A stretch of DNA of 64,000 bases from Actinomycetota bacterium. GTDB taxonomy: Bacteria; Actinomycetota; Actinomycetes; S36-B12. Below are positions 1-64,000 of this stretch, one piece after another. The notes beneath the pieces are model-generated. The model was given only the letters and a program-made list of their open reading frames with translations. It was not told the origin of the DNA and did not search any database. Where the stretch lies: contig JADKGE010000003.1 of the NCBI GenBank assembly GCA_016717115.1, positions 21,037-85,036 on the forward strand, in the 5' to 3' direction. The position numbers and the translations under genes were made by a program. Every line of letters starts with the position of its first letter. Position 1 is the first letter of the stretch.

Positions 1-232
1 CCTGGTCATCGATATCCAGGTCGGCCCGCGGGTCGGTCACCGGCGCGGCACCACCGCCATCCACCGACCCGGAAGGGCTGGTGGATGGCACGGACCTCTC
101 CGCCAGATCGACCACGATCGGTGAGACATCGATCCCAGCAGGCAGGGCATCGGACCCCGACGCGCACGCAGACACGCCGAGCACGATGAGCGGGATACTG
201 AGCCAGCACTGAACTCGACGTCGGCGGAGCAT
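1..232 (-). CDS. lipoprotein, 5-prime part only (gene continues past left edge)
   Basis: ATG at 230-232 (complement) gives MLRRRRVQCWLSIPLIVLGVSACASGSDALPAG. It has a basic n-region, a hydrophobic core and lipobox VSAC. The frame stays open to the window edge. It is absent from the ORF track because there is no stop inside the window. Confidence 0.5.
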   Translation of the reverse strand, partial: MLRRRRVQCWLSIPLIVLGVSACASGSDALPAGIDVSPIVVDLAERSVPSTSPSGSVDGGGAAPVTDPRADLDIDDQ

Positions 233-239
233 GAGGCGG

Positions 240-638
240 TCAGATCCGCAACGTCGCACGGCACAGTTGGCCATCGGTGCTCATCGCCCGAACGGTGAAC
301 CGATCGCTGCCGGAGCGATCGCGGACGATGTGGTCGACGTCGACCTCGCCCTCGGTATCTGCTGGACGAGATACCTTCAGCACCTGCGAACCGTTCCTCT
401 TGACGACCACGTTCCAGCGCTCGCCAGGTGTTGCACCGTCGATCTCGAAGCCGATGTCGATGACCCCGAACTCGCGCTCGAGGTTCAGGTCCCATCGGGC
501 GCTGGCTGAGCACGTGCCCGTGGTCTCCCGCTCGACCTCCGCGGGGACCCTGGGCGCGGCCGCCGCAGGAGGGGCCAGAAGCCCGGTCGCAGCGAGCGTG
601 GCTCCAGCAGCAATGGCCGTAAATGTCTGCATACGCAC
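240..638 (-). CDS. small secreted protein of unknown function
   Basis: ORF 240..689. Signal-peptide-like RMQTFTAIAAGATLAATGLLAPPAAAAP. GAGAGGA lies about 8 nt upstream of GTG 638 (ATG 632 is an alternative). High GC3. Confidence 0.55.
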   Translation of the reverse strand: MRMQTFTAIAAGATLAATGLLAPPAAAAPRVPAEVERETTGTCSASARWDLNLEREFGVIDIGFEIDGATPGERWNVVVKRNGSQVLKVSRPADTEGEVDVDHIVRDRSGSDRFTVRAMSTDGQLCRATLRI

Positions 639-837
639 GATGTCGTTCCTCTCCCTCGGACAGCGGACTGCTGCCACGGCACTGAGCATCGAGGGTCAAC
701 CTGAGCGGGAGATGAAGTGAAGATGAGCCTTCCTTCAGCCGGTGAGCCGGGCTCGATGGTGGCTTCGGGTGTCCTTGGGCCCCATCGGCTGCTGAGCAAT
801 CGAGCACGGGAACGACGCTTCGTCCACCATTGAGTGG

Positions 838-1008
838 TCAGTTCGCAAGGTCGCACACTCCGACGATGGGCTCTCGTGCGGACTCAACGGACGCGCCGCT
901 GCTGTCGACCAGCACGGCCTCCATCCCGTCGACCATCGCGTCACGAAGGTCCGACACGACCGGCAGGCTGCCGGCCAGGCCCAGGTCCGCGTCGACCGCA
1001 GGAGTCAC
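838..1008 (-). CDS. 56-aa ORF, possible CBS-domain-like remnant
   Basis: Own translation: VTPAVDADLGLAGSLPVVSDLRDAMVDGMEAVLVDSSGASVESAREPIVGVCDLAN. About 84 percent GC3. Below the 60-aa cutoff of the track. Weak RBS. Confidence 0.25.
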   Translation of the reverse strand: MTPAVDADLGLAGSLPVVSDLRDAMVDGMEAVLVDSSGASVESAREPIVGVCDLAN

Positions 1009-1147
1009 CTCACTCAGCGTCGCCGGCCTCGTCAGGATGCGCGATCACCGCACCGCTCATGAGCACGACGCTATCCCCTGCGCTTGTCGCCCGCGCCTTG
1101 TACGCTCCCTAAGACCAAATGCACGAAGCGTGAGGAAGTGGATCGCC

Positions 1148-1582
1148 ATGGATAGGGATGTGCTCGCGCCGGTGGCCTACCTGGCAGTGGAGTTCCCGGC
1201 CGGCCGGGTGACGGGGGAGGGGTTCGCCCTCGTCCACGACCTGGTCGCCCCGGGTGTCATTGCCGTGCTCGACCTCGAGTTCATCGCGAAAGAGGCTGAC
1301 GGCAGCGTCCACAAGGTGCGCCTGGACGACATCGATCACGGGGCGGATGTCGACATCACGCAGTGGCAGGGCGCCTATTCGGGACTGCTGGACCAGGACG
1401 ACGTCGACACGGTTGCCGCGGCCATGCGGTCCGGCGGCCTGACCGGGATCATTGTCTACGAGAACGTGTGGGCTGCGCCGATGCTCGCAGCTATGGATGC
1501 GAATGGTGCACGCCTTGTCGGCTCCGGCAGTATCGACGTCGACGACCTCATCCAGTCGCTGAACGACACCTCGCCAGCCTGA
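1148..1582 (+). CDS. small conserved actinobacterial protein (DUF6325-like, family number from memory)
   Basis: ATG 1148 inside ORF 830..1582: MDRDVLAPVAYLAVEFPAGRVTGEGFALVHDLVAPGVIAVLDLEFIAKEADG. Followed after 26 nt by a SHOCT gene. A truncated paralog lies at 24756. Confidence 0.6.
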   Translation: MDRDVLAPVAYLAVEFPAGRVTGEGFALVHDLVAPGVIAVLDLEFIAKEADGSVHKVRLDDIDHGADVDITQWQGAYSGLLDQDDVDTVAAAMRSGGLTGIIVYENVWAAPMLAAMDANGARLVGSGSIDVDDLIQSLNDTSPA

Positions 1583-1608
1583 GTCCCGCGAATCGAACGG
1601 AGCACCTC

Positions 1609-1884
1609 ATGGGCCTTATCAAGACCGGTATCAAGGCAGCCGTGGCCGTCAAGGTGGGCCACATGGTCCACGATCGAATCCAGACCCGCAAGCAGGCGGA
1701 GTGGGAGGCGCAGGGCAACCCGCAGGGCACCACCCCGCCAAACCTGTTCACCAGCACCCAGACCGCCCCGGCCGCAGCCGATGACCGCCTCACGCGCCTC
1801 GCCCAGCTTGGCGAGCTCCGTGCCACGGGCGTCCTCACCGATGCGGAGTTCGATCAGCAGAAGGCCCTCATCCTCGCAGGCTGA
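1609..1884 (+). CDS. SHOCT domain-containing protein
   Basis: ATG 1609 with GGAG about 8 nt upstream (inside ORF 1363..1884). C-terminal LAQLGELRATGVLTDAEFDQQKALIL is the SHOCT motif. Confidence 0.7.
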   Translation: MGLIKTGIKAAVAVKVGHMVHDRIQTRKQAEWEAQGNPQGTTPPNLFTSTQTAPAAADDRLTRLAQLGELRATGVLTDAEFDQQKALILAG

Positions 1885-2067
1885 GTGCCCCCCGTGAGGG
1901 GATGGCGCTCGGTGGATGCTTATGCGTCACGTACTGGATCGAGGCTGGGCCTGCGCTGCGAAATGCCCCGGATATGCCCCGGAACAAGGCGCAGGTATGG
2001 ACGAACATGCCGAGCTAGGCCGGAGTATGCACGAGTATGAGCTTGACCCTAGAGGGGCAGCGAACGG

Positions 2068-2108
2068 CTCGTAATGCGTAGGTCCGGGGTTCAAGTCCCC
2101 GAGGCGGC
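2068..2108 (+). repeat. tRNA-Thr(CGU)-like 3-prime half, copy 1 (att-type core)
   Basis: Sequence CTCGTAATGCGTAGGTCCGGGGTTCAAGTCCCCGAGGCGGC. It reads as anticodon loop C-U-CGU-A-A, 3-prime anticodon stem TGCGT, variable AGGTC, T arm CGGGG/TTCAAGT/CCCCG and acceptor strand AGGCGGC. The 5 nt upstream (AACGG) cannot pair with TGCGT, and no GCCGCCT acceptor or D arm precedes it, so this is a fragment. Confidence 0.8.
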
Positions 2109-2119
2109 TCGGCCCGAAA

Positions 2120-2142
2120 CCCGTTGCAGCGCAACGGGTTTT
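2120..2142 (+). terminator. hairpin plus T-tract just after the tRNA-like core
   Basis: CCCGTTGC-AGC-GCAACGGG followed by TTTT. The identical hairpin follows copy 2 (36888..36906). Degenerate versions follow copies 3 and 4. Confidence 0.55.
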
Positions 2143-2143
2143 C

Positions 2144-2281
2144 GTATTTGCGAAGGAGTATTTGCGTGTCTAATATCGGTGTTATGTCCCTTTTTAGCAC
2201 TACTGCTATGCACTAGCGATGGACCGCTCGGTCCCGAACTGGGCCCCGCTATGCACTAGAACGCCATTGATTCCAGTGCAT
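2144..2281 (+). repeat. cluster of short direct/inverted repeats (arm-type recombinase site candidates) with no adjacent integrase
   Basis: GTATTTGCG x2 (2144, 2158). GCTATGCACTAG x2 exact (2205, 2248). Inverted AGTGCAT at 2275. Confidence 0.5.
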
Positions 2282-2609
2282 GCTGCACTCTGTAGTGCAA
2301 CCCGGCCGCAGCAACCGCGATCACGACTTCCTTCGGCGCGGGAGCAAGCTATCGATCAGGTCGAGTGAACGTCCTCGGTGACGGATGGCAGGTACCGCGT
2401 GCTCTCGCTTTGCCTGGACCGTGCGGAAGTCCCTCCGCTGTGGCCTGCTCGCCACCTTCGAGGCCCGCACGTTGACGACCGTGCGCAATCGTCGGCCGGG
2501 TGGCGTCCCTTCGCAGGCGTGGCCCCAGTGGGGTGAGGCCATCTCATTGCCAATGGATGGGCGCGTACCTACAGTGAGGCGAAGCCGCATCGCCCGAGGA
2601 GGTACACCG

Positions 2610-3065
2610 ATGGATCCCCGCCCTCCACTCCCTCCCTTCACCGAGGAGACCGCTCGCGCGAAGGTGCAGGCGGCCGAGAACGGCTGGAACACCCGGGACC
2701 CCGAACGCGTGGCCGCCGCCTACACCGAGGACACGGAGTGGCGGAACAGAAGTGAGCACGTCGTCGGCCGGGAGGACGTCGTCGCCTTCCTGACGCGCAA
2801 GTGGGCGAAGGAGCACGACTACGCGCTGCGCAAGAGCCTGTGGGCGTTCTCGGGCAACCGCATCGCCGTGCGCTTCCAGTACGAGTGGCACGACGACGAG
2901 GGCCAGTGGTTCCGCAGCTACGGGAACGAGCAGTGGGAGTTCGACGACCTGGGCTACATGCGTCGTCGTGAGGCCAGCATCAACGACGTCGCGATCGCGG
3001 AGTCGGACAGGCGCATCTTCGGTCCTCGTGATCCGGACGACTCGAGCGACGTACCGGTCTTCTAG
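2610..3065 (+). CDS. DUF1348 / NTF2-like (SnoaL-fold) protein
   Basis: ATG 2610 preceded by GAGGAGG (inside ORF 2385..3065). [40 protein letters not shown]...[20 protein letters not shown] matches the DUF1348 pattern I know. Confidence 0.75.
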
Positions 3066-3622
3066 CCTAGGCGCAGCAGGTCGATGACCATCGGCTGGTG
3101 CGGCCGTGCATGGTAGGTCTCCTCGAAGCCGTCCGTCGTCCACCCGAGCCGCTCGAAGAAGCGGACGTTGGCGATCTGGATGTGCGCCTTCATGATCCGA
3201 CCGCCGTGCTCGGCAGCGGTCGACACCGCCAGCCGGACGAGATCCGACCCGAGCTGGTAGACGCGGAACTCGGGCTCGACCGCGAGCCGGTCCCCCTGCC
3301 AGACGTCGCCGGTCCTGTCCAGGGGATAGAGGCGCACCGCACCGACGACGCGCGATTCCGTCGCGCCGACGAGGTGGATCGTGTCAATCCGCTCGTCGAA
3401 CTCGTCGCGGTCGGTGGCCGGGAAGATGGCCTGCTCGACGACGAACACCTGATGTCGAATGGCGAAGTGCTCGTCGAGGTCCTCCGGGGTGAGGGCAGCC
3501 CTGCACTCGGTCCGGAGGAGCGGGACATCGTCTAGGCGAGTGATGTCGGTCCTCGCCCGATGGTGACGGGAACGGCGGTCGGCGCCGGCTCGAGGGACTT
3601 CAGCCCCGAGCAGGCCTGGCAC
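3062..3622 (-). CDS. GNAT N-acetyltransferase, MSMEG_0567/Sll0786 (Nit1C) type
   Basis: [15 protein letters not shown]...VVGAVRLYP...WQGDRLAV...[14 protein letters not shown]. Lies directly downstream of the radical SAM gene. The GTG start at 3622 would overlap that gene by 91 nt, so the true start is uncertain. Confidence 0.7.
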
Positions 3623-4725
3623 CGCGCGCAGCCGGCCTTCGTCGTGCCGGCATTCATCCCCCGCAGCGCCATGTAGGCCTGCACCTGTCGGTAGATGGGC
3701 TCGGTGTACTCGCGTGGCGGCGAGGGCCAGTCGGCCATGAGCGAACCGGCGACGGGGCGAAGCGGGACGACCAGCGGGAAGACGCCGATGTCAATGGCCC
3801 GCTTGGCTCCTTCGATCGTGATCTTCGGGTCCTCGCCCATGCCGAGGATGACGTAGGTCGACACCTGCCCCTCGCCGAACACCGCCACGGCTCGCTCCCA
3901 CGCGGCGAAGTAGGCCTCCATGCCCGTGCGCGACTTCGCCGGCGCCACGCGCGCCAGGACCGCGGGGTCGAAGGACTCGAGATGGATGCCGACGGAGTCG
4001 ACGCCCATGTCGCCCACCTCGTTGATCACGTTGAGGTCGAGGGGCGGCTCGAACTGCACCTCGACGGGCAGACCGCTGGCCTCCTTCACCGCCTGGGCGC
4101 ACTTGGCCACGTACCGGGCACCGCGATCGACACCGCGCGAGCTGCCGGTGGTCAAGGTGGCGTCGACGGCTCCATCGAGGTCGCGCGCCGCGACGGCGAC
4201 CTCGGCGAGCATCTCGGGGGTCTTCTTCACGATGGTGCGGCCCGCGTCCAGCGACAGGCCGATGCCGCAGAAGGTGCACTGGTCGTCGTTGCCCCAGTAG
4301 GCGCACGTCTGCACGACTGTCGACGCCAGCGAGTCGAGGTGCAGCAGGGCGATCTGCTCGTACGGGATCCCGTCGGCGGTGGTGAGGTCGTAGAAGGCGG
4401 GTCGCTGCTGGGTGCGAGCGCTGGCGAGTCTCGTCGACCCGAGGTAGACGCCGTAGCCGTCGTCCTCGGCGCGCAGGACGTAGGGCGTGTCCTCGGGCTT
4501 CGCCTTGGGGGCCGTGACGCGGTAGCCGTCGATCCACAGCATCCCGAGGTCGGTGGGCCCGGCGCCGCCGACCCGCTGCTCGATGGGTCCGTCCATCTGG
4601 ACGCCACGTGCCTGGATGTCGATGGTCAGGCTGCTGATGTCCATGGGCCGGGTGAAGCCGGCGAGGAATCGTCCGTCGGCGTCCGGACCCTCGGTGACTC
4701 GTGCGTAGTCCAACTGTGTGGTCAT
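3532..4725 (-). CDS. radical SAM protein, MSMEG_0568 (Nit1C) type
   Basis: 397-aa ORF with ATG 4725. Cys cluster TCAYWGNDDQCTFCGI. The GNAT partner lies immediately downstream, as in Nit1C clusters. Confidence 0.7.
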   Translation of the reverse strand: MTTQLDYARVTEGPDADGRFLAGFTRPMDISSLTIDIQARGVQMDGPIEQRVGGAGPTDLGMLWIDGYRVTAPKAKPEDTPYVLRAEDDGYGVYLGSTRLASARTQQRPAFYDLTTADGIPYEQIALLHLDSLASTVVQTCAYWGNDDQCTFCGIGLSLDAGRTIVKKTPEMLAEVAVAARDLDGAVDATLTTGSSRGVDRGARYVAKCAQAVKEASGLPVEVQFEPPLDLNVINEVGDMGVDSVGIHLESFDPAVLARVAPAKSRTGMEAYFAAWERAVAVFGEGQVSTYVILGMGEDPKITIEGAKRAIDIGVFPLVVPLRPVAGSLMADWPSPPREYTEPIYRQVQAYMALRGMNAGTTKAGCARCQACSGLKSLEPAPTAVPVTIGRGPTSLA

Positions 4726-4836
4726 TCTCGCGCTCCGTTCAGGTTGTGCCGCTTGAGACGACCCCCGCGGTGCCGCTAACTGGATTGATCGAAGGCAACA
4801 TCATAGGAAGGTTGACGGCAAATCGGATAGGAAATT

Positions 4837-5478
4837 TCACGTCGTCTTGTGTCGCCACTCGTCGGCGGTGGCCAGCCACGTGGCCCGGTCGGGGCACTCG
4901 GCCGTCTCGCGCCCGCCTGCGGGATCCACGAGAGTCACGCGAAAGACGGGTTCGCCGGTACTCGGCTGCATGGAGACGGATCGCACCAGTTCGGCGCCCG
5001 AGGCGATGTGGACCTCGACCCATTCCTGGGTGGGCGACATGCCCAGGGTGGCCGCGTCCGGCTCGGACACCGTGACCCAGGCCAGCCCCGCAGCTCGCGC
5101 CTCCTCGACCCTCGTGCTGGTGCGATCCAGCGCGGTGAGCATCAGCAGGGCCCGAAAGCGCTGCGACATGGCCGCATCGACCACCATGTCGAGGTCGAGG
5201 TCCGCGATGGGGAGGGCCTGGCGACTGGCGATCTCCCGGGCGTTGGCCACTGCGGCCGCGTGGCCGCTCTCGAGATCGGCGAGCGTCGAGTCGGCGAAGT
5301 AGGCCGTCAGTTGGCCGATGAGGGTGATGGCGCGCTGGTAGCGGTCGGCGTCGACCATGACGAGCGGGAAGACCTGGTCCTCGGCGGCTCGAAGGCGAGT
5401 CGCCAGCGCGCGGTACTCAGGGGGGATCGCCGACGACTGATCGGCTCCGAATGCGGGGGACGGCGGGATGTTGTTCAC
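4837..5478 (-). CDS. hypothetical protein heading the radical SAM-GNAT operon
   Basis: 213-aa ORF with very high GC3 throughout; I recognise no motif. The GTG start at 5478 lies inside the CACTATAGTG palindrome, so the start is uncertain. Confidence 0.55.
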   Translation of the reverse strand: MNNIPPSPAFGADQSSAIPPEYRALATRLRAAEDQVFPLVMVDADRYQRAITLIGQLTAYFADSTLADLESGHAAAVANAREIASRQALPIADLDLDMVVDAAMSQRFRALLMLTALDRTSTRVEEARAAGLAWVTVSEPDAATLGMSPTQEWVEVHIASGAELVRSVSMQPSTGEPVFRVTLVDPAGGRETAECPDRATWLATADEWRHKTT

Positions 5479-5556
5479 TATAGTGCTGGAACCCTCTCCT
5501 ATCCAGTACGGTTGACCACACCCTATAGGCGCGACTTGCAGTGAGGCGGTGATTCA

Positions 5557-6528
5557 GTGTCGACGACATCTGTCCTTCGCACGGTGGTCATCGCCCTCGG
5601 CGGCAATGCGATCACCGCCGAGGATCAATCCGGAACCTACGCCGAAATGCTGGTCAACTGCCAACGAATGGCGAAGGCGGTGAACGCACTGGTCGACGGC
5701 GGCTGGCGGGTCGTCGTGACCCATGGCAACGGCCCCCAGGTGGGCAACCTGTCCCTCCAGCAGGGTGCGGCCGAGCCCACCGTGCCCGCCCAGCCGCTGA
5801 GCTCGCTGGTGGCGATGACCCAGGGCTGGCTGGGCGGCCTCATCGAGCTGGCGCTGCGCAACACCGGCAGCGCCAGCATGCCGCCCGTCGTGTCGGTCGT
5901 GACGCACGTCGTCGTGGACCCGAGGGACCCCGGATTCCTGAAGTTGACGAAGCCGATCGGCCCCTTCTACGAGAAGGACGCGGCGCAGGCCAGGACGGAC
6001 GAGCTCGGGTGGCAGATGGTGGAGGACTCCGGCCGTGGGTACCGCCGGGTCGTCGCGTCGCCCCACCCCGTGTCGATGCTCGAATCAGACGCGATCGCCA
6101 CCCTCGTCGACAAGGGGTTCCTGGTCATCGCGGCGGGCGGTGGCGGCGTGCCCGTCATCAGGAGTCAAGGCCTCCTCCAGGGCGTCGATGCAGTGGTCGA
6201 CAAGGACCGCGCCGCGGCGATCCTGGCCGCTCAGCTGAAGGCCGACGCGCTGCTGCTGGTGACCGGCGTCGACTCCGTGCTCCTCGACTTCGGGAAGCCG
6301 ACACAGCGCGCACTCCACGATGTGGGAGCCGAGGAGATGCTCCGTCACAACGACGACGGGCAGTTCCCGTCCGGCAGCATGGGGCCCAAGGTGGAGGCGG
6401 CCGTGGAGTACCTCGGCCAGTGCAACGGCCAGGCCGTCATCACGTCGGTCGACAAGATGGTGCCGGCGCTCGAGGGGATGAAGGGCGTGGGCACGAGGAT
6501 TCGACGCACGACGGTGAGGGTTCCGTGA
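5557..6528 (+). CDS. arcC: carbamate kinase
   Basis: VVIALGGNAI...VVVTHGNGPQVGNL...; 323 aa, GTG start. Its stop overlaps the FdrA start (GTGA). Confidence 0.85.
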   Translation: MSTTSVLRTVVIALGGNAITAEDQSGTYAEMLVNCQRMAKAVNALVDGGWRVVVTHGNGPQVGNLSLQQGAAEPTVPAQPLSSLVAMTQGWLGGLIELALRNTGSASMPPVVSVVTHVVVDPRDPGFLKLTKPIGPFYEKDAAQARTDELGWQMVEDSGRGYRRVVASPHPVSMLESDAIATLVDKGFLVIAAGGGGVPVIRSQGLLQGVDAVVDKDRAAAILAAQLKADALLLVTGVDSVLLDFGKPTQRALHDVGAEEMLRHNDDGQFPSGSMGPKVEAAVEYLGQCNGQAVITSVDKMVPALEGMKGVGTRIRRTTVRVP

Positions 6529-8066
6529 CGCCTGTCCAGTCCGTCAAGCTGTTCAAGGACACCTACCTGGACTCCGTCCTCCAGCTCATGGGCACCCGTG
6601 CCATGGAGGGCATGTCCGGTGTCGGCTGGGCGGCGGTCGCCATGTCGACGGCCTCCAACGTCGAGACGCTCTCGGAGCGCGGCTTCCCGTCGACCGAGCT
6701 TGCCGGCGCGTCGCCCGGCGATCTGTTCATCGCGGTCGAGGCGGTCGATGAGCAGACGGCGGCCAGTGCCACCGGCGAGGCCGAAGTGGTCATGTTCTCT
6801 GCGAGGCAAGGGCGCGACACGAGCGGCCAGGCGGCGCCTCGCTCGCTGGAGGAGGCCCTGCGCCAGCAGCCGGCCTCGAACATCGCGGTCATCTCCGTGC
6901 CGGGCGACTATGCGGCCCTGGAGGCGCACAAGGCGCTGGCCAGCGGCCTGGACGTCCTGCTCTTCAGCGACAACGTCTCCCGCCAGGACGAGATCGAGCT
7001 GAAGGAGCACGCGCGGCTGCGCGATCGCCTGCTCATGGGCCCCGGCGCCGGGACGGCCATGCTCGGCGGCGTGGGACTGGCCTTCGCCAACGTCGTGCGC
7101 AGCGGACCGGTCGGCGTGATCGCCGCTGCGGGCACGGGCGCGCAGGAGGCCATGGCCCTGCTGGATCGCTGGGGTGTCGGCGTGTCCCATGTCATCGGCC
7201 TCGGTGGCCGCGACCTCAACGAGGACATCGGCGGGCGCATGGCGCGACAGGCCATCGCCTACCTGAAGGCCGACCCCGGCACGGAGGTCATCCTGTTCGT
7301 CTCGAAGCCGCCGGCTGCGGACGTCGCTCGCGACGTGCTGGCCCTGGCCGACGGCACGCCGCTGATCGCCGCCTTCATGGGGGTGGACACGGGCATGCCC
7401 GTGCCGACCGGCGTCGTCGTCACCGACACCCTCGAGGGAGGTGTGGTGAAGGCGCTGGAGGCGCTGGGCCGCGTGCCTCCGGACACCACGTCGCTCGTCG
7501 GCCCTTCGCTCGACGACGCGATCGCGCGGGTCGACGCCGACCGAACGACGATCCGTGGCCTGTACTCCGGTGGCACCCTCTGCTACGAGGCGCTCGTGCT
7601 GCTGGGCCGGCACTTCGGCGCGGTCTACTCGAACACCCCCGTCGACAAGACGCTGCGGACGCCCGCCCCGGAGCATTCGTCGATCCTCCTCGACCTCGGG
7701 GAGGAGGAGTACACCAAGGGGCGGCCGCATCCGATGATCGATCCGCAGGCGCGTGTCGAGATGCTCGAGGAGCTCGTCGACGACGACGACGTGGCGGTCA
7801 TCGTCATGGACGTCGTGCTCGGGTACGGCTCGCATCCCGACCCGGCGGGCGTGCTCGCTCCTGTCTGCGCGCGCATCATGGCCGACGGCGGCCCGCAGGT
7901 CGTCACATACGTCCTTGGCACAGACGGGGACCCGCAGCACTACCAGGCCCAGGTCGACGTGCTCACCGCCGTGGGATGCATCGTCACCGAGACCGCGGCG
8001 CGGGCCGCCCTCGCGTCGGCAGCCATCGCCGCGCGGAAGCCGGGCGTTGCTAGCGTCAGCCTGTGA
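6525..8066 (+). CDS. fdrA: FdrA family protein (succinyl-CoA-synthetase-alpha-like)
   Basis: GTG 6525 in frame within ORF 6009..8066. VKLFKDTYLDSVLQLM..., VISVPGDYAALEAHKALASGLDVLLFSDNV, GPGAGTAMLGGVGLAFAN, VIGLGGRDL. Confidence 0.8.
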   Translation: MTPVQSVKLFKDTYLDSVLQLMGTRAMEGMSGVGWAAVAMSTASNVETLSERGFPSTELAGASPGDLFIAVEAVDEQTAASATGEAEVVMFSARQGRDTSGQAAPRSLEEALRQQPASNIAVISVPGDYAALEAHKALASGLDVLLFSDNVSRQDEIELKEHARLRDRLLMGPGAGTAMLGGVGLAFANVVRSGPVGVIAAAGTGAQEAMALLDRWGVGVSHVIGLGGRDLNEDIGGRMARQAIAYLKADPGTEVILFVSKPPAADVARDVLALADGTPLIAAFMGVDTGMPVPTGVVVTDTLEGGVVKALEALGRVPPDTTSLVGPSLDDAIARVDADRTTIRGLYSGGTLCYEALVLLGRHFGAVYSNTPVDKTLRTPAPEHSSILLDLGEEEYTKGRPHPMIDPQARVEMLEELVDDDDVAVIVMDVVLGYGSHPDPAGVLAPVCARIMADGGPQVVTYVLGTDGDPQHYQAQVDVLTAVGCIVTETAARAALASAAIAARKPGVASVSL

Positions 8067-9229
8067 CAGACGCCCTGAAGGTCGCGGTCCTCACCTATTC
8101 GACCAAGCCCCGTGGTGGCGTCGTGCACTCGCTCAGCCTTGCCGAGGCCCTCGCCGCGCAGGGCGTCGACGTGCACCTCTTCGGTCTGGGGCCTGCCGAC
8201 GGCGAGTTCTTCCGGCCCACCACGGTCCCCTTCACGCTGTTCCCCGCTCCGGAGACCGCCGAGTCGCTCGAAGACAAGGTCTTCGCCTCGGTCGACGCCA
8301 TGGCGCTGGGGCTGAAGGGGCTGGACGCCGGGTTCGACATCCTCCATTCGCAGGACTGCATCTCCGCGCGGGCCGCCACCCGCGTGCGCGACGACGGCCT
8401 GAGCACGCCCGTCGTGCGGACCGTGCACCATGTCGACGACTTCACCACGCGGGCGCTCATCGACTGCCAGCGGCAGGCCATCCTCCAGCCCGATCACATC
8501 CTCGTGGTCAGCACGCGGTGGCAGGAGATCATGCTCGAGGAGTACGGGAGACGAGCCGACATCGTCCGCAACGGAGTCGATCCCGGCCGGTTCCCGGCGA
8601 TCACGGACGATAGGCGATCCGCACTGCGCGAGTCCGTGTCGGCGGGCGACCGTCGCGTGCTGCTCTCCATCGGAGGAATCGAGCCCCGCAAGGGGAGCAA
8701 CGAGCTGTTCGAGGCACTGGGCATCCTGAAGGAGCGCGGTCTGCGACCCGTCCTGGTCATGCTCGGCGGGCACTCGTTCCAGGACTATGCGGCGTACCGC
8801 GACGCGGCCCTCGCCCGCCTGCCGGAGCTCGGCCTCGAGCTGGGTGTGGACATCGTCCAGGTCGGCACGGTCGACGACGTGACGCTCGGGGAGTGGTACC
8901 GGGCGGCAGATGCTCTCGCGTTCCCGTCGGTCAAGGAGGGCTTCGGCCTGGTGGCACTGGAGGGCCAGGCGGCCGACCTGCCCGTGGTGGCCAGCAGCAT
9001 CCCGGTGTTCGCGGAATTCCTGACGGACGGCGAGAACGCGCTGCTCCCCGAGGTCGGCAACCCGATCGCGATCGCTGATGCGCTCGAGCGCGTGCTGACC
9101 GACTCCGACCTGCGAGCCCGACTCGTCGCGGGTGGCCGTGAGGTCGTGCCGAGATTCGGCTGGGACGCATCTGCCCGGCGACACATCGAGATCTACCGCG
9201 AGGTGCTGGCGGGTCGAGCTCAGTCCTGA
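8063..9229 (+). CDS. glycosyltransferase, MSMEG_0565 (Nit1C-associated) type
   Basis: VAVLTYSTKPRGGVVHSLSLAEALAAQGVDVHLF... with a GT4-like C-terminal half (EGFGLVALEG). GTG start overlaps the fdrA stop. Confidence 0.7.
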   Translation: MTDALKVAVLTYSTKPRGGVVHSLSLAEALAAQGVDVHLFGLGPADGEFFRPTTVPFTLFPAPETAESLEDKVFASVDAMALGLKGLDAGFDILHSQDCISARAATRVRDDGLSTPVVRTVHHVDDFTTRALIDCQRQAILQPDHILVVSTRWQEIMLEEYGRRADIVRNGVDPGRFPAITDDRRSALRESVSAGDRRVLLSIGGIEPRKGSNELFEALGILKERGLRPVLVMLGGHSFQDYAAYRDAALARLPELGLELGVDIVQVGTVDDVTLGEWYRAADALAFPSVKEGFGLVALEGQAADLPVVASSIPVFAEFLTDGENALLPEVGNPIAIADALERVLTDSDLRARLVAGGREVVPRFGWDASARRHIEIYREVLAGRAQS

Positions 9230-10224
9230 GCCCGCTCCAGCCCGGTGGCGGGAGTGTCCTGCGCGTCGATCAGGTGCCTGATCTCACCGTCCACGGCGAC
9301 GCTGATCACTCCCGTCTGGTCGATCACGCCCACCTTCGCTGCCGAGAGACCGGCGTCGACGAAGACGGAGATGCACTCCTGTGTCGTCTCCGGATCGCAC
9401 GTCAGCAGGAAGCCGAAGCAGGGGAAGCAGTTGAACCACTGGCCGAGGGGTACGTCGCGGGGGGTCGGGACGGCGTCCACGTCGATGATCACCCCGAACG
9501 ATCCCCACTCGAGCAGCATCGCGAGCGAGCCGACGAGGCCGGCCATGCTGATGTCCTTGGCTCCCCGGGCCAGTCCGCGGCTGGCGATCGCGGAGAACAG
9601 GCGCACGTCGTCCCCGAGTCGATCACCCCGCTCGTCGAAGGACGCGAAGAACGGGAAGTCCGAGCGCATGCGGCCATCGGTGCACGCTACGACGACGAGG
9701 TCCTGGCCGCTCGCGACATTCGTGGACGACAGCACGGTGTCTGCGTGACCCACGGCGAAGGCCGAGAGAGACGCCGGACCGTCGGTGATGGTGAGGTGAC
9801 CGCCGACGATGGGAACACGGTAGAGGGCGGATGCGTACCGCATGCCCTCCAGCACACTGCGCGCTGTCTGCCGCGAGGCGACCACGGTGTCGACGATGGC
9901 CAGGGGAAGGCCGCCCATGGCAGCAACGTCGTTGACGTTCGCGAGGACCGCCGCGATCCCCGCTCCGTAGGGATCGGCCGCCACGAACGGCGGCCAGATG
10001 GCCTCTCCGCAGGCGATCACGCTGGCACCAGCCACGGACACCACTGCGCCGTCGTCGCCGGGACCCTCGACCCAGCCCGACTCTCCGAGCACGTCACTGA
10101 CGAGCCGGATGTCGCGTTTCGCGGCGATCGACGGGTTGGAGAGCACCGCCTGGGCTATCTCGTCGAGAAGCTGCGCTGCAGAGTGCTGACCGCCCACGAC
10201 GCTCCGTTCCAGGGTGTCGGCCAC
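9220..10224 (-). CDS. AIR-synthase-related (PurM-like) protein, sll0787 type
   Basis: 334 aa. GPGDDGAVV, ANVNDVAAMGG, VPIVGGHLT, AKDISMAGLVGSL are PurM-superfamily patterns. Convergent 10-nt overlap with the glycosyltransferase. Confidence 0.7.
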   Translation of the reverse strand: MADTLERSVVGGQHSAAQLLDEIAQAVLSNPSIAAKRDIRLVSDVLGESGWVEGPGDDGAVVSVAGASVIACGEAIWPPFVAADPYGAGIAAVLANVNDVAAMGGLPLAIVDTVVASRQTARSVLEGMRYASALYRVPIVGGHLTITDGPASLSAFAVGHADTVLSSTNVASGQDLVVVACTDGRMRSDFPFFASFDERGDRLGDDVRLFSAIASRGLARGAKDISMAGLVGSLAMLLEWGSFGVIIDVDAVPTPRDVPLGQWFNCFPCFGFLLTCDPETTQECISVFVDAGLSAAKVGVIDQTGVISVAVDGEIRHLIDAQDTPATGLERAQD

Positions 10225-10292
10225 GACGAAGGCGACCGACGAAGTTCTTTCCTATAGTGAATCTTCTCCTAGGATAGTCTAGGATCCTGCGC

Positions 10293-11072
10293 GTGAAGCC
10301 GGATTTCCTGAGACTCCCCGAGGTGCCCGCCAAGCCTCGCACCGTGGGCGTCACGCACATGCTGGACAAGGGAATCCCGCTCAACACCACCGCCGCGATC
10401 CTGCGTTCCTACGCCGATCACATGGACTTCTGGAAGTTCGGCTGGGGCACCGCCTATGTGGAGAGCCAGCTGGCCGACAAGCTCGCCGTCCTGCACGAGC
10501 ACGACGTGGTCGCCTGTCTCGGTGGCACGCTCATGGAGATCGCGTGGGCGCAGAACGCGGTGGACGAATGCCTGGCCTGGGCTCGCCGTGTCGGGTTCCG
10601 CGCGGTCGAGGTGTCGCGGGGCAGCGTGCCGATGCCCCTGTCTGCCAAGGCGATGATCATCCGGCAGGCAGCACCGCACTTCACCGTGCTCGCCGAGACC
10701 GGATACAAGAGCGCCGAGCGGCTCATGTCTCTCGATGAGTGGTCGGCGGAGATCGTCGAGGACCTCGACAGCGGCGCCGAGTACATCGTCACGGAGGGCC
10801 GCGAGAGCGGCACGGTCGGCGTCTACGACCATGACGGCGAGCCCAAGCCCGAGGTCGTTCGCGCCGTGATCGAGGCCGCTGGTCTGGAACGCGCACTCTT
10901 CGAGGCCCCCCGCAAGAGCCAGCAGGCCTGGTTCATCAACGAGTTCGGACCCGACGTCAATCTCGGCAACATCCCGCCCGACGACGCGCTGGCCCTGCAC
11001 ACCCTGCGGCTGGGCCTTCGCGCGGACACGATCAGCATCACCACCACGACCGTCGAGTCAGTTCGACTGTAG
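10293..11072 (+). CDS. phosphosulfolactate synthase (ComA) family protein
   Basis: LRLPEVPAKPRTVGVTHMLDKG...DFWKFGWGTAYV...VEVSRGSV...YIVTEGRESGTVGVYD matches the ComA family pattern. GTG start. Confidence 0.7.
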   Translation: MKPDFLRLPEVPAKPRTVGVTHMLDKGIPLNTTAAILRSYADHMDFWKFGWGTAYVESQLADKLAVLHEHDVVACLGGTLMEIAWAQNAVDECLAWARRVGFRAVEVSRGSVPMPLSAKAMIIRQAAPHFTVLAETGYKSAERLMSLDEWSAEIVEDLDSGAEYIVTEGRESGTVGVYDHDGEPKPEVVRAVIEAAGLERALFEAPRKSQQAWFINEFGPDVNLGNIPPDDALALHTLRLGLRADTISITTTTVESVRL

Positions 11073-11118
11073 GTGTGGGCACCTTGGCCCCGCTCGGGAT
11101 CCTCGTCGTGGAACTGCC

Positions 11119-12450
11119 ATGACTGTGCGTCTCACCGAGTCCGCGATGTACCGGCACGCCTGGACCACTCCGTCGCTCGACGCGATCCTCGCGGAGGACG
11201 CACGACTGCGCACCTGGCTGCGCATCCTCGCTGTGCTGGCCGACTGCCAGGCACGGCTGGGGATCATCCCCGGGGCCGCGGCGACGGCGATCGCCGAGGA
11301 TGCCCAGGCGGATCGACTCGATCTCGAGGCGATCGCTGCGCGAACCCGGGAGTCGTCGCACAGCGTGCTGGGCCTGATCGAGGGGTTGCAGGCGACGCTC
11401 CCCGACCAGGCGCGGGAGTACGTGTACTACGGCATCACGGTCCAGGACCTCACGGACACCTGGTTCGGCCTGGTCATGCGCGACGTGACCGCAATCCTGC
11501 GAGCTGACCTCGTGCGCATCGAGACTGCCTGCCTGCGACTGGCCCACGAGCACCGCGCCACGGTCATGGCGGGACGTACGCACGGACAGGTCGGATCGCC
11601 CATCACCTTCGGCCTCAAGGCCGCGACGTGGGCCGACGAGACGGCGCGCAACATCGAACGGCTCGACGAGGGCGTGCGTCGCTGGGCGGTCGTGCAGCTG
11701 GCCGGGTCGACGGGGGGCCTGGCGTTCTTCGGCGAGCAGGGTGCCGAACTGAGGGCGCTGTTCAGCGGGGCCCTCGGCCTCGGCGACCCGGGCGTCTCCT
11801 GGACGTCGACGCGCGACCGCACCGCGGAGTTCGGCGCCACCCTGAGCCTGGTGACCGGGGCGCTGGCGCGCATCGGGAACGAGATCTACGAGCTCCAACG
11901 GCCGGAGATCGCCGAGCTCAGCGAACCCTTCAACAGTGCGGTCGTGGGCAGCATCACGATGCCGCACAAGCGCAACCCCGAGTACTGCGAGCACCTGGAC
12001 ACCCTGGCCCGGGTCGCGCGTGCAGCGGCCGGGGGCCTGCTGGAGGGAACGGCCGCGAGCCACGAGAGGGACGGCCGCGCCTGGAAGGCGGAGTGGGCCT
12101 TCCTGCCCGACGTGGCGTTGGCCGCCGGCACGTCGGCATCGCTCGGCGCCGAACTCCTCGAGGGTCTCGTGGTCCACCCGGAGGCCATGCTGCGCAACCT
12201 GGGCGACGACGGTTCATGGGCCTCGGAGCAGGTCCTCGTCCAGCTGTCGCGGCGGCTGGGCAAGCATCGTGCCCAGGCGCTGCTGCAGTCGGCCTTCGCG
12301 TCCGACGGGTCCGACGTGGCCACGACCATCGCGGTCGCCGCCGGAGTCGACGTCGCCGACGTGCAAGCCTGGATGGATGTCCCGAACACGACGACGGCGA
12401 CCGCCATGGTCGACGGCGTGGTCGCCCGGCTGGGCGGGCCATCCCGGTGA
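11119..12450 (+). CDS. fumarate-lyase superfamily enzyme (adenylosuccinate lyase / 3-carboxymuconate cycloisomerase-like)
   Basis: 443 aa. Signature loop GSITMPHKRNPEYCEH. RTHGQVGSPITFG. Confidence 0.75.
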   Translation: MTVRLTESAMYRHAWTTPSLDAILAEDARLRTWLRILAVLADCQARLGIIPGAAATAIAEDAQADRLDLEAIAARTRESSHSVLGLIEGLQATLPDQAREYVYYGITVQDLTDTWFGLVMRDVTAILRADLVRIETACLRLAHEHRATVMAGRTHGQVGSPITFGLKAATWADETARNIERLDEGVRRWAVVQLAGSTGGLAFFGEQGAELRALFSGALGLGDPGVSWTSTRDRTAEFGATLSLVTGALARIGNEIYELQRPEIAELSEPFNSAVVGSITMPHKRNPEYCEHLDTLARVARAAAGGLLEGTAASHERDGRAWKAEWAFLPDVALAAGTSASLGAELLEGLVVHPEAMLRNLGDDGSWASEQVLVQLSRRLGKHRAQALLQSAFASDGSDVATTIAVAAGVDVADVQAWMDVPNTTTATAMVDGVVARLGGPSR

Positions 12451-13409
12451 ACCCGACTGCCGCCTTCTCGCGCTACTCGCTGGGGCAGTTCCCCACCCCG
12501 CTGCATCGCCTGCACCGTCTGGAGCAGGCGCTCGGTGGCGGTCACCTGATGGTCAAGCGCGACGACCTCGCCGGCTTCGCCGTGGCCGGCAACAAGACTC
12601 GGCCGCTGGAGTTCCTCATCGGTGATGCCCTGACGTGCGGTGCCGAGGTCGTCGTCAGCGGAGGCGCACCCAAGTCCAACTTCGCTTCCGCGCTGGCGGC
12701 CGCGACTCGATCGGCGGGGCTCGAGTGCGAGCTGATGGTCCCGGGGGGCAAGCTCGACGACCCCCCGGTGCCCTTGGCCATGGCCATCGCGAGCGGCGCC
12801 ACCTTGCGCTTCACGGGCGGTGATCGGGAGGAGCTCGACACGGCGATCGACGAACGAGTCCGGGAGCTGGCTGCCGCGGGCCGACGCGCGTACGCCGTGC
12901 CCCGAGGCGGAGCCTGCGCTGTCGGAGCACTGGGCTTCGCCAATGCCGCCTGCGAGCTCGCAGAGCAGGGGGTGCCCGACGATGCCGCCATCGTGCTGCC
13001 CGTCGGCTCAGGCGCCTCCGTCGCCGGACTGATCGCCGGGCGAGCGGCCGTCGGGGCGGGATGGTCCGTGGCAGGGGTGTCCGTGAGTCGGCCCATCGAC
13101 GAGATGCACGAGCAGACGTCCTCCATCGCCGCTGCCTGCAGCCGGAGCATGCTCACTGCCGAGCCGCACGATGCACTGCTCGTCGATGCCACTGTCCCGG
13201 GCATGGCCGCCGTGACGGAGGGCGAGCGCGTCGATGCGCTGCTGGCCTTCGACACGGAGGGCCTGCTCTTCGACCCCTCCTACGGGGTGAAGGCGCTCCA
13301 CCACGCGCTGACGATGATCAGGCAGGGTTCGACCGAACCGATCATCCTGTGGCACACGGGCGGCCTGACGTCGGCGATTCCGTTGATCGCACGCGAAGGT
13401 GCGTCATGA
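12447..13409 (+). CDS. PLP-dependent enzyme, ACC deaminase / D-cysteine desulfhydrase / CuyA family
   Basis: GTG 12447 (GTGA overlap with the previous stop), in frame within ORF 11628..13409. FPTPLHRL...VKRDDLAGFAVAGNKTRPLEFL contains the PLP-lysine motif. Confidence 0.75.
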   Translation: MNPTAAFSRYSLGQFPTPLHRLHRLEQALGGGHLMVKRDDLAGFAVAGNKTRPLEFLIGDALTCGAEVVVSGGAPKSNFASALAAATRSAGLECELMVPGGKLDDPPVPLAMAIASGATLRFTGGDREELDTAIDERVRELAAAGRRAYAVPRGGACAVGALGFANAACELAEQGVPDDAAIVLPVGSGASVAGLIAGRAAVGAGWSVAGVSVSRPIDEMHEQTSSIAAACSRSMLTAEPHDALLVDATVPGMAAVTEGERVDALLAFDTEGLLFDPSYGVKALHHALTMIRQGSTEPIILWHTGGLTSAIPLIAREGAS

Positions 13410-14884
13410 CCATCGACGGCGCCGACGAGCTGGCACGGGCCGGCTACGCGTGGGAGATCGCCGACGCGCCGCTGCTGCACGAGCCGCTGACTCTCGCGGA
13501 CCTCGCCCACGTGCTCGAGCTGGTCCGCATCAAGGCGATCCCGCCCGCGTCGGCTCGCGCGCTGGCAGGTGAGCTCCTTGCCATGCTCGCCGCCCCGCCC
13601 GAGTCCGTCGACTACTCGCCGGCCTTCGGGGAGATGTACTCCTCGCGCGAGCACCACCTCGCGAACCGGATAGGGGACGATGCGGGCTGGCTGCACTCGG
13701 GCAGGACCAGGCGCGAGGCGATGCGGATCGCCTATCGGATCCTGGTGCGGCGTCATGTCGTCGACCTGGTCGGCGGGGCCGCGGGGCTCGCCGAGGCGCT
13801 GTGCGACCAGGCCGCCGAGGACCTCGACAGCGTGATGCCCGACTACACCTACCTGCAGCCGGCCGAGCCGACCACGTTCGGCCACTACCTCGCGTCGTTC
13901 GTCGATCCGGTGCTCCGCGACGGAGGGCGGCTCGAGCGGGAGTTCGCCGACGTCAATGCCAGTCCCATGGGCTCCGGCGCAGCGAGCGGGTCCGCCCTCC
14001 TGCGTGAGCGCACCGTGGCCGGCAACGACCTCGGCTTCGACGGCGCCATCGACCACGTCCGCGATGCCATGTGGCAGAGCGACCCGTTCACCCACGTGCT
14101 CCTCGCCGCCACCACGCTTGTCCTCGGTCAGGACAAGCTGGCAGAGGACCTCGAGGTCTTCGCCAGTCGCGAGTTCGACTTCGTCCAGCTCGGTGACGGA
14201 CTGGTGCGTCCGAGCGTGCTGATGCCGCAGAAGCGCAACCCGTACGCGCTCACCGTCATCCGGGGGATGTCGGGAATCCTCATCGGGCGCGCGACCGGGC
14301 AGCTGGCCGTGTCCAAGTCGCCGTCCGCACGGAGCGATCTGTACATCTACGCGTATGGCGAGGTGCCCCGCGCGCTCGATCTGGCGACGCGCACGACGGA
14401 GCTGTCGACAGCAGTCGTGCGCACGCTGCGGGTCAGCGCCTCGCGCATGAGCGCGGCGCTGGTCGGCCGCCACACCGGTGCCGCCGAGACGGCCGCCTAC
14501 CTGGTGCGCGAGTTCGGAGTCGACTACCGCACGGCTCACTCGATCGTCTCGCAGGCGGTGCGTGCGGCCGGAGCGGACGCGCGAGAGGTCACGGCTGCCG
14601 ACATCGCGACGGCGGCGCGGACCGCGGGCATCGCGCCCGTCGTCGTCACGGACGACCGGCTGCGTGCGCTGGCCGACCCGCGAGGCGTGGTCGCATCGCA
14701 CGACGGACTGGGCGGCTCGGCGGCGGAGTCGATGACGGCGTTCATCGCGGAGCGGCGAATGCGCGCCGAGGAGCTGGCCACATGGGCGCAGGGCACGAGA
14801 CGCCGCCTCGACGACGGTGAGGCGAGCGTGGTCCGACGGGCACGGGAACTAGTGGGCGAGTACGACGACAAGGAGATCTCATGA
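13406..14884 (+). CDS. fumarate-lyase superfamily enzyme (argininosuccinate lyase-like)
   Basis: ATG 13406 (ATGA overlap), in frame within ORF 13061..14884. YLQPAEPTTFGHY, signature SVLMPQKRNPYAL. Confidence 0.75.
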   Translation: MTIDGADELARAGYAWEIADAPLLHEPLTLADLAHVLELVRIKAIPPASARALAGELLAMLAAPPESVDYSPAFGEMYSSREHHLANRIGDDAGWLHSGRTRREAMRIAYRILVRRHVVDLVGGAAGLAEALCDQAAEDLDSVMPDYTYLQPAEPTTFGHYLASFVDPVLRDGGRLEREFADVNASPMGSGAASGSALLRERTVAGNDLGFDGAIDHVRDAMWQSDPFTHVLLAATTLVLGQDKLAEDLEVFASREFDFVQLGDGLVRPSVLMPQKRNPYALTVIRGMSGILIGRATGQLAVSKSPSARSDLYIYAYGEVPRALDLATRTTELSTAVVRTLRVSASRMSAALVGRHTGAAETAAYLVREFGVDYRTAHSIVSQAVRAAGADAREVTAADIATAARTAGIAPVVVTDDRLRALADPRGVVASHDGLGGSAAESMTAFIAERRMRAEELATWAQGTRRRLDDGEASVVRRARELVGEYDDKEIS

Positions 14885-16296
14885 GTCCAGTACGGGAACT
14901 GCCGAGCGAGGCGCACGTGATCAACCTCGGCCTCCCGGACTTCGCCGCCGCCGTCGCCGCGCAGGGGGCGGAGGCCATCCAGGTCGACTGGAGCCTTCCG
15001 GCCGGCGGAGATCCCACCAGCGTCGCGGCCCTCACTGCGCTGTACGGCGTGCGGTCGATCTCCATCGACGACGCCAACGCCGAGATCGTGCGTCGCCTCG
15101 ACAAGGGCACGCCGTTCCTCACCGGCGTGGCTCCGGCCGGGGAGGTCGTTCCGGGCCTGGGCGACCGCATGCTGCTGCATGCCGGTCCGCCCATCGCCTA
15201 CGAGCAGGTGTGCGATCCGATGCGCCGGTCGATGCGCGCCGCCGTCGTGGCGGAGGGGTGGGCCGCAGACCTCGGTGCCGCCGAGGAGCTGCTCGCCCGA
15301 GGGGACATCGCGCTCGACGCCGCCAACGACCATGCGACGGTCGTTCCCATGGTGACGGCGCTGGGCCCGACCACACCGGTCTGGATCGCGGACAACGCCG
15401 ATGCCGGCACGCGCGGCTTCGCGCCGGTCAACCAGGGCCCCGGTGACGTGGCGTGGTTCGGTCGCGAGAGCCAGGGGGCGATCGACCGACTGGTGTTCCT
15501 GCGCGACGTGGTCCAGCCGAGATTCGCCCGGATCCTGGACGAGGTGGGTCCGATCGACATCATGTCGCTGGCGAGCCAGGGCGTGCAGATGGGCGACGAC
15601 GTGCACATCCGGACCCAGGCAACGACGAACCTGTTGATCCGCAACGTCCTTCCCGCGATCTCCCGGCTCGGAAAGGACCCGGAGTCGGTGGCGATGTCCG
15701 AGTTCCTGGCCACGTCGCACCTGTTCTTCCTCACCATCGCGATGGCCGGCGCGAAGTCGCTGACGCTCGCGGCCGAGCAGGTCGCGGGAGGAACCGTCGT
15801 CACCACGATGGCCCGCAACGGCACCACGTTCGGTGTGAAGCTCGCCGGCTCTGCGACCTGGCACGTGTGCGACGCGCCGCCCGTCGGCGATGCCCTCTAC
15901 TACTCGGGCTACAGCGAGTCGGACGCGGCGAAGGATGTCGGCGACAGCGCCGTCCTCGAGCTGGTCGGCCTCGGTGGCGCTGCCGCGGCCGCCTCGCCGG
16001 CGGTGGCGGGGTTCCTCGGCGGCTCGATGGACGACGCGGTCCGTGCGACCAGCGAGATGATCACCATCTGCCTGTCCGAGAGCACCCGGTTCAAGCTGCC
16101 CATCCTCGGCTTCCGGGGAAGCCCGCTCGGAGTGGATGTCCGACGAGTCGTCGAGACCGGGGTGCGACCGAAGGTGACCACCGGCGTCCTGCACGTCAGC
16201 TCAGGTGTCGGCCAGATCGGCGCCGGGGTCGCGACCGCACCGCTCGAGGGGTTCCGTGAGGCGCTCCTCCTGCTCGCGGCCGGTCCTCGGGACTGA
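14881..16296 (+). CDS. DUF1116 (YlbE-like) protein
   Basis: 471 aa with ATGA overlap to the previous gene. NDHATVVPMVTALGP...MARNGTTFGVKL...ELVGLGGAAAAASPAV is the pattern I associate with YlbE/DUF1116. Confidence 0.65.
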   Translation: MSPVRELPSEAHVINLGLPDFAAAVAAQGAEAIQVDWSLPAGGDPTSVAALTALYGVRSISIDDANAEIVRRLDKGTPFLTGVAPAGEVVPGLGDRMLLHAGPPIAYEQVCDPMRRSMRAAVVAEGWAADLGAAEELLARGDIALDAANDHATVVPMVTALGPTTPVWIADNADAGTRGFAPVNQGPGDVAWFGRESQGAIDRLVFLRDVVQPRFARILDEVGPIDIMSLASQGVQMGDDVHIRTQATTNLLIRNVLPAISRLGKDPESVAMSEFLATSHLFFLTIAMAGAKSLTLAAEQVAGGTVVTTMARNGTTFGVKLAGSATWHVCDAPPVGDALYYSGYSESDAAKDVGDSAVLELVGLGGAAAAASPAVAGFLGGSMDDAVRATSEMITICLSESTRFKLPILGFRGSPLGVDVRRVVETGVRPKVTTGVLHVSSGVGQIGAGVATAPLEGFREALLLLAAGPRD

Positions 16297-16301
16297 CCTC
16301 G

Positions 16302-17132
16302 ATGCCGACCCCCGGTCGCGTGCTCGGCATCGGCGATGTCGCCTTGCGCGCGCTGGCATCGGGTCGCGAGGGCGAGGTCGTGGCGGTGTTCTCACGTGCC
16401 GCATACCTGGACCTCGCCGGAGACATCGCCGTGCTCGTCCTCGGGGACGTCCCGAACGGACCCCTTCATGTGCGACTCGACCGACTGCCGCGACTTCGAC
16501 GCGGCGCCCGGGTCCGTTGCCGCTCAGGCGTGGTCGCGATCGAGGAGCACAGATGGCTCACTCCGTCGGCGGCGTGGCGGCCCGAGCCTCCTGTTGACGT
16601 CGTGTCGGCCGAGCCGATCGTCAGCGCCGTCGTCCGTCATCGACCCGTGCTCGACATGGGGACCGGCAGCGTGGTCGACATCGACGGCTGGCTGGTGCCG
16701 TTGCTGGCTCATGGCGACGTCGCGGGAGCCTGCGCACGCCTCTTCGGGCGAGGGGCGGGCCTGACTCCTGCGGGCGACGACGTGGCCGCCGGCATCCTGC
16801 TCGTCGAGTGCCTGTCGGGCTCCGCTGATCGAACGAGCCTGGGTCTCCTCGCGACCCGTGCGCCGACGCACGCGATCTCCCGTGCCTTCCTGCGAGCTGC
16901 GGCCGAGGGCCAGTGCATCGAGCCCGTCCACACGCTGCTGCGGGCAGCCAGTGCCGGCGACGAGGGCGTGGCCACCGACGCGGTGGAGCAGCTCAGCCGC
17001 GTCGGTCACACGTCGGGATTGGACCTCGCGGCCGGAGTCCGTGCCGCGCTGGTCGCCTTGGCCGCGCGGGCCGATTCCGCCGACCGCACCCCGCGCGACA
17101 CGATCAGCATCCACGCCCACAAGGTGCCGTAG
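16302..17132 (+). CDS. DUF2877 (YlbF-like) protein
   Basis: 276 aa. GRGAGLTPAGDDVAAGILL and VGHTSGLDL motifs. The last 127 nt overlap the convergent NiCoT gene. Confidence 0.65.
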   Translation: MPTPGRVLGIGDVALRALASGREGEVVAVFSRAAYLDLAGDIAVLVLGDVPNGPLHVRLDRLPRLRRGARVRCRSGVVAIEEHRWLTPSAAWRPEPPVDVVSAEPIVSAVVRHRPVLDMGTGSVVDIDGWLVPLLAHGDVAGACARLFGRGAGLTPAGDDVAAGILLVECLSGSADRTSLGLLATRAPTHAISRAFLRAAAEGQCIEPVHTLLRAASAGDEGVATDAVEQLSRVGHTSGLDLAAGVRAALVALAARADSADRTPRDTISIHAHKVP

Positions 17133-18088
17133 GCGACCACGATCACGTAGCCGACGAGCTCGAAGTGCTGGCTCACCTCGGCCAGCGGCGCGAGGAACGC
17201 GATCCCGAACTGGCTGACGAGGAGCCCCGCCGCGTAGATGAGGCCCACCGTGATGGCGATGCATGCGGTCAGCAGCGTCATCACCATGTTGAACGTGAGG
17301 CGTCGTCGGGGCTGCGTTCGATTGGAACCGTAGACGCTGATCATCAGCAGTGAGTTGAGGGTGTCGAACAGGGTCATGCCCGCGGCGAAGAGGATCGGCA
17401 GGGCAAGCAAGGACATCAGGGGCATCGTCCCCGAGACGGCCGCAGTGGCCGACAGGCCGAGCAGGGCGATCTCCGATGCCGTCTCCAGTCCGAGCCCGAA
17501 GACGAAGCCGATGGGGAACATCCGCCAGCTCGCCGTCACCGACGACTGCAGCCGGCTGCCGAAGAGTCGGCTGAGCACGCTCCTGGCATTGAGGATCTCG
17601 TCGATCTGCTCGTTGCTCAGGTCGACGCCGCGGTGGGCCTGCCGGGCCGTCCAGACGCGACGGAGCACGCGCAGGTTGAGGACGCCGACGAAGAGGAGGA
17701 AGGATGCTGCGACGAGTGCCGAGAAGGTGCCGCCGATCCCGCGCACCGCAGGGATGACGGTCTCGCTCGCGGAGGCGCTGGCCACGGCCACGACCACGAA
17801 GAGGACGAACACGACGCTCGAGTGGCCGAGGGCGAAGAACAGGCCGAGTCCGGTCGGACGCTGACCCTGGCGAACGAGCAGCCGAGTGCAGTCGTCGATC
17901 GTGGCGAGGTGGTCGGCGTCGAACGCATGACGCACGCCGAGAACGTAGGCCAGGGTGCCTGCCCCGACGTAGGCGGCCGTCGCACTCCCGGCGCTGGCCG
18001 AGTACGCGTACAGACCCCAGCCCGCGAGGTTCAGCGCGATGACGACCGCGATGACCAGGCGGATCTGCCGGCGGCCCTGGGTTCTCAT
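17006..18088 (-). CDS. NiCoT (HoxN/HupN/NixA) nickel/cobalt permease
   Basis: Signature RHAFDADHLATIDD and FFALGHSSVV. Multiple TM segments. ATG 18088 preceded by GAGGAG (the ORF track start 18157 is less likely). Confidence 0.85.
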   Translation of the reverse strand: MRTQGRRQIRLVIAVVIALNLAGWGLYAYSASAGSATAAYVGAGTLAYVLGVRHAFDADHLATIDDCTRLLVRQGQRPTGLGLFFALGHSSVVFVLFVVVAVASASASETVIPAVRGIGGTFSALVAASFLLFVGVLNLRVLRRVWTARQAHRGVDLSNEQIDEILNARSVLSRLFGSRLQSSVTASWRMFPIGFVFGLGLETASEIALLGLSATAAVSGTMPLMSLLALPILFAAGMTLFDTLNSLLMISVYGSNRTQPRRRLTFNMVMTLLTACIAITVGLIYAAGLLVSQFGIAFLAPLAEVSQHFELVGYVIVVAYGTLWAWMLIVSRGVRSAESARAAKATSAARTPAARSNPDV

Positions 18089-18162
18089 CCCGATCTCCTC
18101 TGCCGGCAATGACCTGAACGCACTCGCGAGGGCTGTCATAGTAAGGCACACGCTCATTCACT

Positions 18163-18606
18163 ATGGGTGATTCGCAGACTCCGATGACGGGCTGGAGGGA
18201 CGACGTGGCCGACGACAGGACCGTGAGCGCGCGGTGGCTCGGTGGGTACCAGGTCGACGTCGTCACGGGAGACTTCACGGTCCGCGTCGACGAACCCGAG
18301 CGCGTCGGTGGCACAGACACCGGCCCGCAGCCGACCGACCTGCTGCTCGCGTCGGTCGCCTCGTGCTTCGTGCTCTCGCTGGCCTGGGCTGCCAAGAAGC
18401 GCGAGATGGAGGTGCCTGCCATCTCCGTCGAGGTGACCGGGACCTACGAGGGCCCGCGCTTCTCCTCGATGGTGATCGCGGTGTCGATGCCGGTGCCCGA
18501 CGACGTGGCAGAGCGACTGATCCAGTCAGCCGAGCGGGTCTGCTACGTGACGAACACGCTCAAGCGCGCGCCGGACATCACGGTGCGGCGCGTCGACGCG
18601 ATCTAG
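18163..18606 (+). CDS. OsmC/Ohr family protein
   Basis: 147 aa. GTDTGPQPTDLLLASVASCFVLSL...AERVCYVTNTL, with the two conserved Cys regions of OsmC. Confidence 0.75.
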   Translation: MGDSQTPMTGWRDDVADDRTVSARWLGGYQVDVVTGDFTVRVDEPERVGGTDTGPQPTDLLLASVASCFVLSLAWAAKKREMEVPAISVEVTGTYEGPRFSSMVIAVSMPVPDDVAERLIQSAERVCYVTNTLKRAPDITVRRVDAI

Positions 18607-19232
18607 CCGTTGCGCAGGGCCACCCACACGACCTCGGCGGGCTTCTTGCTCGCGTTCTCCCAGTGGTGGGGGACATCGCCGGAGAAGTGCAGGGAGTCAC
18701 CCTCGGTGAGGACGAAGTCCTGCTCGCCGACGTGGAAACGCACCTGACCACGGAGCACGTGGACCAGCTCCTCGCCCGGATGCTTGAGCGGCTTCTCCCC
18801 GCTGTTCGCACCGGGCGCCATGCTGGCCACCGCTGCCGCCGTCTGGAACTGCCGGTAGGAGCCGGTGATCCCGGACAGGGACAGACCGGTGTGCGGAGTG
18901 AACACGGCACGCCGCTCATCGGCGGCGGTGAAGTGGACGGGCTCCGGGTGCGACTCCTCCTCCTGCACGAAGTAGCTGACGGGGACGCCGAGGGCGGTAC
19001 CGAGCTTGAGGAGTGTCGTGATGGTGGGCACCATGCCGTTGCGTTCCATCTTGTGGATGGCCGCCGCAGACACGTCGCTGATGACGGCCAGCTGCTGGAG
19101 CGACAGCCCCTGCGCCTTGCGGAGCTCGGCGATCTTGGGACCCACCATGCTGACGATCTCTTCGACCTGGAGGGCTTGGGGCGCGGGCGCCGTCACCGCT
19201 CTCGGCTTGCGTACGGCGGCTTTGGTGGCCAA
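18603..19232 (-). CDS. XRE-family HTH regulator with C-terminal cupin domain
   Basis: HTH IAELRKAQGLSLQQLAVISDVSAAAIHKMERN. Cupin GEELVHVLRG...EGDSLHF. TTG 19232 has GGAGGA 5 nt upstream. The track start 19370 and ATG 19148 are alternatives. Confidence 0.75.
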   Translation of the reverse strand: MATKAAVRKPRAVTAPAPQALQVEEIVSMVGPKIAELRKAQGLSLQQLAVISDVSAAAIHKMERNGMVPTITTLLKLGTALGVPVSYFVQEEESHPEPVHFTAADERRAVFTPHTGLSLSGITGSYRQFQTAAAVASMAPGANSGEKPLKHPGEELVHVLRGQVRFHVGEQDFVLTEGDSLHFSGDVPHHWENASKKPAEVVWVALRNG

Positions 19233-19426
19233 CGGATCCTCCGGCGGGTGCGCTCTTCGTGCGTCCGGCCAGACTACCGTCCGACCGCGCGGGTTCGGCG
19301 TCGAAGCCGCGACGCGCAGTGCCTGACGGGTCTCGCCGAACCGGTTGACGGGCAACCGTGCTTCCAGCATAGTGAACGTCTAGTCATTCATCGTGTACGC
19401 GAGTACGCAACGGGAGGGACAGCCGC

Positions 19427-20770
19427 GTGGCCCAAAGGGTAGTGGTGATCGGTGGTGGCGGAGGCGGACTTGGCGCAGCCGGTGGGGCCAAGGCGGTCGA
19501 TCCCTCGGCCCAGGTCACCGTCTATACCGAGTACGAGGACGTCGCCTACAGCCCGTGTGGCATCCCGTTCGTCCATGGCAAGGAGATCCCGAGCTTCGAG
19601 GCGCTCTTCCTGGCGGAGAAGCAGGCCTACGTGGACGCAGGCATCGACGTGCACTATGAGACGCGCGTGTCGTCGATCGACCGGGCGAACAGGACGATCA
19701 CCGTCGACGGCGAGGGAACGGTCGGCTACGACTCCCTGGTGATCTCGACGGGTTTCGTCTACGCGGACCCGGGGGTACCGGGTGCGGGCCTTGACGGCCT
19801 GTACTACGTGAAGAACATCCGTGACGCCATGGAGTGGGACAAGCGACTGGACACGGTCAAGAAGGCCGTCGTCGTCGAGGCCGGACCGCTCGGCATCGAG
19901 ATGGTCACAGCCCTGGCACACCGTGGCATCGAGACCCACGTCATCGATCCCAACCCGTGGTGCCTGGGCGAACTGCTCGACCCCGACATCGCCGAGGTCG
20001 TGCAGGAGTCGTGGACCGAGCTCGGCATCACCATGCACTGGAACACCACGCTGCTGGGCTTCGTGGACAACGGCAGCGGATCGGTCGGCGGCGTCTCGAC
20101 GTCGGGCGGCACGATCGACTGCGACCTGGTCGTCGTCGCGACCCACAAGCAGCCGAACAACGCTCTCGCGGTGGCGGCGGGCATCGCCATCGGCACTACC
20201 GGTGGGGTGATCGTCGACGAGACGATGAAGACCTCCGATCCCAGCATCTGGGCCTGCGGGGACGTCTGCGAGATCCCGCACGGCAACGCATCCCTCCCGC
20301 TCCAGGGGCTGACCGGCAGCCATGCGTACGCGCAGGGCAAGGTCGCCGGCGCCAACGCGGCCGGTGGCAGCCGCGTCTACAACTCGGTGTACATCCCGTG
20401 GGGCATGGTCGCGGGCAAGTGGATGATCGGCGGGGCCGCCTTCGGAGAGGTCGCTGCCGATGCGCTGGGCATGCCCTACGTCCTTGGCGTCGCCGAGGGC
20501 ATCTCGCGTGCTCGCTACTACCCCGGCGTGAAGAAGGTGAAGGTCAAGCTGCTCGCCGAGCCGGGAACCCTTCGCCTGATCGGTGCCCAGATGATCGGTG
20601 GCGAGGGGATCAAGGAGAGAGCCGACTTCCTCGGTGTAGCCGTCAAGAAGGGCCTGACACTCTTCGACCTGGCCACGATGGAGAACGTGTACTCGCCCCC
20701 GATCGGCGCGCTGAACGAGCCGATCGCCGTGGCTGCGCAGAACGGCGTTGCGGCGTCCCGGAGCGCCTGA
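19427..20770 (+). CDS. pyridine nucleotide-disulfide oxidoreductase (CoA-disulfide reductase / NADH oxidase-like)
   Basis: VVVIGGGGGGLGAAG dinucleotide fold. Single redox Cys in VAYSPCGIPF. 447 aa. GTG start preceded by GGGAGGG. Confidence 0.75.
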   Translation: MAQRVVVIGGGGGGLGAAGGAKAVDPSAQVTVYTEYEDVAYSPCGIPFVHGKEIPSFEALFLAEKQAYVDAGIDVHYETRVSSIDRANRTITVDGEGTVGYDSLVISTGFVYADPGVPGAGLDGLYYVKNIRDAMEWDKRLDTVKKAVVVEAGPLGIEMVTALAHRGIETHVIDPNPWCLGELLDPDIAEVVQESWTELGITMHWNTTLLGFVDNGSGSVGGVSTSGGTIDCDLVVVATHKQPNNALAVAAGIAIGTTGGVIVDETMKTSDPSIWACGDVCEIPHGNASLPLQGLTGSHAYAQGKVAGANAAGGSRVYNSVYIPWGMVAGKWMIGGAAFGEVAADALGMPYVLGVAEGISRARYYPGVKKVKVKLLAEPGTLRLIGAQMIGGEGIKERADFLGVAVKKGLTLFDLATMENVYSPPIGALNEPIAVAAQNGVAASRSA

Positions 20771-20771
20771 C

Positions 20772-21023
20772 ATGACGAAGCTGGCCACGTGGCTCCGGAC
20801 GAATTCCCAGCACTACCTGTTGCGTGACTCCCAGGCGCGTATAGCCAGGAAGTACGGCATCGCCCCACCGGACACCAGGGGTTCGTTCTTCTGGACCAAG
20901 GTGTTCGTCCCGGTGTACCGGGTGCTCCCGTGGGGGCTGCGTTCCAGCGTGATGGCAGCCATGCCGGGCAGCCATCGCAAGCGTTGGTCGAAACAAGCTC
21001 CGCCCGCTGGTGCGGCGGTTTAG
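20772..21023 (+). CDS. 83-aa conserved hypothetical protein
   Basis: ATG 20772 lies 1 nt after the oxidoreductase stop (in frame in ORF 20748..21023): MTKLATWLRTNSQHYLLRDSQARIARKYG...FFWTKVFVPVYRVLPW. Confidence 0.5.
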   Translation: MTKLATWLRTNSQHYLLRDSQARIARKYGIAPPDTRGSFFWTKVFVPVYRVLPWGLRSSVMAAMPGSHRKRWSKQAPPAGAAV

Positions 21024-21062
21024 GTTGGTCACCACTCACATGCAAGGAAAACTGGAGGGTTC

Positions 21063-21551
21063 ATGCCAATTACGGTAGACAGGTCGCTCCCCGCAGAGGG
21101 CGAGTCCCTGTTCAAGAGTGAAGAGAAGATCTTCCCGGAGATCATGGCGAAGCCGGGACAGAAGGCTTTCGTCTTCATCCACACGGTGCCCTACGAGGGT
21201 TCGGTCCTCCTCGTCAACCTCCTGACCTCGACGCGCCTGGTACGCAAGGGTTTCGACGTCAGCATCGTCCTTTACGGCCCTGCGGTCCTTGCGGCCTCCG
21301 GCACGCGCGGATACCCGACGGTGGGCGCCGCGGCGTTCCCCGGTCACCTGGCCATCAACGAGCAGCTCAAGACCCTCATGAAGGAGGGCGCGAAGGTCTA
21401 TGCGTGCCGCTTCGCCATGGGCGCGCTGTACGGCTTCGGCGAGACGGACCTCATCCCCGGAGTCATCCCCTTCAACCCGCTCGACGTCCTCGACGCCGCC
21501 CTCACGGCGTGGACCGAGGGCGCGTTCCAGATGAACACCTGGACGGTCTGA
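21063..21551 (+). CDS. DsrE/DsrF-like sulfur-relay fold protein
   Basis: 162 aa with GGAGGG RBS. KAFVFIHTVPY...VSIVLYGPAV...KVYACRFAMGALYG resembles the DsrE-family core with its conserved Cys. Confidence 0.55.
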   Translation: MPITVDRSLPAEGESLFKSEEKIFPEIMAKPGQKAFVFIHTVPYEGSVLLVNLLTSTRLVRKGFDVSIVLYGPAVLAASGTRGYPTVGAAAFPGHLAINEQLKTLMKEGAKVYACRFAMGALYGFGETDLIPGVIPFNPLDVLDAALTAWTEGAFQMNTWTV

Positions 21552-21556
21552 CCTCA

Positions 21557-21605
21557 CTCGGGATGGGTGGCGGGCCCGGCCCCCACCCATCCCGAGGTCT
21601 TTTCC
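21557..21605 (+). terminator. 14-bp perfect stem hairpin plus T-tract between the DsrE-like gene and nitrile hydratase beta
   Basis: CTCGGGATGGGTGG (21557-21570), a 12-nt GC-rich loop, CCACCCATCCCGAG (21583-21596), then GTCTTTTCCC. Confidence 0.6.
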
Positions 21606-21632
21606 CGACCGCGGCAGCCATGGGAGGCAAGC

Positions 21633-22316
21633 ATGACGACAATCCAACCCGCGAGCGGCATCGCCGACATGGGGGGCACGGACGGTTGGGGCACAGCGCC
21701 GACCATCGACCCGAACGAGAAGGTGTTCAAGGAGCCTTGGGAAGGACGGGCGTTCGCCCTGTCCCTGCTCTCCATGCGGCTCTCGGGCACCAACCTCGAC
21801 GCCTTCCGTCACTCGATGAACCGCCTCGATCGCGAGCACTACATCGATGACGGCTACTACGGCCGCTGGCTGTACGGCGCCGAGAACCTGCTCATGGACA
21901 GCGACATCATCGCGCCGGGCACGGTCGAGGCGCGGGCGGTCAACCTGTCGGGTGGCCATGCGGATGAGCCGCCGGCTCCGGAGCCGCACAAGCCTGACTA
22001 CGCCCCGACCGCGGCCGGGTCGCTTCGGCAGATCGATGCCGAGCCGACGTTCGCCGTGGGCCAGCGGGTGCGGGCCAAGGTCCAGCAGGCACCGGGCCAC
22101 ACCCGGCTGCAGCACTACATCCAGGGGCACGTCGGAACGGTCGCGATCATCGAGCCGCCGCAGGTGCTCCCCGACACGCACGCGCACTTCATCGCGGAGA
22201 ACGCGCAGTGGGTCTACACGGTCGCCTTCGACTCGCACGAGCTCTTCGGCCCTGACGCCGAGCGCTTCACTCTGAACACCGACTGCTACGAGGACTACCT
22301 TGAGGATGCGTCATGA
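21633..22316 (+). CDS. nthB: nitrile hydratase beta subunit
   Basis: ATG 21633 preceded by GGGAGG (in frame in ORF 21567..22316). [27 protein letters not shown]. 227 aa. Its stop overlaps the alpha start. Confidence 0.85.
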
Positions 22317-22908
22317 CGTCTGAACTGACAGTGAACGACCACGTTCCGATCCAGCTGCGCACCGAGGCGCTCGAGGACCTCCTGGTCGAGCGCGGACTCA
22401 TCGATCGCGCCGTCATGGACAACTTCATCAAGACGTACGAGCAGGACGTCGGCCCGCTGAACGGGGCCAAGGTCGTCGCCAAGGCGTGGACCGATCCCGA
22501 GTACAGGGAGCGGTTGCTGGACAACGGCACGACCGCCGTGGCCGAACTCGGATTCAAGGGTCCGCAGGGCGAGCACATCGTCGTCGTCCAGAACTCCGCG
22601 GACGTTCACAACGTGGTGGTCTGCACGCTCTGCTCCTGCTACCCCTGGCCACTTCTCGGCCTGCCGCCCGCTTGGTACAAGGACCCCGCCTACCGCTCGC
22701 GAGTGGTCAAAGAGCCTCGTCAGGTGCTGTCCGAGATGGGTCTCGACGTCCCGGAGTCGAAGGAGATCAAGGTCTGGGACAGCAGCTCAGAGGTGCGCTT
22801 CTTCGTCCTTCCGGAGCGACCGGCCGGTACCGACGGACTGAGCGAGGAGGAGCTGGTCCCGCTCATCACGCGCGATGCGATGGTCGGCGTGGCCGTGGTG
22901 GGTTCCCC

Positions 22909-22912
<4 letters not shown>
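22313..22912 (+). CDS. nthA: nitrile hydratase alpha subunit, cobalt type
   Basis: Metal-binding motif [12 protein letters not shown] (Thr/Tyr variant typical of Co-type enzymes). 199 aa. Confidence 0.9.
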
Positions 22913-23295
<383 letters not shown>

Positions 23296-23324
23296 CGGCC
23301 GGTCCGCCCTGAACGGCATAGGAC

Positions 23325-24254
23325 CTAGCGGGCCAAAGCCGAGCCCTGACGCGGGGCCTCGGCCACCGGGCCGAGTTTGGTGAGCAGGCGCAGGGCCAGT
23401 CGCACCTCGTCGAGGGTGGAGCCCCAGGGCACGACCGCTTCGTTTCCATGCTGCTCGACGCCACGCTCCAGCAGGCAGCACTTGGTGAGGACCAGCGTGC
23501 CCTCGTCGATCTGCGCGGAGCGACGATGCGGGCACAGGTCGACCTGCTGAGGGTCGGTGCCGTAGAAGTTGCGGTGGAACTGCATCGATCGCTCGCAGCC
23601 GATCAGCAGCCAGTCGGCGCTCTCGGCCGGGCGGGTGTCGAGGAACTCCACGGGCGCCGGCAGGTCGACGCCGGAGCCTCGGCAGGGCAGCAGGTACTGC
23701 GGTGCCGGGTTGTCGGCAGCGATGACGCGGATGTCGACCGCGTCCAGCACCAGTTCGATGGGCGGCAGCTCGTCGTCGAACGCCACCGCCTGGCGAGCCA
23801 TCTCCAGGAGCTTCGCCGGCTCGGGGGGCACGACCTCGGTGACGACGATGCGCACCGGGGTCGGTCGCCAGATGACATTGATGTGCTCGTAGCGACCCTT
23901 GACCGCGATGGCATCTGCATCGGTCCGACCGAAGAGGGCAGCCGCGGCCGCCATGGCCGTGGCGTTGCCGACATCGGTGCGCGGCTCGTCGATCCACACC
24001 GTCCGGTCCGGACCCGCGAGCACTCGAGCCTCGATGATCGGTGACATAAGGGGTTCGTACGATTCCTTGCGAATCTCGACGAGGGCATGCTCGTCGCCGT
24101 TGCGCAGCAGCAGCCATTCGGTGCGACGGTACGAATCGCGACCGACGAGGTAGTCGAGGATCGCGGACTCGTCGCTGAGCGGTACGTCGACGTCCTGTAC
24201 CGAGAGGCCGCGATACGGCCGGGTCAGCGCATTCGGCTCGGGCAGGGGAATCAC
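23325..24254 (-). CDS. hypothetical 309-aa protein with Cys-rich C-terminal region
   Basis: Long ORF with high GC3, convergent on the nitrile hydratase operon. LLPCRGSG...IGCERSMQFHRNFYG...DLCP...LTKCCLLERG. I recognise no family. Confidence 0.5.
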   Translation of the reverse strand: MIPLPEPNALTRPYRGLSVQDVDVPLSDESAILDYLVGRDSYRRTEWLLLRNGDEHALVEIRKESYEPLMSPIIEARVLAGPDRTVWIDEPRTDVGNATAMAAAAALFGRTDADAIAVKGRYEHINVIWRPTPVRIVVTEVVPPEPAKLLEMARQAVAFDDELPPIELVLDAVDIRVIAADNPAPQYLLPCRGSGVDLPAPVEFLDTRPAESADWLLIGCERSMQFHRNFYGTDPQQVDLCPHRRSAQIDEGTLVLTKCCLLERGVEQHGNEAVVPWGSTLDEVRLALRLLTKLGPVAEAPRQGSALAR

Positions 24255-24755
24255 GGTCCCTAGCCTCTCACGGTGCGGGGTCGCCCGGCTCAGTCCAGAG
24301 TGGCGGCGTCAGCGTCGTCGCATCCCTTGGTGGGCCTACCCTCATCGGGTTGCTCGCCGAGCTTACCGGCCCGGTGAGCTCTATGTTCCTGGTCGTTGCG
24401 CTTCTTGCTGCCTTTGGGTGCGTTGCAGCGACCAAGCCCATTCCCTCGACGACGACGTGCGGTCGCCAGGTCGCGCTGAGCTCGGAAGCATGCAGAGGTC
24501 GCAACTCTTTCGGCGGTCCTCAGGTCGTCTTCCCGGTCCAAGGAGAGGTCGGTGCCCCGGGTCGTGAAGTGTCCGAGTCCGATTGGCCGGATGAAGTTCG
24601 ACATGGCTCAGTGCTGGCGTCGAAGGGTGGTTATCGGCGTACAGGCTGGAACAATTCCTGCGGCCGCCCTTTCCTTTCCGAGCGCATCGGTGCAGGGTCT
24701 CAGGGGCAACTGACCGCCCTTACGTCCGCCCTTTCTCGCCGATGCTCGCGGTGTC

Positions 24756-24905
24756 TTGAGGAGTCTGGCAGCGCCGACATTCGTTGGTATTGCTGGACTT
24801 CCCGGCAACAAGTTCACCGGGCAGATCGCCCCGGCGATCATGCGGCAGGTCGACAACGGCACCATCCGCGTCCTGGACATCACCTTCATCATGAGGAACG
24901 CCGAC
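24756..24905 (+). pseudogene. truncated DUF6325-like gene fragment
   Basis: PTFVGIAGLPGNKFTGQIAPAIMRQVDNGTIRVLDITFIMRNADG aligns with residues 8-52 of the 1148..1582 protein. Similarity stops at about 24905, where the sequence becomes the reverse complement of the IS110-type fragment. Confidence 0.5.
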
Positions 24906-25024
24906 GGTGGCAGACGCCGTCTTGCCAGCACTCTCCCGTTCTCGTCGACGATCTCGACGTCGTGATGGGCCTCAGCCCAGTCGTCCCCGACGAACAGCAC
25001 CCGCTTCTCCTCCCGGTCGTTCAC
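24905..25024 (-). pseudogene. IS110-family transposase N-terminal remnant
   Basis: MNDREEKRVLFVGDDWAEAHHDVEIVDENGRVLARRRLP matches the characteristic IS110 DEDD N-terminus (G-x-D-W-A-E-x-H-H-D). The remainder of ORF 24608..25024 is unrelated. Confidence 0.5.
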
Positions 25025-25321
25025 GGTGAGCCCGCGAGGAACCTCGCTGCTACCTAATGGACCAGTGCTCAGGGCACGTCATCCCACCAGCGCTACCAGT
25101 TCCTCGCCCACCGGCCGGGGCACGTTCTACGCATAGGAGTCCAAAAACTCCAGGTTCGGGCAGTGCTCACCGGACGGCGGCTCGGACACCAGTCTGGTCC
25201 GAAGACAAGACCCGTGCGGTCCCATTAGGTTCAGAGCTCGAAGTGGCCACGACGAGGACGCTCGATAGGCCCGGGTATCAAGCGACTGATTCCAACCCCC
25301 TGGGCACTCGAGGCGCTGGGG

Positions 25322-26650
25322 TCAGCACGGCTTCTCTGCGCCGGGGCGCGCGTAGAACCACCAGGAGATGACGCCGGCGATGAGTGCGAACACGACTCCC
25401 ATTCCGAAGAACAGTGCCGGGGAGACATATGCGAGCATCACGCCGAAGATGAAGGGGCCGTAGGCGGCGATCGCTGAGGTCCAGCCGATCACTCCGCCTG
25501 CCTGTCGGCGTTCGAAGATCATGGGCATCTGCTTGAAGGTGCTGGCGTTGCCGACTCCGGCGAAGAAGAAGATGGCCAGCATCCCGTAGAGGAACTGCGG
25601 GAACTGGTCGGCAGAAGTGGGGGACAGCTGGAAGCACGTGTAGAGGGATGCAAGGGAGATGCCCACCGTCGCCACCACGGTCATTCGGCCGCCGCCGACG
25701 CGGTCGGCGATCGGCCCGGAGATGATGCGTGCTGCCGATCCGATGAGGGCGCCGAGGAAGGCGTACTTGACGGGGTCGATGCCCGCGTCGCCGAACGCCT
25801 TCGTGCCGTAGAGGTTGTTGATGAGGAGGGCGAAACCGGCGGCGAGGCCGGAGAACGTACCGAAGGTGATGACGTAGAGGTACGTCATGATCCAGGTGTG
25901 CTTGTTCTGGAAGATGTCGAGTTGGTCCTTGAAACCTCGAGCCTGGACAGGAACGCTGCGGAGCAGGAACCAGGCGAGGATGACGGCCACGATCACGAAG
26001 GGGACCCAGAGGTAGCCGGCGTTCTGGTACCAGACCTCCTTGGTGGCGCCGGTGTCCTTGTTCGTCATCATCTGTGATCCGCCGATGATGGCGATGCCGA
26101 TGATCCACGGGGTTACGAACTGCACGAGGCTGACGCCGAAGTTGCCGATGCCGGCCTGGAGGCCCAGAGCGGTGCCCTGCTTGGAGCGAGGGAAGAAGTA
26201 GGAGGTGCTCGGCATGAAGCCGGAGAACGCACCGCCGCCGATCCCGGCAAGGATGCCGAGCAGCATCAGGACGGCATATGGGGTGTCGGGGTTCTGCACG
26301 GCCAGGGCCCAGCCGATCAGCGGTATCAGGAAGAGGGCCGTCGTGAGGGTGACGAGCTTGCGGGTGCCCATGATGGGTGGCAGGAATGTCCAGATCAGGC
26401 GCAGTGTTCCGCCGGCCAGACCTGGCATCGCGATGAGCCAGTAGAGCTGGCCTTGGCTGAGGTCGAAGCCGATGCTGTTGAGCTTCGGAGCGATCGCCGA
26501 GGCGAGAAACCAGGTGATGAAGCCGAGGGTGAGCGCGTAGGTGGTGACCCACAGGGTCTTCCAAGCGCGACCCGAGTCCCAGTCGGCAGCTTCCGGATCC
26601 CAGACGGGGAGCCAGTCCGATCCCTTGCGCTGCGTCGTAGGCGTGCTCAT
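25322..26650 (-). CDS. narK: nitrate/nitrite transporter NarK (MFS, NNP family)
   Basis: 442 aa, 12-TM pattern. GLAGGTLRLIW, AGIGGGAFSGFMP, GNASTFKQMP. The start overlaps the upstream narK stop. Confidence 0.85.
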   Translation of the reverse strand: MSTPTTQRKGSDWLPVWDPEAADWDSGRAWKTLWVTTYALTLGFITWFLASAIAPKLNSIGFDLSQGQLYWLIAMPGLAGGTLRLIWTFLPPIMGTRKLVTLTTALFLIPLIGWALAVQNPDTPYAVLMLLGILAGIGGGAFSGFMPSTSYFFPRSKQGTALGLQAGIGNFGVSLVQFVTPWIIGIAIIGGSQMMTNKDTGATKEVWYQNAGYLWVPFVIVAVILAWFLLRSVPVQARGFKDQLDIFQNKHTWIMTYLYVITFGTFSGLAAGFALLINNLYGTKAFGDAGIDPVKYAFLGALIGSAARIISGPIADRVGGGRMTVVATVGISLASLYTCFQLSPTSADQFPQFLYGMLAIFFFAGVGNASTFKQMPMIFERRQAGGVIGWTSAIAAYGPFIFGVMLAYVSPALFFGMGVVFALIAGVISWWFYARPGAEKPC

Positions 26651-28023
26651 GAGCGGGCTCCTGTCTTGTCGAACTCGGACTCGTCGAGGAAGGGAGCTTC
26701 GTCAGCGAGGGGGGTGTGGTGGTCGTGCTCGAACTTGTTGGACAGCTCCGGGCTCGCCTTGTGGAGGAGGGAGACGACGGTGACATGCATCCAGACCATG
26801 GCGATCAGCGTCACCATGAAGATCACGAAGAACGTGGACTGCGGGAGCATCGTGAACGACGTCGTGTAGGCGAACAGAAGCGGCAGGAAGAATCCGCCGA
26901 GCGCACCGAGGGAACCGACGAGGCCGCCGACGGCGCCCACGTCGTTCGGGAAGTACTCGGGGATGTGCTTGTAGACCGCGGCCTTGCCGATGCCCATCGC
27001 GCAGCCCATGAGGAAGACCAGCAGCGTGAAGAGGATGGTGCCGACCTGCCAGGGGAGGATCTCGCTGGTGGTGCCGTTCGGATTCGCCAGGACGATGTGG
27101 CCGTAGGGCATCATCAGGATTCCCGACGCGATGAGCATGATCGTGAAGCAGATGTACATGACCTTGCGTGCGCCGATGCGATCGGACATCCAGCCACCGA
27201 CCGGGCGCAGCAGTGACGCGGGGAAGATGAAGATGGCGGTGAGCAGGGCGGCTTGCGAGAGTGGCATGCCGTAGACGTCGACGTAGTACTTCGGTAGCCA
27301 GGCGGCTAGGGCGACGTAGGCGCCGAAGACGACGACGTAGTAGAGGCTGAAGCGCCAGACGCGGGCCTGCTTCAGTGGCGTCAGCATCGATTTCATCGAG
27401 CGGCCGCTGCCGGGTTTGATCTCACGGTGCGGGGTGAACGCCCACATTCCGATGGCCATCGCGATGAGCAGGACCATGTACAGGAAGGGGACGAACCGCC
27501 AGCCGCCTGGCACCAGGCCACCGAGATATCCCGCAGCCGGGACGGCGACGATGAGGGCGGGGCCGATGAACTTGGTGACCGACGCGCCCACGTTGCCGGC
27601 GCCGAAGACACCGAGTGCGAAGCCCTGCCGGTTCTGCGGCCACCAGGCGCTGACCCAGGCGATGCCCACGCTGAACGAGTTTCCGGCGAAGCCGACAAGG
27701 AACGCGTAGAACAGCAGCGTTGCAAAGGAGGTCGCGGTCGAGACGAGGTATGCCGGCACGGCGGTGATGGCCAGCATGGTCACGAAGACCCGCTTCCCGC
27801 CGAACCGGTCTGCGGCGATGCCGGCGGGCAGCCGCCAGATCGCGCCGTTCAGGACGGCGACCGCGGTGAGCCAGGCCAGCTGCACGTCCGACAGGCCGAA
27901 CTCCTCGCGGATCGGGATGCCCAGGACGCCGAACATGAGCCAGACGGCGAACATCAGCGTGAAGCCGAGGGTGGACCAGACGAGGACCGGCACGCGGCCC
28001 TTCTCAAGGGTGTCAGTCGTCAC
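26647..28023 (-). CDS. narK: nitrate/nitrite transporter NarK/NasA (MFS, NNP family)
   Basis: 458 aa. GAIWRLPAGIAADRFGGKRVF, GAGNVGASVTKF, GGWMSDRIGARKV. GTG start. Confidence 0.85.
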   Translation of the reverse strand: MTTDTLEKGRVPVLVWSTLGFTLMFAVWLMFGVLGIPIREEFGLSDVQLAWLTAVAVLNGAIWRLPAGIAADRFGGKRVFVTMLAITAVPAYLVSTATSFATLLFYAFLVGFAGNSFSVGIAWVSAWWPQNRQGFALGVFGAGNVGASVTKFIGPALIVAVPAAGYLGGLVPGGWRFVPFLYMVLLIAMAIGMWAFTPHREIKPGSGRSMKSMLTPLKQARVWRFSLYYVVVFGAYVALAAWLPKYYVDVYGMPLSQAALLTAIFIFPASLLRPVGGWMSDRIGARKVMYICFTIMLIASGILMMPYGHIVLANPNGTTSEILPWQVGTILFTLLVFLMGCAMGIGKAAVYKHIPEYFPNDVGAVGGLVGSLGALGGFFLPLLFAYTTSFTMLPQSTFFVIFMVTLIAMVWMHVTVVSLLHKASPELSNKFEHDHHTPLADEAPFLDESEFDKTGARS

Positions 28024-28030
28024 GGGACAT

Positions 28031-28069
28031 GATTAAACCACAAACAATGTTTAAACACCGTGTTTAATC
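28031..28069. promoter_or_regulatory. AT-rich operator-like repeats in the narK / regulator-narG divergent region
   Basis: GATTAAAC (28031) is the exact inverted partner of GTTTAATC (28062). A third copy GTTTAAAC sits at 28049. The local sequence is far below genomic GC. Confidence 0.5.
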
Positions 28070-28101
28070 AAATAGCCACGAATGTGTGGTAGAAAATACC
28101 T

Positions 28102-28791
28102 GTGACCGACAGCGTGACGACCCAGGAGAGCCGGGCCAGGATCCTGCTGGCCGTCGAGAACGCCGCCGACCCGATGACGGTCGAGGACATCGCCGACCGC
28201 ACGGGTCTGCACGCGAACACCGTCCGCGCGCACCTCGATGTGCTCATGGCCGCCGGCTCCATCAGCCGCACCGCGGCCGACGCGCACGGCCGCGGCCGCC
28301 CTCGCTGGCTGTACCGGGCGGCGTCGCCAGTCAGCTCCCCGTTCCAGGTGCTGGCCGAGGCCTTGAGCATGCAGCTGACGCAGGTGGCCGATCCCGCCCT
28401 CGCGGGACGGGCGGCCGACCAATGGGCGCAGGCCCTGCCGGACCTGCCGAGGGCGGCAACGCCGGACGAGGCCGTCGCCGAGGCGACCGATGCCCTGAAC
28501 GGACTCGGCTTCACCGCCGTGGCGAATCCCCGAGGCGACGCGATCACGCTCACCGACTGCCCCTACGCCGAGCTGGTCGACGCCAACCCCATCATCTGCG
28601 ACATCCACGCCGCACTGGTGGCGCGACTGCTCACCCAGACCGGCCAGCCCGTCACCGTCGAGTCGGTCGTGGTGTGGACCCGACCGGGCATGTGCGCGGC
28701 GCACCTGCGCCGACCCGATCTCGTGCCCGCCCGCATCATCACCGCCGACGACCGAGGGACGTTCACCTCCAACGAAAGAAGCACGTCGTGA
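28102..28791 (+). CDS. winged-helix (ArsR/MarR-like) transcriptional regulator co-transcribed with narG
   Basis: ESRARILLAVENAADPMTVEDIADRTGLHANTVRAHLDVLMAAGSI. 229 aa, GTG start. Its stop overlaps the narG GTG (GTGA). Confidence 0.65.
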   Translation: MTDSVTTQESRARILLAVENAADPMTVEDIADRTGLHANTVRAHLDVLMAAGSISRTAADAHGRGRPRWLYRAASPVSSPFQVLAEALSMQLTQVADPALAGRAADQWAQALPDLPRAATPDEAVAEATDALNGLGFTAVANPRGDAITLTDCPYAELVDANPIICDIHAALVARLLTQTGQPVTVESVVVWTRPGMCAAHLRRPDLVPARIITADDRGTFTSNERSTS

Positions 28792-31700
28792 CCACATCCG
28801 ACATCGCCAGCGATGCCACATCCGAGTTCCTCGTCCGGGCGGGCCGCTTCTTCACGCCCGGCCGGGTGTCCGCCGACATGCGCACCGTCACGAAGACCGG
28901 CGGGCGCGAGGGTGACGTGTTCTACCGCGATCGCTGGAGTCACGACAAGGTCGTGCGGAGCACGCATGGCGTGAACTGCACGGGTTCATGCTCGTGGAAG
29001 GTGTACGTCAAGGACGGCATCATCACGTGGGAGACGCAGCAGACCGACTACCCCAGCGTCGGGCCCGACAGTCCGGAGTACGAGCCGCGCGGATGCCCGC
29101 GCGGGGCGGCCTTCTCCTGGTACACCTATTCCCCGACCCGGGTGCGCTACCCGTACGTCCGCGGGGTGCTCCTGGAGGCGTACCGCAAGGCCCGCGCGCT
29201 GCACGATGACCCCGTCGATGCCTGGGCAGCCATCGTCGGTGACCCCGAGACCCGGCGCCGCTACCAGCGGGCACGCGGTAAGGGCGGGCTCGTCCGGGCG
29301 TCGTGGGCAGAGGTCAACGAGATCATCGCCGCCGCGCACGTTCACACCATCAAGGCCCATGGCCCGGACCGTGTCTTCGGCTTCTCGCCCATCCCGGCCA
29401 TGTCGATGGCCTCGCATGCAGCCGGCGCCCGATTCATCAGCCTGCTCGGCGGATCGATGCTGTCCTTCTACGACTGGTACGCCGACCTGCCGGTCGCATC
29501 ACCGCAGGTCTTCGGCGACCAGACCGACGTGCCTGAGTCGGCCGACTGGTGGAACGCCGCCTACCTGATCATGTGGGGCTCCAACGTCCCCGTCACTCGT
29601 ACCCCCGACGCCCACTTCATGGCGGAGGCCCGCTACCGCGGCCAGAAGGTCGTCACGGTCTCGCCGGACTACGCCGACAACACCAAGTTCGCCGACGAGT
29701 GGATGGCGCCGCATCCCGGCACCGACGGCGCATTGGCGATGGCGATGGGGCACGTCATCCTCACGGAGTTCTTCATCCAGCGCCAGGTCCCGCGCTTCAT
29801 CGACTACGTCAAGAAGTACAGCGATCTGCCCTTCCTCGTGACCCTGAAGGAGAAGGACGGCGCCTGGGTCCCGGACAAGTTCGTCACGTCGGCCGACCTC
29901 GGCGACACCGCGGAAGGTGCAGCCTTCAAGACCGTGTTCGTCGACTCCGCCACCGGCCTGCCGCACGTGCCCAACGGATCGCTCGGCTTCCGCTTCAACG
30001 AGTCCGGCATGGGCAAGTGGAACCTCGACCTCGAGAACGTCGACCCTGCCCTGTCGCTGCACGGCGCCAGCAGCACGGAGAACGTGGAGGTGCTCCTGCC
30101 GCGCTTCGACGTCGGCCAGGCGGACAACGAGGGCGGCGGCATCCATCATCGAGGGGTACCGGCCGCGAGACTCGCCACCACCGCCGGCGAGAGACTCGTC
30201 ACGACGGTGTTCGACCTCCTGCTGGCGCAGTACGGAGTGGGACGCGACGGCCTGCCGGGCCAGTGGCCCACCGGCTACGACGACCCCGAGCCCTACACGC
30301 CCGCGTGGCAGGAGGAGATCACCGGCGTCCCGGCCGCCATGGCCGAGCGCATCGGCCGTGAGTTCGCGCAGAACGCCGAGGACTCCGGCGGCCGATCGAT
30401 GATCCTCATGGGCGCCGGCACCAATCACTGGTTCCACTCCGACACGATCTACCGCACCTTCCTGGCCCTGACGACGCTCACCGGGACACAGGGGATCAAC
30501 GGCGGCGGCTGGGCGCACTACGTCGGGCAGGAGAAGTGCCGTCCCGTGACCGGGTGGGCGCAGCTCGCGTTCGGCCTGGACTGGTCGCGGCCGCCGCGGC
30601 AGATGATCGGCACCGGATTCTGGTACGTCCAGACCGATCAGTGGCGTTACGACCGGCTCGGTGCTGACCTGCTCGCCACTCCGCTGGGCGAGGGCCGCTT
30701 CGTCGGGCAGTCGATGATCGACACGATCGCGCAGTCAGCCCGCTCTGGCTGGATGCCGTCCTACCCGCAGTTCGACCGCAACCCGCTGGACATCGTCGAC
30801 CAGGCGGAGGCCGCGGGCAGGGCGCCCGCCGAGTACGTGACCGAGCAGCTCACCAGTGGTGAGATGAAGTTCGCGATCGAGGACCCCGACGCCGAGGAGA
30901 ACTGGCCGCGTGTGCTCACGGTGTGGCGGGCCAACCTGCTGGGCTCGTCCAGCAAGGGCAACGAGTACTTCCTCAAGCACCTGCTCGGAACCGACAACTC
31001 GGTCCGCGCGACCGAGACACCCGAGAGTGAGCGGCCCAGAGACATCACCTGGCACGACGAGGCCCCGGAGGGCAAGCTCGACCTGCTGGTGAGCATCGAC
31101 TTCCGGATGACGAGCACCGGCCTGTTCGGCGACATCCTGCTGCCGGCCGCGACCTGGTACGAGAAGCACGACCTCTCGTCGACCGACATGCACCCGTTCA
31201 TCCACGCCTTCACCCCGGCCATCGACCCGCCGTGGGAGACCAAGAGCGACTACGACATCTTCCAGGCCCTCGGCCGCCGCGTCTCGGACCTGGCTCCCGG
31301 TCACCTCGATGTCCGCAAGGACCTTGTCGCGGTGCCGCTGCTGCACGACACGGCGGACGAGATGGCGGTGCCCGGCGGAGTCGTCCGCGACTGGAAGTCC
31401 GGCGAGGTCGAGCTCATCCCCGGCCTGACGGCACCGAAGTTCGTCGTCGTGGAGCGCGACTACACGGCCATCGGCGCGAAGATGTCGGCTCTCGGCCCCC
31501 TGGCGGAGACCCTGGGCATGGTCACCAAGGGTGTGCCTTTCTCCCCGACGGAGGAGATCGCCCTGCTCGCCAGCAAGAACGGCGTCATCCCCGACGGTCC
31601 GGCTGCCGGGCGGCCTTCGCTGGTCACCGACGTTCATGCCTGTGAGACGATCCTGGCGCTGTCCGGCACGACGAACGGCCGCTTGGCAGTCCAGGGCTTC

Positions 31701-32483
31701 CGCGCCGTGGAGAAGCGGACCGGCCAGCGGCTGGCCTTCCTCGCTGAGGAGGAGGAGGGCAAGCGCATCACGTTCCCCGACACGCAGGCTCGACCCGTCC
31801 CGGTGATCACCAGCCCAGAATGGTCAGGCAGCGAGCATGGCGGCCGCCGCTACACCGCATTCGCGATCAACGTCGAGCAACTCAAGCCCTGGCACACGCT
31901 GACCGGACGCATGCACTTCTTCCTCGACCATGACTGGATGAGCGAGCTCGGCGAGAACATGCCGATCTTCCGGCCGCCGCTGAACCTGCACCGACTCGAC
32001 GGAAACCAGCAACTCGGCGACGGCAAGGAAGTGACCGTCCGCTACCTCACGCCCCACTCCAAGTGGTCGATCCACTCCGAATACCAGGACAACCTCTTCA
32101 TGCTGTCCCTGTCCCGAGGCGGACCCGAGATCTGGATGAGTCCGCAGGATGCCGAGGCCATCGGTGTCAAGGACAACGAGTGGGTCGAGTCCTACAACCG
32201 CAACGGCGTCGTCGCCGCAAGGGCCATCGTGTCGCACCGGATGCCCGCCGGAACGGTGTTCATGTACCACGCCAAGGACCGCACCGTCGACGTGCCGATC
32301 ACGGAGACGTCCAAGAAGCGCGGAGGCATCCACAACTCGCTGACCCGGCTGCTCATCAAGCCCAGCCACATCGTCGGCGGCTACGCCCAGCTGTCCTTCG
32401 CGTTCAACTACCTGGGGCCCACGGGCAACCAGCGCGATGAGATCACCGTGATCCGCCGCCGTTCGCAGGAGGTCGAGTACTGA
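28788..32483 (+). CDS. narG: respiratory nitrate reductase alpha subunit
   Basis: GTG 28788 in frame in ORF 28086..32483. HGVNCTGSCSWKVYVKDGIITWETQQTDYP FeS/Mo-bisMGD N-terminus. About 1231 aa. Confidence 0.95.
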   Translation: MTTSDIASDATSEFLVRAGRFFTPGRVSADMRTVTKTGGREGDVFYRDRWSHDKVVRSTHGVNCTGSCSWKVYVKDGIITWETQQTDYPSVGPDSPEYEPRGCPRGAAFSWYTYSPTRVRYPYVRGVLLEAYRKARALHDDPVDAWAAIVGDPETRRRYQRARGKGGLVRASWAEVNEIIAAAHVHTIKAHGPDRVFGFSPIPAMSMASHAAGARFISLLGGSMLSFYDWYADLPVASPQVFGDQTDVPESADWWNAAYLIMWGSNVPVTRTPDAHFMAEARYRGQKVVTVSPDYADNTKFADEWMAPHPGTDGALAMAMGHVILTEFFIQRQVPRFIDYVKKYSDLPFLVTLKEKDGAWVPDKFVTSADLGDTAEGAAFKTVFVDSATGLPHVPNGSLGFRFNESGMGKWNLDLENVDPALSLHGASSTENVEVLLPRFDVGQADNEGGGIHHRGVPAARLATTAGERLVTTVFDLLLAQYGVGRDGLPGQWPTGYDDPEPYTPAWQEEITGVPAAMAERIGREFAQNAEDSGGRSMILMGAGTNHWFHSDTIYRTFLALTTLTGTQGINGGGWAHYVGQEKCRPVTGWAQLAFGLDWSRPPRQMIGTGFWYVQTDQWRYDRLGADLLATPLGEGRFVGQSMIDTIAQSARSGWMPSYPQFDRNPLDIVDQAEAAGRAPAEYVTEQLTSGEMKFAIEDPDAEENWPRVLTVWRANLLGSSSKGNEYFLKHLLGTDNSVRATETPESERPRDITWHDEAPEGKLDLLVSIDFRMTSTGLFGDILLPAATWYEKHDLSSTDMHPFIHAFTPAIDPPWETKSDYDIFQALGRRVSDLAPGHLDVRKDLVAVPLLHDTADEMAVPGGVVRDWKSGEVELIPGLTAPKFVVVERDYTAIGAKMSALGPLAETLGMVTKGVPFSPTEEIALLASKNGVIPDGPAAGRPSLVTDVHACETILALSGTTNGRLAVQGFRAVEKRTGQRLAFLAEEEEGKRITFPDTQARPVPVITSPEWSGSEHGGRRYTAFAINVEQLKPWHTLTGRMHFFLDHDWMSELGENMPIFRPPLNLHRLDGNQQLGDGKEVTVRYLTPHSKWSIHSEYQDNLFMLSLSRGGPEIWMSPQDAEAIGVKDNEWVESYNRNGVVAARAIVSHRMPAGTVFMYHAKDRTVDVPITETSKKRGGIHNSLTRLLIKPSHIVGGYAQLSFAFNYLGPTGNQRDEITVIRRRSQEVEY

Positions 32484-34111
32484 TGCGCGTCATGGCTCAG
32501 ATGGCAATGGTGATGAACCTCGACAAGTGCATCGGGTGCCACACCTGCTCCGTCACGTGCAAGCAGGCGTGGACGAACCGTTCCGGCGTCGAGTACGTCT
32601 GGTTCAACAACGTCGAGACCCGGCCGGGCCAGGGATACCCGCGCACCTACCAGGACCAGGAGAAGTGGAAGGGCGGCTGGACGGTCAAGCGCGGCAAGCT
32701 GAAGCTTCGATCGGGTGGCCGCTTCAAGCGTCTTGCTCAGATCTTCAGCAACCCCAACCTTCCCACGCTGCAGGACTACTACGAGCCGTGGACCTACGAG
32801 TACGACATGCTGCTGTCCTCGCCCTTGGGCGAGCACACCCCGGTAGCGCGGCCCAAGTCGCTCATCACCGGCAAGAACATGAAGATCGAATGGTCGGCCA
32901 ACTGGGACGACGACCTCGCCGGCGGACCGGAGCTCGCCCCGAAGGACCCGGTCCTGGTGAAGATCAAGGACCAGGTCGGTGACCGGGTCAAGATGGAGTT
33001 CGAGCAGGCCTTCATGTTCTACCTGCCGCGCATCTGCGAGCACTGCTTGAACCCGGCGTGCGTCGCCGCCTGCCCGTCCGGCGCGATGTACAAGAGGTCC
33101 GAGGATGGGATCGTCCTGGTCGACCAGGACCAGTGCCGCGGCTGGCGCATGTGCGTGTCCGGCTGCCCCTACAAGAAGGTCTACTTCAACCACAAGACGG
33201 GCAAGGCCGAGAAGTGCACGATGTGCTACCCACGCATCGAGGTCGGACTGCCCACTGTGTGCGCGGAGACATGCGTCGGCCGCCTTCGGTACATCGGACT
33301 GTTCCTCTACGACGCCGACAAGGTCACCGCGGCGGCGTCAGTCGAGAACGAGCACGACCTGCTGCAGGCCCAGTTGGACCTCCTCCTGGATCCCAACGAT
33401 CCCGCCGTGCAGGAGGCCGCACGTCGCGACGGCATTCCCGCCGACTGGCTCGATGCGGCGCAGCGCTCACCGGTCTACAAGCTGGCCAAGGTCTACAACG
33501 TCGCCCTCCCACTGCATCCGGAATACCGAACCATGCCGATGGTCTGGTACATCCCACCCTTGTCACCGGTGGTCGACGCGCTGCGCGACACCGGCAACGA
33601 CGCGGAAGACGTCGACAACCTCTTCGGTGCGCTCGACACGCTGCGCATCCCGATCGAGTACCTGGCTGAGCTCTTCACTGCGGGTGACCCCGCGCCGGTG
33701 CAGTCCTCACTACGCAAGCTCGCAGCGATGCGGTCCTACATGCGCGACGTCAACCTCGGTCGTGAGCCACGACCGGAGATCCCCGCGGCCGTCGGCATGA
33801 CCGAGGAGTCCATCTACGAGATGTACCGACTCCTGGCGATCGCCAAGTACGAGGACCGCTACATCATCCCCAAGGCGCACGCCGAGACCGCGAGGGATCT
33901 TGAGGAACTGGCCTGCGCAGTCGACTACGACGGCGACCCCCACGACGCCTCCGGCCCGTTCGGCTACGCGTCCGGTCGCCCGGTACCCGTCGCGGTCGAG
34001 ACGTTCCACGCCCTCAAGGAACGGCAGACCTCCGAAGTGCTGATACCGCTCGATGCGGTGCGGATGAACCTGCGTAGCTGGGGCGGGGGAGGGCAGTCAG
34101 ATGACGAGTGA
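32483..34111 (+). CDS. narH: respiratory nitrate reductase beta subunit
   Basis: CIGCHTCSVTCK, CEHCLNPACVAACPSGA, CRGWRMCVSGCPY ferredoxin-type clusters. 542 aa. Confidence 0.95.
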   Translation: MRVMAQMAMVMNLDKCIGCHTCSVTCKQAWTNRSGVEYVWFNNVETRPGQGYPRTYQDQEKWKGGWTVKRGKLKLRSGGRFKRLAQIFSNPNLPTLQDYYEPWTYEYDMLLSSPLGEHTPVARPKSLITGKNMKIEWSANWDDDLAGGPELAPKDPVLVKIKDQVGDRVKMEFEQAFMFYLPRICEHCLNPACVAACPSGAMYKRSEDGIVLVDQDQCRGWRMCVSGCPYKKVYFNHKTGKAEKCTMCYPRIEVGLPTVCAETCVGRLRYIGLFLYDADKVTAAASVENEHDLLQAQLDLLLDPNDPAVQEAARRDGIPADWLDAAQRSPVYKLAKVYNVALPLHPEYRTMPMVWYIPPLSPVVDALRDTGNDAEDVDNLFGALDTLRIPIEYLAELFTAGDPAPVQSSLRKLAAMRSYMRDVNLGREPRPEIPAAVGMTEESIYEMYRLLAIAKYEDRYIIPKAHAETARDLEELACAVDYDGDPHDASGPFGYASGRPVPVAVETFHALKERQTSEVLIPLDAVRMNLRSWGGGGQSDDE

Positions 34112-34748
34112 GCATCGCAAGGACCGGCAGGTCGCAGCTGCCCGGCTCGCGGCGTCGTGGCTGCTCTGGTACCCCGACGACCTGCTCCTCAGCCGTCTTG
34201 ATGACATCTCAGCCGTCGTTGACGACCTGCCTGATCGATTGTCGATGCCGATACGCGCATTCCTCGACTACCTGGAGAACACGCCCATCAGAGAGGTGCA
34301 GGCCCACTACGTCGCGACATTCGACATGAAGCGCAAGGCCTGCCCCTACCTCACCTACTGGACCGACGGAGACACCCGAAACCGCGGCCGGGCCATCCTG
34401 AGGTTCAAGCAGGCCTACCTCGAGTCCGGGTTCGACGCCGGCAACGTCGAGCTGGCCGACCACCTCGCCATGGTGCTGGAGTTCGCCGCGGTGGGCGACG
34501 AGTTGACCGGCGACGCCCTGCTGGCTGAGCACTCGGTGCCCATTCACCTGCTCCGGGATGCCCTCGCGAAGCTGGGCTCCGCCTACGTGCACGTGCTCGA
34601 TGCGATCGTCGTCACGTTGCCGTCCATCACTCCGGACATCGAACTGCGCATGGCTCAACTCGCAGCCTCAGGCCCGCCCGCGGAGTCAGTCGGTCTCGAG
34701 CCGTTCGGAGTCAGCGTCACCATCGAATCGATTGGGGCACGGCGATGA
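34101..34748 (+). CDS. narJ: nitrate reductase molybdenum cofactor assembly chaperone
   Basis: 215 aa located between narH and narI. YVATFDMKRKACPYLTYWTDGDTRNRG. Confidence 0.85.
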   Translation: MTSEHRKDRQVAAARLAASWLLWYPDDLLLSRLDDISAVVDDLPDRLSMPIRAFLDYLENTPIREVQAHYVATFDMKRKACPYLTYWTDGDTRNRGRAILRFKQAYLESGFDAGNVELADHLAMVLEFAAVGDELTGDALLAEHSVPIHLLRDALAKLGSAYVHVLDAIVVTLPSITPDIELRMAQLAASGPPAESVGLEPFGVSVTIESIGARR

Positions 34749-35479
34749 CCGCTTCCGAGATCCTGCTGTGGGTTGCCCTGCCCTACATCACCATCGCGGT
34801 CTTCGTCACCGGAACCGTGTGGCGCTATCGATACGACAAGTTCGGCTGGACCACACGCTCCAGCCAGCTCTACGAGCGCAAGCTGATCCGAATCGCCAGC
34901 CCGATCTTCCACATCGGCATCCTGGCCGTCCTGATGGGTCACGTCGTGGGCCTTCTCATTCCGGAGAGCTGGACGAATGCTGCCGGGCTCAGCGAGGACG
35001 CGTACCACCTGATGGCTGTGGGGATCGGCGCCGTGGCGGGAGTGTGCACGTTGGTAGGCGTATCGCTGCTGGTCTACCGGCGTCGCACCACCGGCGCCGT
35101 GATGGCAGCCACCACGAAGAACGACAAGACGATGTATGTCTTCCTCATCGCAGCGATCTGCCTCGGACTGCTCACCACGATCATCGGCTCCGGTGTCCTC
35201 GGCGACGGCTACAACTACCGCGAGACGGTCTCGCCCTGGTTCCGCTCGATCTTCCTGCTCAATCCGCAGCCCGAGTTGATGGCCGAGTCCCTGCCGTCGT
35301 TCCAGGTCCACGCGGTCGCCGGCATGCTGCTCTTCATCATCTGGCCGTTCACCCGTCTGGTGCACGCGTTCAGTGCGCCCTTCGGCTACGTGTTCAGGCC
35401 ATACGTCGTCTACCGCGACAAGGGCCCGCACGATGCCGGTAACCATGCACCCAAGCGAGGCTGGGAGAAGGTCGGCTGA
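34745..35479 (+). CDS. narI: respiratory nitrate reductase gamma subunit
   Basis: 244 aa, 5-TM pattern. ILLWVALPYITIAVFVTGTVWRYRYDKFGWT. Confidence 0.9.
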   Translation: MTASEILLWVALPYITIAVFVTGTVWRYRYDKFGWTTRSSQLYERKLIRIASPIFHIGILAVLMGHVVGLLIPESWTNAAGLSEDAYHLMAVGIGAVAGVCTLVGVSLLVYRRRTTGAVMAATTKNDKTMYVFLIAAICLGLLTTIIGSGVLGDGYNYRETVSPWFRSIFLLNPQPELMAESLPSFQVHAVAGMLLFIIWPFTRLVHAFSAPFGYVFRPYVVYRDKGPHDAGNHAPKRGWEKVG

Positions 35480-36639
35480 TGACTCTCGTCGAGCCGAGTT
35501 GGCACGACGCCCGCCAGGCCGCCTATGCCTGCGTTGCATCTTTGCCGATCGAGCGGGTCAGCCTCATCGACGCCCATGCACGAGTAGCTGCGGAGCCCGT
35601 CACAGCTCTGACACCGCTGCCGCCGATGCCCATCTCCGCCATGGACGGTTGGGCAGTCTCGGGCGAGGGTCCGTGGGTCGTGGTCGGGCAGGTACTTGCC
35701 GGCCGGGTCTGGCCAACGCCTCTCGCTCCTGGTCAGGCAGTTCTGATCGCCACCGGGGCGGCCGTCCCGGCGGGATGCGACGGGGTCCTCCGAAGCGAGG
35801 ACGGGCTCGTTGATTCGCTCGGGTTCGTGAGGGGGCGACTTCGCGAGAGTGGCGACATCAGGCCGGCGGGTGAAGAGGCCCGCGAAGGGGACGTTTTGAT
35901 ACCCCGGGGTGTTGTTCTGACGCCGGCCCGGATCGGATTGGCTGCCGCGGCGGGGCACGACACCCTCGCCGTCAGACGTCGAACCATCGCGAGACTGCTC
36001 ATTCTCGGTGACGAACTCCTCAGCGAAGGGCCAGCCAGGCACGGACAGGTGCGCGACAGCCTCGGCCCGCAACTGCCGGGTTGGTTTGATCGCCTCGGCG
36101 TTGACCTGAGGGAGTCAATCCGGGTCGAAGACACGCTCAGCGCGTTGTCGACGGCGTTGGATGAGGCGCAAGGGGTCGACATCGTCTTCACTACGGGAGG
36201 CACTGCGGCGGGACCAGTCGACCACCTGCATGCCGCTATCGCTGCAACCGGTGGCTCACTCATCGTGGACACCGTTGCTTGCCGCCCCGGACACCCGATG
36301 CTGCTGGGTGCGTGGCCATCAGGCCGCCGCCTCGTCGGGTTGCCGGGCAACCCGCTGGCTGCGATCGTTGCCCTGCTGACGTTGGCGCAGCCCCTGGTCG
36401 GTGGCCTCGGAGGCCGTCGCATGGAGCCACTGCCGAGGGTTGTGCTGGCCGACTACGTCGCGTCCCAGGGAGCCAAGACCAGGCTCGTTCCTTGCCGACG
36501 CGTTGGTGATCGCGTGTTCCCCCTCGACCACATCGGATCGGGAATGTTGAGGGGCCTTGCCGAAGCGGACGGCTTCGCGGTCGTAGCGGCCGGAGAGGGA
36601 GAGCCGGGATCGACTGCAGAGTGGCTGCATCTTCCCTGA
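35479..36639 (+). CDS. moeA: molybdopterin molybdotransferase
   Basis: PISAMDGWAV, GGTAAGPVDH, VACRPGHPMLLG, LPGNPLAA. 386 aa. Confidence 0.85.
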   Translation: MTLVEPSWHDARQAAYACVASLPIERVSLIDAHARVAAEPVTALTPLPPMPISAMDGWAVSGEGPWVVVGQVLAGRVWPTPLAPGQAVLIATGAAVPAGCDGVLRSEDGLVDSLGFVRGRLRESGDIRPAGEEAREGDVLIPRGVVLTPARIGLAAAAGHDTLAVRRRTIARLLILGDELLSEGPARHGQVRDSLGPQLPGWFDRLGVDLRESIRVEDTLSALSTALDEAQGVDIVFTTGGTAAGPVDHLHAAIAATGGSLIVDTVACRPGHPMLLGAWPSGRRLVGLPGNPLAAIVALLTLAQPLVGGLGGRRMEPLPRVVLADYVASQGAKTRLVPCRRVGDRVFPLDHIGSGMLRGLAEADGFAVVAAGEGEPGSTAEWLHLP

Positions 36640-36835
36640 TCGACATCATGATGCTCGGACTGAAGCATCGGTGGTGCTTAGGTCCAAGGACCGAAGCGAG
36701 CGTCGGTCCGGTGGGAAGTTAGCCCCGCGGCTAGCCGCAACTCCAGTGAACTGGAGTGGCCTGGAGTGGTCTGGATGGTACGAAAGCCGTTGGTAGGACT
36801 GGACTTCCCTCATGACCGTGGGGCTGGAGATTTGT

Positions 36836-36876
36836 CTCGTATTGCGTAGGTCCGGGGCTCAAGTCCCCGAGGCGGC
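36836..36876 (+). repeat. tRNA-Thr(CGU)-like 3-prime half, copy 2
   Basis: CTCGTATTGCGTAGGTCCGGGGCTCAAGTCCCCGAGGCGGC, 39/41 identical to copy 1. The upstream TTTGT cannot form the anticodon stem. Confidence 0.8.
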
Positions 36877-36960
36877 GCGGCCCGAAACCCGTTGCAGCGC
36901 AACGGGTGTGCGTGTTTTCAGGGGGCACCTACGGTGTCCACTATGGGGAATACGTCCGCC

Positions 36961-37053
36961 CACTTGCGCTGGGCACTTGCGCGACGCGCGCAAGTCGGCC
37001 GGCCGCACGCCGCCGCTACTTGCGCTCGAATGCACCCCTTAAGAGCGCAAGTG
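36961..37053 (+). repeat. arm-type repeat cluster inside the left end of the island
   Basis: CACTTGCGC at 36961 and 36974. TACTTGCGC at 37017. Inverted GCGCAAGT at 36988 and 37045. Confidence 0.6.
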
Positions 37054-37117
37054 GGTACACATAGCGCAAACAAGCGTTCCGGGTGGCCCCGACGGGCGCG
37101 ACGACGGACGACAAGAC

Positions 37118-37450
37118 TCAGGAATCGCGATCCACTCGCGGTTCGAATCCGCAATCACTCAAGTACTGTCGAAGCTCCTCGTCCCCGGAGGCCTCCGCGA
37201 TCTCGCCGAGCAGGACGGCTGCCTCCTCCTGATCCGCGTCGATGAGCCACTTCAGGGTCGCGACGTCGCCAGTCTCCGCGGCCATCTGGGCAAGAGCCGC
37301 ACCCGCCTGGCCAACGCCGGAGTCGACGAGTGCCCGCAGCAAGTCGACGTCGTCATCCGCGACAGCGAGCTCAACCAGCTGGGCGGCGGCGTCCTGGTCG
37401 CCTTCCTCCTCGACCAGTCGGCGTAGCGCTTCACGATCGTCGAGCTCCAT
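37118..37450 (-). CDS. acidic 110-aa protein with three ~30-aa helical repeats
   Basis: Repeats DAAAQLVELAVADDDVDLLRALVDSG / AGAALAQMAAETGDVATLKWLIDAD / EAAVLLGEIAEASGDEELRQYLSDCG. Lies between the att repeat and the integrase. Confidence 0.5.
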   Translation of the reverse strand: MELDDREALRRLVEEEGDQDAAAQLVELAVADDDVDLLRALVDSGVGQAGAALAQMAAETGDVATLKWLIDADQEEAAVLLGEIAEASGDEELRQYLSDCGFEPRVDRDS

Positions 37451-37549
37451 CGAGCCATCGTAAGTGGGGAACCGCCTGTGAGGTCGCGATCAGCCGGCTC
37501 GGGAACGAGTGACTCGATGACGGAACCAGCTCGTCCGACCGGGCCCGCG

Positions 37550-38977
37550 TTACGACGTCGTGCCTCCGTAGGACGAGGTGACGCAGGCGGCGGCCGCCGG
37601 GTGCTTGACGGCCCAGAGGCGCCACAGTTCCTCGACACGAGCGGGGAGGGAGAGTTCGGGCTTGAGGCGGAGCTTGGCGCGGTCGGGGTCGTGGGCCTTC
37701 TCGCTCATCGCCCTCGCGTAGTACTTCTCGGTGGTGCGGGTGTCACGGTGCCGGAGCATGGCTGAGGCCTCGAGGTCGGTCGCTCCCGCGTCATGGAGGA
37801 TCGACGCGGTGAAGGCGCGCAGGTCCTTGATCAGGATCGGGTTGCGGCGGGGATCCAGCTCGGGACGACTGTCGTCGCCGACGAGACCCGCGGCCGTTCG
37901 GGCCGGCACCCAGGCGTCGCGGGTCCAGTTGCGGTTGTTGATGATGCCGATGCGCTCGGGGGACTGCTGCCAGCGGTGACCGCGGAACAGCAGATCTCCG
38001 GCCGGGCTCGGGCACTCGGGCTGTGAGATGCGCAGGTGCGCCAGACGCAGCAGCGCCTGCCACAGAGGCGTCGGCAGCGGGATGGTGGCGCGTTGGCCGC
38101 CCTTGACGGGTTCCTCGAGCCACGCGCCCTTGAGTCGCCCGTCGAACGCTGGTGAGCCGGATCGGTCGGCTCGGGTGAGCGCGGCTTTGTGGCCCTGCTT
38201 CCACACCAGTACCCGCGCGACGGTGAGCATCGGCCGGTCGGGCCACACGTCCGTGCACCTCAGCGAGGTCGCCTCGGTCCACCGCAGACCCGACCAGGCG
38301 AGCAGCGCGATCAGTACCTGGTCCTGCTCGAACTTCGGTGTCGCGATGAGGGTGGAGAGGTCAGCCCAGGTCGGCAGCAGCACCAGGCGCGACCGCGAGT
38401 CCTCGTCGGCGTCGGTCTTCGACCAGAACGACGCCACCTGTCCGACAGGGTTCGCGCCAGTGAACTCACCGCGGGTGATCAGCCACTTGAACGTCCCCGA
38501 CAGCAGCCACCGCCCGTACCGAATACGGGACGCGGCGACACCAGCGCCCGCGAGATCCTCGTACCACTTGTTGATCACCGGAGCGGTGACTCTGTTGAGG
38601 GTTAAGGCCCCGATGTTCGCGCGGGGGTGCCTGACGCAGGCGTCGAGGACGGCGCGGTAGCCCTGTTCCGTCGCCGCTGCCCACCGTCCGCGCGCAGCCG
38701 TGGACCGGTACTCGATGTAGCGCTCGACCGCCTGGGCCAGATTCGTCGGAGTCCCAGCGGACGGGACTTCCCGGCGCTCGCTGCGCAGATCGGCGATGAA
38801 GTCGTTGAGGGCCACCCGGGCCTCCGCTTCGGAGCGGAAGATGCCTGGGACGCGCACCCGTTTCCCGTCACCCATCGACGCCGGCAGATACGCGTGCCAC
38901 GTCCCCGAGCCCTTGCGCGGACGCTCCAGGACGGTGCCCACGTTCGCGGTACTGCGCGTCGAGCGTTTACGAGCCAC
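37550..38977 (-). CDS. int: tyrosine-type site-specific integrase with N-terminal arm-binding domain
   Basis: C-terminal LRAFTASILHDAGATDLEASAMLRHRDTRTTEKYY (R..H..RH..Y catalytic pattern). N-terminal GSGTWHAYLP...FRSEAEARVALNDF resembles the AP2-like arm-binding domain. GTG 38977 has GGAGG 6 nt upstream (the track start 39025 is TTG). Confidence 0.85.
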   Translation of the reverse strand: MARKRSTRSTANVGTVLERPRKGSGTWHAYLPASMGDGKRVRVPGIFRSEAEARVALNDFIADLRSERREVPSAGTPTNLAQAVERYIEYRSTAARGRWAAATEQGYRAVLDACVRHPRANIGALTLNRVTAPVINKWYEDLAGAGVAASRIRYGRWLLSGTFKWLITRGEFTGANPVGQVASFWSKTDADEDSRSRLVLLPTWADLSTLIATPKFEQDQVLIALLAWSGLRWTEATSLRCTDVWPDRPMLTVARVLVWKQGHKAALTRADRSGSPAFDGRLKGAWLEEPVKGGQRATIPLPTPLWQALLRLAHLRISQPECPSPAGDLLFRGHRWQQSPERIGIINNRNWTRDAWVPARTAAGLVGDDSRPELDPRRNPILIKDLRAFTASILHDAGATDLEASAMLRHRDTRTTEKYYARAMSEKAHDPDRAKLRLKPELSLPARVEELWRLWAVKHPAAAACVTSSYGGTTS

Positions 38978-39090
38978 GGGTGCCTCCAGAGTTTGGCGCG
39001 ACGCTAGGCCGAACTGCTTCACCAATCCGGCGGACGAGCCTGCCTGTGGACAGGTGACAGTTGGGAGCGAGGCTGTGGATCATTGGTGAC

Positions 39091-39315
39091 TCACCGGTAG
39101 GGGTGATCGCGGTAGCTGTCGATGAAGCACGCGAGGTCCTCGGGCGCGTATCGCACCATCCGCCCGATGCGACGGCACGGAAGCACCCCCCGGCTGGTGA
39201 GGTTGCGGACCATGCTCGACGACATCGAGAGGATCTCGGCGACCTGGTGCACGCGATACAGCTCTGGCCTCATCGACGTCGACACATCCGAAGCACTTGG
39301 CGTTGAGTTGCTCAT
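39091..39315 (-). CDS. xis: excisionase-family helix-turn-helix DNA-binding protein
   Basis: ATG 39315 with AGGAG 6 nt upstream. LYRVHQVAEILSMSSSMVRNLTSRGVLPCRRIGRMVRYAPEDL is the excisionase/AlpA-type HTH. 74 aa. Confidence 0.75.
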   Translation of the reverse strand: MSNSTPSASDVSTSMRPELYRVHQVAEILSMSSSMVRNLTSRGVLPCRRIGRMVRYAPEDLACFIDSYRDHPYR

Positions 39316-39430
39316 GTCTGACTCCTGGCAGGTGTGTGGGGCTCCTACCAGCACTACGGCGAACACCGCTGGGTACCGCGCAAGTTTCGTCAGCGTCGGC
39401 GGCGGCTGCGCTGCGCGCGTCGTCCGCGGC

Positions 39431-39611
39431 GCAAAGCGAAACGCAGACCACAAGAAGACACGAATCAAGAACCACGAACACGAACAACAACGAAGCCAAG
39501 ACCAAGACGATCAACAGAACGACAGATCACTAACACACGAGAACAAGACCACCAAGGACAAGATCAACGACCATCAAGAACGAGCCCAAGAACAAGAACG
39601 AAGCCCCAACC
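39431..39611 (+). repeat. T-depleted CAAGA(A/C)-rich low-complexity tract upstream of xis
   Basis: About 180 nt with only a handful of T on the plus strand. Exact CAAGAAC at 39466, 39575, 39587, 39593, plus many CAAGAC/CAAGAA/CAAGGA variants. All six frames are open as a by-product. Confidence 0.7.
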
Positions 39612-39765
39612 GGGCTGGCATCCTGATGCCTCCGGCGGTTCGGCCTCACAGAATGAGCCCGTGTGACGGTCGGTCGAACGCCCGCCGTGGAAGCGCGTCC
39701 GGCCGTCAAATCGCCCGACCTTGAGTGGCCCTTTCGGGACCGAAAAGGGCGCAATAGGCGCCGGC

Positions 39766-40998
39766 TCAGGTCGTGGACAAGGGCTTCAGCGCCGAGGTGA
39801 GTGGGAGTGCGAGCAGCAGGGCGATTGCCACGACGAGCAGTGTCGAAGAGGGGTCGGTGTGCTCGGCGATGAGTCCGATGAGTGCCGGGCCGCCGAGGAA
39901 TGCGACTACGGTGAGGGACGCGACCACGCTGATTCTGGGAGCCGCCATGCGAGGAGTGTCAGCCGCGGCGCTCATGGCGACCGGGTAGCCGAGAGCGATC
40001 CCGCATCCCCACACGAAGGCGCTGAAGAGCAGGCCGATGGGCTGGTGGACGAGCGCGAAAGCGAGCACGCCGATGATGGCGAGGAGCACACTGGCTCGGA
40101 GTGCAGCGACGCGTCCCATGCGGGCCAAAACTGTCGGACCGACCCATCGAGTGACCGCCATGCCGGCGACGAAGGCGGCATAGGCGAGTGACGCGACCGC
40201 GGCTTTCATGCCACCGGGGTCGGCCGCAGCGACCGCGATCCAGTCCATTCCAGCCCCCTGAGCAAAGGCCAGCGCCACCGCGAACAGACCGATAGCGATG
40301 GTGCGTGGCTCGCGCCAGGCCCGACGCACCGAGCCAGGCTCAGGCTTGCCAGTGTCGTCAGGATTGGCCTCCGTGAAGTGTCGACCAGCGACCATGCACG
40401 TCACGGCGACGGCGGCCGCGATGGTGCACAGGTGTGCCGGAACGGAGATGCCGAACCCATTGGCAGCGACTCCCGCCAGCGCTCCGACAACGGTCCCGAT
40501 GGAGAAGACCGCGTGGAACCTCGGCATGATGGCGCGCCCCGAGGCTCGCTCGACAGCGGCTCCCTCCACGTTCTGGGCCACGTTCCAGAAGGCGGTGCAG
40601 AAGCCGAATATGAGCAGGCCAATGCCGACGACCGGGGGCCCGAACAACACTCCGAGGCCGGTAGTGGCGACACCCACGGCGGCACCGAGGCCGCCGTGAG
40701 CCACGGCCCGCGCCGGACCGAGCCACCCGACCAGATGCCCAGCCAGTGGCAAGGCCAGCAGCGTCCCGACGCCCACGCACACGATCAGAAGACCAAGAGT
40801 GGACGGCGTCAGACCGAGGTCATCGCGCATCTGGGGAATCCGCGAGGCCCAGCTCGCGACCAGCACACCGTTGGCAGCAAAGGAGGCATAGACCGCAAGG
40901 GTCACGATGCGTAGATGTTCTCCACCCCTCGCCGAGTCGGCGGTCACGGCAACGGCGCTGGACCCGAACTCGCCCGCACGGCTAGTTCGCCGACCCAC
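39766..40998 (-). CDS. MFS transporter
   Basis: 410-aa ORF with a 12-TM-like hydrophobic pattern. The track start 40998 overlaps the lacI-type gene by 55 nt, so GTG 40947 or 40905 may be the true start. Confidence 0.7.
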   Translation of the reverse strand: MGRRTSRAGEFGSSAVAVTADSARGGEHLRIVTLAVYASFAANGVLVASWASRIPQMRDDLGLTPSTLGLLIVCVGVGTLLALPLAGHLVGWLGPARAVAHGGLGAAVGVATTGLGVLFGPPVVGIGLLIFGFCTAFWNVAQNVEGAAVERASGRAIMPRFHAVFSIGTVVGALAGVAANGFGISVPAHLCTIAAAVAVTCMVAGRHFTEANPDDTGKPEPGSVRRAWREPRTIAIGLFAVALAFAQGAGMDWIAVAAADPGGMKAAVASLAYAAFVAGMAVTRWVGPTVLARMGRVAALRASVLLAIIGVLAFALVHQPIGLLFSAFVWGCGIALGYPVAMSAAADTPRMAAPRISVVASLTVVAFLGGPALIGLIAEHTDPSSTLLVVAIALLLALPLTSALKPLSTT

Positions 40999-41966
40999 AG
41001 TTGCTGCTCGGGAGGGAGCTCGAGTCCGGCGATGGACCTGATGAGGAGGCGCGCCGCCGTACGGCCGATTTGCTCGGCCGGAGAACTGATGGTCGTGATG
41101 GCTGGGGTGGTGGCGGATGCGAAGTCCTCGGGCGTGCCGATGGAGACGATAGACAGGTCCTCGGGAATGTGGACGCCCTGCTCGATCGCTTCCTGCATCA
41201 AGCCGATCGTTGCCTCAACGTTCAGGCAGATGAGTGCGGTGCAACCAGGGGCGTCCGCCGAAAGCCGTCCCAGTGCCTCTCGCCCGGCTTCGATCGTCGA
41301 CTCGCAGTAGACGACCGCACCCGTAGTTCCCGTTGCCTCGAGTGCTGATCGGAAACCGTTCTCGGCCCGCACGGGTGCGCCAAGCTTGAGGTCGATGTTG
41401 CGCTGAGGGCCGGACAGGTAGCCGATGCGTGTGTGACCGAGACCGACGAGGTACTGGGTGGCCTTGAGCATGGCTGCTTGGAAGTCGCGGTCCGCCGCGA
41501 TCGCCGCGTCAGACTTCGCTCCGGTGCGGCCGATGAGGCCTACGGGCACGCCGGCCTTGCCGAGGGTGCGTAACCGCTCATCCTTCATGCGGACTTCCAT
41601 GAGCAGCACGCCGCCGATGAGTCCGGCTTGGAACAACGACGCCACGTCACTGACGTCGCGATCCTCTGTTGGCCACAGCAGCAGGTGGTAGCCGAGCTCA
41701 CGGGCAGCGCTTGCCGCGCCGAGAACGTACTCGAGGTCAGCATTGGAGATTCCGCGCTCTTGGCTGGGAAACAGCAGGGCGATGATCGAGCTGCTTCCAC
41801 CTGCGAGGGCCTGAGCCATCAGGTTGGGCCGGTAGTCGAGTTCGCGCATCGCCTCGAACACGCGCTCGCGTGTCGCCTGGGAGATGGTCCGCTTGCCGCT
41901 GAGGGCATACGACACGGTCGCCTCGGACACTCCTGCCCGTTGAGCGACATCCTTGCGAGTAGGCAT
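40944..41966 (-). CDS. LacI-family transcriptional regulator
   Basis: MPTRKDVAQRAGVSEATVSYALSGKRTISQATRERVFEAMRELDYRPN HTH. Periplasmic-binding-fold C-terminus. ATG 41966 lies 9 nt after GGAGG. Confidence 0.85.
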   Translation of the reverse strand: MPTRKDVAQRAGVSEATVSYALSGKRTISQATRERVFEAMRELDYRPNLMAQALAGGSSSIIALLFPSQERGISNADLEYVLGAASAARELGYHLLLWPTEDRDVSDVASLFQAGLIGGVLLMEVRMKDERLRTLGKAGVPVGLIGRTGAKSDAAIAADRDFQAAMLKATQYLVGLGHTRIGYLSGPQRNIDLKLGAPVRAENGFRSALEATGTTGAVVYCESTIEAGREALGRLSADAPGCTALICLNVEATIGLMQEAIEQGVHIPEDLSIVSIGTPEDFASATTPAITTISSPAEQIGRTAARLLIRSIAGLELPPEQQLWVGELAVRASSGPAPLP

Positions 41967-42062
41967 GCGGGACATCCTCCAAGAGGTGGGCGCGCGGACT
42001 TCCATCGACCCGCCGAAGGCCGGTCCAGGTCGCCGTGATCGTCGTTGCAGATTTGTTATGTT

Positions 42063-42088
42063 CCAGTGTTGACGCGCGTCAACACTGG
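42063..42088. promoter_or_regulatory. perfect 26-bp palindrome, LacI-type operator candidate
   Basis: CCAGTGTTGACGCGCGTCAACACTGG equals its own reverse complement. Lies in the divergent region between the LacI gene and the ABC operon. Confidence 0.7.
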
Positions 42089-42225
42089 CGTTTACCTTAT
42101 GCGAGACGTTCCCTTCTGTGCACGGAAGACGACTGTCGCCGGTTGGTCCCCACCAGGGCTGATCGGGCTCCACCAAGACAATCCAGTCGGCCCGGCGACG
42201 TGGCCACCACTACAGGAGAAGGCAC

Positions 42226-43638
42226 ATGAAGTTCAGGCACAACATGCACACGAGGGGACGGTCGACGTCCATCCTCAGCGGAGTGGCCGTTGTGGCCGTT
42301 GCCGCTTTGACGCTTACCGCCTGCGGAGGCTCGTCCAGCTCTTCGGAGTCTTCGGCCGCGGCCGGTGACAAGGCGAGCACGGCAGCGAGCGCCGCGGCGT
42401 CCGCGGCGGCCAGCGCCGCCCCCGCCGGTGAGGTCACCAAGATCACGGTGTGGGCGCAGGAGGGCCAGGAGGGAGAGGTCCAGGCGGCCAAGGACGAGGT
42501 TGCCGCGTTCAACGCTGCCAACCCGAACATCCAGGCCGAGCTGACCCTGATTCCTCAGGCGACCTACGGCCAGACGCTGGCATCGACCTACGTGGACGCC
42601 CTTCCGGATGTTTACGAGTTCGACGGCGAGACGGTCGGCGCCCTCGTGTACGCCGGCAAGGTGGCACCGCTGGAAGGCCTCGTCGATCAGTCCGTCTTCG
42701 ACAACGAACTGCCGTCCCTGGTGGCCGAGGGAACCGTCGACGGCAAGATCTACTCGGTTTCGCAGTACGACTCGGGTCTCGCGCTGTACGGCAACAAGGC
42801 CATGCTCGAGGCTGCCGGCATCACGGACATTCCCACGACCGTCGATCAGGCCTGGACCGCCGAGGAGTTCCAGACTGTCCTGGAGAAGCTCGCCAAGGTG
42901 GGCAAGGACGGCAAGGCGATCGACCTCAAGGAGCAGTACGCCGGCACGTGGCCGGGCTATGCCTTCACCCCGGTCGTGAACTCGGCCGGATTCCCGCTCA
43001 TCAAGGACGGCAAGGCTGAGGGTTCGCTCAACTCCCCCGAAGTCGCTGCGGCTCTCTCCCAGATTGCCAGCTGGCGCCAGTACGTCGATCCCAATGCCGA
43101 CGACAAGGCGTTCACCGACAAGCGCGTGGGACTGGCCTGGGTTGGCCACTGGGCATACGGCGCCAACAAGGAAGCTCTCGGTGAGGATCTCGTCGTCATC
43201 CCGCTGCCCGACTGGGGCAATGGCACGAAGAGCGGCCAGGGATCGCACAGCTGGGGCATCGGCGCCAATGCGGCCAACAAGGAGGCCGGTGGCAAGTTCC
43301 TCGACTTCATCATGCAGGACCAGTGGGTCGATCAGATCACCAAGGCCAACGGGGCTGTGCCGGCGAACAAGGCCGTCCTTGCCGCCAGCGAGCTGTACGG
43401 ACCGGGCGGCGACCTTGAGCTCTACGGCCAGCAGCTCGCGCTGACCTGCGGCTCGGCCGACCCGACACCGGAGTGCGTCACTGTGCCCCGCACGATCAGC
43501 GCCGCCTGGCCGGTCATCAACCAGAAGTTCAGCGACGCCTTCTGGGCGATCTACGGCGGCGGCGATGCACAGGCCGAGCTGGACAAGGCTGCCAAGGCGA
43601 TCGATCAGGATGCAGCCGACAACAACAACTACCAGTAG
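42226..43638 (+). CDS. sugar ABC transporter substrate-binding lipoprotein
   Basis: Signal plus lipobox VAALTLTACGGSSS. 470 aa with a family-1 solute-binding pattern. Confidence 0.8.
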   Translation: MKFRHNMHTRGRSTSILSGVAVVAVAALTLTACGGSSSSSESSAAAGDKASTAASAAASAAASAAPAGEVTKITVWAQEGQEGEVQAAKDEVAAFNAANPNIQAELTLIPQATYGQTLASTYVDALPDVYEFDGETVGALVYAGKVAPLEGLVDQSVFDNELPSLVAEGTVDGKIYSVSQYDSGLALYGNKAMLEAAGITDIPTTVDQAWTAEEFQTVLEKLAKVGKDGKAIDLKEQYAGTWPGYAFTPVVNSAGFPLIKDGKAEGSLNSPEVAAALSQIASWRQYVDPNADDKAFTDKRVGLAWVGHWAYGANKEALGEDLVVIPLPDWGNGTKSGQGSHSWGIGANAANKEAGGKFLDFIMQDQWVDQITKANGAVPANKAVLAASELYGPGGDLELYGQQLALTCGSADPTPECVTVPRTISAAWPVINQKFSDAFWAIYGGGDAQAELDKAAKAIDQDAADNNNYQ

Positions 43639-43751
43639 TACCTGACCGCACGTGGGTCATCAGGAGCGCCGGGCCAGTCGGTCTGGCCCGGCGCTCCTTC
43701 CCCCAGCACTTTGAGGTACCCAGCACTTCCGAGGCTCGAAGGAGCTAGCCG

Positions 43752-44687
43752 ATGGCAACGAATCAGCAGGTAGCCCCTGCCAAGCAGAGGTTCGGATACG
43801 ACAACACGGCAGGCTTCATGATGAGCCTGCCGGCCCTGCTTCTGCTCGCCTTGTTCGTGCTGGTCCCATTCGTGATGGCTTTCGTCCTGTCGATGCAGAA
43901 CGTGCGCCTTGATGGGGCTCGACCCAACGTATGGATGGGCTTGGAGCAGTACCGGCGGATCCTGCTGGATCCCGATACGAGCTCGGTCTTCTATCGCTCA
44001 CTTCTCAACAACTTCATCTTTGCCCTCATCGTTGTGCCGATCCAGACCGCGTTGGCCGTGGGCTTGGCCGTGATGGTGAACCAGAAGCTCAAGGGCATCG
44101 CCATCTTCCGGACCATCTTCTTCCTGCCGGTGGTGTTCCCCATGGCACTGGTGGCGACGATCTGGAGTCTCATCTTCGCCCGCGACAGTCTCGGGATGCT
44201 CAACGGATTCCTGGCGGCCGTCACGTTCGGCATGATCGGCCCGCAGGACTGGCTGGGCGACCCCAAGCTCGCACTTCTGTCCATCGCCATCATGTCCATC
44301 TGGGCCGGCGTCGGCTTCCAGATGATCATCGTGCTTGCCGGACTCCAAGGCATCCCTCAGGAACTGTACGAGGCTGCCACCCTCGACCGCGCAAACCCAT
44401 GGCAGCAGTTCTGGAACGTTACGATTTTGGGCCTGCGCAACACACTGGTCTTCGTCATCATCGTGACAACGATCTTCTCGTTCCGGCTCTTCGATCAGGT
44501 CTACATCATGACGCGAGGCGGACCGGGCGACTCCACTTCGACCGTCATGTACCAGGCCGTGACTTCAGCGTTCGTGGAGAACAACGTGGGTCGTGGTGCC
44601 GCTATGACCGTCGTCTTCGTCTTCGTCATCATCGCGATCACCCTGCTCCAGCAGCGCATCTTCCGCCAGAACAGGGAGGTCCAGTGA
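43752..44687 (+). CDS. sugar ABC transporter permease
   Basis: 311 aa, 6 TM, EAA-type loop (AATLDRANPWQQFWNVTILGLRN). Confidence 0.8.
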   Translation: MATNQQVAPAKQRFGYDNTAGFMMSLPALLLLALFVLVPFVMAFVLSMQNVRLDGARPNVWMGLEQYRRILLDPDTSSVFYRSLLNNFIFALIVVPIQTALAVGLAVMVNQKLKGIAIFRTIFFLPVVFPMALVATIWSLIFARDSLGMLNGFLAAVTFGMIGPQDWLGDPKLALLSIAIMSIWAGVGFQMIIVLAGLQGIPQELYEAATLDRANPWQQFWNVTILGLRNTLVFVIIVTTIFSFRLFDQVYIMTRGGPGDSTSTVMYQAVTSAFVENNVGRGAAMTVVFVFVIIAITLLQQRIFRQNREVQ

Positions 44688-45583
44688 CAACCGCGATCGC
44701 CGAGACTCCGACGAGTCAGGCTGCTCCGCACAAGGGCATGACCCTTCGCACGCGCAAGAACATCTCCAACGCGATCTCCTACTTCTTCCTCTGCCTGGTG
44801 TCGCCGCTGTTCCTGGCGCCCATCGCCTACATGATCATCGGCTCGTTCAAGCCGTCCGATGAGGTGCTCAACGGACTCGGCGGGTTCCTGCCGACGAACC
44901 TGTCGCTGGACAACTACAGCGGCGTCATGGGTCGGTTCGACAGCGACGCATCGGGGTACTTCTGGAACTTCTACCTGACGTCGCTGATCGTCAGCCTGGT
45001 GATCGTGATCGGCGGGCTGGTGATCAACTCGATGGCGGCGTATGCCCTCGCCCGATTGAGGTGGGTCGGGCGCAACCTCGTGCTCTCGATCATCGTGCTG
45101 CTCGTGATCCTGCCCTTCGAAGCGATCGCGGTGCCGTTGTTCTACCTGATGAACGGGATGAGGAACACGTACTACGTGCAGTTCCTGCCCTTCATCGCCA
45201 GCGCATTCTCGATCTACCTGTTCTATACGTTCTTCATCAGCATCCCCAACGAGATCCAGGAGTCCGCGCGGCTCGATGGAGCCAAGCCCTTCCGCGTGTT
45301 CATATCGATCATCGTCCCGATGTCGAAGCCGGTGTACGCGTCCGTCACGATCCTTACGTTCCTCGCGGCCTGGTCGTCGTTCCTCTTCCCAGTCATGATG
45401 ATCGACCAGCCTCGGGTCCGCCCGCTCCCGCTCGCTATCGCGGTGTTCAAGGCTCAGCCGCCGACGGACTGGGGCCAGATCTTCGCGTTCGGCGTTCTAC
45501 TGGTCATCCCGGTAGTCCTCGTCTTCCTGGTGTTCCAGCGGTGGTTCATCCAGAGCGTCGCCTCATCGGCGGTCAAGGGCTAG
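44684..45583 (+). CDS. carbohydrate ABC transporter permease
   Basis: GTG 44684 (GTGA overlap), in frame in ORF 43931..45583. ESARLDGAKPFRVFISIIVPMSKP EAA loop. Confidence 0.8.
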   Translation: MTTAIAETPTSQAAPHKGMTLRTRKNISNAISYFFLCLVSPLFLAPIAYMIIGSFKPSDEVLNGLGGFLPTNLSLDNYSGVMGRFDSDASGYFWNFYLTSLIVSLVIVIGGLVINSMAAYALARLRWVGRNLVLSIIVLLVILPFEAIAVPLFYLMNGMRNTYYVQFLPFIASAFSIYLFYTFFISIPNEIQESARLDGAKPFRVFISIIVPMSKPVYASVTILTFLAAWSSFLFPVMMIDQPRVRPLPLAIAVFKAQPPTDWGQIFAFGVLLVIPVVLVFLVFQRWFIQSVASSAVKG

Positions 45584-45585
45584 CA

Positions 45586-47265
45586 GTGTCACTTTCCACA
45601 GTCCCCAACTCCACCAGTGAGGCGGGCCCACAGGTCGATGTCGAGTCAAGCCGGGCCTGGTGGCAGCAGGCCGTCGTCTACCAGATCTATCCGAGGAGCT
45701 TCGCCGACTCCAATGCGGACGGCATAGGGGATCTGCGTGGGATCGTCAGCCGCATCGACTACCTGACCAAGCTCGGCATAGACGCGGTGTGGCTCAGCCC
45801 GTTCTACCCATCCGGCTGGGCTGATGGCGGCTACGACGTCGCGGACTATCGGAACGTCGATCCGCGATTCGGCACCCTGGAGGACTTCGATCTTCTTGTG
45901 CAGTCTCTGCACGCCGTCGGCATCCGGATCATGGTCGATCTGGTGCCCAACCATTCCTCGAGGCTCCACCCGTGGTTCGTGGAGGCACTGGCCGCGGGAC
46001 CTGGCTCACCAGAAAGGGATCGCTACATCTTCCGCGACGGTCGCGGAGTCGATGGTTCGCTGCCTCCCAACGACTGGCCCTCGCACTGGGGCCCGCAGGG
46101 GTGGACACGTGTCGAGGACGGGCAGTGGTACCTGCACTTCTTCAGCCCCGATCAACCCGACTTCAACTGGGACAACGCCGAGGTGCGTCAGGAGTTCGAG
46201 CACACGATCCGGTTCTGGGCCGATCGTGGGGTGGACGGATTCCGGGTCGACGTCGCACATGGACTGGTCAAGGACATGTCCGAGCCGTATCAGCACTTCA
46301 CGAGCTTCAGCCCGCTCCTGACCCCCACCGACGGCAGCCACCCGCTCTTCGACCGCGACGACGTTCACGAGATCTACCGCGGCTGGCGAGCCATCTTCGA
46401 GGCGTACGACCCGCCGCGGATGGCCGTGGCAGAGGCGGCTGTTCCTGCCGAGCGGATCCCGCTGTATGCCAGTTCGGATGGCCTCAATCAGGCCTTCAAC
46501 TTCGACCTGCTGTTCACGGAGTGGAGCGCTGCAGAGTTCCGCACGGCCATCTCCACCAATCTCGATATCGCTAGCAGCTCCGGGTCCCCCAGCACGTGGG
46601 TGCTGTCCAACCATGATTGCGTCCGACATGCATCCCGCTATGCGCTCCCACCGGGCACCGATCGCAACGCGTGGCTTCTCGCGAGTGGCAGGGAGCCTTC
46701 AGAGGACCGGTCCACCGGCCAGTCGCGTGCACGGGCAGCGATCATGCTGCTGCTGGCTTTGCCGGGCTCGGCCTATCTCTACCAGGGTGAGGAGCTGGGA
46801 CTCTTCGAAGTGGCGAACCTGGACGTGGCCACCCTTCTCGACCCCGTGTGGACACGAACCCTGCACACGGAGAAGGGCCGAGATGGCTGCAGAGTGCCGC
46901 TTCCCTGGCGGGCCGCGACGGACAACTTCGGGTTCAGCGCTGGAGCGAGCCCTCTCCATCAGCCCGGTTGGTTCGCAGACTTCGCAGTCGACGCTCAAGA
47001 GGCCGACCAGTCGTCGACGCTGGCCCTCTATCGTGCGGCGATCTCTCTCCGGAAGCAGCTGCAAGGGCGGGACGTCCTGGCATGGGTCGACACCGCCGAC
47101 GAGGACGTGCTGCACTTCACGCGGCCCGGAGGCTGGCAGTCCATCACCAACTTCGGTTCGTCCCCCGTCCCACTCCCGGTTGGCAAGGTCCTCCTTTCGA
47201 GCGGTCCGCTGCTCGATGGCCTGCTACCCGCCGATACCACTGCGTGGCTGACGAGTACGGCCTGA
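45586..47265 (+). CDS. GH13 alpha-glucosidase / oligo-1,6-glucosidase-like
   Basis: GTG 45586 in frame in ORF 45061..47265. WWQQAVVYQIYPRSFADSNADGIGDLRGI, DLVPNHSS, GVDGFRVDVAHGL. Confidence 0.85.
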   Translation: MSLSTVPNSTSEAGPQVDVESSRAWWQQAVVYQIYPRSFADSNADGIGDLRGIVSRIDYLTKLGIDAVWLSPFYPSGWADGGYDVADYRNVDPRFGTLEDFDLLVQSLHAVGIRIMVDLVPNHSSRLHPWFVEALAAGPGSPERDRYIFRDGRGVDGSLPPNDWPSHWGPQGWTRVEDGQWYLHFFSPDQPDFNWDNAEVRQEFEHTIRFWADRGVDGFRVDVAHGLVKDMSEPYQHFTSFSPLLTPTDGSHPLFDRDDVHEIYRGWRAIFEAYDPPRMAVAEAAVPAERIPLYASSDGLNQAFNFDLLFTEWSAAEFRTAISTNLDIASSSGSPSTWVLSNHDCVRHASRYALPPGTDRNAWLLASGREPSEDRSTGQSRARAAIMLLLALPGSAYLYQGEELGLFEVANLDVATLLDPVWTRTLHTEKGRDGCRVPLPWRAATDNFGFSAGASPLHQPGWFADFAVDAQEADQSSTLALYRAAISLRKQLQGRDVLAWVDTADEDVLHFTRPGGWQSITNFGSSPVPLPVGKVLLSSGPLLDGLLPADTTAWLTSTA

Positions 47266-47266
47266 C

Positions 47267-48277
47267 ATGACGCTGCGACTCGCCGACTCCTGGATCTGGG
47301 ACTCCTGGTACGCCTTCGATGGCGAACTGCATCACGCCTTCTACCTTCGTGCTTCCAGAGACCTCGGCGATCCGGAACTGCGCCACCGCCACCCGCACGT
47401 CGGTCACGCCACCTCGTCTGACCTTCGCAACTGGACCGTCCTGCCGGATGCGCTGTCACCGAGCGAGGAGCCGGCGTTCGACGACTGGACCACCTGGACA
47501 GGCAGCGTGGTCCGCGACGAAAGCGGCACCTGGTGGATGTTCTACACCGGCTCCACTCACTCCGACGGGGGGCTCGTCCAGCGCGTCGGAGCGGCGACGT
47601 CAGAGGACCTGATCACATGGACCAAGGCGAAGGATGTGCCCATCCTCGAGGCCGACTTCCGCTGGTACGAGGAACTCGACACCGACTTTTGGCACGACCA
47701 GGCGTGGCGAGACCCGTTCGTGTTCCAGCACAACTTCGGTATGTGGCACATGCTGGTCACCGCTCGGACAAAGACCGGGCCCACTCGCGACCGGGGTGTT
47801 CTCGGACACTGCGTCTCCCGGGACCTGCGTCACTGGACAGTGCTGGAGCCGCTCACGCCACCGGGAGCCGGATTCGGCCAGATGGAGGTCGCGCAGGTCG
47901 AGGAGGTCGACGGCACCCCGACCCTGCTCTTCTCCTGCGGAACAGCCGAACTCAGCGAAGAGGCACGCAGCCGCTACGGCTCGGGCGGAGTGTTCAGCGT
48001 CACCGGGCCCTCCACCCTGGGGCCGTTCGACATCACCACGGCGACGCGCTTCCCGACAGACTCCGTCTACGCGGGTCGCCTCGTGCAGCACAACGGGTCT
48101 TGGGGGCTCATCGGCTTCCGCAACATCGAGAACGATGAGTTCGTCGGAGAGATCACCGATCCCACGCCGGTGACCAGCATCCCGGGCCTGGGACTGATAC
48201 CGACCGACGCGTTCGGCCGAAGCCTCCGAGGAACATGGTCGCCCCAAGATCGGCATGAACGTCAAGGTCAGGCCTGA
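47267..48277 (+). CDS. five-bladed beta-propeller glycosidase, GH32/GH68-clan fructosidase-like
   Basis: WIWDSWYAF, WTGSVV, WRDPFVF (RDP motif). 336 aa with no signal peptide. Confidence 0.55.
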   Translation: MTLRLADSWIWDSWYAFDGELHHAFYLRASRDLGDPELRHRHPHVGHATSSDLRNWTVLPDALSPSEEPAFDDWTTWTGSVVRDESGTWWMFYTGSTHSDGGLVQRVGAATSEDLITWTKAKDVPILEADFRWYEELDTDFWHDQAWRDPFVFQHNFGMWHMLVTARTKTGPTRDRGVLGHCVSRDLRHWTVLEPLTPPGAGFGQMEVAQVEEVDGTPTLLFSCGTAELSEEARSRYGSGGVFSVTGPSTLGPFDITTATRFPTDSVYAGRLVQHNGSWGLIGFRNIENDEFVGEITDPTPVTSIPGLGLIPTDAFGRSLRGTWSPQDRHERQGQA

Positions 48278-48500
48278 GCGCACCTACGTCTTCGCCGCCT
48301 AAGGCGACCAGAAGCGTCTCTCGCACCTGCGCTGACTCGGAATGGCTAGGAGGAGCTGCCCGAGCGAACGAGATGGCGTTGGCTTCACACCGTGGGCAGG
48401 ATCAACAGGGTGCAGTTCCGTGCAAGTGGCACTGAACTGCACTCTGCTTGCGCTGAGTTAGTCGAGTTGGGCACGGAACGCGTAGGTCCACCTAGATGCA

Positions 48501-48548
48501 GAGTTGCGCCCTACTTGCGCTCTACTTGCGCTTAGGGGAGCGCAAGTA
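48501..48548 (+). repeat. arm-type repeat cluster inside the right end of the island
   Basis: TACTTGCGC at 48512 and 48523. Variant AGTTGCGCC at 48502. Inverted GCGCAAGTA at 48540. Same motif as at 36961-37053. Confidence 0.6.
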
Positions 48549-48629
48549 GTGACGCTGGGTAGCGCTCGGTGGCAGTGAAGCCGTTGGTATTCAACAGTTC
48601 TTAGGGGCCAGACTTGCACTCTGATTCAA

Positions 48630-48670
48630 CTCGTAATGCGTAGGTCCGGGGTTCAAATCCCCGAGGCGGC
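48630..48670 (+). repeat. tRNA-Thr(CGU)-like 3-prime half, copy 3
   Basis: CTCGTAATGCGTAGGTCCGGGGTTCAAATCCCCGAGGCGGC, 40/41 identical to copy 1, followed by CCCA. The upstream TTCAA cannot form the anticodon stem. Confidence 0.8.
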
Positions 48671-48783
48671 CCCACGTGAAAGTCGTTGCGGCGCAACGCT
48701 ATTCGCCATTCTTTCACTTTCTGGGCGCTGTCGGAATTGACCGATTTGTTGTGCCCTCGCCCTTGCTTTCGCCCTTTTCTATC

Positions 48784-50198
48784 GGTGACGTCCCCGGTGG
48801 TGGTGGGTTTTCGGCCTTGAGCGTGGCGGTGTCTGCGACGTAGTGGGCCATCGTGCAAGGGTCAGTGATGTTCGGACTAGGAACTCACGAGAGGACACCT
48901 TGCACGATGGCTATGGACCAGTCTGCCCTGTTGGAACTGCTGGAGGCGTTGAAGGCTGCCGGAGTGGATGAACGGATCCGGATCGCCGCGCAGAGCATGT
49001 ATCAGGCGTTGATCGACGCGGAGGCTGAGGGCGTGATCGGCGCGGGCTTCTGGGAACGAACGGAGGCCCGCACAGCGGTCCGGAACGGGTCGAGGCAGCG
49101 GCTGCTGTCCACGACGGCCGGGGACCTGGAGCTGCGGATCCCGAAGCTGCGGTCGGGATCGTTCTTCCCGTCGCTGCTGGAGCGCCGGCGCCGGATCGAC
49201 CAGGCGCTGTTCGCGGTGATCATGGAGGCCTACCTGCACGGCGTCTCGACGCGCAAGGTCGACGACCTGGTCAAGGCCCTCGGCGCCGACACCGGGATCT
49301 CCAAATCGGAGGTCTCGCGGATCTGCAAGGACCTCGATGAGGAGGTCGGTGCGTTCCGAGACCGGTCCCTGGCGGAGACGACGTACCCGTACGTGTTCCT
49401 CGACGCGACCTACTGCAAGGCCCGCGTGAACCACCGCGTCGTCTCGCAGGCCATCGTCGTGGCGATCGGCGTGACCGCCGACGGCAGGCGCGAGGTCCTG
49501 GGCATGGACGTCGGCGACAGCGAGGACGGCGCGTTCTGGACCGCGTTCCTGCGCGGCCTGAAGGCCCGCGGACTGACCGGCGTGCAGCTGGTCATCTCCG
49601 ACGCCCATAGCGGCCTGAAGCAAGCAATCGCAGCGGTTCTCATCGGCTCGAGCTGGCAAAGATGCCGCGTGCACTTCATGCGCAACGTCCTCGCGGTGGT
49701 GCCGAAGGGCAACGCCGAGATGGTCGCCGCGGCCATCAGGACGATCTTCGCCCAGCCCGACGCCGAGCACGTGGAGGAGCAGTTCGACGTCATCGCCGGG
49801 ATGCTCGGCCGGCAGCTGCCCAAGGTCGAGGCGATGCTCCGCGAGGCGCAGGACGACCTGCTGGCGTTCACCGGGTTCCCGCAGGTCCACTGGCGGCAGA
49901 TCTGGTCCACCAACCCGCTCGAGCGGGTGAACAAGGAGATCAAGCGCCGCACCGACGTCGTTGGCGTGTTCCCCAATCCCGAGGCGCTCCTGCGCCTCGC
50001 CGGAGCGGTCCTCGTCGAGCAGCACGACGAATGGGCCGCCGCCGATCGCCGCTACTTCAGCGAGCGATCCATGACCCTCGTCACGACCAGCAGCACCGAC
50101 AACGAGGGGCAGGTGACGACACCGGAACTCATGTCGGCATGATCAGAGAACTGACCTGAGCGCGACGAGCGAAAAGCCACCACGCCAGGGGACGTCAC
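48784..50198 (+). mobile_element. IS256-family insertion sequence, apparently intact (1415 bp)
   Basis: Terminal inverted repeats GGTGACGTCCCC... (48784) and ...GGGGACGTCACC (50198), about 26/30 matching. Flanked by the 8-bp direct repeat TTTCTATC (48776-48783 and 50199-50206). Confidence 0.85.
48907..50142 (+). CDS. IS256-family transposase
   Basis: ATG 48907 in frame in ORF 48853..50142. LRIPKLRSGSFFPSLLERRRR, VFLDATYCKARV, VISDAHSGLK, WQRCRVHFMRN, STNPLERVNKEIKRR. Confidence 0.95.
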   Translation: MAMDQSALLELLEALKAAGVDERIRIAAQSMYQALIDAEAEGVIGAGFWERTEARTAVRNGSRQRLLSTTAGDLELRIPKLRSGSFFPSLLERRRRIDQALFAVIMEAYLHGVSTRKVDDLVKALGADTGISKSEVSRICKDLDEEVGAFRDRSLAETTYPYVFLDATYCKARVNHRVVSQAIVVAIGVTADGRREVLGMDVGDSEDGAFWTAFLRGLKARGLTGVQLVISDAHSGLKQAIAAVLIGSSWQRCRVHFMRNVLAVVPKGNAEMVAAAIRTIFAQPDAEHVEEQFDVIAGMLGRQLPKVEAMLREAQDDLLAFTGFPQVHWRQIWSTNPLERVNKEIKRRTDVVGVFPNPEALLRLAGAVLVEQHDEWAAADRRYFSERSMTLVTTSSTDNEGQVTTPELMSA

Positions 50199-50353
50199 CT
50201 TTCTATCCGGCCTGGCGTGCCGTCGCCCTTTCGCTACGCGGCGTCGCATGGGGGCGTGAGAGGCGAAAGGGCGAGGTTGGGGCGAGGACGCCCTCTAAGA
50301 ATTGAGGCTGGACGTGCTCTGGTGCTGTTCAGAAGGACTGCTCCGCGATGATC

Positions 50354-50380
50354 GACCTACGCACATTTGATGCGTAGGTC
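50354..50380. repeat. anticodon-arm-like hairpin sharing the TGCGTAGGTC core
   Basis: GACCTACGCA - CATTTGA - TGCGTAGGTC: a perfect 10-bp stem with a 7-nt loop. The 3-prime arm is identical to positions 8-17 of the 41-nt repeat. Confidence 0.5.
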
Positions 50381-50572
50381 CGAGAGGTTGTTCCGATGGG
50401 CGCAGGCTCGGATGGCGTTGAGTTGCAACGGAGATTCCTGAATCGCCTCCATCTCGAATCGCTCTTCGGAGGTCTTTCGCCCTTTCCTTCGCCCTTTGAA
50501 TTGGCGGGAGCCAGGGCGGGGGTGTTCAGCCGTGCGCATGACCGGGACGCACAACTTGCTGAAGTCCCGAGC

Positions 50573-51040
50573 TCAGGGCGAGGCGGGGCCACTCGCTGGC
50601 GCTGATTCTCTTTCAGGCGACTGCCCAGGTTCGGGGCTGTGTGCGTCCGTGGCCGAGAGGTAGTCCATTCGGTATCCGTCGTCGTCCTTCTGCAGGAGCC
50701 CTTGCTCAACGAGGGCGAAGGGGTCGATCAGGAGGTCCATGCATGCGGGAAGCCCGGCGACGCCACCTCGACGAACCACCAGGACGGCGTAGGGACTGCT
50801 GTCGCTCGCGTCGTGCAGCTTCAGGGCCTACAGCCATTCGCTACGAGACAGGAGGAATGACCCGGTTGTGCTGCTCTTGACCTCAAGGGCCACCGGCTGT
50901 GGATGGCCGGTTCGATCGACGTCCAACCAGCCGAGCATGTCGAATCCGAGAGTGTCGGCGTGTTCGCTCAAGTGAAGCAGACCCCTTCCAGTATCGATTG
51001 AGGAACTCGGAGGGCGCACCTGTCGAGGCCGCCCTGGCAC
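50573..51040 (-). pseudogene. PD-(D/E)xK nuclease-like (DUF3883-type) gene interrupted by an in-frame TAG
   Basis: ORFs 50828..51040 and 50573..50779 are in the same frame. Own translation across the junction: ...VALEVKSSTTGSFLLSRSEWL*ALKLHDASDSSPYAVLVVRRGG...IDPFALVEQGLL. The E-V-K and S-x-x-E-W pattern is typical of this domain. Confidence 0.5.
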
Positions 51041-51307
51041 ACCTCCCAGGCGCGCTCGACCCCAACGCGGACGAGGAGGACCTCATCGCAGATCTGGTGT
51101 GGCCGCACTGGGAAATGCGATCAGTCCGTCACGTGATGCGGGGTGTTGGAGGGCGTGTGTAACGCCTGGGACGGTGGCGAGACTGAATCATGAAGGCGTA
51201 TCCCCGTCGGGGGCAGGATGCGCGAAACCGACCGATGGAGGAGGTCTCCGGTGACGAACGACCTGAATGGGATGGCCCCGGGCGATACGCCGGGTGGAGG
51301 CAATCGG

Positions 51308-51472
51308 ATGAGCGTGGGCAGGCGGGCGGTGCTGGCTTTCGTGGCGGTCTTCGTGGCGAACGGGCTGGGTGGCGGCGACAGGAGGACGTCTGGAGTCCTA
51401 CTCATTGGTGCGGTGGTGGTCGTGATCCTTCTCGTTGGGTCGGCGCGGTGGATCCGCGGACGCCGGACGTGA
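51308..51472 (+). CDS. 54-aa two-TM membrane protein
   Basis: ATG 51308 with GGAGG 7 nt upstream: MSVGRRAVLAFVAVFVANGLGGGDRRTSGVLLIGAVVVVILLVGSARWIRGRRT. High GC3. Confidence 0.4.
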   Translation: MSVGRRAVLAFVAVFVANGLGGGDRRTSGVLLIGAVVVVILLVGSARWIRGRRT

Positions 51473-51584
51473 TCACCACGATGGCAACTGTTGGCGCGAG
51501 GGGCTCTTGGGGCCGTTGGGATCCAGTGAGGGAGCCGGAGCGTCCGGATGACAGCCACGGACGTCCGGAACCGGAACGCACGAG

Positions 51585-52181
51585 ATGACCGATGACGACA
51601 TGGTGGTTCGTGAGCTCCTGCTGATCTGCGGGAGCCTGCGGGCGGCGTCGACCAACATGGCGATGATGCGCACCGTCCTGCAGATGCTGCCTGACGGTGT
51701 CGCGGGCACGCTCTACGAGGGGCTGGCCACCCTGCCTCACTTCGATCCCGACGACGACCACGACCCGCTCCCCGCTGCGGTCGAGTCCCTTCGGGCCTCG
51801 CTGCGCGGCGCGGACGCGATCATGTTCTGTACCCCCGAGTACGCGGGAGGTCTGCCCGGCTCGTTCAAGAACCTTCTCGACTGGACCGTGGGAGGCCAAG
51901 AGATCGAACTGCCCGTCGGGTGGATCAACGTCTCTACGGCTCCCGGGGGAGCGCAACGTGCCCACGAGTCGCTGGGTGTCGTCCTTGGCTACACCGGGGC
52001 GCAGGTCGTCGCAACGGCATGCAAACAAATCCCGGTGCGGCGGGACCTCATTGACTCCGACGGCACCATCGGTGATGAAACGATCCGGTCCGAGGTCTCA
52101 CACGTGATTGCCGAGATCCTCACCCACGTGCCTCGCCAGCATCGGACGGTGGGCGATCAAGGGGCGGGCCTGGGCGGGTGA
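51585..52181 (+). CDS. NAD(P)H-dependent FMN reductase family protein
   Basis: LLLICGSLRAASTN...ADAIMFCTPEYAGGLPGSFKNLLDW is the FMN_red pattern. Confidence 0.8.
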   Translation: MTDDDMVVRELLLICGSLRAASTNMAMMRTVLQMLPDGVAGTLYEGLATLPHFDPDDDHDPLPAAVESLRASLRGADAIMFCTPEYAGGLPGSFKNLLDWTVGGQEIELPVGWINVSTAPGGAQRAHESLGVVLGYTGAQVVATACKQIPVRRDLIDSDGTIGDETIRSEVSHVIAEILTHVPRQHRTVGDQGAGLGG

Positions 52182-52327
52182 AGGTCGCCATGTCCAGAGA
52201 TCGGCGGGTTGACAGGTTGCGGGTGCGCGGCGGCCCTGACAGTGACGACACCGGCTTCGGGCGTCCGAGGCGGGCCCGTGGACGTGTCGGAATAGACTTC
52301 GGCGGTCCTAGGCGAGGAGTTGCCCAG

Positions 52328-53017
52328 ATGAGCACGTCGTCCGCCCGGGAGCCGGTAACGGTCGAGTCCGCGCGTTCCAGAGACGCGGAACTCGTCGGCC
52401 GTTTGCGCGCAGGTGACGCCGCAGCGTTCGCGGAGATCGTGGACGACTGGTCCGCATCCATGCTTCAGCTTGCACGGACTTATGTGTCGACGCGTTCCTC
52501 GGCCGAGGAGATCGTTCAAGAATGCTGGCTCGCGGTGTTTCGGGGCCTGGACGCCTTCGAGGGCCGGTCATCCCTGCGGACGTGGACCTACCGGATTCTC
52601 ACGAACTTGGCCAAGACCCGCGGGGTAAGCGAAGCTCGCGTGCTGCCGTGGGCGCCGGGGGGCGACGACGACCCCGGACCGACGGTGGACCCGAGCCGCT
52701 TCCGCGGGGCCGGCGAGAAATGGGCGGGCGGATGGACCCCCGAGGGCGCGCCGACGTCGTGGGAGCCTTCGCCGGAGTCGGCGCTGATCGGAGCGGAGAT
52801 CCGTTCTCTGCTGTCGGCGGCGCTGTCGCTGCTGCCCGAGCGCCAGCGGCAGGTGGTCAGTCTGAGGGACATCCAGGGAATGTCGGCGGACGAGGCGGGC
52901 GCCCTCATGGGGATCAGCTCAGGCAACCAGCGGGTCCTTCTGCACCGCGGTCGGGCGCGGTTGCGTCTGGCACTGGAGGGGTACTACCGAGACATGACGA
53001 GCGAGGTGATGTCGTGA
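52328..53017 (+). CDS. ECF-type RNA polymerase sigma factor
   Basis: ATG 52328 with GAGGAG upstream (in frame in ORF 52178..53017). Region 2 EEIVQECWLAVFRGLDAFEGRSSLRTWTYRIL. Region 4 LPERQRQVVSLRDIQGMSADEAGALMGISSGNQRVLLHRGR. Confidence 0.85.
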   Translation: MSTSSAREPVTVESARSRDAELVGRLRAGDAAAFAEIVDDWSASMLQLARTYVSTRSSAEEIVQECWLAVFRGLDAFEGRSSLRTWTYRILTNLAKTRGVSEARVLPWAPGGDDDPGPTVDPSRFRGAGEKWAGGWTPEGAPTSWEPSPESALIGAEIRSLLSAALSLLPERQRQVVSLRDIQGMSADEAGALMGISSGNQRVLLHRGRARLRLALEGYYRDMTSEVMS

Positions 53018-53280
53018 TCGAGTCAAAGGCGCAGGAGCCGGATCTCGCCTGCAGGGAGTTCGTCGAGATGGTGACCGCCTACCTCGAGGGGGCGCTCGAC
53101 GAGCAGGCGTCGTTGGCGGTGCAGAGCCACCTGTCGCACTGCCCAGGCTGCGACGTCTACCTCGCGCAGATGCTCGCAACCATCGCGGCGGTCGGGCACG
53201 TACCGGTGGAGTCCTTGAGCTCGACCGCCAAGGCCGACCTCACCGCCGCGTTCCGCGACTTCCACATGCGGGCCCGGTAG
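53014..53280 (+). CDS. zf-HC2 anti-sigma factor (short, cytoplasmic)
   Basis: GTG 53014 (GTGA overlap), in frame in ORF 52522..53280. CREFVEMVTAYLEGAL...HLSHCPGC (H-x3-C-x2-C). 88 aa. Confidence 0.75.
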   Translation: MIESKAQEPDLACREFVEMVTAYLEGALDEQASLAVQSHLSHCPGCDVYLAQMLATIAAVGHVPVESLSSTAKADLTAAFRDFHMRAR

Positions 53281-53548
53281 TCGCCAGTCCGTGGCGGATC
53301 CCTGCCTGCGCTCACTCATGCGGCGCTGTTGCGTCAGGCGATCGCGGTAGTCGCCGGTTCGCCGAGGTTCCGTCAACGCCACAGTCCGCTCGTATGCGGA
53401 ATGGACGTGGCCGGCGACGAGGATGCCGTCATTCGCTGGATGCGTAGGCGCTGGCGCAGCGGGCGGACTCGCGATCGAGGTCGCGGGCGCGGGTGGGGCT
53501 GAACTGGTCGAGGGTTTTCCGTGCGATCGCTGTGTGGGCTGGGGTGGA

Positions 53549-53589
53549 CTCGCAATGCGTAGGTCCGGGGTTCAACTCCCCGAGGCGGC
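53549..53589 (+). repeat. tRNA-Thr(CGU)-like 3-prime half, copy 4
   Basis: CTCGCAATGCGTAGGTCCGGGGTTCAACTCCCCGAGGCGGC, 39/41 identical to copy 1. The upstream GTGGA cannot form the anticodon stem. Confidence 0.8.
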
Positions 53590-53759
53590 CCTGAGTCGTA
53601 ATCCATTGCGCTGCAACAAGTTTCGGCGATTTGAGACGTTCAGTCAAGGTGCCCGTTTCGCCGCCTTTCGCGGACGAAATGCCCCGGAAGTGCCCCGGTC
53701 GTGAGGCCGACTTCCCACATCTACGCGTCGAATGCGTAGGTCGGCGGTTCCAGAAGGAC

Positions 53760-54515
53760 CTACTTGTCGAGTTGGAGTCGGCTCCATGCCACGAGGATCA
53801 GGCTGCAGCTGCCCAGGACGAGCGGGATGATGAGTGCGAGCTGGGTTGGGGAGACGCGCGTTCCTTGGCTCACGGCCCACAGTGCCGGTGCGGCGAAGGT
53901 GAACCAGCCGCCTGTCCCGGCGACCACGGCCACTTGGGAGACGACGAGGATTCCTATGGCTGTCCCGATGCCGGCGAGCACTGACCGGCCGAGTGTGGCA
54001 GCCCATGCTGCGGGTATCGCGATGGTCGCGGTCAGCAGGGTCAACGCAACCTGTCTGCCCATCGCTGGCACGGCCTCGACTGTCACGGCTCCGAGGCCGG
54101 ACACGAGCCCAAAGGCGACCAGTGCGAGCACCAGGGAGACGCTCACGGCTAAGGCCCAGAGCGCGTAGATGATGAGTTTCGCGGCCGCGATCGTGTGGCG
54201 TTTGACAGGCAGGGCGAAGAGTCCGGTGATGGTGCCTTCCCCGAATTCACGACCGAACATCCAGCTCAGCAGCGCTCCGCAGCCGAGCAGGCCGGCGGCC
54301 GATGTGACTTGTGCGGCCGCGGCGAAGTACCCGACCCAGCCTCCTGGATCGATGAGGGGCCCGAGCTTGGCGGCCATCTGGGCGTCCGCCGTCCCGACGG
54401 CGAGCAGCATGGATGCGCAGATCAGTGCGATGCCGAGCACGACGATCACGGTGATTGCTCGCGCTGTCCTGGAGCGGTAGACCTTCAGGGCCTCGGTGAC
54501 TAGCGCCGCGTGCAT
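53760..54515 (-). CDS. ABC-2 type transporter permease
   Basis: 251 aa, 6 TM. Its start overlaps the ATPase stop by 16 nt. Confidence 0.7.
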   Translation of the reverse strand: MHAALVTEALKVYRSRTARAITVIVVLGIALICASMLLAVGTADAQMAAKLGPLIDPGGWVGYFAAAAQVTSAAGLLGCGALLSWMFGREFGEGTITGLFALPVKRHTIAAAKLIIYALWALAVSVSLVLALVAFGLVSGLGAVTVEAVPAMGRQVALTLLTATIAIPAAWAATLGRSVLAGIGTAIGILVVSQVAVVAGTGGWFTFAAPALWAVSQGTRVSPTQLALIIPLVLGSCSLILVAWSRLQLDK

Positions 54516-55228
54516 GGCACCTCCGTGTCGTCGGCGAGTACGAGATCGAAGAAGGAGCGCTCGATGTCAATGCCGCCAGGGTCGAGGTCTCCGATGATTC
54601 GTCCTTGATTGACGACGGAGATGCGATCGGCGATGCGGGCGACTTCGTCCAGGTGGTGGCTGCTCACCAGCACGCCGGCGCCATCCCCTGCGCGGGTCAG
54701 CAGTGCTTCGCGCAGGAGGATCACGCCGGCGGGGTCAAGTCCGTTCGAGGGCTCATCAAGCACGATGATCCGTGGATGGTGCTGCAGGGCGGACGCCAAG
54801 CCGAGTCGTTGTCGATTCCCGAGGGAGAGCGTGCGCGCCCGCCGACCCGCGTAGGTGTCCATGCGAAGTTCGGTCATGGCGGCATCGACCATCGGTGCCA
54901 CGCGCGGGGCGGGGACGCCGTGCAGTCGGGCGCCCAGTGCAAGGTTCTGGCGGACGGTGAGCTCGCCGTAGGCCAGGGGGGACTCCACTAGGTGCCCGAC
55001 CGCGGCCCAGTCGGCCCCGTCGAGGCGCCGGCCCTCGATCGTCACGGTCCCCGCGGTTGGTTTCAGCATCCCGAGCAGGATGCGCATCAGCGTGCTCTTT
55101 CCCGCCCCGTTCAGCCCGACGAGGGCGTGGATCTGACCCGCCACGACGGCGATGTCCATCCCGCGGACACCGGCCCCGTCCCCGTAGAGCCGCACCAGGC
55201 CGCGACCGGCGAGCGCCACGTCAGCCAC
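54500..55228 (-). CDS. ABC transporter ATP-binding protein
   Basis: Walker A GLNGAGKSTL, signature LSLGNRQRLGLA, Walker B IIVLDEP. GTG 55228 overlaps the TetR stop by 8 nt (55219 is an alternative). Confidence 0.85.
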   Translation of the reverse strand: MADVALAGRGLVRLYGDGAGVRGMDIAVVAGQIHALVGLNGAGKSTLMRILLGMLKPTAGTVTIEGRRLDGADWAAVGHLVESPLAYGELTVRQNLALGARLHGVPAPRVAPMVDAAMTELRMDTYAGRRARTLSLGNRQRLGLASALQHHPRIIVLDEPSNGLDPAGVILLREALLTRAGDGAGVLVSSHHLDEVARIADRISVVNQGRIIGDLDPGGIDIERSFFDLVLADDTEVPCTRR

Positions 55229-55799
55229 GACGGTCCTCCAGGACCGCGAGGGCGGCATCGAAGGCCGAACCCAGTGGGAGGTCGTCAGTGAGCGACCATT
55301 CGCGAAGTGCGGCGTTCAATGCGCCCATGACGGCCGCTGCGGCAATGAGGGCATCACGACGAGGCGTGCCCGGCACCGTGAGGGCATCGGCTATCGCGGC
55401 CTCGGTGGCGGCCGCTCCGCGGGTCAGGCTTGCGTGCAGGGTCGGCGTCTTGGCCACGATGCGGACCCGCCTGCGGACTTCCTCTCCGCCGACCTCAGGA
55501 ACGCGTCGCCAAGCCATCTGAATGCCGCGGGCGGCTCGAGTGAGCGGGTCCGAGTGCGTCGGCTGATGGGCGATCTCTTGGCCGATCACCGGATCGTAGG
55601 CGTCGTCGACGAGAGGTCCCTCCTTGGAAGTGAAGTGGCGAAAGAACGTCATCTCCGTGACGCCGGCCCTCGCGGCGATCTGGGCCACGCTTGTCGCCTC
55701 GTACCCCTGAACCTCGAACAGGTCCAGTGCTGCCACCTGAAGCCTCTGCTGGGTGATCTCCCGCTTGCTCGCCACGTCATGAATGTTAGTCACTAACAT
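55221..55799 (-). CDS. TetR/AcrR family transcriptional regulator
   Basis: RLQVAALDLFEVQGYEATSVAQIAARAGVTEMTFFRHFTSKE HTH. ATG 55799 lies inside the operator palindrome (GTG 55775 is an alternative). Confidence 0.85.
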   Translation of the reverse strand: MLVTNIHDVASKREITQQRLQVAALDLFEVQGYEATSVAQIAARAGVTEMTFFRHFTSKEGPLVDDAYDPVIGQEIAHQPTHSDPLTRAARGIQMAWRRVPEVGGEEVRRRVRIVAKTPTLHASLTRGAAATEAAIADALTVPGTPRRDALIAAAAVMGALNAALREWSLTDDLPLGSAFDAALAVLEDRRG

Positions 55800-55808
55800 T
55801 TATGACGT
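55774..55808. promoter_or_regulatory. 35-bp near-perfect palindrome, TetR operator candidate
   Basis: ACGTCATGAATGTTAGTCACTAACATTTATGACGT. The arms ACGTCAT/ATGACGT and AATGTTAGT/ACTAACATT pair exactly, with one mismatched position. Confidence 0.7.
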
Positions 55809-56167
55809 CAACATGCGACCGCATTCATGGGGTCGCGTCTTGGAAGCCCACGAGGGCACTGTGGCGTTCGGTTTCGAGACGATCCGCCCGACCGAGGACG
55901 GTTCCACGTCGAGGCCGGTCGTATCGTCATCAGCAGTCTGCTCGTCGGTTCGATCGCCAGTTTCGCGGGCCGGTTCCTAAGTCAGGCGCTCAAGCCTGGC
56001 CTCAAGGGCATGCAAGGCCAGTCTGATGGTGCTCCGCGGTGGTCCTCATGGTTGCGCCGAGTTCGGATGCGACTCAGTCGGGATCTGGTCAAGGTCCGTC
56101 GTCGGGAGTAGTTTTCCGAGATCGTCCCGGTTAGTGGAGCCAAGGCGGGACGCCCCGGAGGCAGACG

Positions 56168-56752
56168 ATGGCCGACAAGCCCATGTATCACGCGGGGTCG
56201 AGAGCCATCCAGGATCGATTCGACAGCCGCCGGATCGCCGACCGCCTGGAGCAGGTGACCGTCCACGAGGAACTATCCGAGTGGGACGTCCACTTCATCG
56301 AGCACGCGTCGATGTTCTTCCTCGCGACGGCTGACGCCGATGGATGGCCCGACTGCTCCTACAAGGGAGGCTTGCCGGGGTTTGTCGACGTGCTCGACGA
56401 CCGAACGTTGGCCTTTCCCAGCTACGACGGTAACGGGATGTTCCGTAGCCTCGGCAACATCGCCATCACCGCCAAGGTGGGCATGCTCTTCATCGACTTC
56501 GAGAACCCCAGCCGGATACGCATCAACGGCACGGCGACCGTGCACTTCGAAGGCGACCTAGTGGAGCACTTCGACGGCGCCCAGGCAGTCGTGCGCGTCG
56601 CCGTCCAACGCGTCTTCCCGAACTGCCCCCGTTACATTCACCGCATGCAGCTCCAGGACTACTCGGTGTACGCGCCGGCTCCGGGGCACGTCCCGCCTCA
56701 GCCTGACTGGAAGCAGAGTCCGGACTTCCGCGACGCCTTGCCAGGAACCTGA
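56168..56752 (+). CDS. pyridoxamine 5-phosphate oxidase-like FMN-binding protein
   Basis: FFLATADADGWPDCSYKGG...GNGMFRSLGNI...RIRINGTA. 194 aa. Confidence 0.75.
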   Translation: MADKPMYHAGSRAIQDRFDSRRIADRLEQVTVHEELSEWDVHFIEHASMFFLATADADGWPDCSYKGGLPGFVDVLDDRTLAFPSYDGNGMFRSLGNIAITAKVGMLFIDFENPSRIRINGTATVHFEGDLVEHFDGAQAVVRVAVQRVFPNCPRYIHRMQLQDYSVYAPAPGHVPPQPDWKQSPDFRDALPGT

Positions 56753-56823
56753 CCGATCCGGCAGATCCACGTACCGCCGGGTTGCGAGGCGATCCGAGTG
56801 GGGTGGGTTTGCTGCTGCTCGGT

Positions 56824-57336
56824 TCAGGGCACGGCCGTGACGGTCGTGGAGCCGGCGGCGTCGAGCACGGTGAAAGGTGCGGGCGGCACCTCGCCTGGGG
56901 GGACCTCGACGAAGACGAGGACGTGGCCGCCGGTCTGGGTGCCCTCGGATCGTGGCGCACCGTCGTAGGCGATGGACATCGTGCGCTTCGTGTCGTCGGA
57001 TGTGATGCCCGTGATGGTCGGATCCGCACCCACTTCGGGTGGAAGCACGAAGGTCACAATCGGCCAGTCTCGGGGGATGCCGGGGTCGGTCGGTTCGGTG
57101 AGGCAGGCGGACATGTCCAGCGTCGCCGAGACCCTGGCAGGACCGACGTCGGTCACGGTCGAGCAGCTGGCTAGGACCTCCCAGTTGGTCACGACGTCCT
57201 TCTTGACGAATCGCGCGACGACCAGGACGAGCGCGACGACGACGGCGACGACCACCACGATCCGGATCCACCCGGGTTGCGCGTCACCGGGCGATGGAAC
57301 AGCGATCGGGTCCACCCCTGCCGGCTCGTCGGCCAT
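56824..57336 (-). CDS. single-pass membrane-anchored protein, unknown function
   Basis: 170 aa. TM segment WIRIVVVVAVVVALVLVVARF followed by an extracytoplasmic domain. Divergent from the MarR gene. Confidence 0.5.
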   Translation of the reverse strand: MADEPAGVDPIAVPSPGDAQPGWIRIVVVVAVVVALVLVVARFVKKDVVTNWEVLASCSTVTDVGPARVSATLDMSACLTEPTDPGIPRDWPIVTFVLPPEVGADPTITGITSDDTKRTMSIAYDGAPRSEGTQTGGHVLVFVEVPPGEVPPAPFTVLDAAGSTTVTAVP

Positions 57337-57387
57337 GTACAGTCCTTACATGTAGTCATACAATTGATGTACGGTAGCACTTGAAGG

Positions 57388-57891
57388 ATGAATTCACGGC
57401 GCAAAGTGGACGCGAAGGGAGCAGTCGTGGACCAGCTCGATGCGACGGCGGTGGAGGTTCTGACGGCCTCGCGGGCCCTGCTGGGTGTTGTTGCCCGCTC
57501 GGTCGCCCCGGTGCTGGACCGGGTCACTGTCCCGCAGTTCCGGGTGCTCGTGATCCTGTCCACATCGGATGGCCCTGTCCGCAGTGGCGACCTGGCCGCG
57601 GCCTTGGGGGTGCATCCGTCGACGTTCACGCGGACCGCGGATCGGCTCGTCGGCGCGGGCTGGGTGCTCCGCGCCGAGAACCCCGACAATCGGCGCGAGA
57701 CGTTGGTCGAGCTGACCGCCGAGGGAGCCCGGCTCGTGGCGCAGGTCACCGACCAGCGCCGCCACGAGATCACGACGATCCTGGCCCGCCTTGAGCCCAC
57801 CGAGCGCGACCTGGTCCTGGACGCGATGACGCTGTTCGCCCGCGCAGCAGGCGAGCCGCGGGTGCGCGACCTGCTCACCTTGGGGGTCTGA
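57388..57891 (+). CDS. MarR family transcriptional regulator
   Basis: VPQFRVLVILSTSDGPVRSGDLAAALGVHPSTFTRTADRLVGAGWVLR...DNRRETLVELT. GTG 57424 with AAGGGAG upstream is an alternative start. Confidence 0.85.
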   Translation: MNSRRKVDAKGAVVDQLDATAVEVLTASRALLGVVARSVAPVLDRVTVPQFRVLVILSTSDGPVRSGDLAAALGVHPSTFTRTADRLVGAGWVLRAENPDNRRETLVELTAEGARLVAQVTDQRRHEITTILARLEPTERDLVLDAMTLFARAAGEPRVRDLLTLGV

Positions 57892-57952
57892 GATCGACAC
57901 GACGTCCATCCCATCCGCCGGCGGCCGCGTCGCCACAAGAGAGGAGCCCGAC

Positions 57953-58113
57953 ATGTCCACCCTTCATGGCACCGATGCGTCTGTTGACGACGCCTTCGAG
58001 AACGCGAGTCGATTGACGCTCTTCGCGGTCGCCGCCGCCGGAGCCGCGGTCGTCATTGGCGCGGTCCTCATCGACCGCCTGCTGCACCACGCCTCCAACC
58101 TTCCCGTGGGGTA
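57953..58113 (+). CDS. 53-aa single-TM protein downstream of marR
   Basis: Own translation MSTLHGTDASVDDAFENASRLTLFAVAAAGAAVVIGAVLIDRLLHHASNLPVG. AGAGGAG RBS about 8 nt upstream. Below the track cutoff. Confidence 0.45.
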
Positions 58114-58142
58114 GCGGCCCGCGGCCGACGTCCAACGCGTCG

Positions 58143-58916
58143 CTAGACCCGCACCTCGGCCAGCGGTTCGCCCGTGGGGTGCTCGGCGCCCGGGTCCTCG
58201 ACTGTGAGCATGAAGGCCGCTGCGTCGTTCACCCCGGTGTGCAGCATCACCGACACGTGCCCGTCGCGGTCGGGCGTGAACGTGGCGGCGGACGTCATCG
58301 AGCCATCCGCCATCACCGTCCACATGTGGTACTCCCGCCCGGACGCGGGCATCGGCAGATCGGTGGCCATAACCGCGCCCATGTCCATCCCGCTGGACAC
58401 GACCAGTTTGGCCGTGCCCTGCGGGAGGTCCAGGGGCATGAAGTGCGCGTCCGGGGCGCTCGTGACGTCCAGGATCACCTGGGCCTCACCGTCGGCGACG
58501 ACCTGCCCCGAGGTGTCGCCGACGTGCAGGACGCCGGTCGTCGCGACTAGGCCAGCCCCGAGGATGAACGCGGCGGCGGCAGCTGCCGGCCACATCCAGC
58601 GCCCCCGGTGGGAGGCAAGGGGAGTGGGCGCCGGCACGGTCCCCTGCGCGTCGTCATCGACAATGCCCACCGAAGCAGAGGGGCCGAACAGCGAGGCCAT
58701 CAACTGGTCCTCGACGTGGGACGGCGGCGCGACGTTGGACGCCGACGCGAGGTCCGCGACGGTGTCCGAGACCGCGGCAACTTCGGCCTGGCACGCGGCG
58801 CAAGTGGGCAGGTGTCCGGTGAAGCGTTCGGACTCGCCGGGGTCGAGGGCATCCAACAGGAATCCGGGCAGCAGGTCGTGGGGATCGCCGGCCAGGTCGT
58901 GCCACGGGGTGGTCAT
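58143..58916 (-). CDS. rskA: anti-sigma-K factor RskA-like (zf-HC2 N-terminus, TM, extracytoplasmic domain)
   Basis: ATG 58916 (ATGA overlap with the sigma gene), in frame in ORF 58143..59246. HLPTCAACQAEV. TM WPAAAAAAFILGAGLVATT. C-terminal REYHMWTV...AFMLTVE pattern. Confidence 0.75.
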   Translation of the reverse strand: MTTPWHDLAGDPHDLLPGFLLDALDPGESERFTGHLPTCAACQAEVAAVSDTVADLASASNVAPPSHVEDQLMASLFGPSASVGIVDDDAQGTVPAPTPLASHRGRWMWPAAAAAAFILGAGLVATTGVLHVGDTSGQVVADGEAQVILDVTSAPDAHFMPLDLPQGTAKLVVSSGMDMGAVMATDLPMPASGREYHMWTVMADGSMTSAATFTPDRDGHVSVMLHTGVNDAAAFMLTVEDPGAEHPTGEPLAEVRV

Positions 58917-59494
58917 GTCGTCCCCTCCATCTCGAGTCGGAGCCGCTGCAACGCGTCGCGTAGTCGGGTCTTCGCCGTTCCGAGCGGGATGCCCAGGTGG
59001 TCGGCGATCTGGGCCTGGGTCATGCCTCGGTGGTAGGCCAGGTCGAGCACCTGCCGCTGCAACGGGGTCAGGGCGGCCAGCGCCGAGCGCACGCGGCGGT
59101 GCTCGGCGCGCAGTTCGACGATCTCCGCGACCGAGTCGTGGTCGACGACGAGCTGGCCGGTCCCCCAGGCACGGCCGCGTTGCCGGTCGGCCTGGTCGCG
59201 CCGGACGCGGTCCACGGCCCGTCGGTGCACGAGCGTCATGATCCACGCCCGGGCGGACCCGGATCCCGGATCGAAGCGGCTCGCGTCGGTCCAGACCTGG
59301 GTGAAGGCCTCCTGCAGCGCGTCCTGCGCGAGGTGCTCGTCGCGCAGGACGCGCAGCGCCAGGCCGTAGGCGGCCGGACTGAATTCCCGGTACAAGGCCT
59401 GGAACGCAGCCCGCTCGCCCATCGCGCAGGCCGCGAGCAGCCGTTCCGGCGACGACGCGGCGTCGACCGGAACAGGGACTGGCTCGGGCTGCAT
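58913..59494 (-). CDS. sigK: ECF sigma factor, SigK-like
   Basis: FQALYREFSPAAYGLALRVLRDEHLAQDALQEAFTQVW...ARAWIMTLVHRRAVD...LTPLQRQVLDLAYHRGMTQAQIADHLGIPLGTAKTRLR. Confidence 0.8.
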   Translation of the reverse strand: MQPEPVPVPVDAASSPERLLAACAMGERAAFQALYREFSPAAYGLALRVLRDEHLAQDALQEAFTQVWTDASRFDPGSGSARAWIMTLVHRRAVDRVRRDQADRQRGRAWGTGQLVVDHDSVAEIVELRAEHRRVRSALAALTPLQRQVLDLAYHRGMTQAQIADHLGIPLGTAKTRLRDALQRLRLEMEGTT

Positions 59495-59528
59495 CAGCTC
59501 AGGTGCTCCAGGAGGCTGGTCGGTGGGA

Positions 59529-59783
59529 TCAGGAGGCCGGGGACTCGCTCATCATCGCGTCCTCCGACGCCTTCGGCGACTCCTCCATCATCGCGTCCGA
59601 CGGTGAGGGCGACTCCTCCATCATGGCGTCCGACGGCTTGGGTGATTCGCTCATCATGGCCGGGGAGTCGCTCATGGTGGCGGCGGGTGTGGGATCCGAG
59701 CTGCTGCTCGAGCAGCCCGAGAGGCCGACGACGGCCAGGACGGCGGTCGTGACGGTGATGACGGCTGGGCGGGTGATGTTCAT
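59529..59783 (-). CDS. 84-aa lipoprotein with Met-rich tandem repeats
   Basis: ATG 59783 with GAGGAG upstream (in frame in ORF 59529..59900). Lipobox VVGLSGC. Repeats SDAMMEESP(S/K) with flanking MMSESP units. Confidence 0.6.
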   Translation of the reverse strand: MNITRPAVITVTTAVLAVVGLSGCSSSSSDPTPAATMSDSPAMMSESPKPSDAMMEESPSPSDAMMEESPKASEDAMMSESPAS

Positions 59784-59896
59784 GGGTGCTCCTCGTGGTC
59801 GTGGGTCGGCGGTGGCCGCCGGTCGTCGGCCATTCGCACCGGCCGGTGCGGTGGATTGGTCGCACCGGTGGGATTCGGGTGAGGTGGGATTCCGGG

Positions 59897-61666
59897 TCAT
59901 CCGAAGGTGAAGGCGTACGCGGCGACTCCGGGTGTGGCCGTGAGGGTGAGGAGCGCGTCGTGGCGGGCGGCCTTGTCGAGGGTGTACAGCGTGGGGGAGC
60001 CGTGGACGTCGATCGTCCGGGCCGTCTTGCCGTCGACGGTGACGTCGATGCTGCCCTCTCCGCCGAGGACGAGGAACACCTTGTTCGCGGTGTAACGCAG
60101 CTGCAGACGGGCACCGTTACCGGCGGTGATGCTCTCGGGGCCGATCGTCCACTCACCGTCGAGGGCCACCCCGTCCGGTGGGACCGTCCCAGGCGCCTCG
60201 TATGTGTGGGTGCTGCCGGCGACGAGGTCGGGGTTTGCGTACGCGTTGGCGCGCTCGGAGCCCAGGTACGTCTCGGGGGTCGTTCCGGGCATCATCGCCG
60301 GCGTGACGGCGGGCGCGCCTTCGGCTGCGATGGCGGCCGCGTCGGGTGCCTTCTGGTCGAGGAGCTGGCGGATGAGGGCCTCGGTCTGGTCGTAGGATCC
60401 CTCGCCGTAATGGACCTGCCGGACGGTCCCGTTCTTGTCGATGAGGTAGTGGGCGGGCCAGAACCGCTGGTCGTACGCGCGCCATGTCTTGAAGTCGTTG
60501 TCGATCGCGATCGGGTACGTCACTCCTAGCCGGGCGGCCTGGTCGGCGACGTTGCCGACCTCGTGCTCGAAGGCGAACTCCGGTGAGTGGACGCCGACGA
60601 TGGTCAGGCCCTTGTCCCGGTACTTGGCGTCCCACGCCGTCAGGTACGGCAGGGTCCGCTGGCAGTTGATGCAGGAGTACGTCCAGAAGTCGACGAGGAC
60701 GACGCGGCCGCGCAGCGCCTCGAGGGTCAGGGCCTTCCCGCCGGGGGTGTTCAGCCACGCTTGGATGCCGACGAAGTCGCGCGCGGTGCCGCAGTTGGCC
60801 AGCGTGCTCGGGTCCTTTTCGCACTTGTCGAACGACATCACTGGGCCGAGGCCGGGGGAGTCGACGGGGACCGTGCCGGGTTCCGGTCCGGCCGCCGCCG
60901 GGCCGTTGAGGGTGCCGAGGGCTTCGCGTGCGGCGGTGCTGTCCTCGATCTGGCTCTGGGCCGCGGTGACGTAGCTGGGCACCAGGCGCTGCACCTGGTC
61001 GGCAAGGCCGAAGAAGACGGCCAGCGCGGTGACGATGAGGACGGCTCCGGTGATGCGGCGGACCAGGGGCATGCGGGTGCGCACGGCCGTGATCCGGGTG
61101 GCCATCTGCTGCCCGGCCAACGCGAACGCCAGCAGGGGCAGGGCGACGCCGATCGAGAACGCGATGGTCAGCACGATCAGGCCGGACTGCACCTGGTTGG
61201 TGGCGGCGAGCACCGTGATGGTTGCCAGGACGGGGCCGGCGCACGGCACGAAGGCGAGCCCAAAGGTGGCGCCGAACAGGAATGCGGACCCGCTACGACG
61301 CGGTCCGACGCGGCTGAATCGGGCGAAGGGCCGTTCGAGGAGGTGGCCAACGGCCGGGATGAGGAACCCGATGCCGACCAGGATCATCGCGGCGATCCCG
61401 ATATTGCGGAGCAGGTCAGCGGGCAGCCCCAGGGCCGCGAGCAGGGAGGCCCCGATCAGGGTGAACACCGCAAACGAGGTGACCAGTCCGGCGATTACAA
61501 TGAACGGGCGCTTCCGGTCCGGCTTCGGCTGAGTACCCGTCGTGGGATCCGCCAGGCCGGGCGGGATCGCGGAGGTCGCGAGAACCGCGGGCAGCACCGG
61601 GAGGATGCAGGGGGACAGGCCGGTGACGATGCCCGACAGCAGGCCGATGAGTACCAGGGTCAACAT
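59897..61666 (-). CDS. dipZ: DipZ-like fusion: CcdA/DsbD membrane thiol-disulfide transporter + thioredoxin-like domain + C-terminal beta domain
   Basis: LSPCILPVLP and FVPCAGPVL (CcdA Cys pair). WTYSCINCQRTLP (CxxC thioredoxin fold). 589 aa. Confidence 0.8.
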   Translation of the reverse strand: MLTLVLIGLLSGIVTGLSPCILPVLPAVLATSAIPPGLADPTTGTQPKPDRKRPFIVIAGLVTSFAVFTLIGASLLAALGLPADLLRNIGIAAMILVGIGFLIPAVGHLLERPFARFSRVGPRRSGSAFLFGATFGLAFVPCAGPVLATITVLAATNQVQSGLIVLTIAFSIGVALPLLAFALAGQQMATRITAVRTRMPLVRRITGAVLIVTALAVFFGLADQVQRLVPSYVTAAQSQIEDSTAAREALGTLNGPAAAGPEPGTVPVDSPGLGPVMSFDKCEKDPSTLANCGTARDFVGIQAWLNTPGGKALTLEALRGRVVLVDFWTYSCINCQRTLPYLTAWDAKYRDKGLTIVGVHSPEFAFEHEVGNVADQAARLGVTYPIAIDNDFKTWRAYDQRFWPAHYLIDKNGTVRQVHYGEGSYDQTEALIRQLLDQKAPDAAAIAAEGAPAVTPAMMPGTTPETYLGSERANAYANPDLVAGSTHTYEAPGTVPPDGVALDGEWTIGPESITAGNGARLQLRYTANKVFLVLGGEGSIDVTVDGKTARTIDVHGSPTLYTLDKAARHDALLTLTATPGVAAYAFTFG

Positions 61667-61713
61667 GCTGGCTATTCGCCACGCGAGAGCCCGAGGATTG
61701 GTCGGGCGCGAGG

Positions 61714-62448
61714 TCAGTCGGCCGCGGGTGCCGGTTCGGGGCCGTCGAGGTGGGGGTAGGGAGCACCAACGATCCAGCCCCCGTAGTGCCGTGGTTCGTC
61801 GTCGGAGGTCACGAGGCGTGCCTGGTCGCCGACGGTGATCGTCCCGGGTCGGATGACCCAGCAGTTCAGCGCGAGCTCACCGCCGAAGTCGCGCCGGATC
61901 TCACGCAGGACATCGAGGTCCTGCTCTCCGGTGTCGGGGTCGATGGTCGTGACGATGCAGCGGGCGCGCAGCGAGTCGATACCGATCAGGACGTCACCGA
62001 TCGCCAGTGCATGCCCGGGCCAGTTGGCCTCATCTCCGGTGGCGACCCCGGAGATGAGGACGTTCGGGCGCAGACGGCGAACGTCGTGGCCGAACCGTGC
62101 GACGGCCTCGTCGGTGGCGACGAGCAGGTTGAGGACGTCGAACCGCTGCGGACTTTCATCGGCGACCAGCGCCGCGCCGTCCCCAGCCCGCTGGCGAACC
62201 AACTCCACGACCTGCGGGGAGTCCCACGACTGACCATTCACCAGCGGAATGCCGTCAGGACCCGTGCGCACCGGGAGAGTCAGCAGGCCGTGCCGCGTGC
62301 GGCCGGTGAGAGGACCTCGCGGTCCCCGCACATGAACGATCCGGTCCCCGCGGACTCCGTCCGCCGTCAACTCGGCGGACGCGAGCCGCTCCCCGCCCAG
62401 GGACTTCACCGGATAGCGCCACAGTCCTGCGACCTGCATGCGGCTCAT
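61714..62448 (-). CDS. MOSC domain-containing protein
   Basis: LWRYPVKSLGGERL...RPNVLISG...LRARCIVTTIDPDTG (conserved MOSC Cys). ATG 62448 or 62439 inside ORF 61714..62553. Confidence 0.8.
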   Translation of the reverse strand: MSRMQVAGLWRYPVKSLGGERLASAELTADGVRGDRIVHVRGPRGPLTGRTRHGLLTLPVRTGPDGIPLVNGQSWDSPQVVELVRQRAGDGAALVADESPQRFDVLNLLVATDEAVARFGHDVRRLRPNVLISGVATGDEANWPGHALAIGDVLIGIDSLRARCIVTTIDPDTGEQDLDVLREIRRDFGGELALNCWVIRPGTITVGDQARLVTSDDEPRHYGGWIVGAPYPHLDGPEPAPAAD

Positions 62449-62575
62449 TGTGCGGGGTCCGTCAAGACCATCCCGTGATTCGGTGTCGAGACCGAATGGC
62501 AGCCGCGCTCCGCGTAAGGTCAGCGGTGGTGCGCCGGGAAGTCTGGTCGGCAAGTCGTCGACCTATGGAGATCAT

Positions 62576-63982
62576 GTGCCCACCGAGCCCACCGGCGCCG
62601 ATCGTTCGTCACGCGCTCGCGGTGTGCTGTTCAGCCGCCCCGCCCTGCTGATCGCCTTTGCCTTCGCGGTGATGGCCGACCCCGTCTCGTCGGTCGCCTA
62701 CGCCATCGAGGCGGCCTTGCGTGCGCTGGGTGGCGACCTGGCTCTCCTGCTGCCGACGATGGCGCTCGTCGTCGCCGTGGTCGCGCTCGTGATCACCAAC
62801 TACCACCAGCTCGTGGCCCGCTTCCCCGAGGGCGGCGGGGCAGCAGCAGCGGCGGGCGCGGCGTTCGGCGAGGGCTGGGCCTTCATCCCGATCGGCGCGC
62901 TGATCGTGGATTTCGTCCTCACCATCGCCATCAGCGTCTCGGCGGCCGCGTCCGCGGTGATCGCGTACGTGCCGGGGCTCGCTCCGTGGCGTGTCCCGCT
63001 GGCGGTCCTGGTCGTGACAGCGGTCGCCGCGCTGACCTGGTTCGGGCATCTGGGCCGGGCCGTGTTCGCCGTCATGACCATCGGCTTCGTGCTTGTCGGC
63101 GCGATGGTGCTCACCGGTGGGCTCACGGCTGCACCCGTCGACACCGTTGCTGCAGCGACGCCGCCCGGTGGCCACGTGGCTTTCGTCGCGATCCTGCTGG
63201 CGTTCCCTGTCGCGATGGCACTGGCCACCGGAGTCGAGGCTCCTTCCTCGGCCATCGCCCAACTCGGCCAGCTCGACGACGCCGGTCGCCGGCGCTTCGG
63301 CCGGGTCACGCTGTGGCTGACCTTGGGCATCGTCGGAACCCTGACCTTGGGCCTGACGGCGATCGCCGTCCGACTGGGTATCGGCATCCCGGCACCGGAG
63401 TCCACCCAGATCGCGAATATCGCGCAGGCGAGCGTGGGACCACGCCTCTATGCGGTGTTCCAGCTCCTGACCGCCCTGCTGCTTCTTGCGGCTGCGAGCT
63501 CCAGCTTCCAGGCCGGCCCGGGCCTGCTCAAGGCCCTGGCCCGTCGCACCCACCTAGACGGCAACGAGACCGGCATCCTGCACCCCCGCATGGGTGTCGC
63601 CAATCAGCACCACACCCCCTACTGGGCCGTCGCCCTATTCCTGCTCGTCTCGATCGCCGTGGTCGTCGCTGCGGGCGCGCAGGACCAGGAGCTCGTGCTG
63701 TTCTACGCAGTGTCGGTGTTCATGAGCTTCCTCGTCGGGTTGATCGCGATGGCGAAGTTCGACCACACCGAGCATCGACGCGTCAGCATGGCCGTCAGCG
63801 TCCTCGGCGCCGTCGTCATCGGGTTCACCCTGATCGTGAACCTGCTCCGCGGATACCCGATCGTGTCCCTGGGCGCCGCCTGCGGCATCGCTGGGATCCT
63901 GTACTGGCTGTGGGTGCGCGCCGGTCGACCACGGGGCATCGCCCGCGCGGTCATCGACGCCGAAGCGCAGACGGATCAGTGA
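62576..63982 (+). CDS. APC-superfamily amino acid/polyamine permease
   Basis: GTG 62576 with GGAG 5 nt upstream (in frame in ORF 62438..63982). About 12 TM. FAVMADPVSSVAYAIEAAL, ARFPEGGGAAAAAG. Confidence 0.7.
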   Translation: MPTEPTGADRSSRARGVLFSRPALLIAFAFAVMADPVSSVAYAIEAALRALGGDLALLLPTMALVVAVVALVITNYHQLVARFPEGGGAAAAAGAAFGEGWAFIPIGALIVDFVLTIAISVSAAASAVIAYVPGLAPWRVPLAVLVVTAVAALTWFGHLGRAVFAVMTIGFVLVGAMVLTGGLTAAPVDTVAAATPPGGHVAFVAILLAFPVAMALATGVEAPSSAIAQLGQLDDAGRRRFGRVTLWLTLGIVGTLTLGLTAIAVRLGIGIPAPESTQIANIAQASVGPRLYAVFQLLTALLLLAAASSSFQAGPGLLKALARRTHLDGNETGILHPRMGVANQHHTPYWAVALFLLVSIAVVVAAGAQDQELVLFYAVSVFMSFLVGLIAMAKFDHTEHRRVSMAVSVLGAVVIGFTLIVNLLRGYPIVSLGAACGIAGILYWLWVRAGRPRGIARAVIDAEAQTDQ

Positions 63983-64000
63983 CCGCAGCACGAATCAGGA

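Follow-up and report, generated by a model that had tools for sequence, protein, structure and literature searches.

How does a stretch of bacterial genome come to hold several copies of one half of a tRNA, all in the same orientation, with no tRNA among them? The question is raised by a 64-kb window (the whole stretch of DNA analyzed here, to which all coordinates refer) from an actinobacterium of the S36-B12 lineage. The initial annotation, made from the sequence alone, had noticed in it four direct copies of a 41-nt block, read them as tRNA-Thr(CGU) 3' halves, and proposed that they were left by the serial integration of islands beside an intact tRNA gene. We conclude that the repeats are att cores, and that they lie in a long array built by accretion of integrative elements that have tRNA-Thr(CGU) as their target and whose tyrosine integrases carry out crossover at the anticodon loop, a reading to which we assign a probability of about 85%. 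The way in which the array varies among strains differs from that first proposal.

Identity and boundaries of the repeat

A pattern search of the window recovered exactly four core copies, all on the + strand: copy 1 at 2068-2108 (no mismatches, T-loop TTCAAGT), copy 2 at 36836-36876 (two mismatches), copy 3 at 48630-48670 (one mismatch) and copy 4 at 53549-53589 (two mismatches, the anticodon now reading CGC). No match was obtained in 100 dinucleotide shuffles of the window, so that none is expected by chance. The block corresponds to positions 32-72 of tRNA-Thr(CGU) and is found as an exact match inside the intact tRNA-Thr(CGU) genes of relatives, which confirms its assignment. That none of the copies belongs to an intact tRNA also holds: ARAGORN found no tRNA in the window, searches of the window uncovered neither a tRNA 5' half, with up to seven mismatches allowed, nor additional partial core copies, and the five nucleotides 5' of copies 1 to 4 (AACGG, TTTGT, TTCAA and GTGGA, respectively) do not pair with TGCGT.

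In contrast to the initial view, the repeat does not end at the last acceptor nucleotide. A hairpin 3' of the acceptor end is also common to the copies, and over an extended repeat of 82 nt copy 1 shows 93% identity to copy 2, with values of 79% for copy 3 and 65% for copy 4. The stability of this hairpin declines from -22.3 kcal/mol at the live tRNA end of a metagenome contig (L001) to between -18.2 and -7.2 kcal/mol from copy 1 to copy 4. As for the short blocks said to be shared about 90 nt upstream of copies 1-3, one such block, AAGCCGTTGGTA, is indeed present, but it lies 52 nt 5' of the core and is exact in copies 2 and 3 only. Beyond the window, 124 core matches in 118 genome blocks comprise 78 intact tRNA-Thr genes and 46 orphan halves; several of these halves display the same types of P arm as copies 1-3, and the arm families recur in many metagenome-assembled genomes of Actinomycetota.

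Attachment-site arms around the cores

Under the favored reading, the core would be the portion common to attP and the tRNA gene, tRNA positions 32-72. Each copy would be preceded by the P arm of the element to its left and followed by the P' arm of the element to its right, with the P' arm providing a replacement tRNA 3' half and a terminator hairpin. All arms described here are on the + strand. Left of copy 1, the island that ends there has a P arm of what we call the X type (1947-2067), with ATGCCCCGG twice (1963 and 1974) and a 3' end reading GACCCTAGAGGGGCAGCGAACGG. Sequence immediately 5' of orphan cores in other metagenome-assembled genomes matches it at 74-90% identity in eight blocks (L028, L035, L055, L074, L091, L096, L098 and L110), and a strain variant (L127) lacks exactly the 1947-2067 interval. 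Right of copy 1, segment A begins with a P' arm (2109-2175) that has a terminator-like hairpin at 2116-2142 (folding energy -18.2 kcal/mol) and GTATTTGCG twice (2144 and 2158); over the 82-nt repeat it shows 93% identity with its counterpart in element B. The right end of segment A bears a P arm of the copy-2 type (36653-36835), with CTGGAGTGG twice (36751 and 36761), AAGCCGTTGGTA at 36784 and the 3' end TTCCCTCATGACCGTGGGGCTGGAGATTTGT; it is homologous to sequence upstream of orphan cores in L033, L036, L055, L097 and L111.

Between copies 2 and 3, element B is bounded by a P' arm (36877-37060; hairpin 36884-36910, five ACTTGCGC arm-type sites), homologous to the sequence that follows the intact tRNA in L001, and by a P arm (48440-48629; three ACTTGCGC sites at 48513-48547, AAGCCGTTGGTA at 48578, 3' end ACTTGCACTCTGATTCAA) with about 80% identity to the attR P arm of L001 and to L111. 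The window has 11 ACTTGCGC motifs, of which nine sit in the two ends of element B or upstream of xis. Segment C starts with a P' arm (48671-48714; hairpin 48678-48704) about 84% identical to the P' arms of strain variant L129. After copy 4, the left end of the next segment has an X-type P' arm (53590-53743; ATGCCCCGG at 53679) with a decayed hairpin that now folds poorly. This arm is homologous to core-downstream sequence in L023, L035 and L091, and in the latter two, X-type P' and P arms pair around elements of 1.7 and about 3.8 kb. The placement of the window inside a tandem array is supported.

A complete integrative element

Element B, the 11.8-kb segment at 36877-48629, is complete: it encodes a tyrosine integrase and an excisionase, and ACTTGCGC arm sites lie at each of its ends. 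The integrase (475 aa; 37550-38977, - strand) matches PF00589 with E=1.6e-4, a value under the gathering score; its homologues carry PF00589, and R232, K292, K384xxR387, H410 and Y420 are invariant across 18 members of the integrase family. A comparison with solved structures returned no matches. The excisionase is of the HTH_17 type (74 aa; 39094-39315, - strand; weak match to TIGR01764) and shows 97% identity to the xis of L001, and the identical gene in contig L005 matches HTH_17. Between the att site and int lies a small acidic ORF (110 aa; 37118-37450, - strand) with a weak Ank_2 match only, in the position occupied by a Fic gene in L001. Pfam searches of the cargo (39766-48277) identified a major-facilitator transporter, a LacI regulator, sugar ABC-transporter genes, an alpha-amylase-family enzyme and a GH32 enzyme, and no replication or transfer genes. 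In L001 an integrase 89% identical to that of element B adjoins an intact tRNA-Thr(CGU), and a 41-nt orphan copy is situated 7.6 kb from this tRNA, with P and P' arms homologous to those of element B. The anatomy of element B and this relative residing in an intact tRNA gene together support both the reality of the element and the interpretation of the repeats as att cores of anticodon-loop-type tyrosine-integrase elements.

Segments lacking an integrase

No integrase was detected by tblastn in segment C or in A1, the left part of segment A. Segment C consists of an IS256-family insertion sequence (48784-50199, + strand; Mutator transposase at 48853-50142, PF00872 E=2e-136; 30-bp inverted repeats), with a read depth 5-20x that of its neighbours in sequencing runs, followed by genes for an FMN reductase, an ECF sigma factor and a zf-HC2 anti-sigma factor (50200-53548; Pfam). 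Segment A was initially regarded as a 34.8-kb island that has Nit1C, nitrile hydratase and nar genes as cargo and lacks an integrase, and indeed none was found. According to Pfam, part A1 (2176-25300) encodes DUF1348, GNAT and radical SAM proteins, an AIR-synthase-like protein, a GT4 glycosyltransferase, AA-kinase/AllF-G-H-like proteins, ComA, lyases, a NicO transporter, and the beta and alpha subunits and activator of nitrile hydratase, whereas part A2 (25320-36652) encodes two NarK-like major-facilitator transporters, narGHJI and moeA. At the right end of A1, positions 24925-25230 share 88% identity with the sequence immediately interior to a B-type P arm in L111. A2 is 92-95% identical to contigs L079 and L033 of a related metagenome-assembled genome, bin-560, with homology beginning at 25320. 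The order in bin-560 is intact tRNA, P' hairpin, different cargo, nar and moeA, the same P arm and a core, with the intact tRNA-Thr lying 6.2 kb 5' of the narK homologue and aromatic-degradation genes between them. Since these genes stand in place of Nit1C and nitrile hydratase, the 34.8-kb segment is, judged from sequence comparison, a composite with a break at about 25.23-25.32 kb, and it may never have been one single mobile unit. The arm repeats at its two ends differ from each other, and its G+C content is not distinctive. Thus, the description as an island stands insofar as att arms flank a segment that is accessory and varies among strains and relatives, but not as regards a unitary origin.

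Strain variation at an internal junction

Contigs with 99.1-99.9% identity to positions 1-2110 of the window continue after the core into at least five different islands: segment A (L128, L132 and L133), an island with an integrase and xis (L130), one with a RelA_SpoT gene (L131), one with a TetR gene and then a further core (L129), and an element exceeding 19 kb that carries an MmeI-type restriction-modification system and a TrwC relaxase (L127, L135 and L162). It is at copy 1, or immediately beyond it, that the nearly identical left flanks diverge. In the T loop of this copy, one base is G in all contigs that carry segment A and A in all others; this SNP within the core travels with the right-hand partner, which places the crossover at the 5' end of the core. 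In three runs the read depth of the left flank exceeds that of the left end of segment A, and in a fourth the latter is absent and an X-type P' arm follows copy 1. The initial annotation had held that an array without polymorphism among relatives would tell against it, and what was found at copy 1 is strong strain-level polymorphism. The copy 2 junction is the same in Logan contig L005 and in four sequencing runs, and the junctions of copies 2 and 4 are identical in four unrelated runs, so that much of the array is stable.

Such changes at a junction within the array are not what plain serial insertion beside an intact gene would produce; they point to orphan cores as sites of insertion or deletion. 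Integrases would reshuffle the array by inserting elements into such cores or deleting between them. The segments lacking an integrase (A1 with Nit1C and nitrile hydratase, A2 with nar and moeA, C, and the islands to the left and right) resemble cis-mobilizable elements, and would have either lost their recombination modules or been moved in trans. An intact tRNA gene would lie further left on the same replicon. It was, however, not found where first predicted: a strain-variant contig with a 99.8% identical left flank contains, within 56.7 kb left of copy 1, no intact tRNA-Thr and two further core remnants. The leftmost of these is a piece of 28 nt that comprises T arm and acceptor and lies 27.5 kb from copy 1, and the 29 kb beyond it has neither a core nor a tRNA.

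Alternative explanations

This arrangement might suggest a former hotspot whose left end has been cut off, with the functional tRNA-Thr(CGU) now at a separate locus. Such a detachment would agree with the short remnant and the 29 kb without core or tRNA after it, as well as with contigs from the same run that carry the native tRNA upstream region and 5' half at the organism's depth and that could not be linked to the array. However, a first island of more than 29 kb is plausible, since the relaxase element exceeding 19 kb occurs at copy 1 in one variant; a T-arm-type fragment is the expected attR leftover of a T-loop class integrase; and the nar module of the close relative bin-560 has kept its connection to an intact tRNA. 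We regard detachment as unlikely. It is also unlikely that the copies are inert relics of old, classical serial insertion beside an intact tRNA, with nothing mobile now and the differences between contigs reflecting old divergence or ordinary deletions. Left flanks of 99.8% identity stop, to the base, at the core and then give way to unrelated islands, an integrase or a relaxase being present in two of them, and the excess depth of the left flank over segment A is seen within single samples. Further, the int, xis and arm sites of element B are intact and the element is 99.9% identical between samples. These features have to be set against the constancy of the copy 2 and copy 4 junctions in runs from different studies, the decayed hairpins and anticodon of copies 3 and 4, the lack of an integrase in most segments, and the absence from Logan contigs of an excision circle or a clean empty-site joint for element B (two variant joints in these contigs have different spacer letters and hence derive from other strains or loci).

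A very improbable alternative treats the repeat not as an att scar but as an autonomous repeated element that spreads through a mechanism of its own, for example a tRNA-derived miniature element or a gene for a small structured RNA. The inclusion in the repeat of a conserved hairpin past the tRNA end, the abundance of orphan copies across Actinomycetota, and a conserved 23-nt T-loop replacement in some copies from other genomes could be read in this way. Yet in every copy identity begins exactly where the anticodon loop does, as in the attL/attR duplication of L001, and all copies have a single orientation. Moreover, the flanks can be grouped into families of P and P' arms, which occur as pairs on either side of islands; these P' arms are also found after intact tRNA genes, and an integrase with arm sites is present at the expected place.

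Relation to known systems

Cis-mobilizable elements, known from site-specific accretion, are integrase-less segments with att sites related to those of an integrase-bearing tandem neighbour. The integrase-less segments observed here are similarly in tandem with an integrase-bearing element and have related att sites, a likeness that would predict joint or trans excision. A difference is that the arms fall into several distinct families, and hence one integrase may not serve all segments. AICEs are actinobacterial elements with int and xis adjoining a tRNA gene; pSE101 uses a tRNA-Thr gene, and a tandem pair with a 44-bp att site between its members is known. Element B is likewise actinobacterial, with int, xis and a tRNA-Thr target, but its cargo is solely sugar-catabolic, and as Pfam detected no replication or FtsK-like transfer genes it was ruled out as an AICE.

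Islander (Hudson, Lau and Williams; PMC4383910), which maps tandem genomic islands at tRNA or tmRNA genes, recorded only four arrays of at least three members among 3919 islands, an integrase being required for each member. As in those islands, the tyrosine integrase adjoins the target gene with the displaced 3' tDNA fragment at the far end, the crossover is centred on the anticodon, and arrays arise from several elements at one tRNA gene; in contrast, one of at least five window segments has an integrase here, and there are more cores, four in the window and two to the left in the strain-variant contig. The ssrA genomic-island arrays of Dehalococcoides (McMurdie et al. 2011; PMC3146451) also have numerous direct repeats within about 100 kb, derived from the 3' end of a single small-RNA gene, respiratory or catabolic cargo in tandem islands, strain-to-strain differences in content, and members without an integration module, which were read by their authors as cis-mobilizable. 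They differ in having a tmRNA target, a 20-bp repeat and a serine recombinase, as against tRNA-Thr(CGU), a 41-nt core, and a tyrosine recombinase with an excisionase. In the tycheposons of Prochlorococcus (10.1101/2020.12.28.424599), incoming elements push older ones deeper into a tRNA-anchored island. Shared with these are tyrosine-recombinase elements at tRNA genes, nutrient-acquisition cargo, degenerate remnants and extra partial tRNAs across the island, and heterogeneous populations; the present case belongs to another phylum and integrase family, shows no replication module, and varies at a junction inside the array whose left neighbour is conserved.

Both tandem accretion and integrase-less cis-mobilizable elements are thus known phenomena, and it is the scale that is unusually large here. 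This wastewater actinobacterium has a very long, strain-variable stack of islands, one of which still has its integrase, and it represents a large case of a well-known process.

The repeated tRNA-Thr halves and their limits

A pattern search of the window with the 41-mer CTCGTAATGCGTAGGTCCGGGGTTCAAGTCCCCGAGGCGGC recovers four plus-strand matches, at 2068, 36836, 48630 and 53549 (copies 1 to 4, with 0, 2, 1 and 2 mismatches, respectively), and 100 shuffles searched with the same 41-mer gave zero matches. Comparison with the intact genes in three contigs from other genomes or metagenomes (L001, L079 and L139) identifies the copies as positions 32-72 of tRNA-Thr(CGU). ARAGORN predicts no tRNA in the window, and a search of the window for the 5' half, allowing up to seven mismatches, recovered neither this half nor further partial copies of the repeat. 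Pattern search, ARAGORN and 5'-half search thus agree with the initial annotation, which had described four same-strand tRNA-Thr(CGU) 3' halves, none of them belonging to an intact tRNA in the window. The repeat extends from the anticodon loop to the acceptor end, limits identical to those of the attL/attR duplication in L001, a JGI contig with a B-like element, and all copies of the 3' part have the extent that defines anticodon-loop-type att repeats of tyrosine-integrase islands. We also considered that the copies might be parts of a tRNA split by a group-I intron or of a tmRNA; both readings were dropped, as the copies hold the whole anticodon loop, the 5' half is absent and ARAGORN is negative.

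Beyond the acceptor end the repeat runs on for about 40 nt, into a hairpin (GAAACCCGTTGC-AGC-GCAACGGGTTTC) of the P' arm, the stretch right of the 41-nt att block (core) with which the right-hand element starts. Over these 82 nt the identity to copy 1 is 93% for copy 2, 79% for copy 3 and 65% for copy 4, and the stability of the hairpin is -22.3 kcal/mol beside the live gene in L001 and -18.2, -17.1, -12.7 and -7.2 kcal/mol at copies 1, 2, 3 and 4. The hairpin has the look of a terminator, brought in by the element for the regenerated tRNA.

A complete integrative element between copies 2 and 3

Element B (36877-48629) is a complete integrative element. Its P' arm, directly right of copy 2, contains the hairpin along with five ACTTGCGC sites. 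After an ORF for an acidic protein of 110 aa comes the minus-strand gene of a 475-aa integrase (37550-38977), which is 674 nt from copy 2 on the attL side; next to the integrase is a 74-aa excisionase (xis; 39094-39315), and just left of copy 3 is the P arm, the end of the element, with three ACTTGCGC sites. Nine of the 11 copies of ACTTGCGC in the window fall within the two ends of B or upstream of xis. An integrase beside the core on the attL side is seen in B alone, and not in the segments that follow copies 1, 3 and 4. Among tyrosine recombinases the integrase is divergent; its Pfam match falls short of the gathering score, though a match is recorded for its homologues, and a sequence search against solved structures returned no match. 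Its residues R232, K292, K384xxR387, H410 and Y420 are invariant across 18 homologues and supply the catalytic set of tyrosine recombinases (R-K-H-R-H/W-Y), with Lys384 in place of the first His of HxxR. Proteins of this family have an invariant Lys where the HxxR box starts with His and are unusually long (~470 aa).

By Pfam, the cargo of B is devoted to sugar uptake and hydrolysis (a major-facilitator transporter, LacI, an ABC transporter, an alpha-amylase-family enzyme and a GH32 enzyme); no replication genes or FtsK/Tra-type transfer modules were detected by Pfam among its genes, and a megablast of the integrase region against plasmids gave no match. In L001, an integrase and an excisionase 89% and 97% identical to those of B adjoin an intact tRNA-Thr(CGU), which is followed by the same hairpin as in the window and by similar arm sites, and a 41-nt orphan copy (a core without the 5' tRNA half) lies 7.6 kb from the tRNA; the P arm in front of this copy is homologous to that left of copy 3. 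This arrangement establishes the identity of the repeats and the limits of the crossover unit.

Neither circle joints nor a clean excision or empty-site joint for B were seen in the Logan contigs, which are assembled from sequencing runs, of four runs. Two joints that are present in the runs, a back-joint (48672>36885) and a skip (48670>53605), were rejected as excision products, as their spacer letters differ. At a distance of 114 nt past copy 3 lies an insertion sequence of the IS256 family (48784-50199), whose inverted repeats measure 30 bp; its depth in metagenome runs is 5-20x that of its neighbours, and it is therefore multicopy or common to several organisms.

Integrase-less segments and the composite nature of segment A

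Segment A, between copies 1 and 2, encodes, according to Pfam, radical SAM, GNAT, AIR-synthase-like, GT4, AllF/G/H-like, ComA, lyase and NicO proteins in its first part, and onward the nitrile hydratase beta, alpha and activator proteins, followed by two NarK-like transporters, NarGHJI and MoeA. Gene checks including Pfam found no integrase in segment A, in keeping with what had been noted earlier for 2.1-36.8 kb, or in segment C, between copies 3 and 4. These two segments and an X-type element (X type being one of the arm families) in contig L035 are att-flanked and integrase-less, as cis-mobilizable elements are. The P' arm of A is 93% identical to that of B over 82 nt, and the P arms of both have AAGCCGTTGGTA in common, in each case 52 nt from the core; their arm-type repeats differ, with GTATTTGCG and CTGGAGTGG in A versus ACTTGCGC in B. 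Apart from these repeats, A and B display the related att arms of neighbours in cis-mobilizable or accretion arrays.

We read segment A as a composite, in which A1 (2176-25300), with Nit1C, nitrile hydratase and a B-like left end, has been fused to A2 (25320-36652), with nar and moeA. This reading draws on the following observations. The left and right ends of A bear unlike arm repeats. In bin-560, a related genome assembled from a metagenome, an intact tRNA-Thr and P' hairpin are followed by aromatic-ring hydroxylase and meta-cleavage genes and then by a nar module, whose homology to the window begins exactly at 25320 (92% identity). Window 24925-25230, in turn, is 88% identical to a stretch just inside the B-type P arm of contig L111. 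The moeA end is found, at 95% identity, on a second bin-560 contig, together with a P arm of matching type and a core. We infer that an internal att junction of A was lost near 25.23-25.32 kb. The 90-nt gap between the end of the L111 homology and the start of the bin-560 homology (25231-25320) contains GACTGATTCCAAC, which resembles the final bases of the B-type P arm (CTCTGATTCAA followed by C), and on this sequence likeness may be what remains of the lost junction. Of the initial proposal that the Nit1C/nitrile hydratase and nar genes are cargo of one 34.8-kb island, the accessory, att-flanked location is upheld, but the single unit is not.

Past copy 4, near 59.5 kb, tandem 33-nt repeats (TCCGACG...CATCATCGCG; 59538-59685) occur in overlapping ORFs beside an ECF sigma/anti-sigma pair.

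Alternative partners at copy 1

Relatives of the left flank of copy 1 were collected through exact matches to the SHOCT protein whose gene is immediately left of this copy. Contigs that are 99.1-99.9% identical to window 1-2110 enter unrelated DNA after the core, and five alternative partners are found at copy 1: segment A itself (L128, L132, L133); an island with xis and a 441-aa integrase 38% identical to that of B (L130); a RelA_SpoT island (L131); a 4-kb TetR island, after which comes another core (L129); and an element longer than 19 kb that encodes an MmeI-type restriction-modification system, a TrwC relaxase and a TIR-domain protein (L127, L135, L162). In L127, the X-type P arm (precisely 1947-2067) is missing as well. 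At the variable T-loop position of copy 1, all contigs with segment A have the base G and all others the base A; this base thus tracks the right-hand partner, which indicates that most of the core moves with the right-hand element. Such movement is expected of strand exchange within the anticodon loop, where the core has its 5' end.

Depths taken as flat whole-contig means from Logan contigs, which allow a rough comparison of the left flank with the left end of A, point the same way: 27.8 versus 22.2 falling to 17.5 in run X1, 9-12 versus 6.0 in X3, 21.7 versus 12.8 in X6 and 15.5 versus 0 in X8, in which copy 1 continues into an X-type P' arm and not into A. The junctions at copies 2 and 4, on the other hand, do not vary among four runs. 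Bin-560 differs from the window in A1 and in the DNA past copy 2. Together with the five partners at copy 1, these differences constitute the presence/absence polymorphism for which the initial annotation had proposed a comparison with relatives.

DNA left of the window and the intact tRNA

A leftward walk was made on a long-read contig of a strain variant, which matches the window in its flank at 99.8% identity, and no intact tRNA-Thr was found on it within 56.7 kb left of copy 1. At 22.7 kb from copy 1 there is a full 41-nt core between X-type arms, so the left neighbour is a 22.7-kb X-type island without integrase; a 28-nt T-arm and acceptor fragment follows at 27.5 kb, and the further 29 kb to the left contain no core and no tRNA. 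The fragment at 27.5 kb (L140 1599-1639) has the T arm and acceptor only, then a different hairpin-type arm, and falls inside a called 269-aa ORF; it is the type of scar expected from a T-loop-class integrase. Pairs of DUF6325 and SHOCT genes (window 1148-1881, L140 9324-10727, L141 3531-3995) are repeated several times in the islands left of the window, often with DUF2252, SulP transporter and rhodanese genes.

An intact tRNA-Thr gene probably exists in the organism, since the tRNA 5' half and its native upstream region are present in run X1 on two short contigs that stop at the core and have the organism's depth (~17); a linkage of this gene to the array is putative. A search of metagenome contigs with the META-domain protein that L001 encodes upstream of its tRNA yielded a single contig, from the species of L001 and not that of the window, and a homologue of this protein, P0024, comes from yet another species, its contigs stopping at the tRNA core.

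Recurrence of cores and arms in other genomes

A genome scan with the 41-mer gave at least 118 blocks of 8 kb, mostly from metagenome-assembled Actinomycetota, with the window's own genome not among them. Among the matches listed, intact tRNA-Thr genes account for 78 of 124 hits and orphan halves for the other 46, and the sequences upstream of the orphans form recurring families, three of which match copies 1, 2 and 3. The X type is represented in the window by both of its arms, the P arm left of copy 1 (~1947-2067) and the P' arm right of copy 4 (53590-53743). In L035, X-type arms enclose a 1.7-kb integrase-less unit, in whose ORF translations a HigBA-like toxin-antitoxin pair and a SnoaL-like protein are recognizable; in L091 they enclose a unit of ~3.8 kb.

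Several orphan cores (L033 339-395, L044, L050 with two copies, L076, L096 and L110) have the 7-nt T-loop swapped for a conserved 23-24-nt insert, TGGGGAGGAGCGCAGCGACGGTT. Among them is the homologue of window copy 2 in bin-560, and the insert is absent from all four window copies; a similar motif, GGGAGGAGC.CAG, also follows intact tRNA-Thr genes of L060 and L072. L139 (5482-5620) and L001 (12700-12944) have a 100% identical upstream META protein and differ in what follows the intact tRNA-Thr, namely a GTGAAGTCCCGGGACATC-type P' arm in the former and a B-like island in the latter, so the tRNA-Thr hotspot is polymorphic in that species too. In L107 and L112, labelled Gammaproteobacteria and Rubrivirga, an actinobacterial core follows a partial 5' part (..GAGCAACGCA), which could reflect mis-binning or cross-phylum transfer.

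Possible mobilization in trans and its significance

We tentatively propose, at a probability of a little over one in three, that the orphan tRNA-Thr 3' halves are live recombination sites, and that integrase-less modules with conserved P and P' arms are inserted, deleted and exchanged at the internal junctions by a few integrases supplied in trans. The locus would then serve as a large cassette platform. Example cassettes would be the X-type units, which range from the 1.7-kb toxin-antitoxin cassette to the 22.7-kb island and recur across many Actinomycetota.

The array matches the overall picture of the tandem islands mapped by Islander (PMC4383910), and is like the ssrA arrays of Dehalococcoides with their putative cis-mobilizable members (PMC3146451) and the tycheposon islands (10.1101/2020.12.28.424599). 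It is also like tandem AICEs, among which pSE101 uses a tRNA-Thr gene; however, the replication and FtsK/Tra-type transfer modules that AICEs possess besides int and xis are absent from element B. The locus thus belongs to a kind of system that is already known, of which it is a large example that varies between strains and comes from a new lineage. Work on such elements in Actinomycetota has centred on AICEs. The present locus is among the larger tRNA-anchored arrays and consists mostly of integrase-less modules with several recurring arm families, which makes it a natural test system for trans-mobilization and accretion in Actinomycetota. Annotators should be warned that island finders demanding one integrase per island would overlook most of this array.

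For this abundant uncultured wastewater actinobacterium, nitrate respiration, nitrile hydratase with Nit1C and sugar catabolism lie in a strain-variable, att-bounded accessory region, and hence these traits cannot be assumed species-wide. If the orphan cores are indeed live, nitrate respiration and nitrile metabolism would be shuffled among wastewater strains.

Follow-up and report, generated by a model that had tools for sequence, protein, structure and literature searches.

We report that an 8-bp word, ATAGTGAA, recurring at the promoters of an actinobacterial gene cluster, forms the centre and right arm (positions 9-16) of an 18-bp near-palindrome which comparative sequence analysis assigns, with a probability of roughly 70%, as the operator bound by the XRE-cupin protein that the cluster itself encodes, a predicted repressor. 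The window (the whole 64-kb stretch of DNA analyzed) carries four exact copies of the word over both strands, at 5474-5481 (-), 10254-10261 (+), 18157-18164 (-) and 19369-19376 (+). All four lie in the divergent intergenic regions of the cluster, one per region, and an exact search found none in the 40 kb of the window beyond it. Chance would yield 0.16 copies per 64 kb (mean of 100 dinucleotide-preserving shuffles; maximum, 2). The exact search and the shuffles thus bear out the first-pass annotation, which had reported four copies and no others and had judged well under one to be expected at random, from an assumed base composition that agrees with the measured G+C content of ~67%. The palindrome it had noted at the first copy is likewise present, reading CACTATAGTG at 5476-5485. 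Two other origins for the word were rejected: the four sites share no repeat longer than the motif, as a mobile repeat would require, and no Rfam family that would indicate an RNA element occurs there.

Motif discovery, which had been put forward as a check on the word, was performed by Gibbs sampling restricted to true intergenic gaps. Across 50 orthologous gaps adjoining the XRE-cupin gene, the de novo search recovered the 18-bp motif as caTtcAgcATAGTgAACG, with 20.5 bits and occurrences in 47 of the 50, and the near-palindrome has the consensus C-R-T-n-n-A-n-n-A-T-A-G-T-n-R-A-C-G. The word originally singled out is the part of the site that is conserved best; the full unit is 18 bp rather than 8 bp long. 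In the consensus of 122 distinct sites, mirror-related columns correlate at 0.49-1.0, with the exception of column 8 versus column 11, and the outer CRT and ACG arms, which lie 6-9 bp from the centre, mirror one another and are as conserved as the core. Such an 18-bp palindromic shape fits a dimeric helix-turn-helix protein and not a sigma factor.

To measure specificity, the window and related loci, flanks included, were scanned with a matrix derived from the sites in the XRE-cupin gaps, at a threshold of at least 14 bits. The scan returned 169 sites in 1.50 Mb, versus 3 in a reversed-sequence control; 159 of the sites fall within 336 kb of non-genic DNA no more than 1 kb from cluster genes, while mapped genes hold 3 in 877 kb and flanks far from the cluster 4 in 267 kb. 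Matches gather at the operon heads CK/hyp-rSAM, XRE/CoADR, AIRS/ComA, OsmC and NHase-beta, and nearly all sites mark the heads of operons belonging to one conserved cluster, compared across ~80 related loci from several phyla; most of the 80 carry the motif at equivalent heads. Loci with the motif come from Actinomycetota and, in three cases, from Alphaproteobacteria and Betaproteobacteria (L048, L074 and L062). Cultured carriers of the cluster include Nocardioides guangzhouensis 130, Nonomuraea mangrovi, Pseudonocardia ailaonensis and Actinomycetospora succinea. This recurrence at equivalent operon heads, together with rarity outside the cluster, supports the earlier proposal of one putative regulon. 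Within the window, three of the four sites have weak left arms and reach only 11.5-15.5 bits.

These distributions bear on two readings in which the cluster's own regulator plays no part. The word might be a strong housekeeping -10 element in a favoured downstream context, free of any dedicated regulator: A9 and T13 of the operator, the outer letters of ATAGT, are invariant or nearly so and occupy the places of -11 and -7 in a -10 hexamer, and two window copies obey -35/-10 spacing. Sigma-factor contacts do not explain the conserved mirror-image outer arms, however, and a housekeeping element should not be missing as an exact copy from 40 kb of the window, yield just those 4 matches in far flanks that are surely promoter-rich, or be kept as the same motif in Proteobacteria, which makes this reading very improbable. 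A global nitrogen or stress regulator, encoded outside the cluster and controlling other genes as well, could instead bind the motif. In Mycolicibacterium smegmatis and Synechocystis, global regulators reportedly mediate the response of Nit1C-type genes to nitrogen starvation, and one strong site does lie beyond the cluster, at 36935. Against this, the far flanks are nearly free of sites, the motif accompanies the cluster into Alpha- and Betaproteobacteria, beyond the expected reach of actinobacterial global regulators, and the strongest and most conserved site is upstream of the XRE-cupin gene itself. The consensus sites of GlnR and AmtR are also not known to resemble the 18-bp palindrome. 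We regard control by a global regulator as unlikely.

The XRE-cupin/CoADR promoter region is the strongest and most conserved location of the operator, with a site of at least 15 bits in 48 of 50 gaps adjoining the XRE-cupin gene. In the window, the predicted operator O1, CTTCCAGCATAGTGAACG (19361-19378, + strand), includes the copy of the word at 19369-19376 and scores 23.1 bits with the matrix. A promoter scan places a sigma-70-type promoter for the CoADR-DsrE-nitrile hydratase operon, TTGACG-17-CATAGT, at 19345-19373 (+), and its -10 box, CATAGT, falls within O1. The suggestion that an operator might overlap the -10 box fits this geometry, the site overlying a -10 hexamer 17 nt after TTGACG. 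Of 48 orthologous promoters, 17 have a TTGAC box 16-18 nt upstream and another 11 have it 19-21 nt upstream. An auxiliary box, O2 (AGTCATTCATCGTGTACG; 19382-19399, +), sits in the predicted 5' leader with its centre 21 bp downstream of that of O1. De novo motif search, applied to the 45 nt past O1, recovered this element in 34 of 38 loci as ctATgGTGtAyG, with a constant offset, and the offset of the second box is 20-21 bp in 39 of 48. Downstream, target operon 7 (19427-23295, +; NCBIfam) encodes a CoADR-like flavoprotein, an MSMEG_0572/DsrE-like protein, nitrile hydratase beta and alpha subunits and an accessory protein; the alpha subunit carries VCTLCSC, which we take to be a cobalt-type signature. 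In wastewater and freshwater metatranscriptomes, parts of this operon are represented by RNA contigs.

The candidate binder is encoded at 18603-19232 (-) and combines two Pfam domains, HTH_3 (residues 34-88; 45 bits, cut-off 23) and Cupin_2 (residues 136-204; 68 bits, cut-off 27.2), a pair found identically in the orthologue from locus L081. Across 54 orthologues, some of them proteobacterial, its recognition helix, VSAAAIHKIE...MVPTITTLLK, shows at least 90% conservation, and in a Nocardioides locus the regulator gene is present with a 24-bit site in the gap upstream. That the XRE-cupin protein is the likely binder, as the first-pass annotation had supposed, gains weight from its being the sole regulator among 22 conserved cluster genes and from the position of the strongest site, upstream of its own gene. 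The same gene content bears on whether an alternative sigma factor serving this cluster alone could recognize the motif as its promoter, as might be supposed from the variable -35 regions and highly conserved -10 surroundings of several sites. No sigma-factor homologue occurs among the 22 conserved genes or in the fully gene-called L081, many sites have a canonical TTGAC -35 box at housekeeping spacing, and the dyad symmetry of the site speaks against it as well; we hold this to be extremely improbable.

We infer binding, repression and ligand release by the XRE-cupin protein as follows. A dimer of the cluster-encoded protein would bind the 18-bp operator; with the operator lying over the -10 hexamer, RNA polymerase would then be excluded from the promoter. 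The second box 21 bp downstream would reinforce the block at the regulator's own divergent promoter. Seven transcription units, the regulator's own included, would be repressed jointly until the cupin domain sensed a small molecule and the protein was freed from its operator. It is promoter geometry, the operator covering the -10 box, that suggests repression. The protein might instead bind as an activator or in a dual role, given that the ComA and hypothetical 213-aa gene sites of the window combine weak left arms with weak or absent -35 boxes and so resemble promoters needing help. Yet the best-defined promoters have the site over the spacer, -10 box and start region and not at -40 to -60, and the second box sits in the leader; characterized family members from Pseudomonas are, moreover, all inhibitors (PMC7901475). 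Activation or a dual role is decidedly unlikely, and we retain repression as the preferred reading.

The remaining three gaps of the window show how the operator is arranged at weaker sites. Between the sll0787-type AIR-synthase-like gene (target 3; 9220-10224, -; NCBIfam) and target operon 4 (10293-17132, +; NCBIfam and Pfam), which encodes ComA, XcbD-like, XcbE-like and XcbC-like enzymes, AllG (DUF1116) and AllH (DUF2877), the operator TCTTTCCTATAGTGAATC (10246-10263, +; 11.5 bits) includes the word at 10254-10261, with ATAGT facing ComA. It is conserved in related locus L001, and a separate de novo search of 45 orthologous AIRS/ComA gaps gave TGTCGgAAAGTGAAC in the same orientation, ~45 nt before ComA. 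A weak second box, CTCCTAGGATAGTCTAGG (10266-10283, +; 6.7 bits), follows 20 bp downstream of this operator, and L001 has tcctagcatagtctagg at the matching position. Two window promoters thus have a second box after the operator, and CTCCTAGGATAGTCTAGG may serve as an auxiliary element.

Target operon 1 (3062-5478, -; NCBIfam), encoding a hypothetical 213-aa protein, the MSMEG_0568 radical SAM enzyme and a GNAT protein, diverges from target operon 2 (5557-9229, +; NCBIfam), encoding carbamate kinase, FdrA/AllF and the MSMEG_0565 glycosyltransferase. Their gap contains the operator CCAGCACTATAGTGAACA (5472-5489, -; 14.8 bits), which includes the word at 5474-5481 and coincides with a promoter-scan hit, TGGATA-17-TATAGT, on the minus strand at 5505-5477; more than 30 related loci carry a site in the equivalent gap. 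The 213-aa gene has a single canonical in-frame start, a GTG within the motif, and here the operator may lie on the start codon rather than on a -10 box. The matrix scan found no separate operator ahead of the radical SAM gene. A second palindrome read from the sequence, CCTATAGG (5523-5530, no strand), is not an operator by the matrix and is a possible -10 box of the carbamate kinase operon; one metatranscriptome contig begins nearby, at 5534, which is weak evidence.

In the gap between the NiCoT nickel/cobalt transporter gene (target 5; 17006-18088, -; NCBIfam) and the OsmC-like gene (target 6; 18205-18606, +; NCBIfam), the operator AATCACCCATAGTGAATG (18155-18172, -; 15.5 bits) includes the word at 18157-18164, with ATAGT facing NiCoT. 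The near-copy ATAGTAA annotated earlier at 18138 is indeed read there, facing OsmC (18138-18144, +); it gives no matrix match of at least 3 bits and is a possible -10 box for osmC. The longest open reading frames of both genes begin at or inside the motif region. The likely start of NiCoT is the ATG at 18088, with an AGGAGA ribosome-binding site five bases upstream, and that of OsmC the GTG at 18205, with GGAGGG five bases upstream and the same start context in L018. These starts leave a gap of ~116 nt that contains both ATAGT boxes. A strong NiCoT/OsmC site (at least 14 bits) is limited to the window and L018 (14.2 bits); the corresponding gaps of L002-L005, L007 and L009 hold weak look-alikes of 8-12 bits, and the matrix scan found no site in those of L001 and L020. 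The gaps of the window, L001, L018 and L020 do not align.

NCBIfam and Pfam together confirmed the identities of the cluster genes: the Nit1C-type radical SAM, GNAT, AIR-synthase-like, glycosyltransferase and MSMEG_0572 proteins; carbamate kinase, FdrA/AllF, AllG, AllH, ComA and the XcbD/E/C-like enzymes; and NiCoT, OsmC, the XRE-cupin regulator, the CoADR-like flavoprotein and nitrile hydratase. Expression of parts of the cluster is evident from metatranscriptome contigs of eight runs, which give no usable 5' ends. A nitrilase form of the cluster on a Methylocystis plasmid is accompanied by the same regulator family.

The window regulator shares its HTH_3 and Cupin_2 architecture with eight XRE-cupin repressors of Pseudomonas aeruginosa, among them PauR, PsdR and ErfA (Trouillon et al., 2021; PMC7901475). 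These P. aeruginosa regulators inhibit transcription locally: dimers bind palindromic sites and probably block the promoter (PMC7901475). As with those repressors, the window's regulator gene adjoins metabolic target genes and its predicted site is palindromic, implying a dimer, and lies on a promoter, implying occlusion. Unlike them, it has a different operator sequence and mostly Actinomycetota hosts; its predicted regulon comprises seven transcription units, whereas a Pseudomonas protein typically controls one or two. Among named NCBIfam models, the window regulator scores best with Escherichia coli PuuR (E = 1.5e-22), the putrescine-responsive XRE-cupin repressor of the puu genes, which PMC7901475 cites as being released by a pathway metabolite; the window's target genes have no relation to putrescine use. 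With 80 bits against an equivalog cut-off of 211 (NF007408), the window protein is a relative of PuuR and was rejected as an orthologue. One PuuR site is said to contain ATAATGAAC, close to ATAGTGAAC. The closest solved structure by sequence is PDB 1Y9Q, an HTH_3-family transcriptional regulator of XRE-cupin fold that aligns over both domains (E = 5e-9); its similarity to the window regulator is low, and the entry as searched names the family only, with no function or DNA site. A literature search returned no description of the operator sequence, and nitrile hydratase, XRE, cupin and regulator were never found together.

Most likely, the motif is an ordinary kind of control element, the newly mapped promoter site of a local repressor. 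It is a more tentative thought, possible although we lean against it, that regulator and operator form a self-contained portable switch in which each site carries a core promoter through A9 and T13, and that the regulon is a single undescribed pathway. Such a switch may explain the intact transfer of a seven-unit regulon between Actinomycetota and Proteobacteria; the pathway would join Nit1C-type, coenzyme-M-biosynthesis-like and oxamate-carbamoyltransferase-like enzymes with nitrile hydratase, and the cupin ligand would be its substrate or product. The Nit1C-type set and its ComA/Xcb-like, AllF/G/H-like, CoADR/DsrE-like and nitrile hydratase partners have no agreed function. Because a shared operator marks genes that would be switched together, it delimits one pathway unit of ~20 genes, conserved across many freshwater, soil and wastewater Actinomycetota. 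The releasing ligand should be a metabolite of that pathway, and a reporter combining promoter and regulator would offer a means of screening for it.

Three further observations concern the motif itself. One strong matrix site lies outside the cluster (36935-36952; 22.9 bits), and a search for a tRNA at this 36.9-kb position found none. A strand bias of ATAGT toward the downstream gene was not significant in clean co-directional contexts (11 versus 5, p = 0.21); the crude strand count, 38 versus 32, is confounded by unmapped genes. Finally, in a pattern that is suggestive only and confounded by phylogeny, the helix variant VS(P/T)AAIHKVEQG pairs with the operator variant ATAGTTGAC.

An exact search of the whole window recovers ATAGTGAA or its complement at exactly four positions, 5474-5481 (-), 10254-10261 (+), 18157-18164 (-) and 19369-19376 (+), in agreement with the first-pass annotation, which had reported four copies and no further one in the 64 kb. 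Dinucleotide-preserving shuffles contained 0.16 copies on average, and none of 100 held four. The window's 40 kb outside the nitrile/nitrogen gene cluster contain no exact copy, and allowing one mismatch gives 17 matches in the window versus 7.5 expected. Two local details of that annotation are also borne out, with CACTATAGTG forming a palindrome at 5476-5485 and ATAGTAA standing as a near-copy at 18138. A mobile repeat is excluded, the four sites having no longer repeat in common, and so is a known RNA family, with no Rfam match.

The cluster genes, whose identities had been rightly named, comprise Nit1C-type genes (radical SAM enzyme, GNAT, AIR-synthase-like protein, glycosyltransferase and MSMEG_0572), carbamate kinase, FdrA/AllF, AllG and AllH, ComA with XcbD-, XcbE- and XcbC-like enzymes (all three Xcb-like proteins fall below NCBIfam cut-offs), a NiCoT transporter, OsmC, an HTH_3 plus Cupin_2 regulator (XRE-cupin), a CoADR-like flavoprotein and nitrile hydratase. 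Using the XcbC-like protein as query, we collected 80 related loci in which the whole gene set is syntenic; most are from Actinomycetota and three are proteobacterial (Ruegeria, L048; Silicimonas, L074; Paraburkholderia, L062). These hold 46 exact copies of the 8-mer in 1.4 Mb, most of them in gaps ahead of cluster genes, and alignment on the word shows that conservation extends beyond it, to T at -6, A at -3 and the C and G that directly follow. A de novo Gibbs search of 50 divergent gaps adjoining the XRE-cupin gene, run without a prior pattern, returned caTtcAgcATAGTgAACG as the best motif (20.5 bits). The 8-mer is part of a longer palindromic element, occupying positions 9-16 of an 18-mer whose consensus over 122 distinct sites is C-R-T-t-y-A-s-n-A-T-A-G-T-n-R-A-C-G, with A9 and T10 invariant, T13 present in 117/122 and A16 in 120/122. 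All columns are mirrored about the centre except 8 versus 11. Recognition by an alternative sigma factor does not fit: it is at odds with this dyad symmetry, and no sigma-factor homologue was found among the conserved cluster genes.

A matrix built from regulator-adjacent sites only, applied to 1.50 Mb at a threshold of at least 14 bits, gave 169 sites, versus 3 in the same sequences reversed. By region, 159 sites are in non-genic DNA (336 kb) at most 1 kb from cluster genes, 3 are inside mapped cluster genes (877 kb), and 4 are in flanks (267 kb) where every cluster gene is over 1 kb away. The main rival to the XRE-cupin protein as binder, a regulator encoded outside the cluster, is weakened by the motif travelling with the cluster across phyla and by flanks that are almost without sites. 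Operon heads with sites are carbamate kinase / hypothetical-radical SAM, XRE-cupin / CoADR or XRE-cupin / nitrile hydratase beta, AIR-synthase-like / ComA, and the head of OsmC. In 45 AIR-synthase-like / ComA gaps, a separate de novo search independently found TGTCGgAAAGTGAAC, which faces ComA from about 45 nt ahead of it and has its right arm in common with the operator. The window's 40 kb outside the cluster hold one matrix match, a strong one, TATTCCCCATAGTGGACA at 36935-36952 (-; 22.9 bits). This position is remote from the cluster, with a MoeA-like gene on one side and an integrase island's arm-type repeats on the other; a search for a tRNA there found none, and no gene nearby is an obvious target.

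The earlier suggestion that the operator overlaps a -10 box is supported at two window sites, where -35/-10 sequences with 17-nt spacing make the ATAGT core the -10 box: TTGACG - 17 nt - CATAGT at 19345-19373, and TGGATA - 17 nt - TATAGT at 5505-5477 (-). A TTGAC box stands at the matching distance in orthologous XRE-cupin/CoADR promoters. In 34/38 loci a second box, ctATgGTGtAyG, begins 8-9 nt past the first site, the two centres being 20-21 bp, or about two helical turns, apart; its counterpart in the window is at 19382-19399, and a weak second box follows the ComA site (10266-10283). The site is dyad-symmetric and covers the -10 box, spacer and leader. A plain housekeeping -10 element leaves its conserved, mirrored outer arms unexplained.

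For both NiCoT and OsmC the longest ORF begins at or within the motif region. The start codons preceded by good ribosome-binding sites, ATG 18088 for NiCoT (AGGAGA) and GTG 18205 for OsmC (GGAGGG), leave a gap of about 116 nt, in which the two ATAGT boxes would be face-to-face -10 elements. Between carbamate kinase and the hypothetical 213-aa gene, the only canonical in-frame start of the latter is a GTG within the motif; the operator may here cover the start codon, in which case the promoter would be farther upstream, at CCTATAGG. A metatranscriptome contig (run X26; window 5534-5744) begins at 5534, just past this palindrome and 23 nt ahead of the carbamate kinase start, which hints that the palindrome is the -10 box of the carbamate kinase operon.

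Of the 22 conserved cluster genes mapped, no regulator other than the XRE-cupin gene (18603-19232, -) was found, and the site is restricted to the cluster and co-inherited with this regulator. The gene has no copy within the extracted flank in 26 loci; about nine of these are short, truncated contigs, and in most of the others the extracted sequence only just reaches the side concerned. Nocardioides guangzhouensis has the regulator just outside the sequence first extracted: it is divergent from a CoADR-like gene, and the gap separating the two holds a 24-bit site. This 21.5-kb locus has four sites of at least 12 bits, all of them in gaps at gene starts: three are in divergent cluster gaps, and one is between the regulator's end and a neighbouring amidohydrolase gene. 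Across 54 orthologues, proteobacterial ones included, the helix-turn-helix region (SLQQLA...VSAAAIHKIE...MVPTITTLLK) is conserved at 90% or more, as would fit a conserved operator. The operator ATAGTTGAC occurs with the helix variant VS(P/T)AAIHKVEQG instead of VSAAAIHKIER in L024, L027, L029, L031, L040, L041, L060, L069 and L071, which could be protein/site co-variation, confounded by phylogeny.

In Pseudomonas aeruginosa, XRE-cupin regulators inhibit transcription locally and with high specificity; as dimers they bind palindromes, and they probably act by occluding promoters (PMC7901475). The window regulator has the tested features of this family and fails the PuuR equivalog cut-off (80 bits versus 211). 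The mechanism we propose matches the behaviour described in Pseudomonas aeruginosa (PMC7901475): an XRE-cupin dimer would occupy each site, possibly two side by side where the second box is present, and shut out RNA polymerase until a cupin-bound metabolite frees the protein from DNA. Our literature search found no paper in which nitrile hydratase, or this cluster, is connected with an XRE-cupin regulator. The regulon prediction is well supported and mechanistically ordinary, and is useful mainly for delimiting an unsolved pathway.

On a Methylocystis iwaonis plasmid (NZ_CP143315.1, 174102-202728; alphaproteobacterial), an XRE-cupin gene with 64% identity to the window's neighbours a nitrilase-type Nit1C set, a ComA/Xcb-like operon and CoADR-, DsrE- and DUF1116-type genes, so nitrilase and nitrile hydratase forms of the cluster both have the same regulator family; only one strong site (19.7 bits) was found near this regulator. 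In the window, the operon at 10293-14884 (ComA, XcbD-, XcbE- and XcbC-like) is akin to bacterial coenzyme M biosynthesis genes, and 80 loci from several phyla keep it in synteny with Nit1C-type, AllF/G/H-like and nitrile hydratase genes. Most relatives (L002-L080) carry a DUF7714 gene within the ComA operon; in the window (23325-24254, -) and L001 this gene has relocated and now stands, with no operator upstream, at the nitrile hydratase operon's far end in opposite orientation. The nitrile hydratase accessory gene has a (CACGAC)n repeat at its end (23260-23292) to which many unrelated RNA contigs are drawn; read depth here, reaching 182 in one bin, is an artefact.

Follow-up and report, generated by a model that had tools for sequence, protein, structure and literature searches.

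The genes for AllF, AllG, AllH, and a carbamate kinase (CK) are built into a conserved ~24-gene cluster at positions 3062-24254 of the window (the whole 64-kb stretch of DNA analyzed), and they are inherited with it. Alongside them, the cluster contains a Nit1C-type component (the genes for the glycosyltransferase, the AIR-synthase-like protein, GNAT, radical SAM, and MSMEG_0572), a full XcbABCDE-type set like that of bacterial coenzyme-M biosynthesis, and a further component made up of a single-cysteine disulfide-reductase-type flavoprotein, an OsmC protein, and a PuuR-like regulator. A cobalt nitrile hydratase is the usual, though not constant, fourth component. The literature searched yielded no account of this cluster.

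Gene content and organization

Table 1. Genes and promoter motif sites of the cluster, with positions in the window
Feature	Position	Strand	Evidence or context
MSMEG_0567/Sll0786-type GNAT acetyltransferase	3062..3535	-	TIGR04045 112.6 bits, cut-off 68
MSMEG_0568-family radical SAM protein (rSAM)	3532..4725	-	TIGR04043 366 bits, cut-off 304
unk213, conserved, unknown family, 213 aa as called	4837..5478	-	Divergent from CK
Palindrome CACTATAGTG with cluster motif (TATAGTGAAC on minus strand)	5473..5485	.	Between unk213 and CK
Carbamate kinase (CK)	5557..6528	+	NF009007 309.8, cut-off 266
AllF/FdrA/YahF-type subunit	6525..8066	+	Ligase_CoA + CoA_binding; succinyl-CoA synthetase alpha-like fold
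MSMEG_0565-family GT4 glycosyltransferase	8063..9229	+	TIGR04047 354, cut-off 260
sll0787-type AIR-synthase-like (PurM superfamily) protein (AIRS)	9220..10224	-	TIGR04049 262.7, below cut-off 321
Cluster motif TATAGTGAAT	10253..10262	+	31 nt upstream of ComA
ComA/XcbB-type phosphosulfolactate synthase	10293..11072	+	PF02679 2.2e-80
XcbD-like lyase, adenylosuccinate-lyase family	11119..12450	+	NF052536 542 bits, cut-off 600
XcbE-like PLP enzyme	12447..13409	+	NF052537 199 bits, cut-off 450
XcbC-like lyase, argininosuccinate-lyase family	13406..14884	+	NF052535 404 bits, cut-off 575
AllG/DUF1116/YahG-type subunit	14881..16296	+	PF06545 1.6e-59; PDB 3clq 3.6e-75
AllH/DUF2877-type subunit	16302..17132	+	PF11392 8.9e-22
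NicO-family Ni/Co transporter	17006..18157	-	Family models
Cluster motif CATAGTGAAT	18156..18165	-	NicO/OsmC junction
OsmC/Ohr-type peroxiredoxin	18163..18606	+	PF02566 7e-19
PuuR-like HTH_3 + cupin regulator	18603..19370	-	29% identity to E. coli PuuR, 1e-22
Cluster motif CATAGTGAAC	19368..19377	+	Upstream of flavoprotein operon
CoA-disulfide-reductase/NADH-peroxidase-type flavoprotein, single Cys44	19427..20770	+	Family models, sequence read
Conserved 83-aa ORF, unknown family	20772..21023	+	Read from sequence; no family match
MSMEG_0572/Sll0783 nitrogen-starvation response protein, faintly DsrE-like	21063..21551	+	TIGR04044 197, cut-off 110
Nitrile hydratase beta subunit	21567..22316	+	TIGR03888 154.3, cut-off 152.2
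Nitrile hydratase alpha subunit, cobalt type (VCTLCSCY)	22313..22912	+	TIGR01323 306.6, cut-off 250
Nitrile hydratase accessory protein, His/Asp-rich tail	22909..23295	+	TIGR03889 78, cut-off 46
XcbA-family protein (DUF7714)	23325..24254	-	NF052538 392.6, cut-off 150; PF24830 4.7e-84

Family models and the sequence confirm the operon of CK, FdrA (here AllF), and glycosyltransferase given in the preliminary description. A GTGA overlap read directly in the sequence (6525-6528) couples CK to AllF, and a second (8063-8066) couples AllF to the MSMEG_0565-family glycosyltransferase, and the reported Nit1C link is real. CK also matched the AA_kinase Pfam model (3e-27), scored slightly below the cut-off on TIGR00746 (343, cut-off 358), and shares 43% identity with YahI and 39% with AllK of E. 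coli. AllF fell short of the cut-off of the FdrA subfamily model (402 against 433 bits), matched PDB 3dmy (FdrA) at 9e-71, and is 39% identical to YahF and 36% to AllF of E. coli; the GHAGA phosphohistidine loop of SucD is not conserved in it. To the left lies a minus-strand operon, unk213-rSAM-GNAT, whose final gene, GNAT, is kept in related loci. The unk213 protein, which had no Pfam or NCBIfam match, probably starts further downstream than called, and its homologues (25-42% identity) adjoin rSAM or CK in 15 of the 26 related loci described below.

The second operon likewise closes as claimed, with DUF1116 (AllG) and DUF2877 (AllH) genes: both proteins matched their profile models (PF06545 and PF11392) far over the gathering scores, and 6.8 kb separate the end of AllF from the start of AllG. 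Absent from the earlier reading was the coenzyme-M-type operon ComA-XcbD-XcbE-XcbC upstream of AllG. Its genes are 46% (ComA), 50% (XcbD), 37% (XcbE), and 46% (XcbC) identical to those of Nocardioides JS614, and XcbC is 35% identical to XcbC of Xanthobacter Py2. XcbD and XcbE share a GTGA overlap, ATGA overlaps join XcbE to XcbC and XcbC to AllG, and a 5-nt gap separates AllG from AllH. The overlap with XcbC couples translation of AllG to that of a lyase of the coenzyme-M type and not to that of a Nit1C gene. The overlaps at CK/AllF, AllF/glycosyltransferase, and XcbC/AllG are kept in relatives. Between the two operons, the AIRS gene matched the AIRS and AIRS_C Pfam models and has a GC3 of 0.85 on the minus strand; a plus-strand ORF (9274-10257) was rejected as the gene at this place, having no family match. 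Since the real gene lies on the minus strand, the two plus-strand operons are separate transcription units with divergent promoters.

In the right-hand part of the cluster, the NicO transporter probably feeds cobalt to the nitrile hydratase, and CbtA/CbtB cobalt transporter genes replace it in locus L040. The flavoprotein is 31% identical to the FAD-dependent oxidoreductase adjoining the JS614 xcb operon. A gene for 81-83 aa occupies the position of the 83-aa ORF in L001, L002, L034, L035, and L040 as well. An ATGA overlap joins the accessory protein gene to that of the hydratase alpha subunit. XcbA, 63% identical to its Nocardioides JS614 counterpart, forms the right-hand end of the cluster, as it does in L034, a 91%-identical relative. 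A scan with Pfam and NCBIfam models over a non-exhaustive set of window ORFs selected by GC3 found no allantoin or ureide gene, amidase, or nitrilase, in agreement with the earlier statement that ureide genes are absent.

Related loci and a shared promoter motif

We compared 26 loci, each of at least 14 kb and with an AllG at least 50% identical to that of the window; by their record titles, they come from Actinomycetes, Acidimicrobiia, Chloroflexota, Dormibacterota, Bacillota, and Alphaproteobacteria. Flanks extended no further than 10 kb, so the counts are minimum values, and several loci are closely related to one another. XcbC was present in 26/26; XcbA and XcbD in 24/26; ComA and OsmC in 23/26; AIRS and the PuuR-like regulator in 21/26; CK, the flavoprotein, and MSMEG_0572 in 20/26; and nitrile hydratase in 19/26. 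AllH was seen in 18 loci and not found in the other 8 (e.g., L002, L015, L035, L036, and L039). The gene set recurs, and gene order is shuffled between lineages, the order CK-AllF-glycosyltransferase with 4-nt overlaps recurring in L002, L034, L035, and L040. That the two halves travel together, posed earlier as a test, is borne out by these loci from several phyla. None of the genes counted above from XcbC to nitrile hydratase occurs in loci with an AllG of only 36-39% identity.

AllF and AllG can both be seen in 13 loci, and in none of them do the two adjoin on the same strand. Elsewhere in the family, the two are adjacent or fused into proteins of ~1000 aa, and a segment of ~45 residues forms the C terminus of AllF in E. 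coli and the N terminus of AllG in the window. The fusions and the shifted segment suggest that the AllF-AllG partnership holds despite the split. Two annotated outgroup loci have contiguous AllF and AllG (plus AllH in L025) next to xanthine-dehydrogenase-type, amidase, and amidohydrolase genes.

The specific tie of AllF/AllG to nitrile hydratase fared less well, the hydratase being less constant (19/26) than XcbC (26/26). On a Methylocystis iwaonis plasmid, AllF and AllG accompany a Nit6803 nitrilase without nitrile hydratase, and neither CK nor AllH was found within 41 kb. An Amidohydro_2 gene takes the hydratase's position in Asanoa. The cluster is most compact in L036 and L039, which keep CK, AllF, AllG, AIRS, rSAM, GNAT, and Xcb genes, with no nitrile hydratase found within 10 kb.

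The window's 64 kb contain four copies of the 8-mer ATAGTGAA where 0.16 would be expected, all confined to the four divergent promoter regions of the cluster. Orthologous loci carry 16 copies in a total of 447 kb, all in or at the edge of intergenic regions and all pointing at a cluster operon; the copy upstream of ComA is found also in L008, L015, L019, L020, L027, and L034. Promoter scoring places a -10 hexamer of the minus-strand operon at TATAGT in the palindrome between unk213 and CK, and for CATAGTGAAC it gives the -10 hexamer of TTGACG-17-CATAGT, a sigma-70-like promoter. The motif's presence in all four regions suggests common regulation of the cluster, and the PuuR-like regulator is a candidate for binding it. 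Co-regulation of the AllF and AllG operons, another proposed test, is favored by their sharing this cluster-specific motif.

Candidate functions of AllFG(H) and the kinase

As the best explanation, tentative and at a little under an even chance, AllFG(H) and the kinase would serve the cluster as a pathway-specific, nitrogen-releasing carbamoyl-X/phosphate transferase. AllF and AllG would form a transferase of the YahFG/AllFG type, with AllH as a dispensable helper, and would exchange carbamoyl between an acceptor specific to the pathway and phosphate (X-CO-NH2 + Pi <-> X-H + carbamoyl phosphate); through the kinase, carbamoyl phosphate would be linked to ATP, NH3, and CO2. X would not be oxamate. 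It would need to be a heteroatom, with sulfur from a coenzyme-M-type thiol made by the adjoining genes as the most plausible choice and nitrogen as the other. The catabolic, nitrogen-releasing direction would be favored by the catabolic outgroup contexts, by the repressor-type PuuR homologue in the cluster, and by the induction of classical Nit1C clusters on nitrogen starvation (PMC6039565, PMC4222082). A carbamoyl role is suggested by the family membership of all four proteins, and a role within the cluster by the co-inheritance, the gene overlaps, and the shared promoter motif; against the former, the low identity (34-39%) to AllF and AllG of E. coli counts, and the tightest neighbor of AllG is a lyase for sulfonated C3 acids with no obvious carbamoyl connection. 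Against the transferase stand the eight loci without AllH, which in E. coli is required for nearly all activity (PMC11326118), and the Methylocystis iwaonis cluster with neither CK nor AllH within 41 kb.

The preliminary description had AllFGH phosphorolyze an amide or ureido product of the nitrile hydratase to carbamoyl phosphate, from which the kinase would yield ATP and NH3, replacing the missing amidase. We consider this unlikely. A carbon-bound, ordinary carboxamide gives no carbamoyl phosphate, and the only workable form is hydration of X-C≡N to X-CO-NH2, with X a heteroatom, followed by phosphorolysis. For that form speak the hydratase's presence in 19 loci, the lack of amidase and nitrilase among the scanned ORFs, and the cobalt-type enzyme, equipped with a dedicated accessory protein and metal transporter; its alpha subunit scores 188 bits (cut-off 291) on the gamma-subunit model of thiocyanate hydrolase, a family that hydrates S-C≡N, and the cluster also encodes a module for thiol synthesis and a flavoprotein of the disulfide-reductase type. 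However, AllF and AllG are kept with a nitrilase in Methylocystis iwaonis, with Amidohydro_2 in Asanoa, and in L036 and L039, and AllG is tied more tightly to XcbC than to the hydratase; a specific link between AllFGH and the hydratase product is thus weakly indicated. That the genes encode a genuine oxalurate-cleaving oxamate transcarbamylase (OXTCase) and kinase for ureide catabolism, merely located inside an unrelated cluster, would account for the presence of three subunit families and a kinase, but we regard it as extremely improbable. The window's scanned ORFs include no ureide gene; the genes are interleaved with and translationally coupled to cluster genes, are co-inherited with them across lineages while order is shuffled, and share the cluster promoter motif; and the proteins are no nearer AllFGH than YahEFG.

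An anabolic scheme with the logic of HypF/HypE seems improbable as well. AllFG would carbamoylate an acceptor such as a coenzyme-M-type thiol with carbamoyl phosphate from the kinase or the housekeeping CPS, and the AIR-synthase-like protein with ATP would dehydrate the product to a cyano group. HypE dehydrates thiocarbamate to thiocyanate, and the AIR-synthase-like protein belongs to the same PurM/HypE superfamily; its gene is in 21 loci, lies between the two operons in the window, and is kept in the compact L036 and L039, which have no hydratase nearby. The E. coli OXTCase, moreover, runs freely both ways and was assayed as a carbamoylating enzyme (PMC11326118). Yet the AIR-synthase-like protein has no NCBIfam HypE match at E<=0.001 and no C-terminal Cys motif, bacterial carbamate kinases are as a rule catabolic, NH3 consumption misfits the nitrogen-starvation induction of Nit1C clusters, and the cyano product would be destroyed by a hydratase or nitrilase encoded alongside. 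It is also doubtful that no carbamoyl chemistry is involved and that, much as in succinyl-CoA synthetase, AllF/AllG and an amino-acid-kinase-family protein handle an acyl phosphate or thioester of a sulfonated acid of the Xcb pathway (e.g., acyl-S-CoM <-> acyl phosphate). The succinyl-CoA synthetase alpha fold of AllF, with its CoA_binding and Ligase_CoA domains, and the coupling of AllG to XcbC, present in 26/26 loci, would fit, as would domain boundaries of the type of YahFG, the Yah proteins being uncharacterized. Against this count the kinase, which scores above the cut-off of the curated NCBIfam subfamily model for carbamate kinases and only slightly below the equivalog one, the unconserved SucD loop, the family's only characterized member being a carbamoyltransferase, and the coenzyme-M-producing operon of Nocardioides JS614, where neither AllF nor AllG was found in the 19 kb examined.

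Comparison with E. coli AllFGH and other known systems

In 2024, experiments showed that AllFGH has OXTCase activity (PMC11326118), for which reason the Pfam families now bear the names AllG and AllH. E. coli AllFGH catalyzes oxamate + carbamoyl phosphate <-> oxalurate + Pi and is partnered by the catabolic kinase AllK (PMC11326118, PMC9843812). The fdrA-ylbE-ylbF-ybcF genes of E. coli are contiguous, as previously stated, and the run adjoins allECD. Modules of the allFGHK type also adjoin biuret and triuret genes where ureide genes are absent (PMC12625717), and they occur on s-triazine plasmids; the family thus appears to have been reused for various carbamoyl compounds. The window's AllF and AllG are only 34-39% identical to AllF and AllG of E. 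coli, YahF and YahG are about equally close, and the domain boundaries are of the YahFG type. Since the window proteins are no nearer AllFGH than the uncharacterized YahEFG, the earlier label "oxamate-transcarbamylase-type" denotes family resemblance, not orthology.

Gene calling and layout of the cluster

Since the window has a G+C content of ~67%, most of its long ORFs are spurious, and genes were chosen by third-position GC and then by family matches. The full unit extends over positions 3062–24254. At its left end, on the minus strand, lie genes for a GNAT protein, a radical SAM protein (rSAM) and a 213-aa protein without family match (unk213). These are followed by carbamate kinase (CK), AllF and a glycosyltransferase (GT) on the plus strand, an AIR-synthase-like gene (AIRS) on the minus strand, and ComA, XcbD, XcbE, XcbC, AllG and AllH on the plus strand; AllF, AllG and AllH denote subunits of the FdrA, DUF1116 and DUF2877 families, and ComA (XcbB) and the other Xcb genes are of coenzyme-M (CoM) type. 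After AllH come NicO (minus), OsmC (plus) and a PuuR-like regulator (minus). The right part comprises a single-cysteine flavoprotein, an 83-aa ORF, MSMEG_0572 and nitrile hydratase beta, alpha and accessory genes on the plus strand, with XcbA on the minus strand at the end.

Features of the cluster and its flanks (window coordinates; scores in bits or E-values)
Feature	Position	Strand	Evidence or context
DUF1348 (SnoaL-like) gene	2385–3065		abuts GNAT end of cluster
unk213	4837–5478	−	no family match
Motif copy	5474 (region 5473–5485)	−	between unk213 and CK, within palindrome CACTATAGTG
CK	5557–6528	+	NF009007 309.8, cut-off 266; TIGR00746 343.1, slightly under cut-off 358
AllF/FdrA	6525–8066	+	FdrA model 402 bits; Ligase_CoA + CoA_binding; PDB 3dmy 9e-71
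MSMEG_0565-family GT	8063–9229	+	TIGR04047 354, cut-off 260
sll0787-type AIRS, between both operons	9220–10224	−	best match TIGR04049, 262.7 bits, below cut-off 321.3
Motif copy	10254 (region 10253–10262)	+	between AIRS and ComA
ComA/XcbB	from 10293	+	PF02679 2.2e-80
XcbD-like lyase	from 11119	+	best NCBIfam match XcbD, 542, cut-off 600
XcbE-like PLP enzyme	from 12447	+	best NCBIfam match XcbE, 199, cut-off 450
XcbC-like lyase	from 13406	+	best NCBIfam match XcbC, 404, cut-off 575
AllG	14881–16296	+	PF06545 1.6e-59
AllH	16302–17132	+	PF11392 8.9e-22
Motif copy	18157 (region 18156–18165)	−	between NicO and OsmC
Motif copy	19369 (region 19368–19377)	+	between regulator and flavoprotein
83-aa ORF	20772–21023	+	no family match
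XcbA (DUF7714)	23325–24254	−	NF052538 392.6, cut-off 150
Two MFS (NarK-like) transporters, respiratory narG, narH, narJ, and moeA	25322–36639		right of XcbA
Mutator-family transposase	48853–50142		PF00872 2e-136; adjoins GH32 glycosidase and sugar ABC transporter genes

CK, AllF and GT form one plus-strand unit joined by GTGA overlaps at 6525 and 8063, and the family models agree with this operon as given in the preliminary description, as they do with its assignment of the proteins starting at 14881 and 16302 to DUF1116 and DUF2877. The second operon, ComA-XcbD-XcbE-XcbC-AllG-AllH, has junctions that include GTGA, ATGA and ATGA overlaps, so AllG is coupled to a coenzyme-M-type lyase. The proposed coupling to Nit1C-type genes thus stands for AllF, which overlaps the MSMEG_0565-family GT, but not for AllG, which overlaps the lyase instead. 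AllF and AllG are 6.8 kb apart, with a minus-strand gene between their operons. A plus-strand ORF at 9274–10257 that would give one long operon was rejected; it is without family match, and third-position GC and family matches favor the minus-strand AIRS. Among the called window ORFs scanned against family libraries, no ureide gene, amidase or nitrilase was found, in agreement with the earlier statements that ureide genes are absent and an amidase is missing.

Four Nit1C families pass their cut-offs: TIGR04047 (MSMEG_0565 GT), TIGR04045 (MSMEG_0567 GNAT; 113 against 68), TIGR04043 (MSMEG_0568 radical SAM; 366 against 304) and TIGR04044 (MSMEG_0572; 197 against 110). All five XcbABCDE protein families are represented in the window, although XcbC, XcbD and XcbE fall short of the strict NCBIfam cut-offs; the genes are most simply read as making coenzyme M or a close analogue. 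The nitrile hydratase is of the cobalt type (VCTLCSCY; TIGR01323 306.6 against 250, TIGR03888 154.3 against 152.2, TIGR03889 78 against 46), and its set includes a His-rich accessory protein and the NicO transporter, in place of which one related locus (L040) has CbtAB genes. The flavoprotein has a single cysteine, Cys44, as in CoA-disulfide reductases and NADH peroxidases. A HypE-like self-carbamoylation of the AIRS protein was considered and dropped, as the protein lacks a C-terminal Cys motif and does not match HypE among NCBIfam models at E ≤ 0.001.

Several smaller features were also recorded. AllH and NicO converge with a 127-nt overlap (17006–17132); a similar overlap of ~100 nt occurs in related locus L001, and in a relative with 91% identity (L034) NicO is absent from this place. 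XcbA lies at the far cluster end on the opposite strand in the window and in L034, and between ComA and XcbD in most relatives. The 83-aa ORF keeps its position and size in five related loci (L001, L002, L034, L035 and L040). Homologues of unk213 at 25–42% identity stand beside radical SAM or CK in 15 of 26 related loci, and its true start is probably further downstream, because the annotated start overlaps the promoter motif described below. The narK and narGHJ genes right of XcbA are unrelated to the cluster.

Conservation across related loci

Related loci came from looking up the contigs of AllG homologues, from scanning species-representative genomes, and from plasmid and metagenome collections, and each was searched with all window proteins. 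The genome scan, run with exact peptide patterns, failed to pick up the nearest named relatives, and the locus sample is therefore not exhaustive. Presence was counted in 26 loci, each spanning 14 kb or more and with an AllG that shares 50% identity or more with window AllG; the counts are lower bounds, since flanks end at 10 kb. XcbC was found in all 26, XcbA and XcbD in 24 each, ComA and OsmC in 23 each, AIRS and the regulator in 21 each, CK, the flavoprotein and MSMEG_0572 in 20 each, nitrile hydratase in 19, and AllH and radical SAM in 18 each, AllH thus being not found in 8 of the 26 within these flanks. By their record titles, these loci belong to Actinomycetes, Acidimicrobiia, Chloroflexota, Dormibacterota, Bacillota and Alphaproteobacteria. 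The order of the genes varies by group: AllG follows XcbC in Actinomycetes and Acidimicrobiia, the regulator in Chloroflexota, GNAT in two loci (L044 and L045) and MSMEG_0572 in Methylocystis. Constant gene content with shuffled order is a classic sign of functional coupling, and the two halves of the module travel together. Loci whose AllG is only 36–39% identical have none of the cluster genes. An argininosuccinate synthase gene in L001, considered for a ureido-to-guanidino route, proved to be an ordinary argG (830 bits) that marks the cluster edge.

AllF was visible in 13 loci and was adjacent to AllG on the same strand in none of them, with gaps of 1.1–9.1 kb. AllF and AllG are contiguous in the two annotated outgroup loci, both from the 36–39% group (L025 also has AllH there), where the neighbors are xanthine-dehydrogenase-type, amidase and amidohydrolase genes, and many family members are AllF-AllG fusions of ~1000 aa (P0131 and others). 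Because outgroups are contiguous and fusions common, the split is a real peculiarity of this clade, which at 50% clustering is one full-length representative among 393 strong family representatives.

The cluster is carried by cultured Streptosporangium sp. NPDC000396, Asanoa hainanensis and Methylocystis iwaonis SD4, and Planosporangium flavigriseum encodes a close AllG homologue. The Methylocystis locus, in a cultured methanotroph, lies at 180–201 kb of plasmid NZ_CP143315.1 and contains AllF, AllG, five Xcb genes, a classical Nit6803 nitrilase and a Pnap_2097-family gene; no hydratase, CK or AllH was found within 41 kb.

A common promoter motif and the PuuR-like regulator

The motif ATAGTGAA occurs in four copies in the window against 0.16 expected, a number reached in none of 100 shuffles. 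Within the window, YATAGTGAAY is confined to the cluster's four divergent promoter regions, and it occupies the same places in distant genomes. All four copies are directed into an operon, and two were scored as −10 hexamers of sigma-70-like promoters. The orthologous loci (447 kb) hold 16 copies of ATAGTGAA, where extrapolation from the window gives about one expected; all 16 fall within or border on intergenic regions, and their targets are ComA, the flavoprotein, unk213/rSAM or AIRS.

The conserved cluster regulator, an HTH_3 and cupin protein, is 29% identical to E. coli PuuR. In E. coli, the region between puuA and puuD carries TATAATGACC and ATATTGAACA, which have the form of PuuR operators. 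Literature searches on the PuuR operator sequence returned nothing relevant. From the PuuR-like character of the conserved regulator, the similar puuA-puuD sequences and this operator form, we infer that the motif is the operator of the PuuR-like repressor, which would overlap the −10 elements.

Possible chemistry and relation to known systems

Family membership, coupling, co-inheritance and a common motif are demonstrated for this cluster. AllF and AllG, assisted by AllH in the clusters that have it, would transfer a carbamoyl group to or from phosphate, with an acceptor specific to the cluster as the other partner, and the kinase would link that transfer to ATP, NH3 and CO2. A catabolic direction is favored, because the outgroup contexts are catabolic, the regulator is of repressor type and Nit1C is induced by nitrogen starvation.

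According to the preliminary description, the module might phosphorolyse the product of the neighboring nitrile hydratase. This would be possible only if the cyano group were bound to a heteroatom, and it is weakened by the Methylocystis iwaonis plasmid, where AllF and AllG accompany a Nit6803 nitrilase and neither hydratase nor kinase was found within 41 kb, by Asanoa, where the hydratase position is taken by an Amidohydro_2 gene, and by two loci (L036 and L039) with no hydratase nearby; we consider it unlikely. We also find it improbable that the AIRS-like protein serves an anabolic cyanation of the HypF/HypE kind, and there is only a slim chance that the enzyme performs a non-carbamoyl acyl-phosphate or thioester chemistry.

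A further proposal is that the cluster encodes a thiol-cofactor-dependent route handling a one-carbon C–N unit. The Xcb genes would make a coenzyme-M-type thiol whose sulfur carries a cyano or carbamoyl group; S-cyano would be hydrated to S-carbamoyl by the cobalt nitrile hydratase; AllF/AllG would phosphorolyse the thiocarbamate to carbamoyl phosphate and regenerate the thiol, much as succinyl-CoA synthetase acts on a thioester; and CK would yield ATP, NH3 and CO2. Upkeep of the thiol would fall to the single-cysteine flavoprotein, the DsrE-like MSMEG_0572 protein and OsmC, a member of a thiol peroxidase family. That all these steps hold jointly is very unlikely. If true, the thiol-carrier route would give coenzyme M a new role beyond methanogenesis and alkene oxidation and provide a first biochemical handle on Nit1C clusters.

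The component families are all known; their conserved combination and split arrangement are not described in the literature searched, which gave no relevant paper linking phosphosulfolactate synthase, carbamate kinase or DUF1116/DUF2877 to nitrile hydratase or Nit1C. This conserved cluster brings together three systems that are each poorly understood: the AllFGH/YahEFG transferase family, of which one member has been characterized, since 2024; Nit1C (nitrogen starvation, cyanide and peroxide resistance), named in 2005 and since then without known chemistry; and the bacterial coenzyme-M pathway, whose known links are so far confined to alkene and epoxide metabolism. The presence of the cluster in soil Actinomycetota, Acidimicrobiia, Chloroflexota and other lineages points to a common unrecognized pathway, probably with a role in nitrogen scavenging or redox protection. 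The cluster has real potential to open up the Nit1C problem, and the question is testable in the cultured carriers.

The cluster resembles Nit1C clusters (MSMEG_0565-0572 “gpr,” Synechocystis sll0783-0787 and Pseudomonas nit; PMC1199592, PMC6039565, PMC7815647) in its GT, GNAT, radical SAM and MSMEG_0572 genes and in the sll0787-like AIR-synthase relative. In M. smegmatis, the cluster confers peroxide resistance and is GlnR-induced under nitrogen starvation (PMC6039565). However, the defining Nit6803/sll0784-type nitrilase is absent from the window and replaced, after MSMEG_0572, by the cobalt nitrile hydratase; the flavoprotein is of the CoA-disulfide-reductase type; and the five Xcb genes, AllF/G/H, CK, OsmC and the PuuR-like regulator are extras.

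The Xcb proteins are 37–63% identical to those of plasmid pNOCA01 of Nocardioides JS614, whose operon order, ComA-XcbA-XcbD-XcbE-XcbC, is that of most related loci (e.g., L001, L002 and L035) but differs from the window, where XcbA stands at the far end on the other strand. JS614 is a CoM-dependent ethene and vinyl chloride oxidizer. XcbC of Xanthobacter Py2, whose CoM biosynthesis genes are the subject of PMC9457059, is 35% identical to window XcbC. The epoxyalkane:CoM transferase and alkene monooxygenase of alkene oxidizers are not among the families found in the window.

E. coli AllFGH interconverts oxamate plus carbamoyl phosphate and oxalurate reversibly (PMC11326118). The window shares with AllFGH/AllK (PMC11326118, PMC9843812) its three subunit families and a carbamate kinase, and presumably also carbamoyl transfer to or from phosphate. 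The four E. coli genes (fdrA-ylbE-ylbF-ybcF) are contiguous, as previously stated, and adjoin allECD, whereas here they occupy two operons without ureide genes, identities are only 34–39% (AllF 36%, AllG 36%, CK 39% to AllK), AllH was not found in 8 of the 26 related clusters, and AllF/AllG sizes are 513/471 aa against 555/419 aa in the All set. Judged by sequence, the likeness to oxamic transcarbamylase appears to be one of family rather than of orthology. The paralogous E. coli YahE-YahF-YahG-YahI set is nearer in AllF/AllG-type sizes (515/472 aa) and slightly in identity for AllF (39% to YahF) and CK (43% to YahI), with AllG at 35% to YahG. Residues 1 to ~45 of window AllG (VINLGLPDFA...WSLPAGG; window 14881–15020) have their counterpart in the C-terminal tail of E. 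coli AllF (5220–5348 of the E. coli locus); because this segment begins AllG, as in YahG, the window pair has YahFG-type domain boundaries. The Yah genes differ in being contiguous and accompanied by an amidohydrolase, YahJ, with nothing Nit1C- or Xcb-like there; literature searches on Yah function gave nothing relevant. A phosphohistidine mechanism for AllF was not retained, the SucD GHAGA loop being not conserved in an alignment that is weak in that region.

Modules of the allFGHK type also adjoin biuret/triuret genes in nitrifiers (PMC12625717) and occur on s-triazine catabolic plasmids of the plasmid collection. The closest plasmid-borne carbamate kinases (hits H20 and H42–H47) are on the s-triazine plasmids pADP-1 and those of Paenarthrobacter aurescens TC1 and Aminobacter SR38, the last with a DUF1116 gene 1.2 kb from the kinase. 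Like the window genes, these modules stand outside allantoin catabolism. They adjoin pathways producing other carbamoyl compounds, and their genes are together, whereas those of the window are split and have wholly different partners. From its occurrence at biuret/triuret genes and on s-triazine plasmids, the module looks reusable for different carbamoyl compounds. The window cluster implies that AllFG-type enzymes likely have substrates besides oxalurate.
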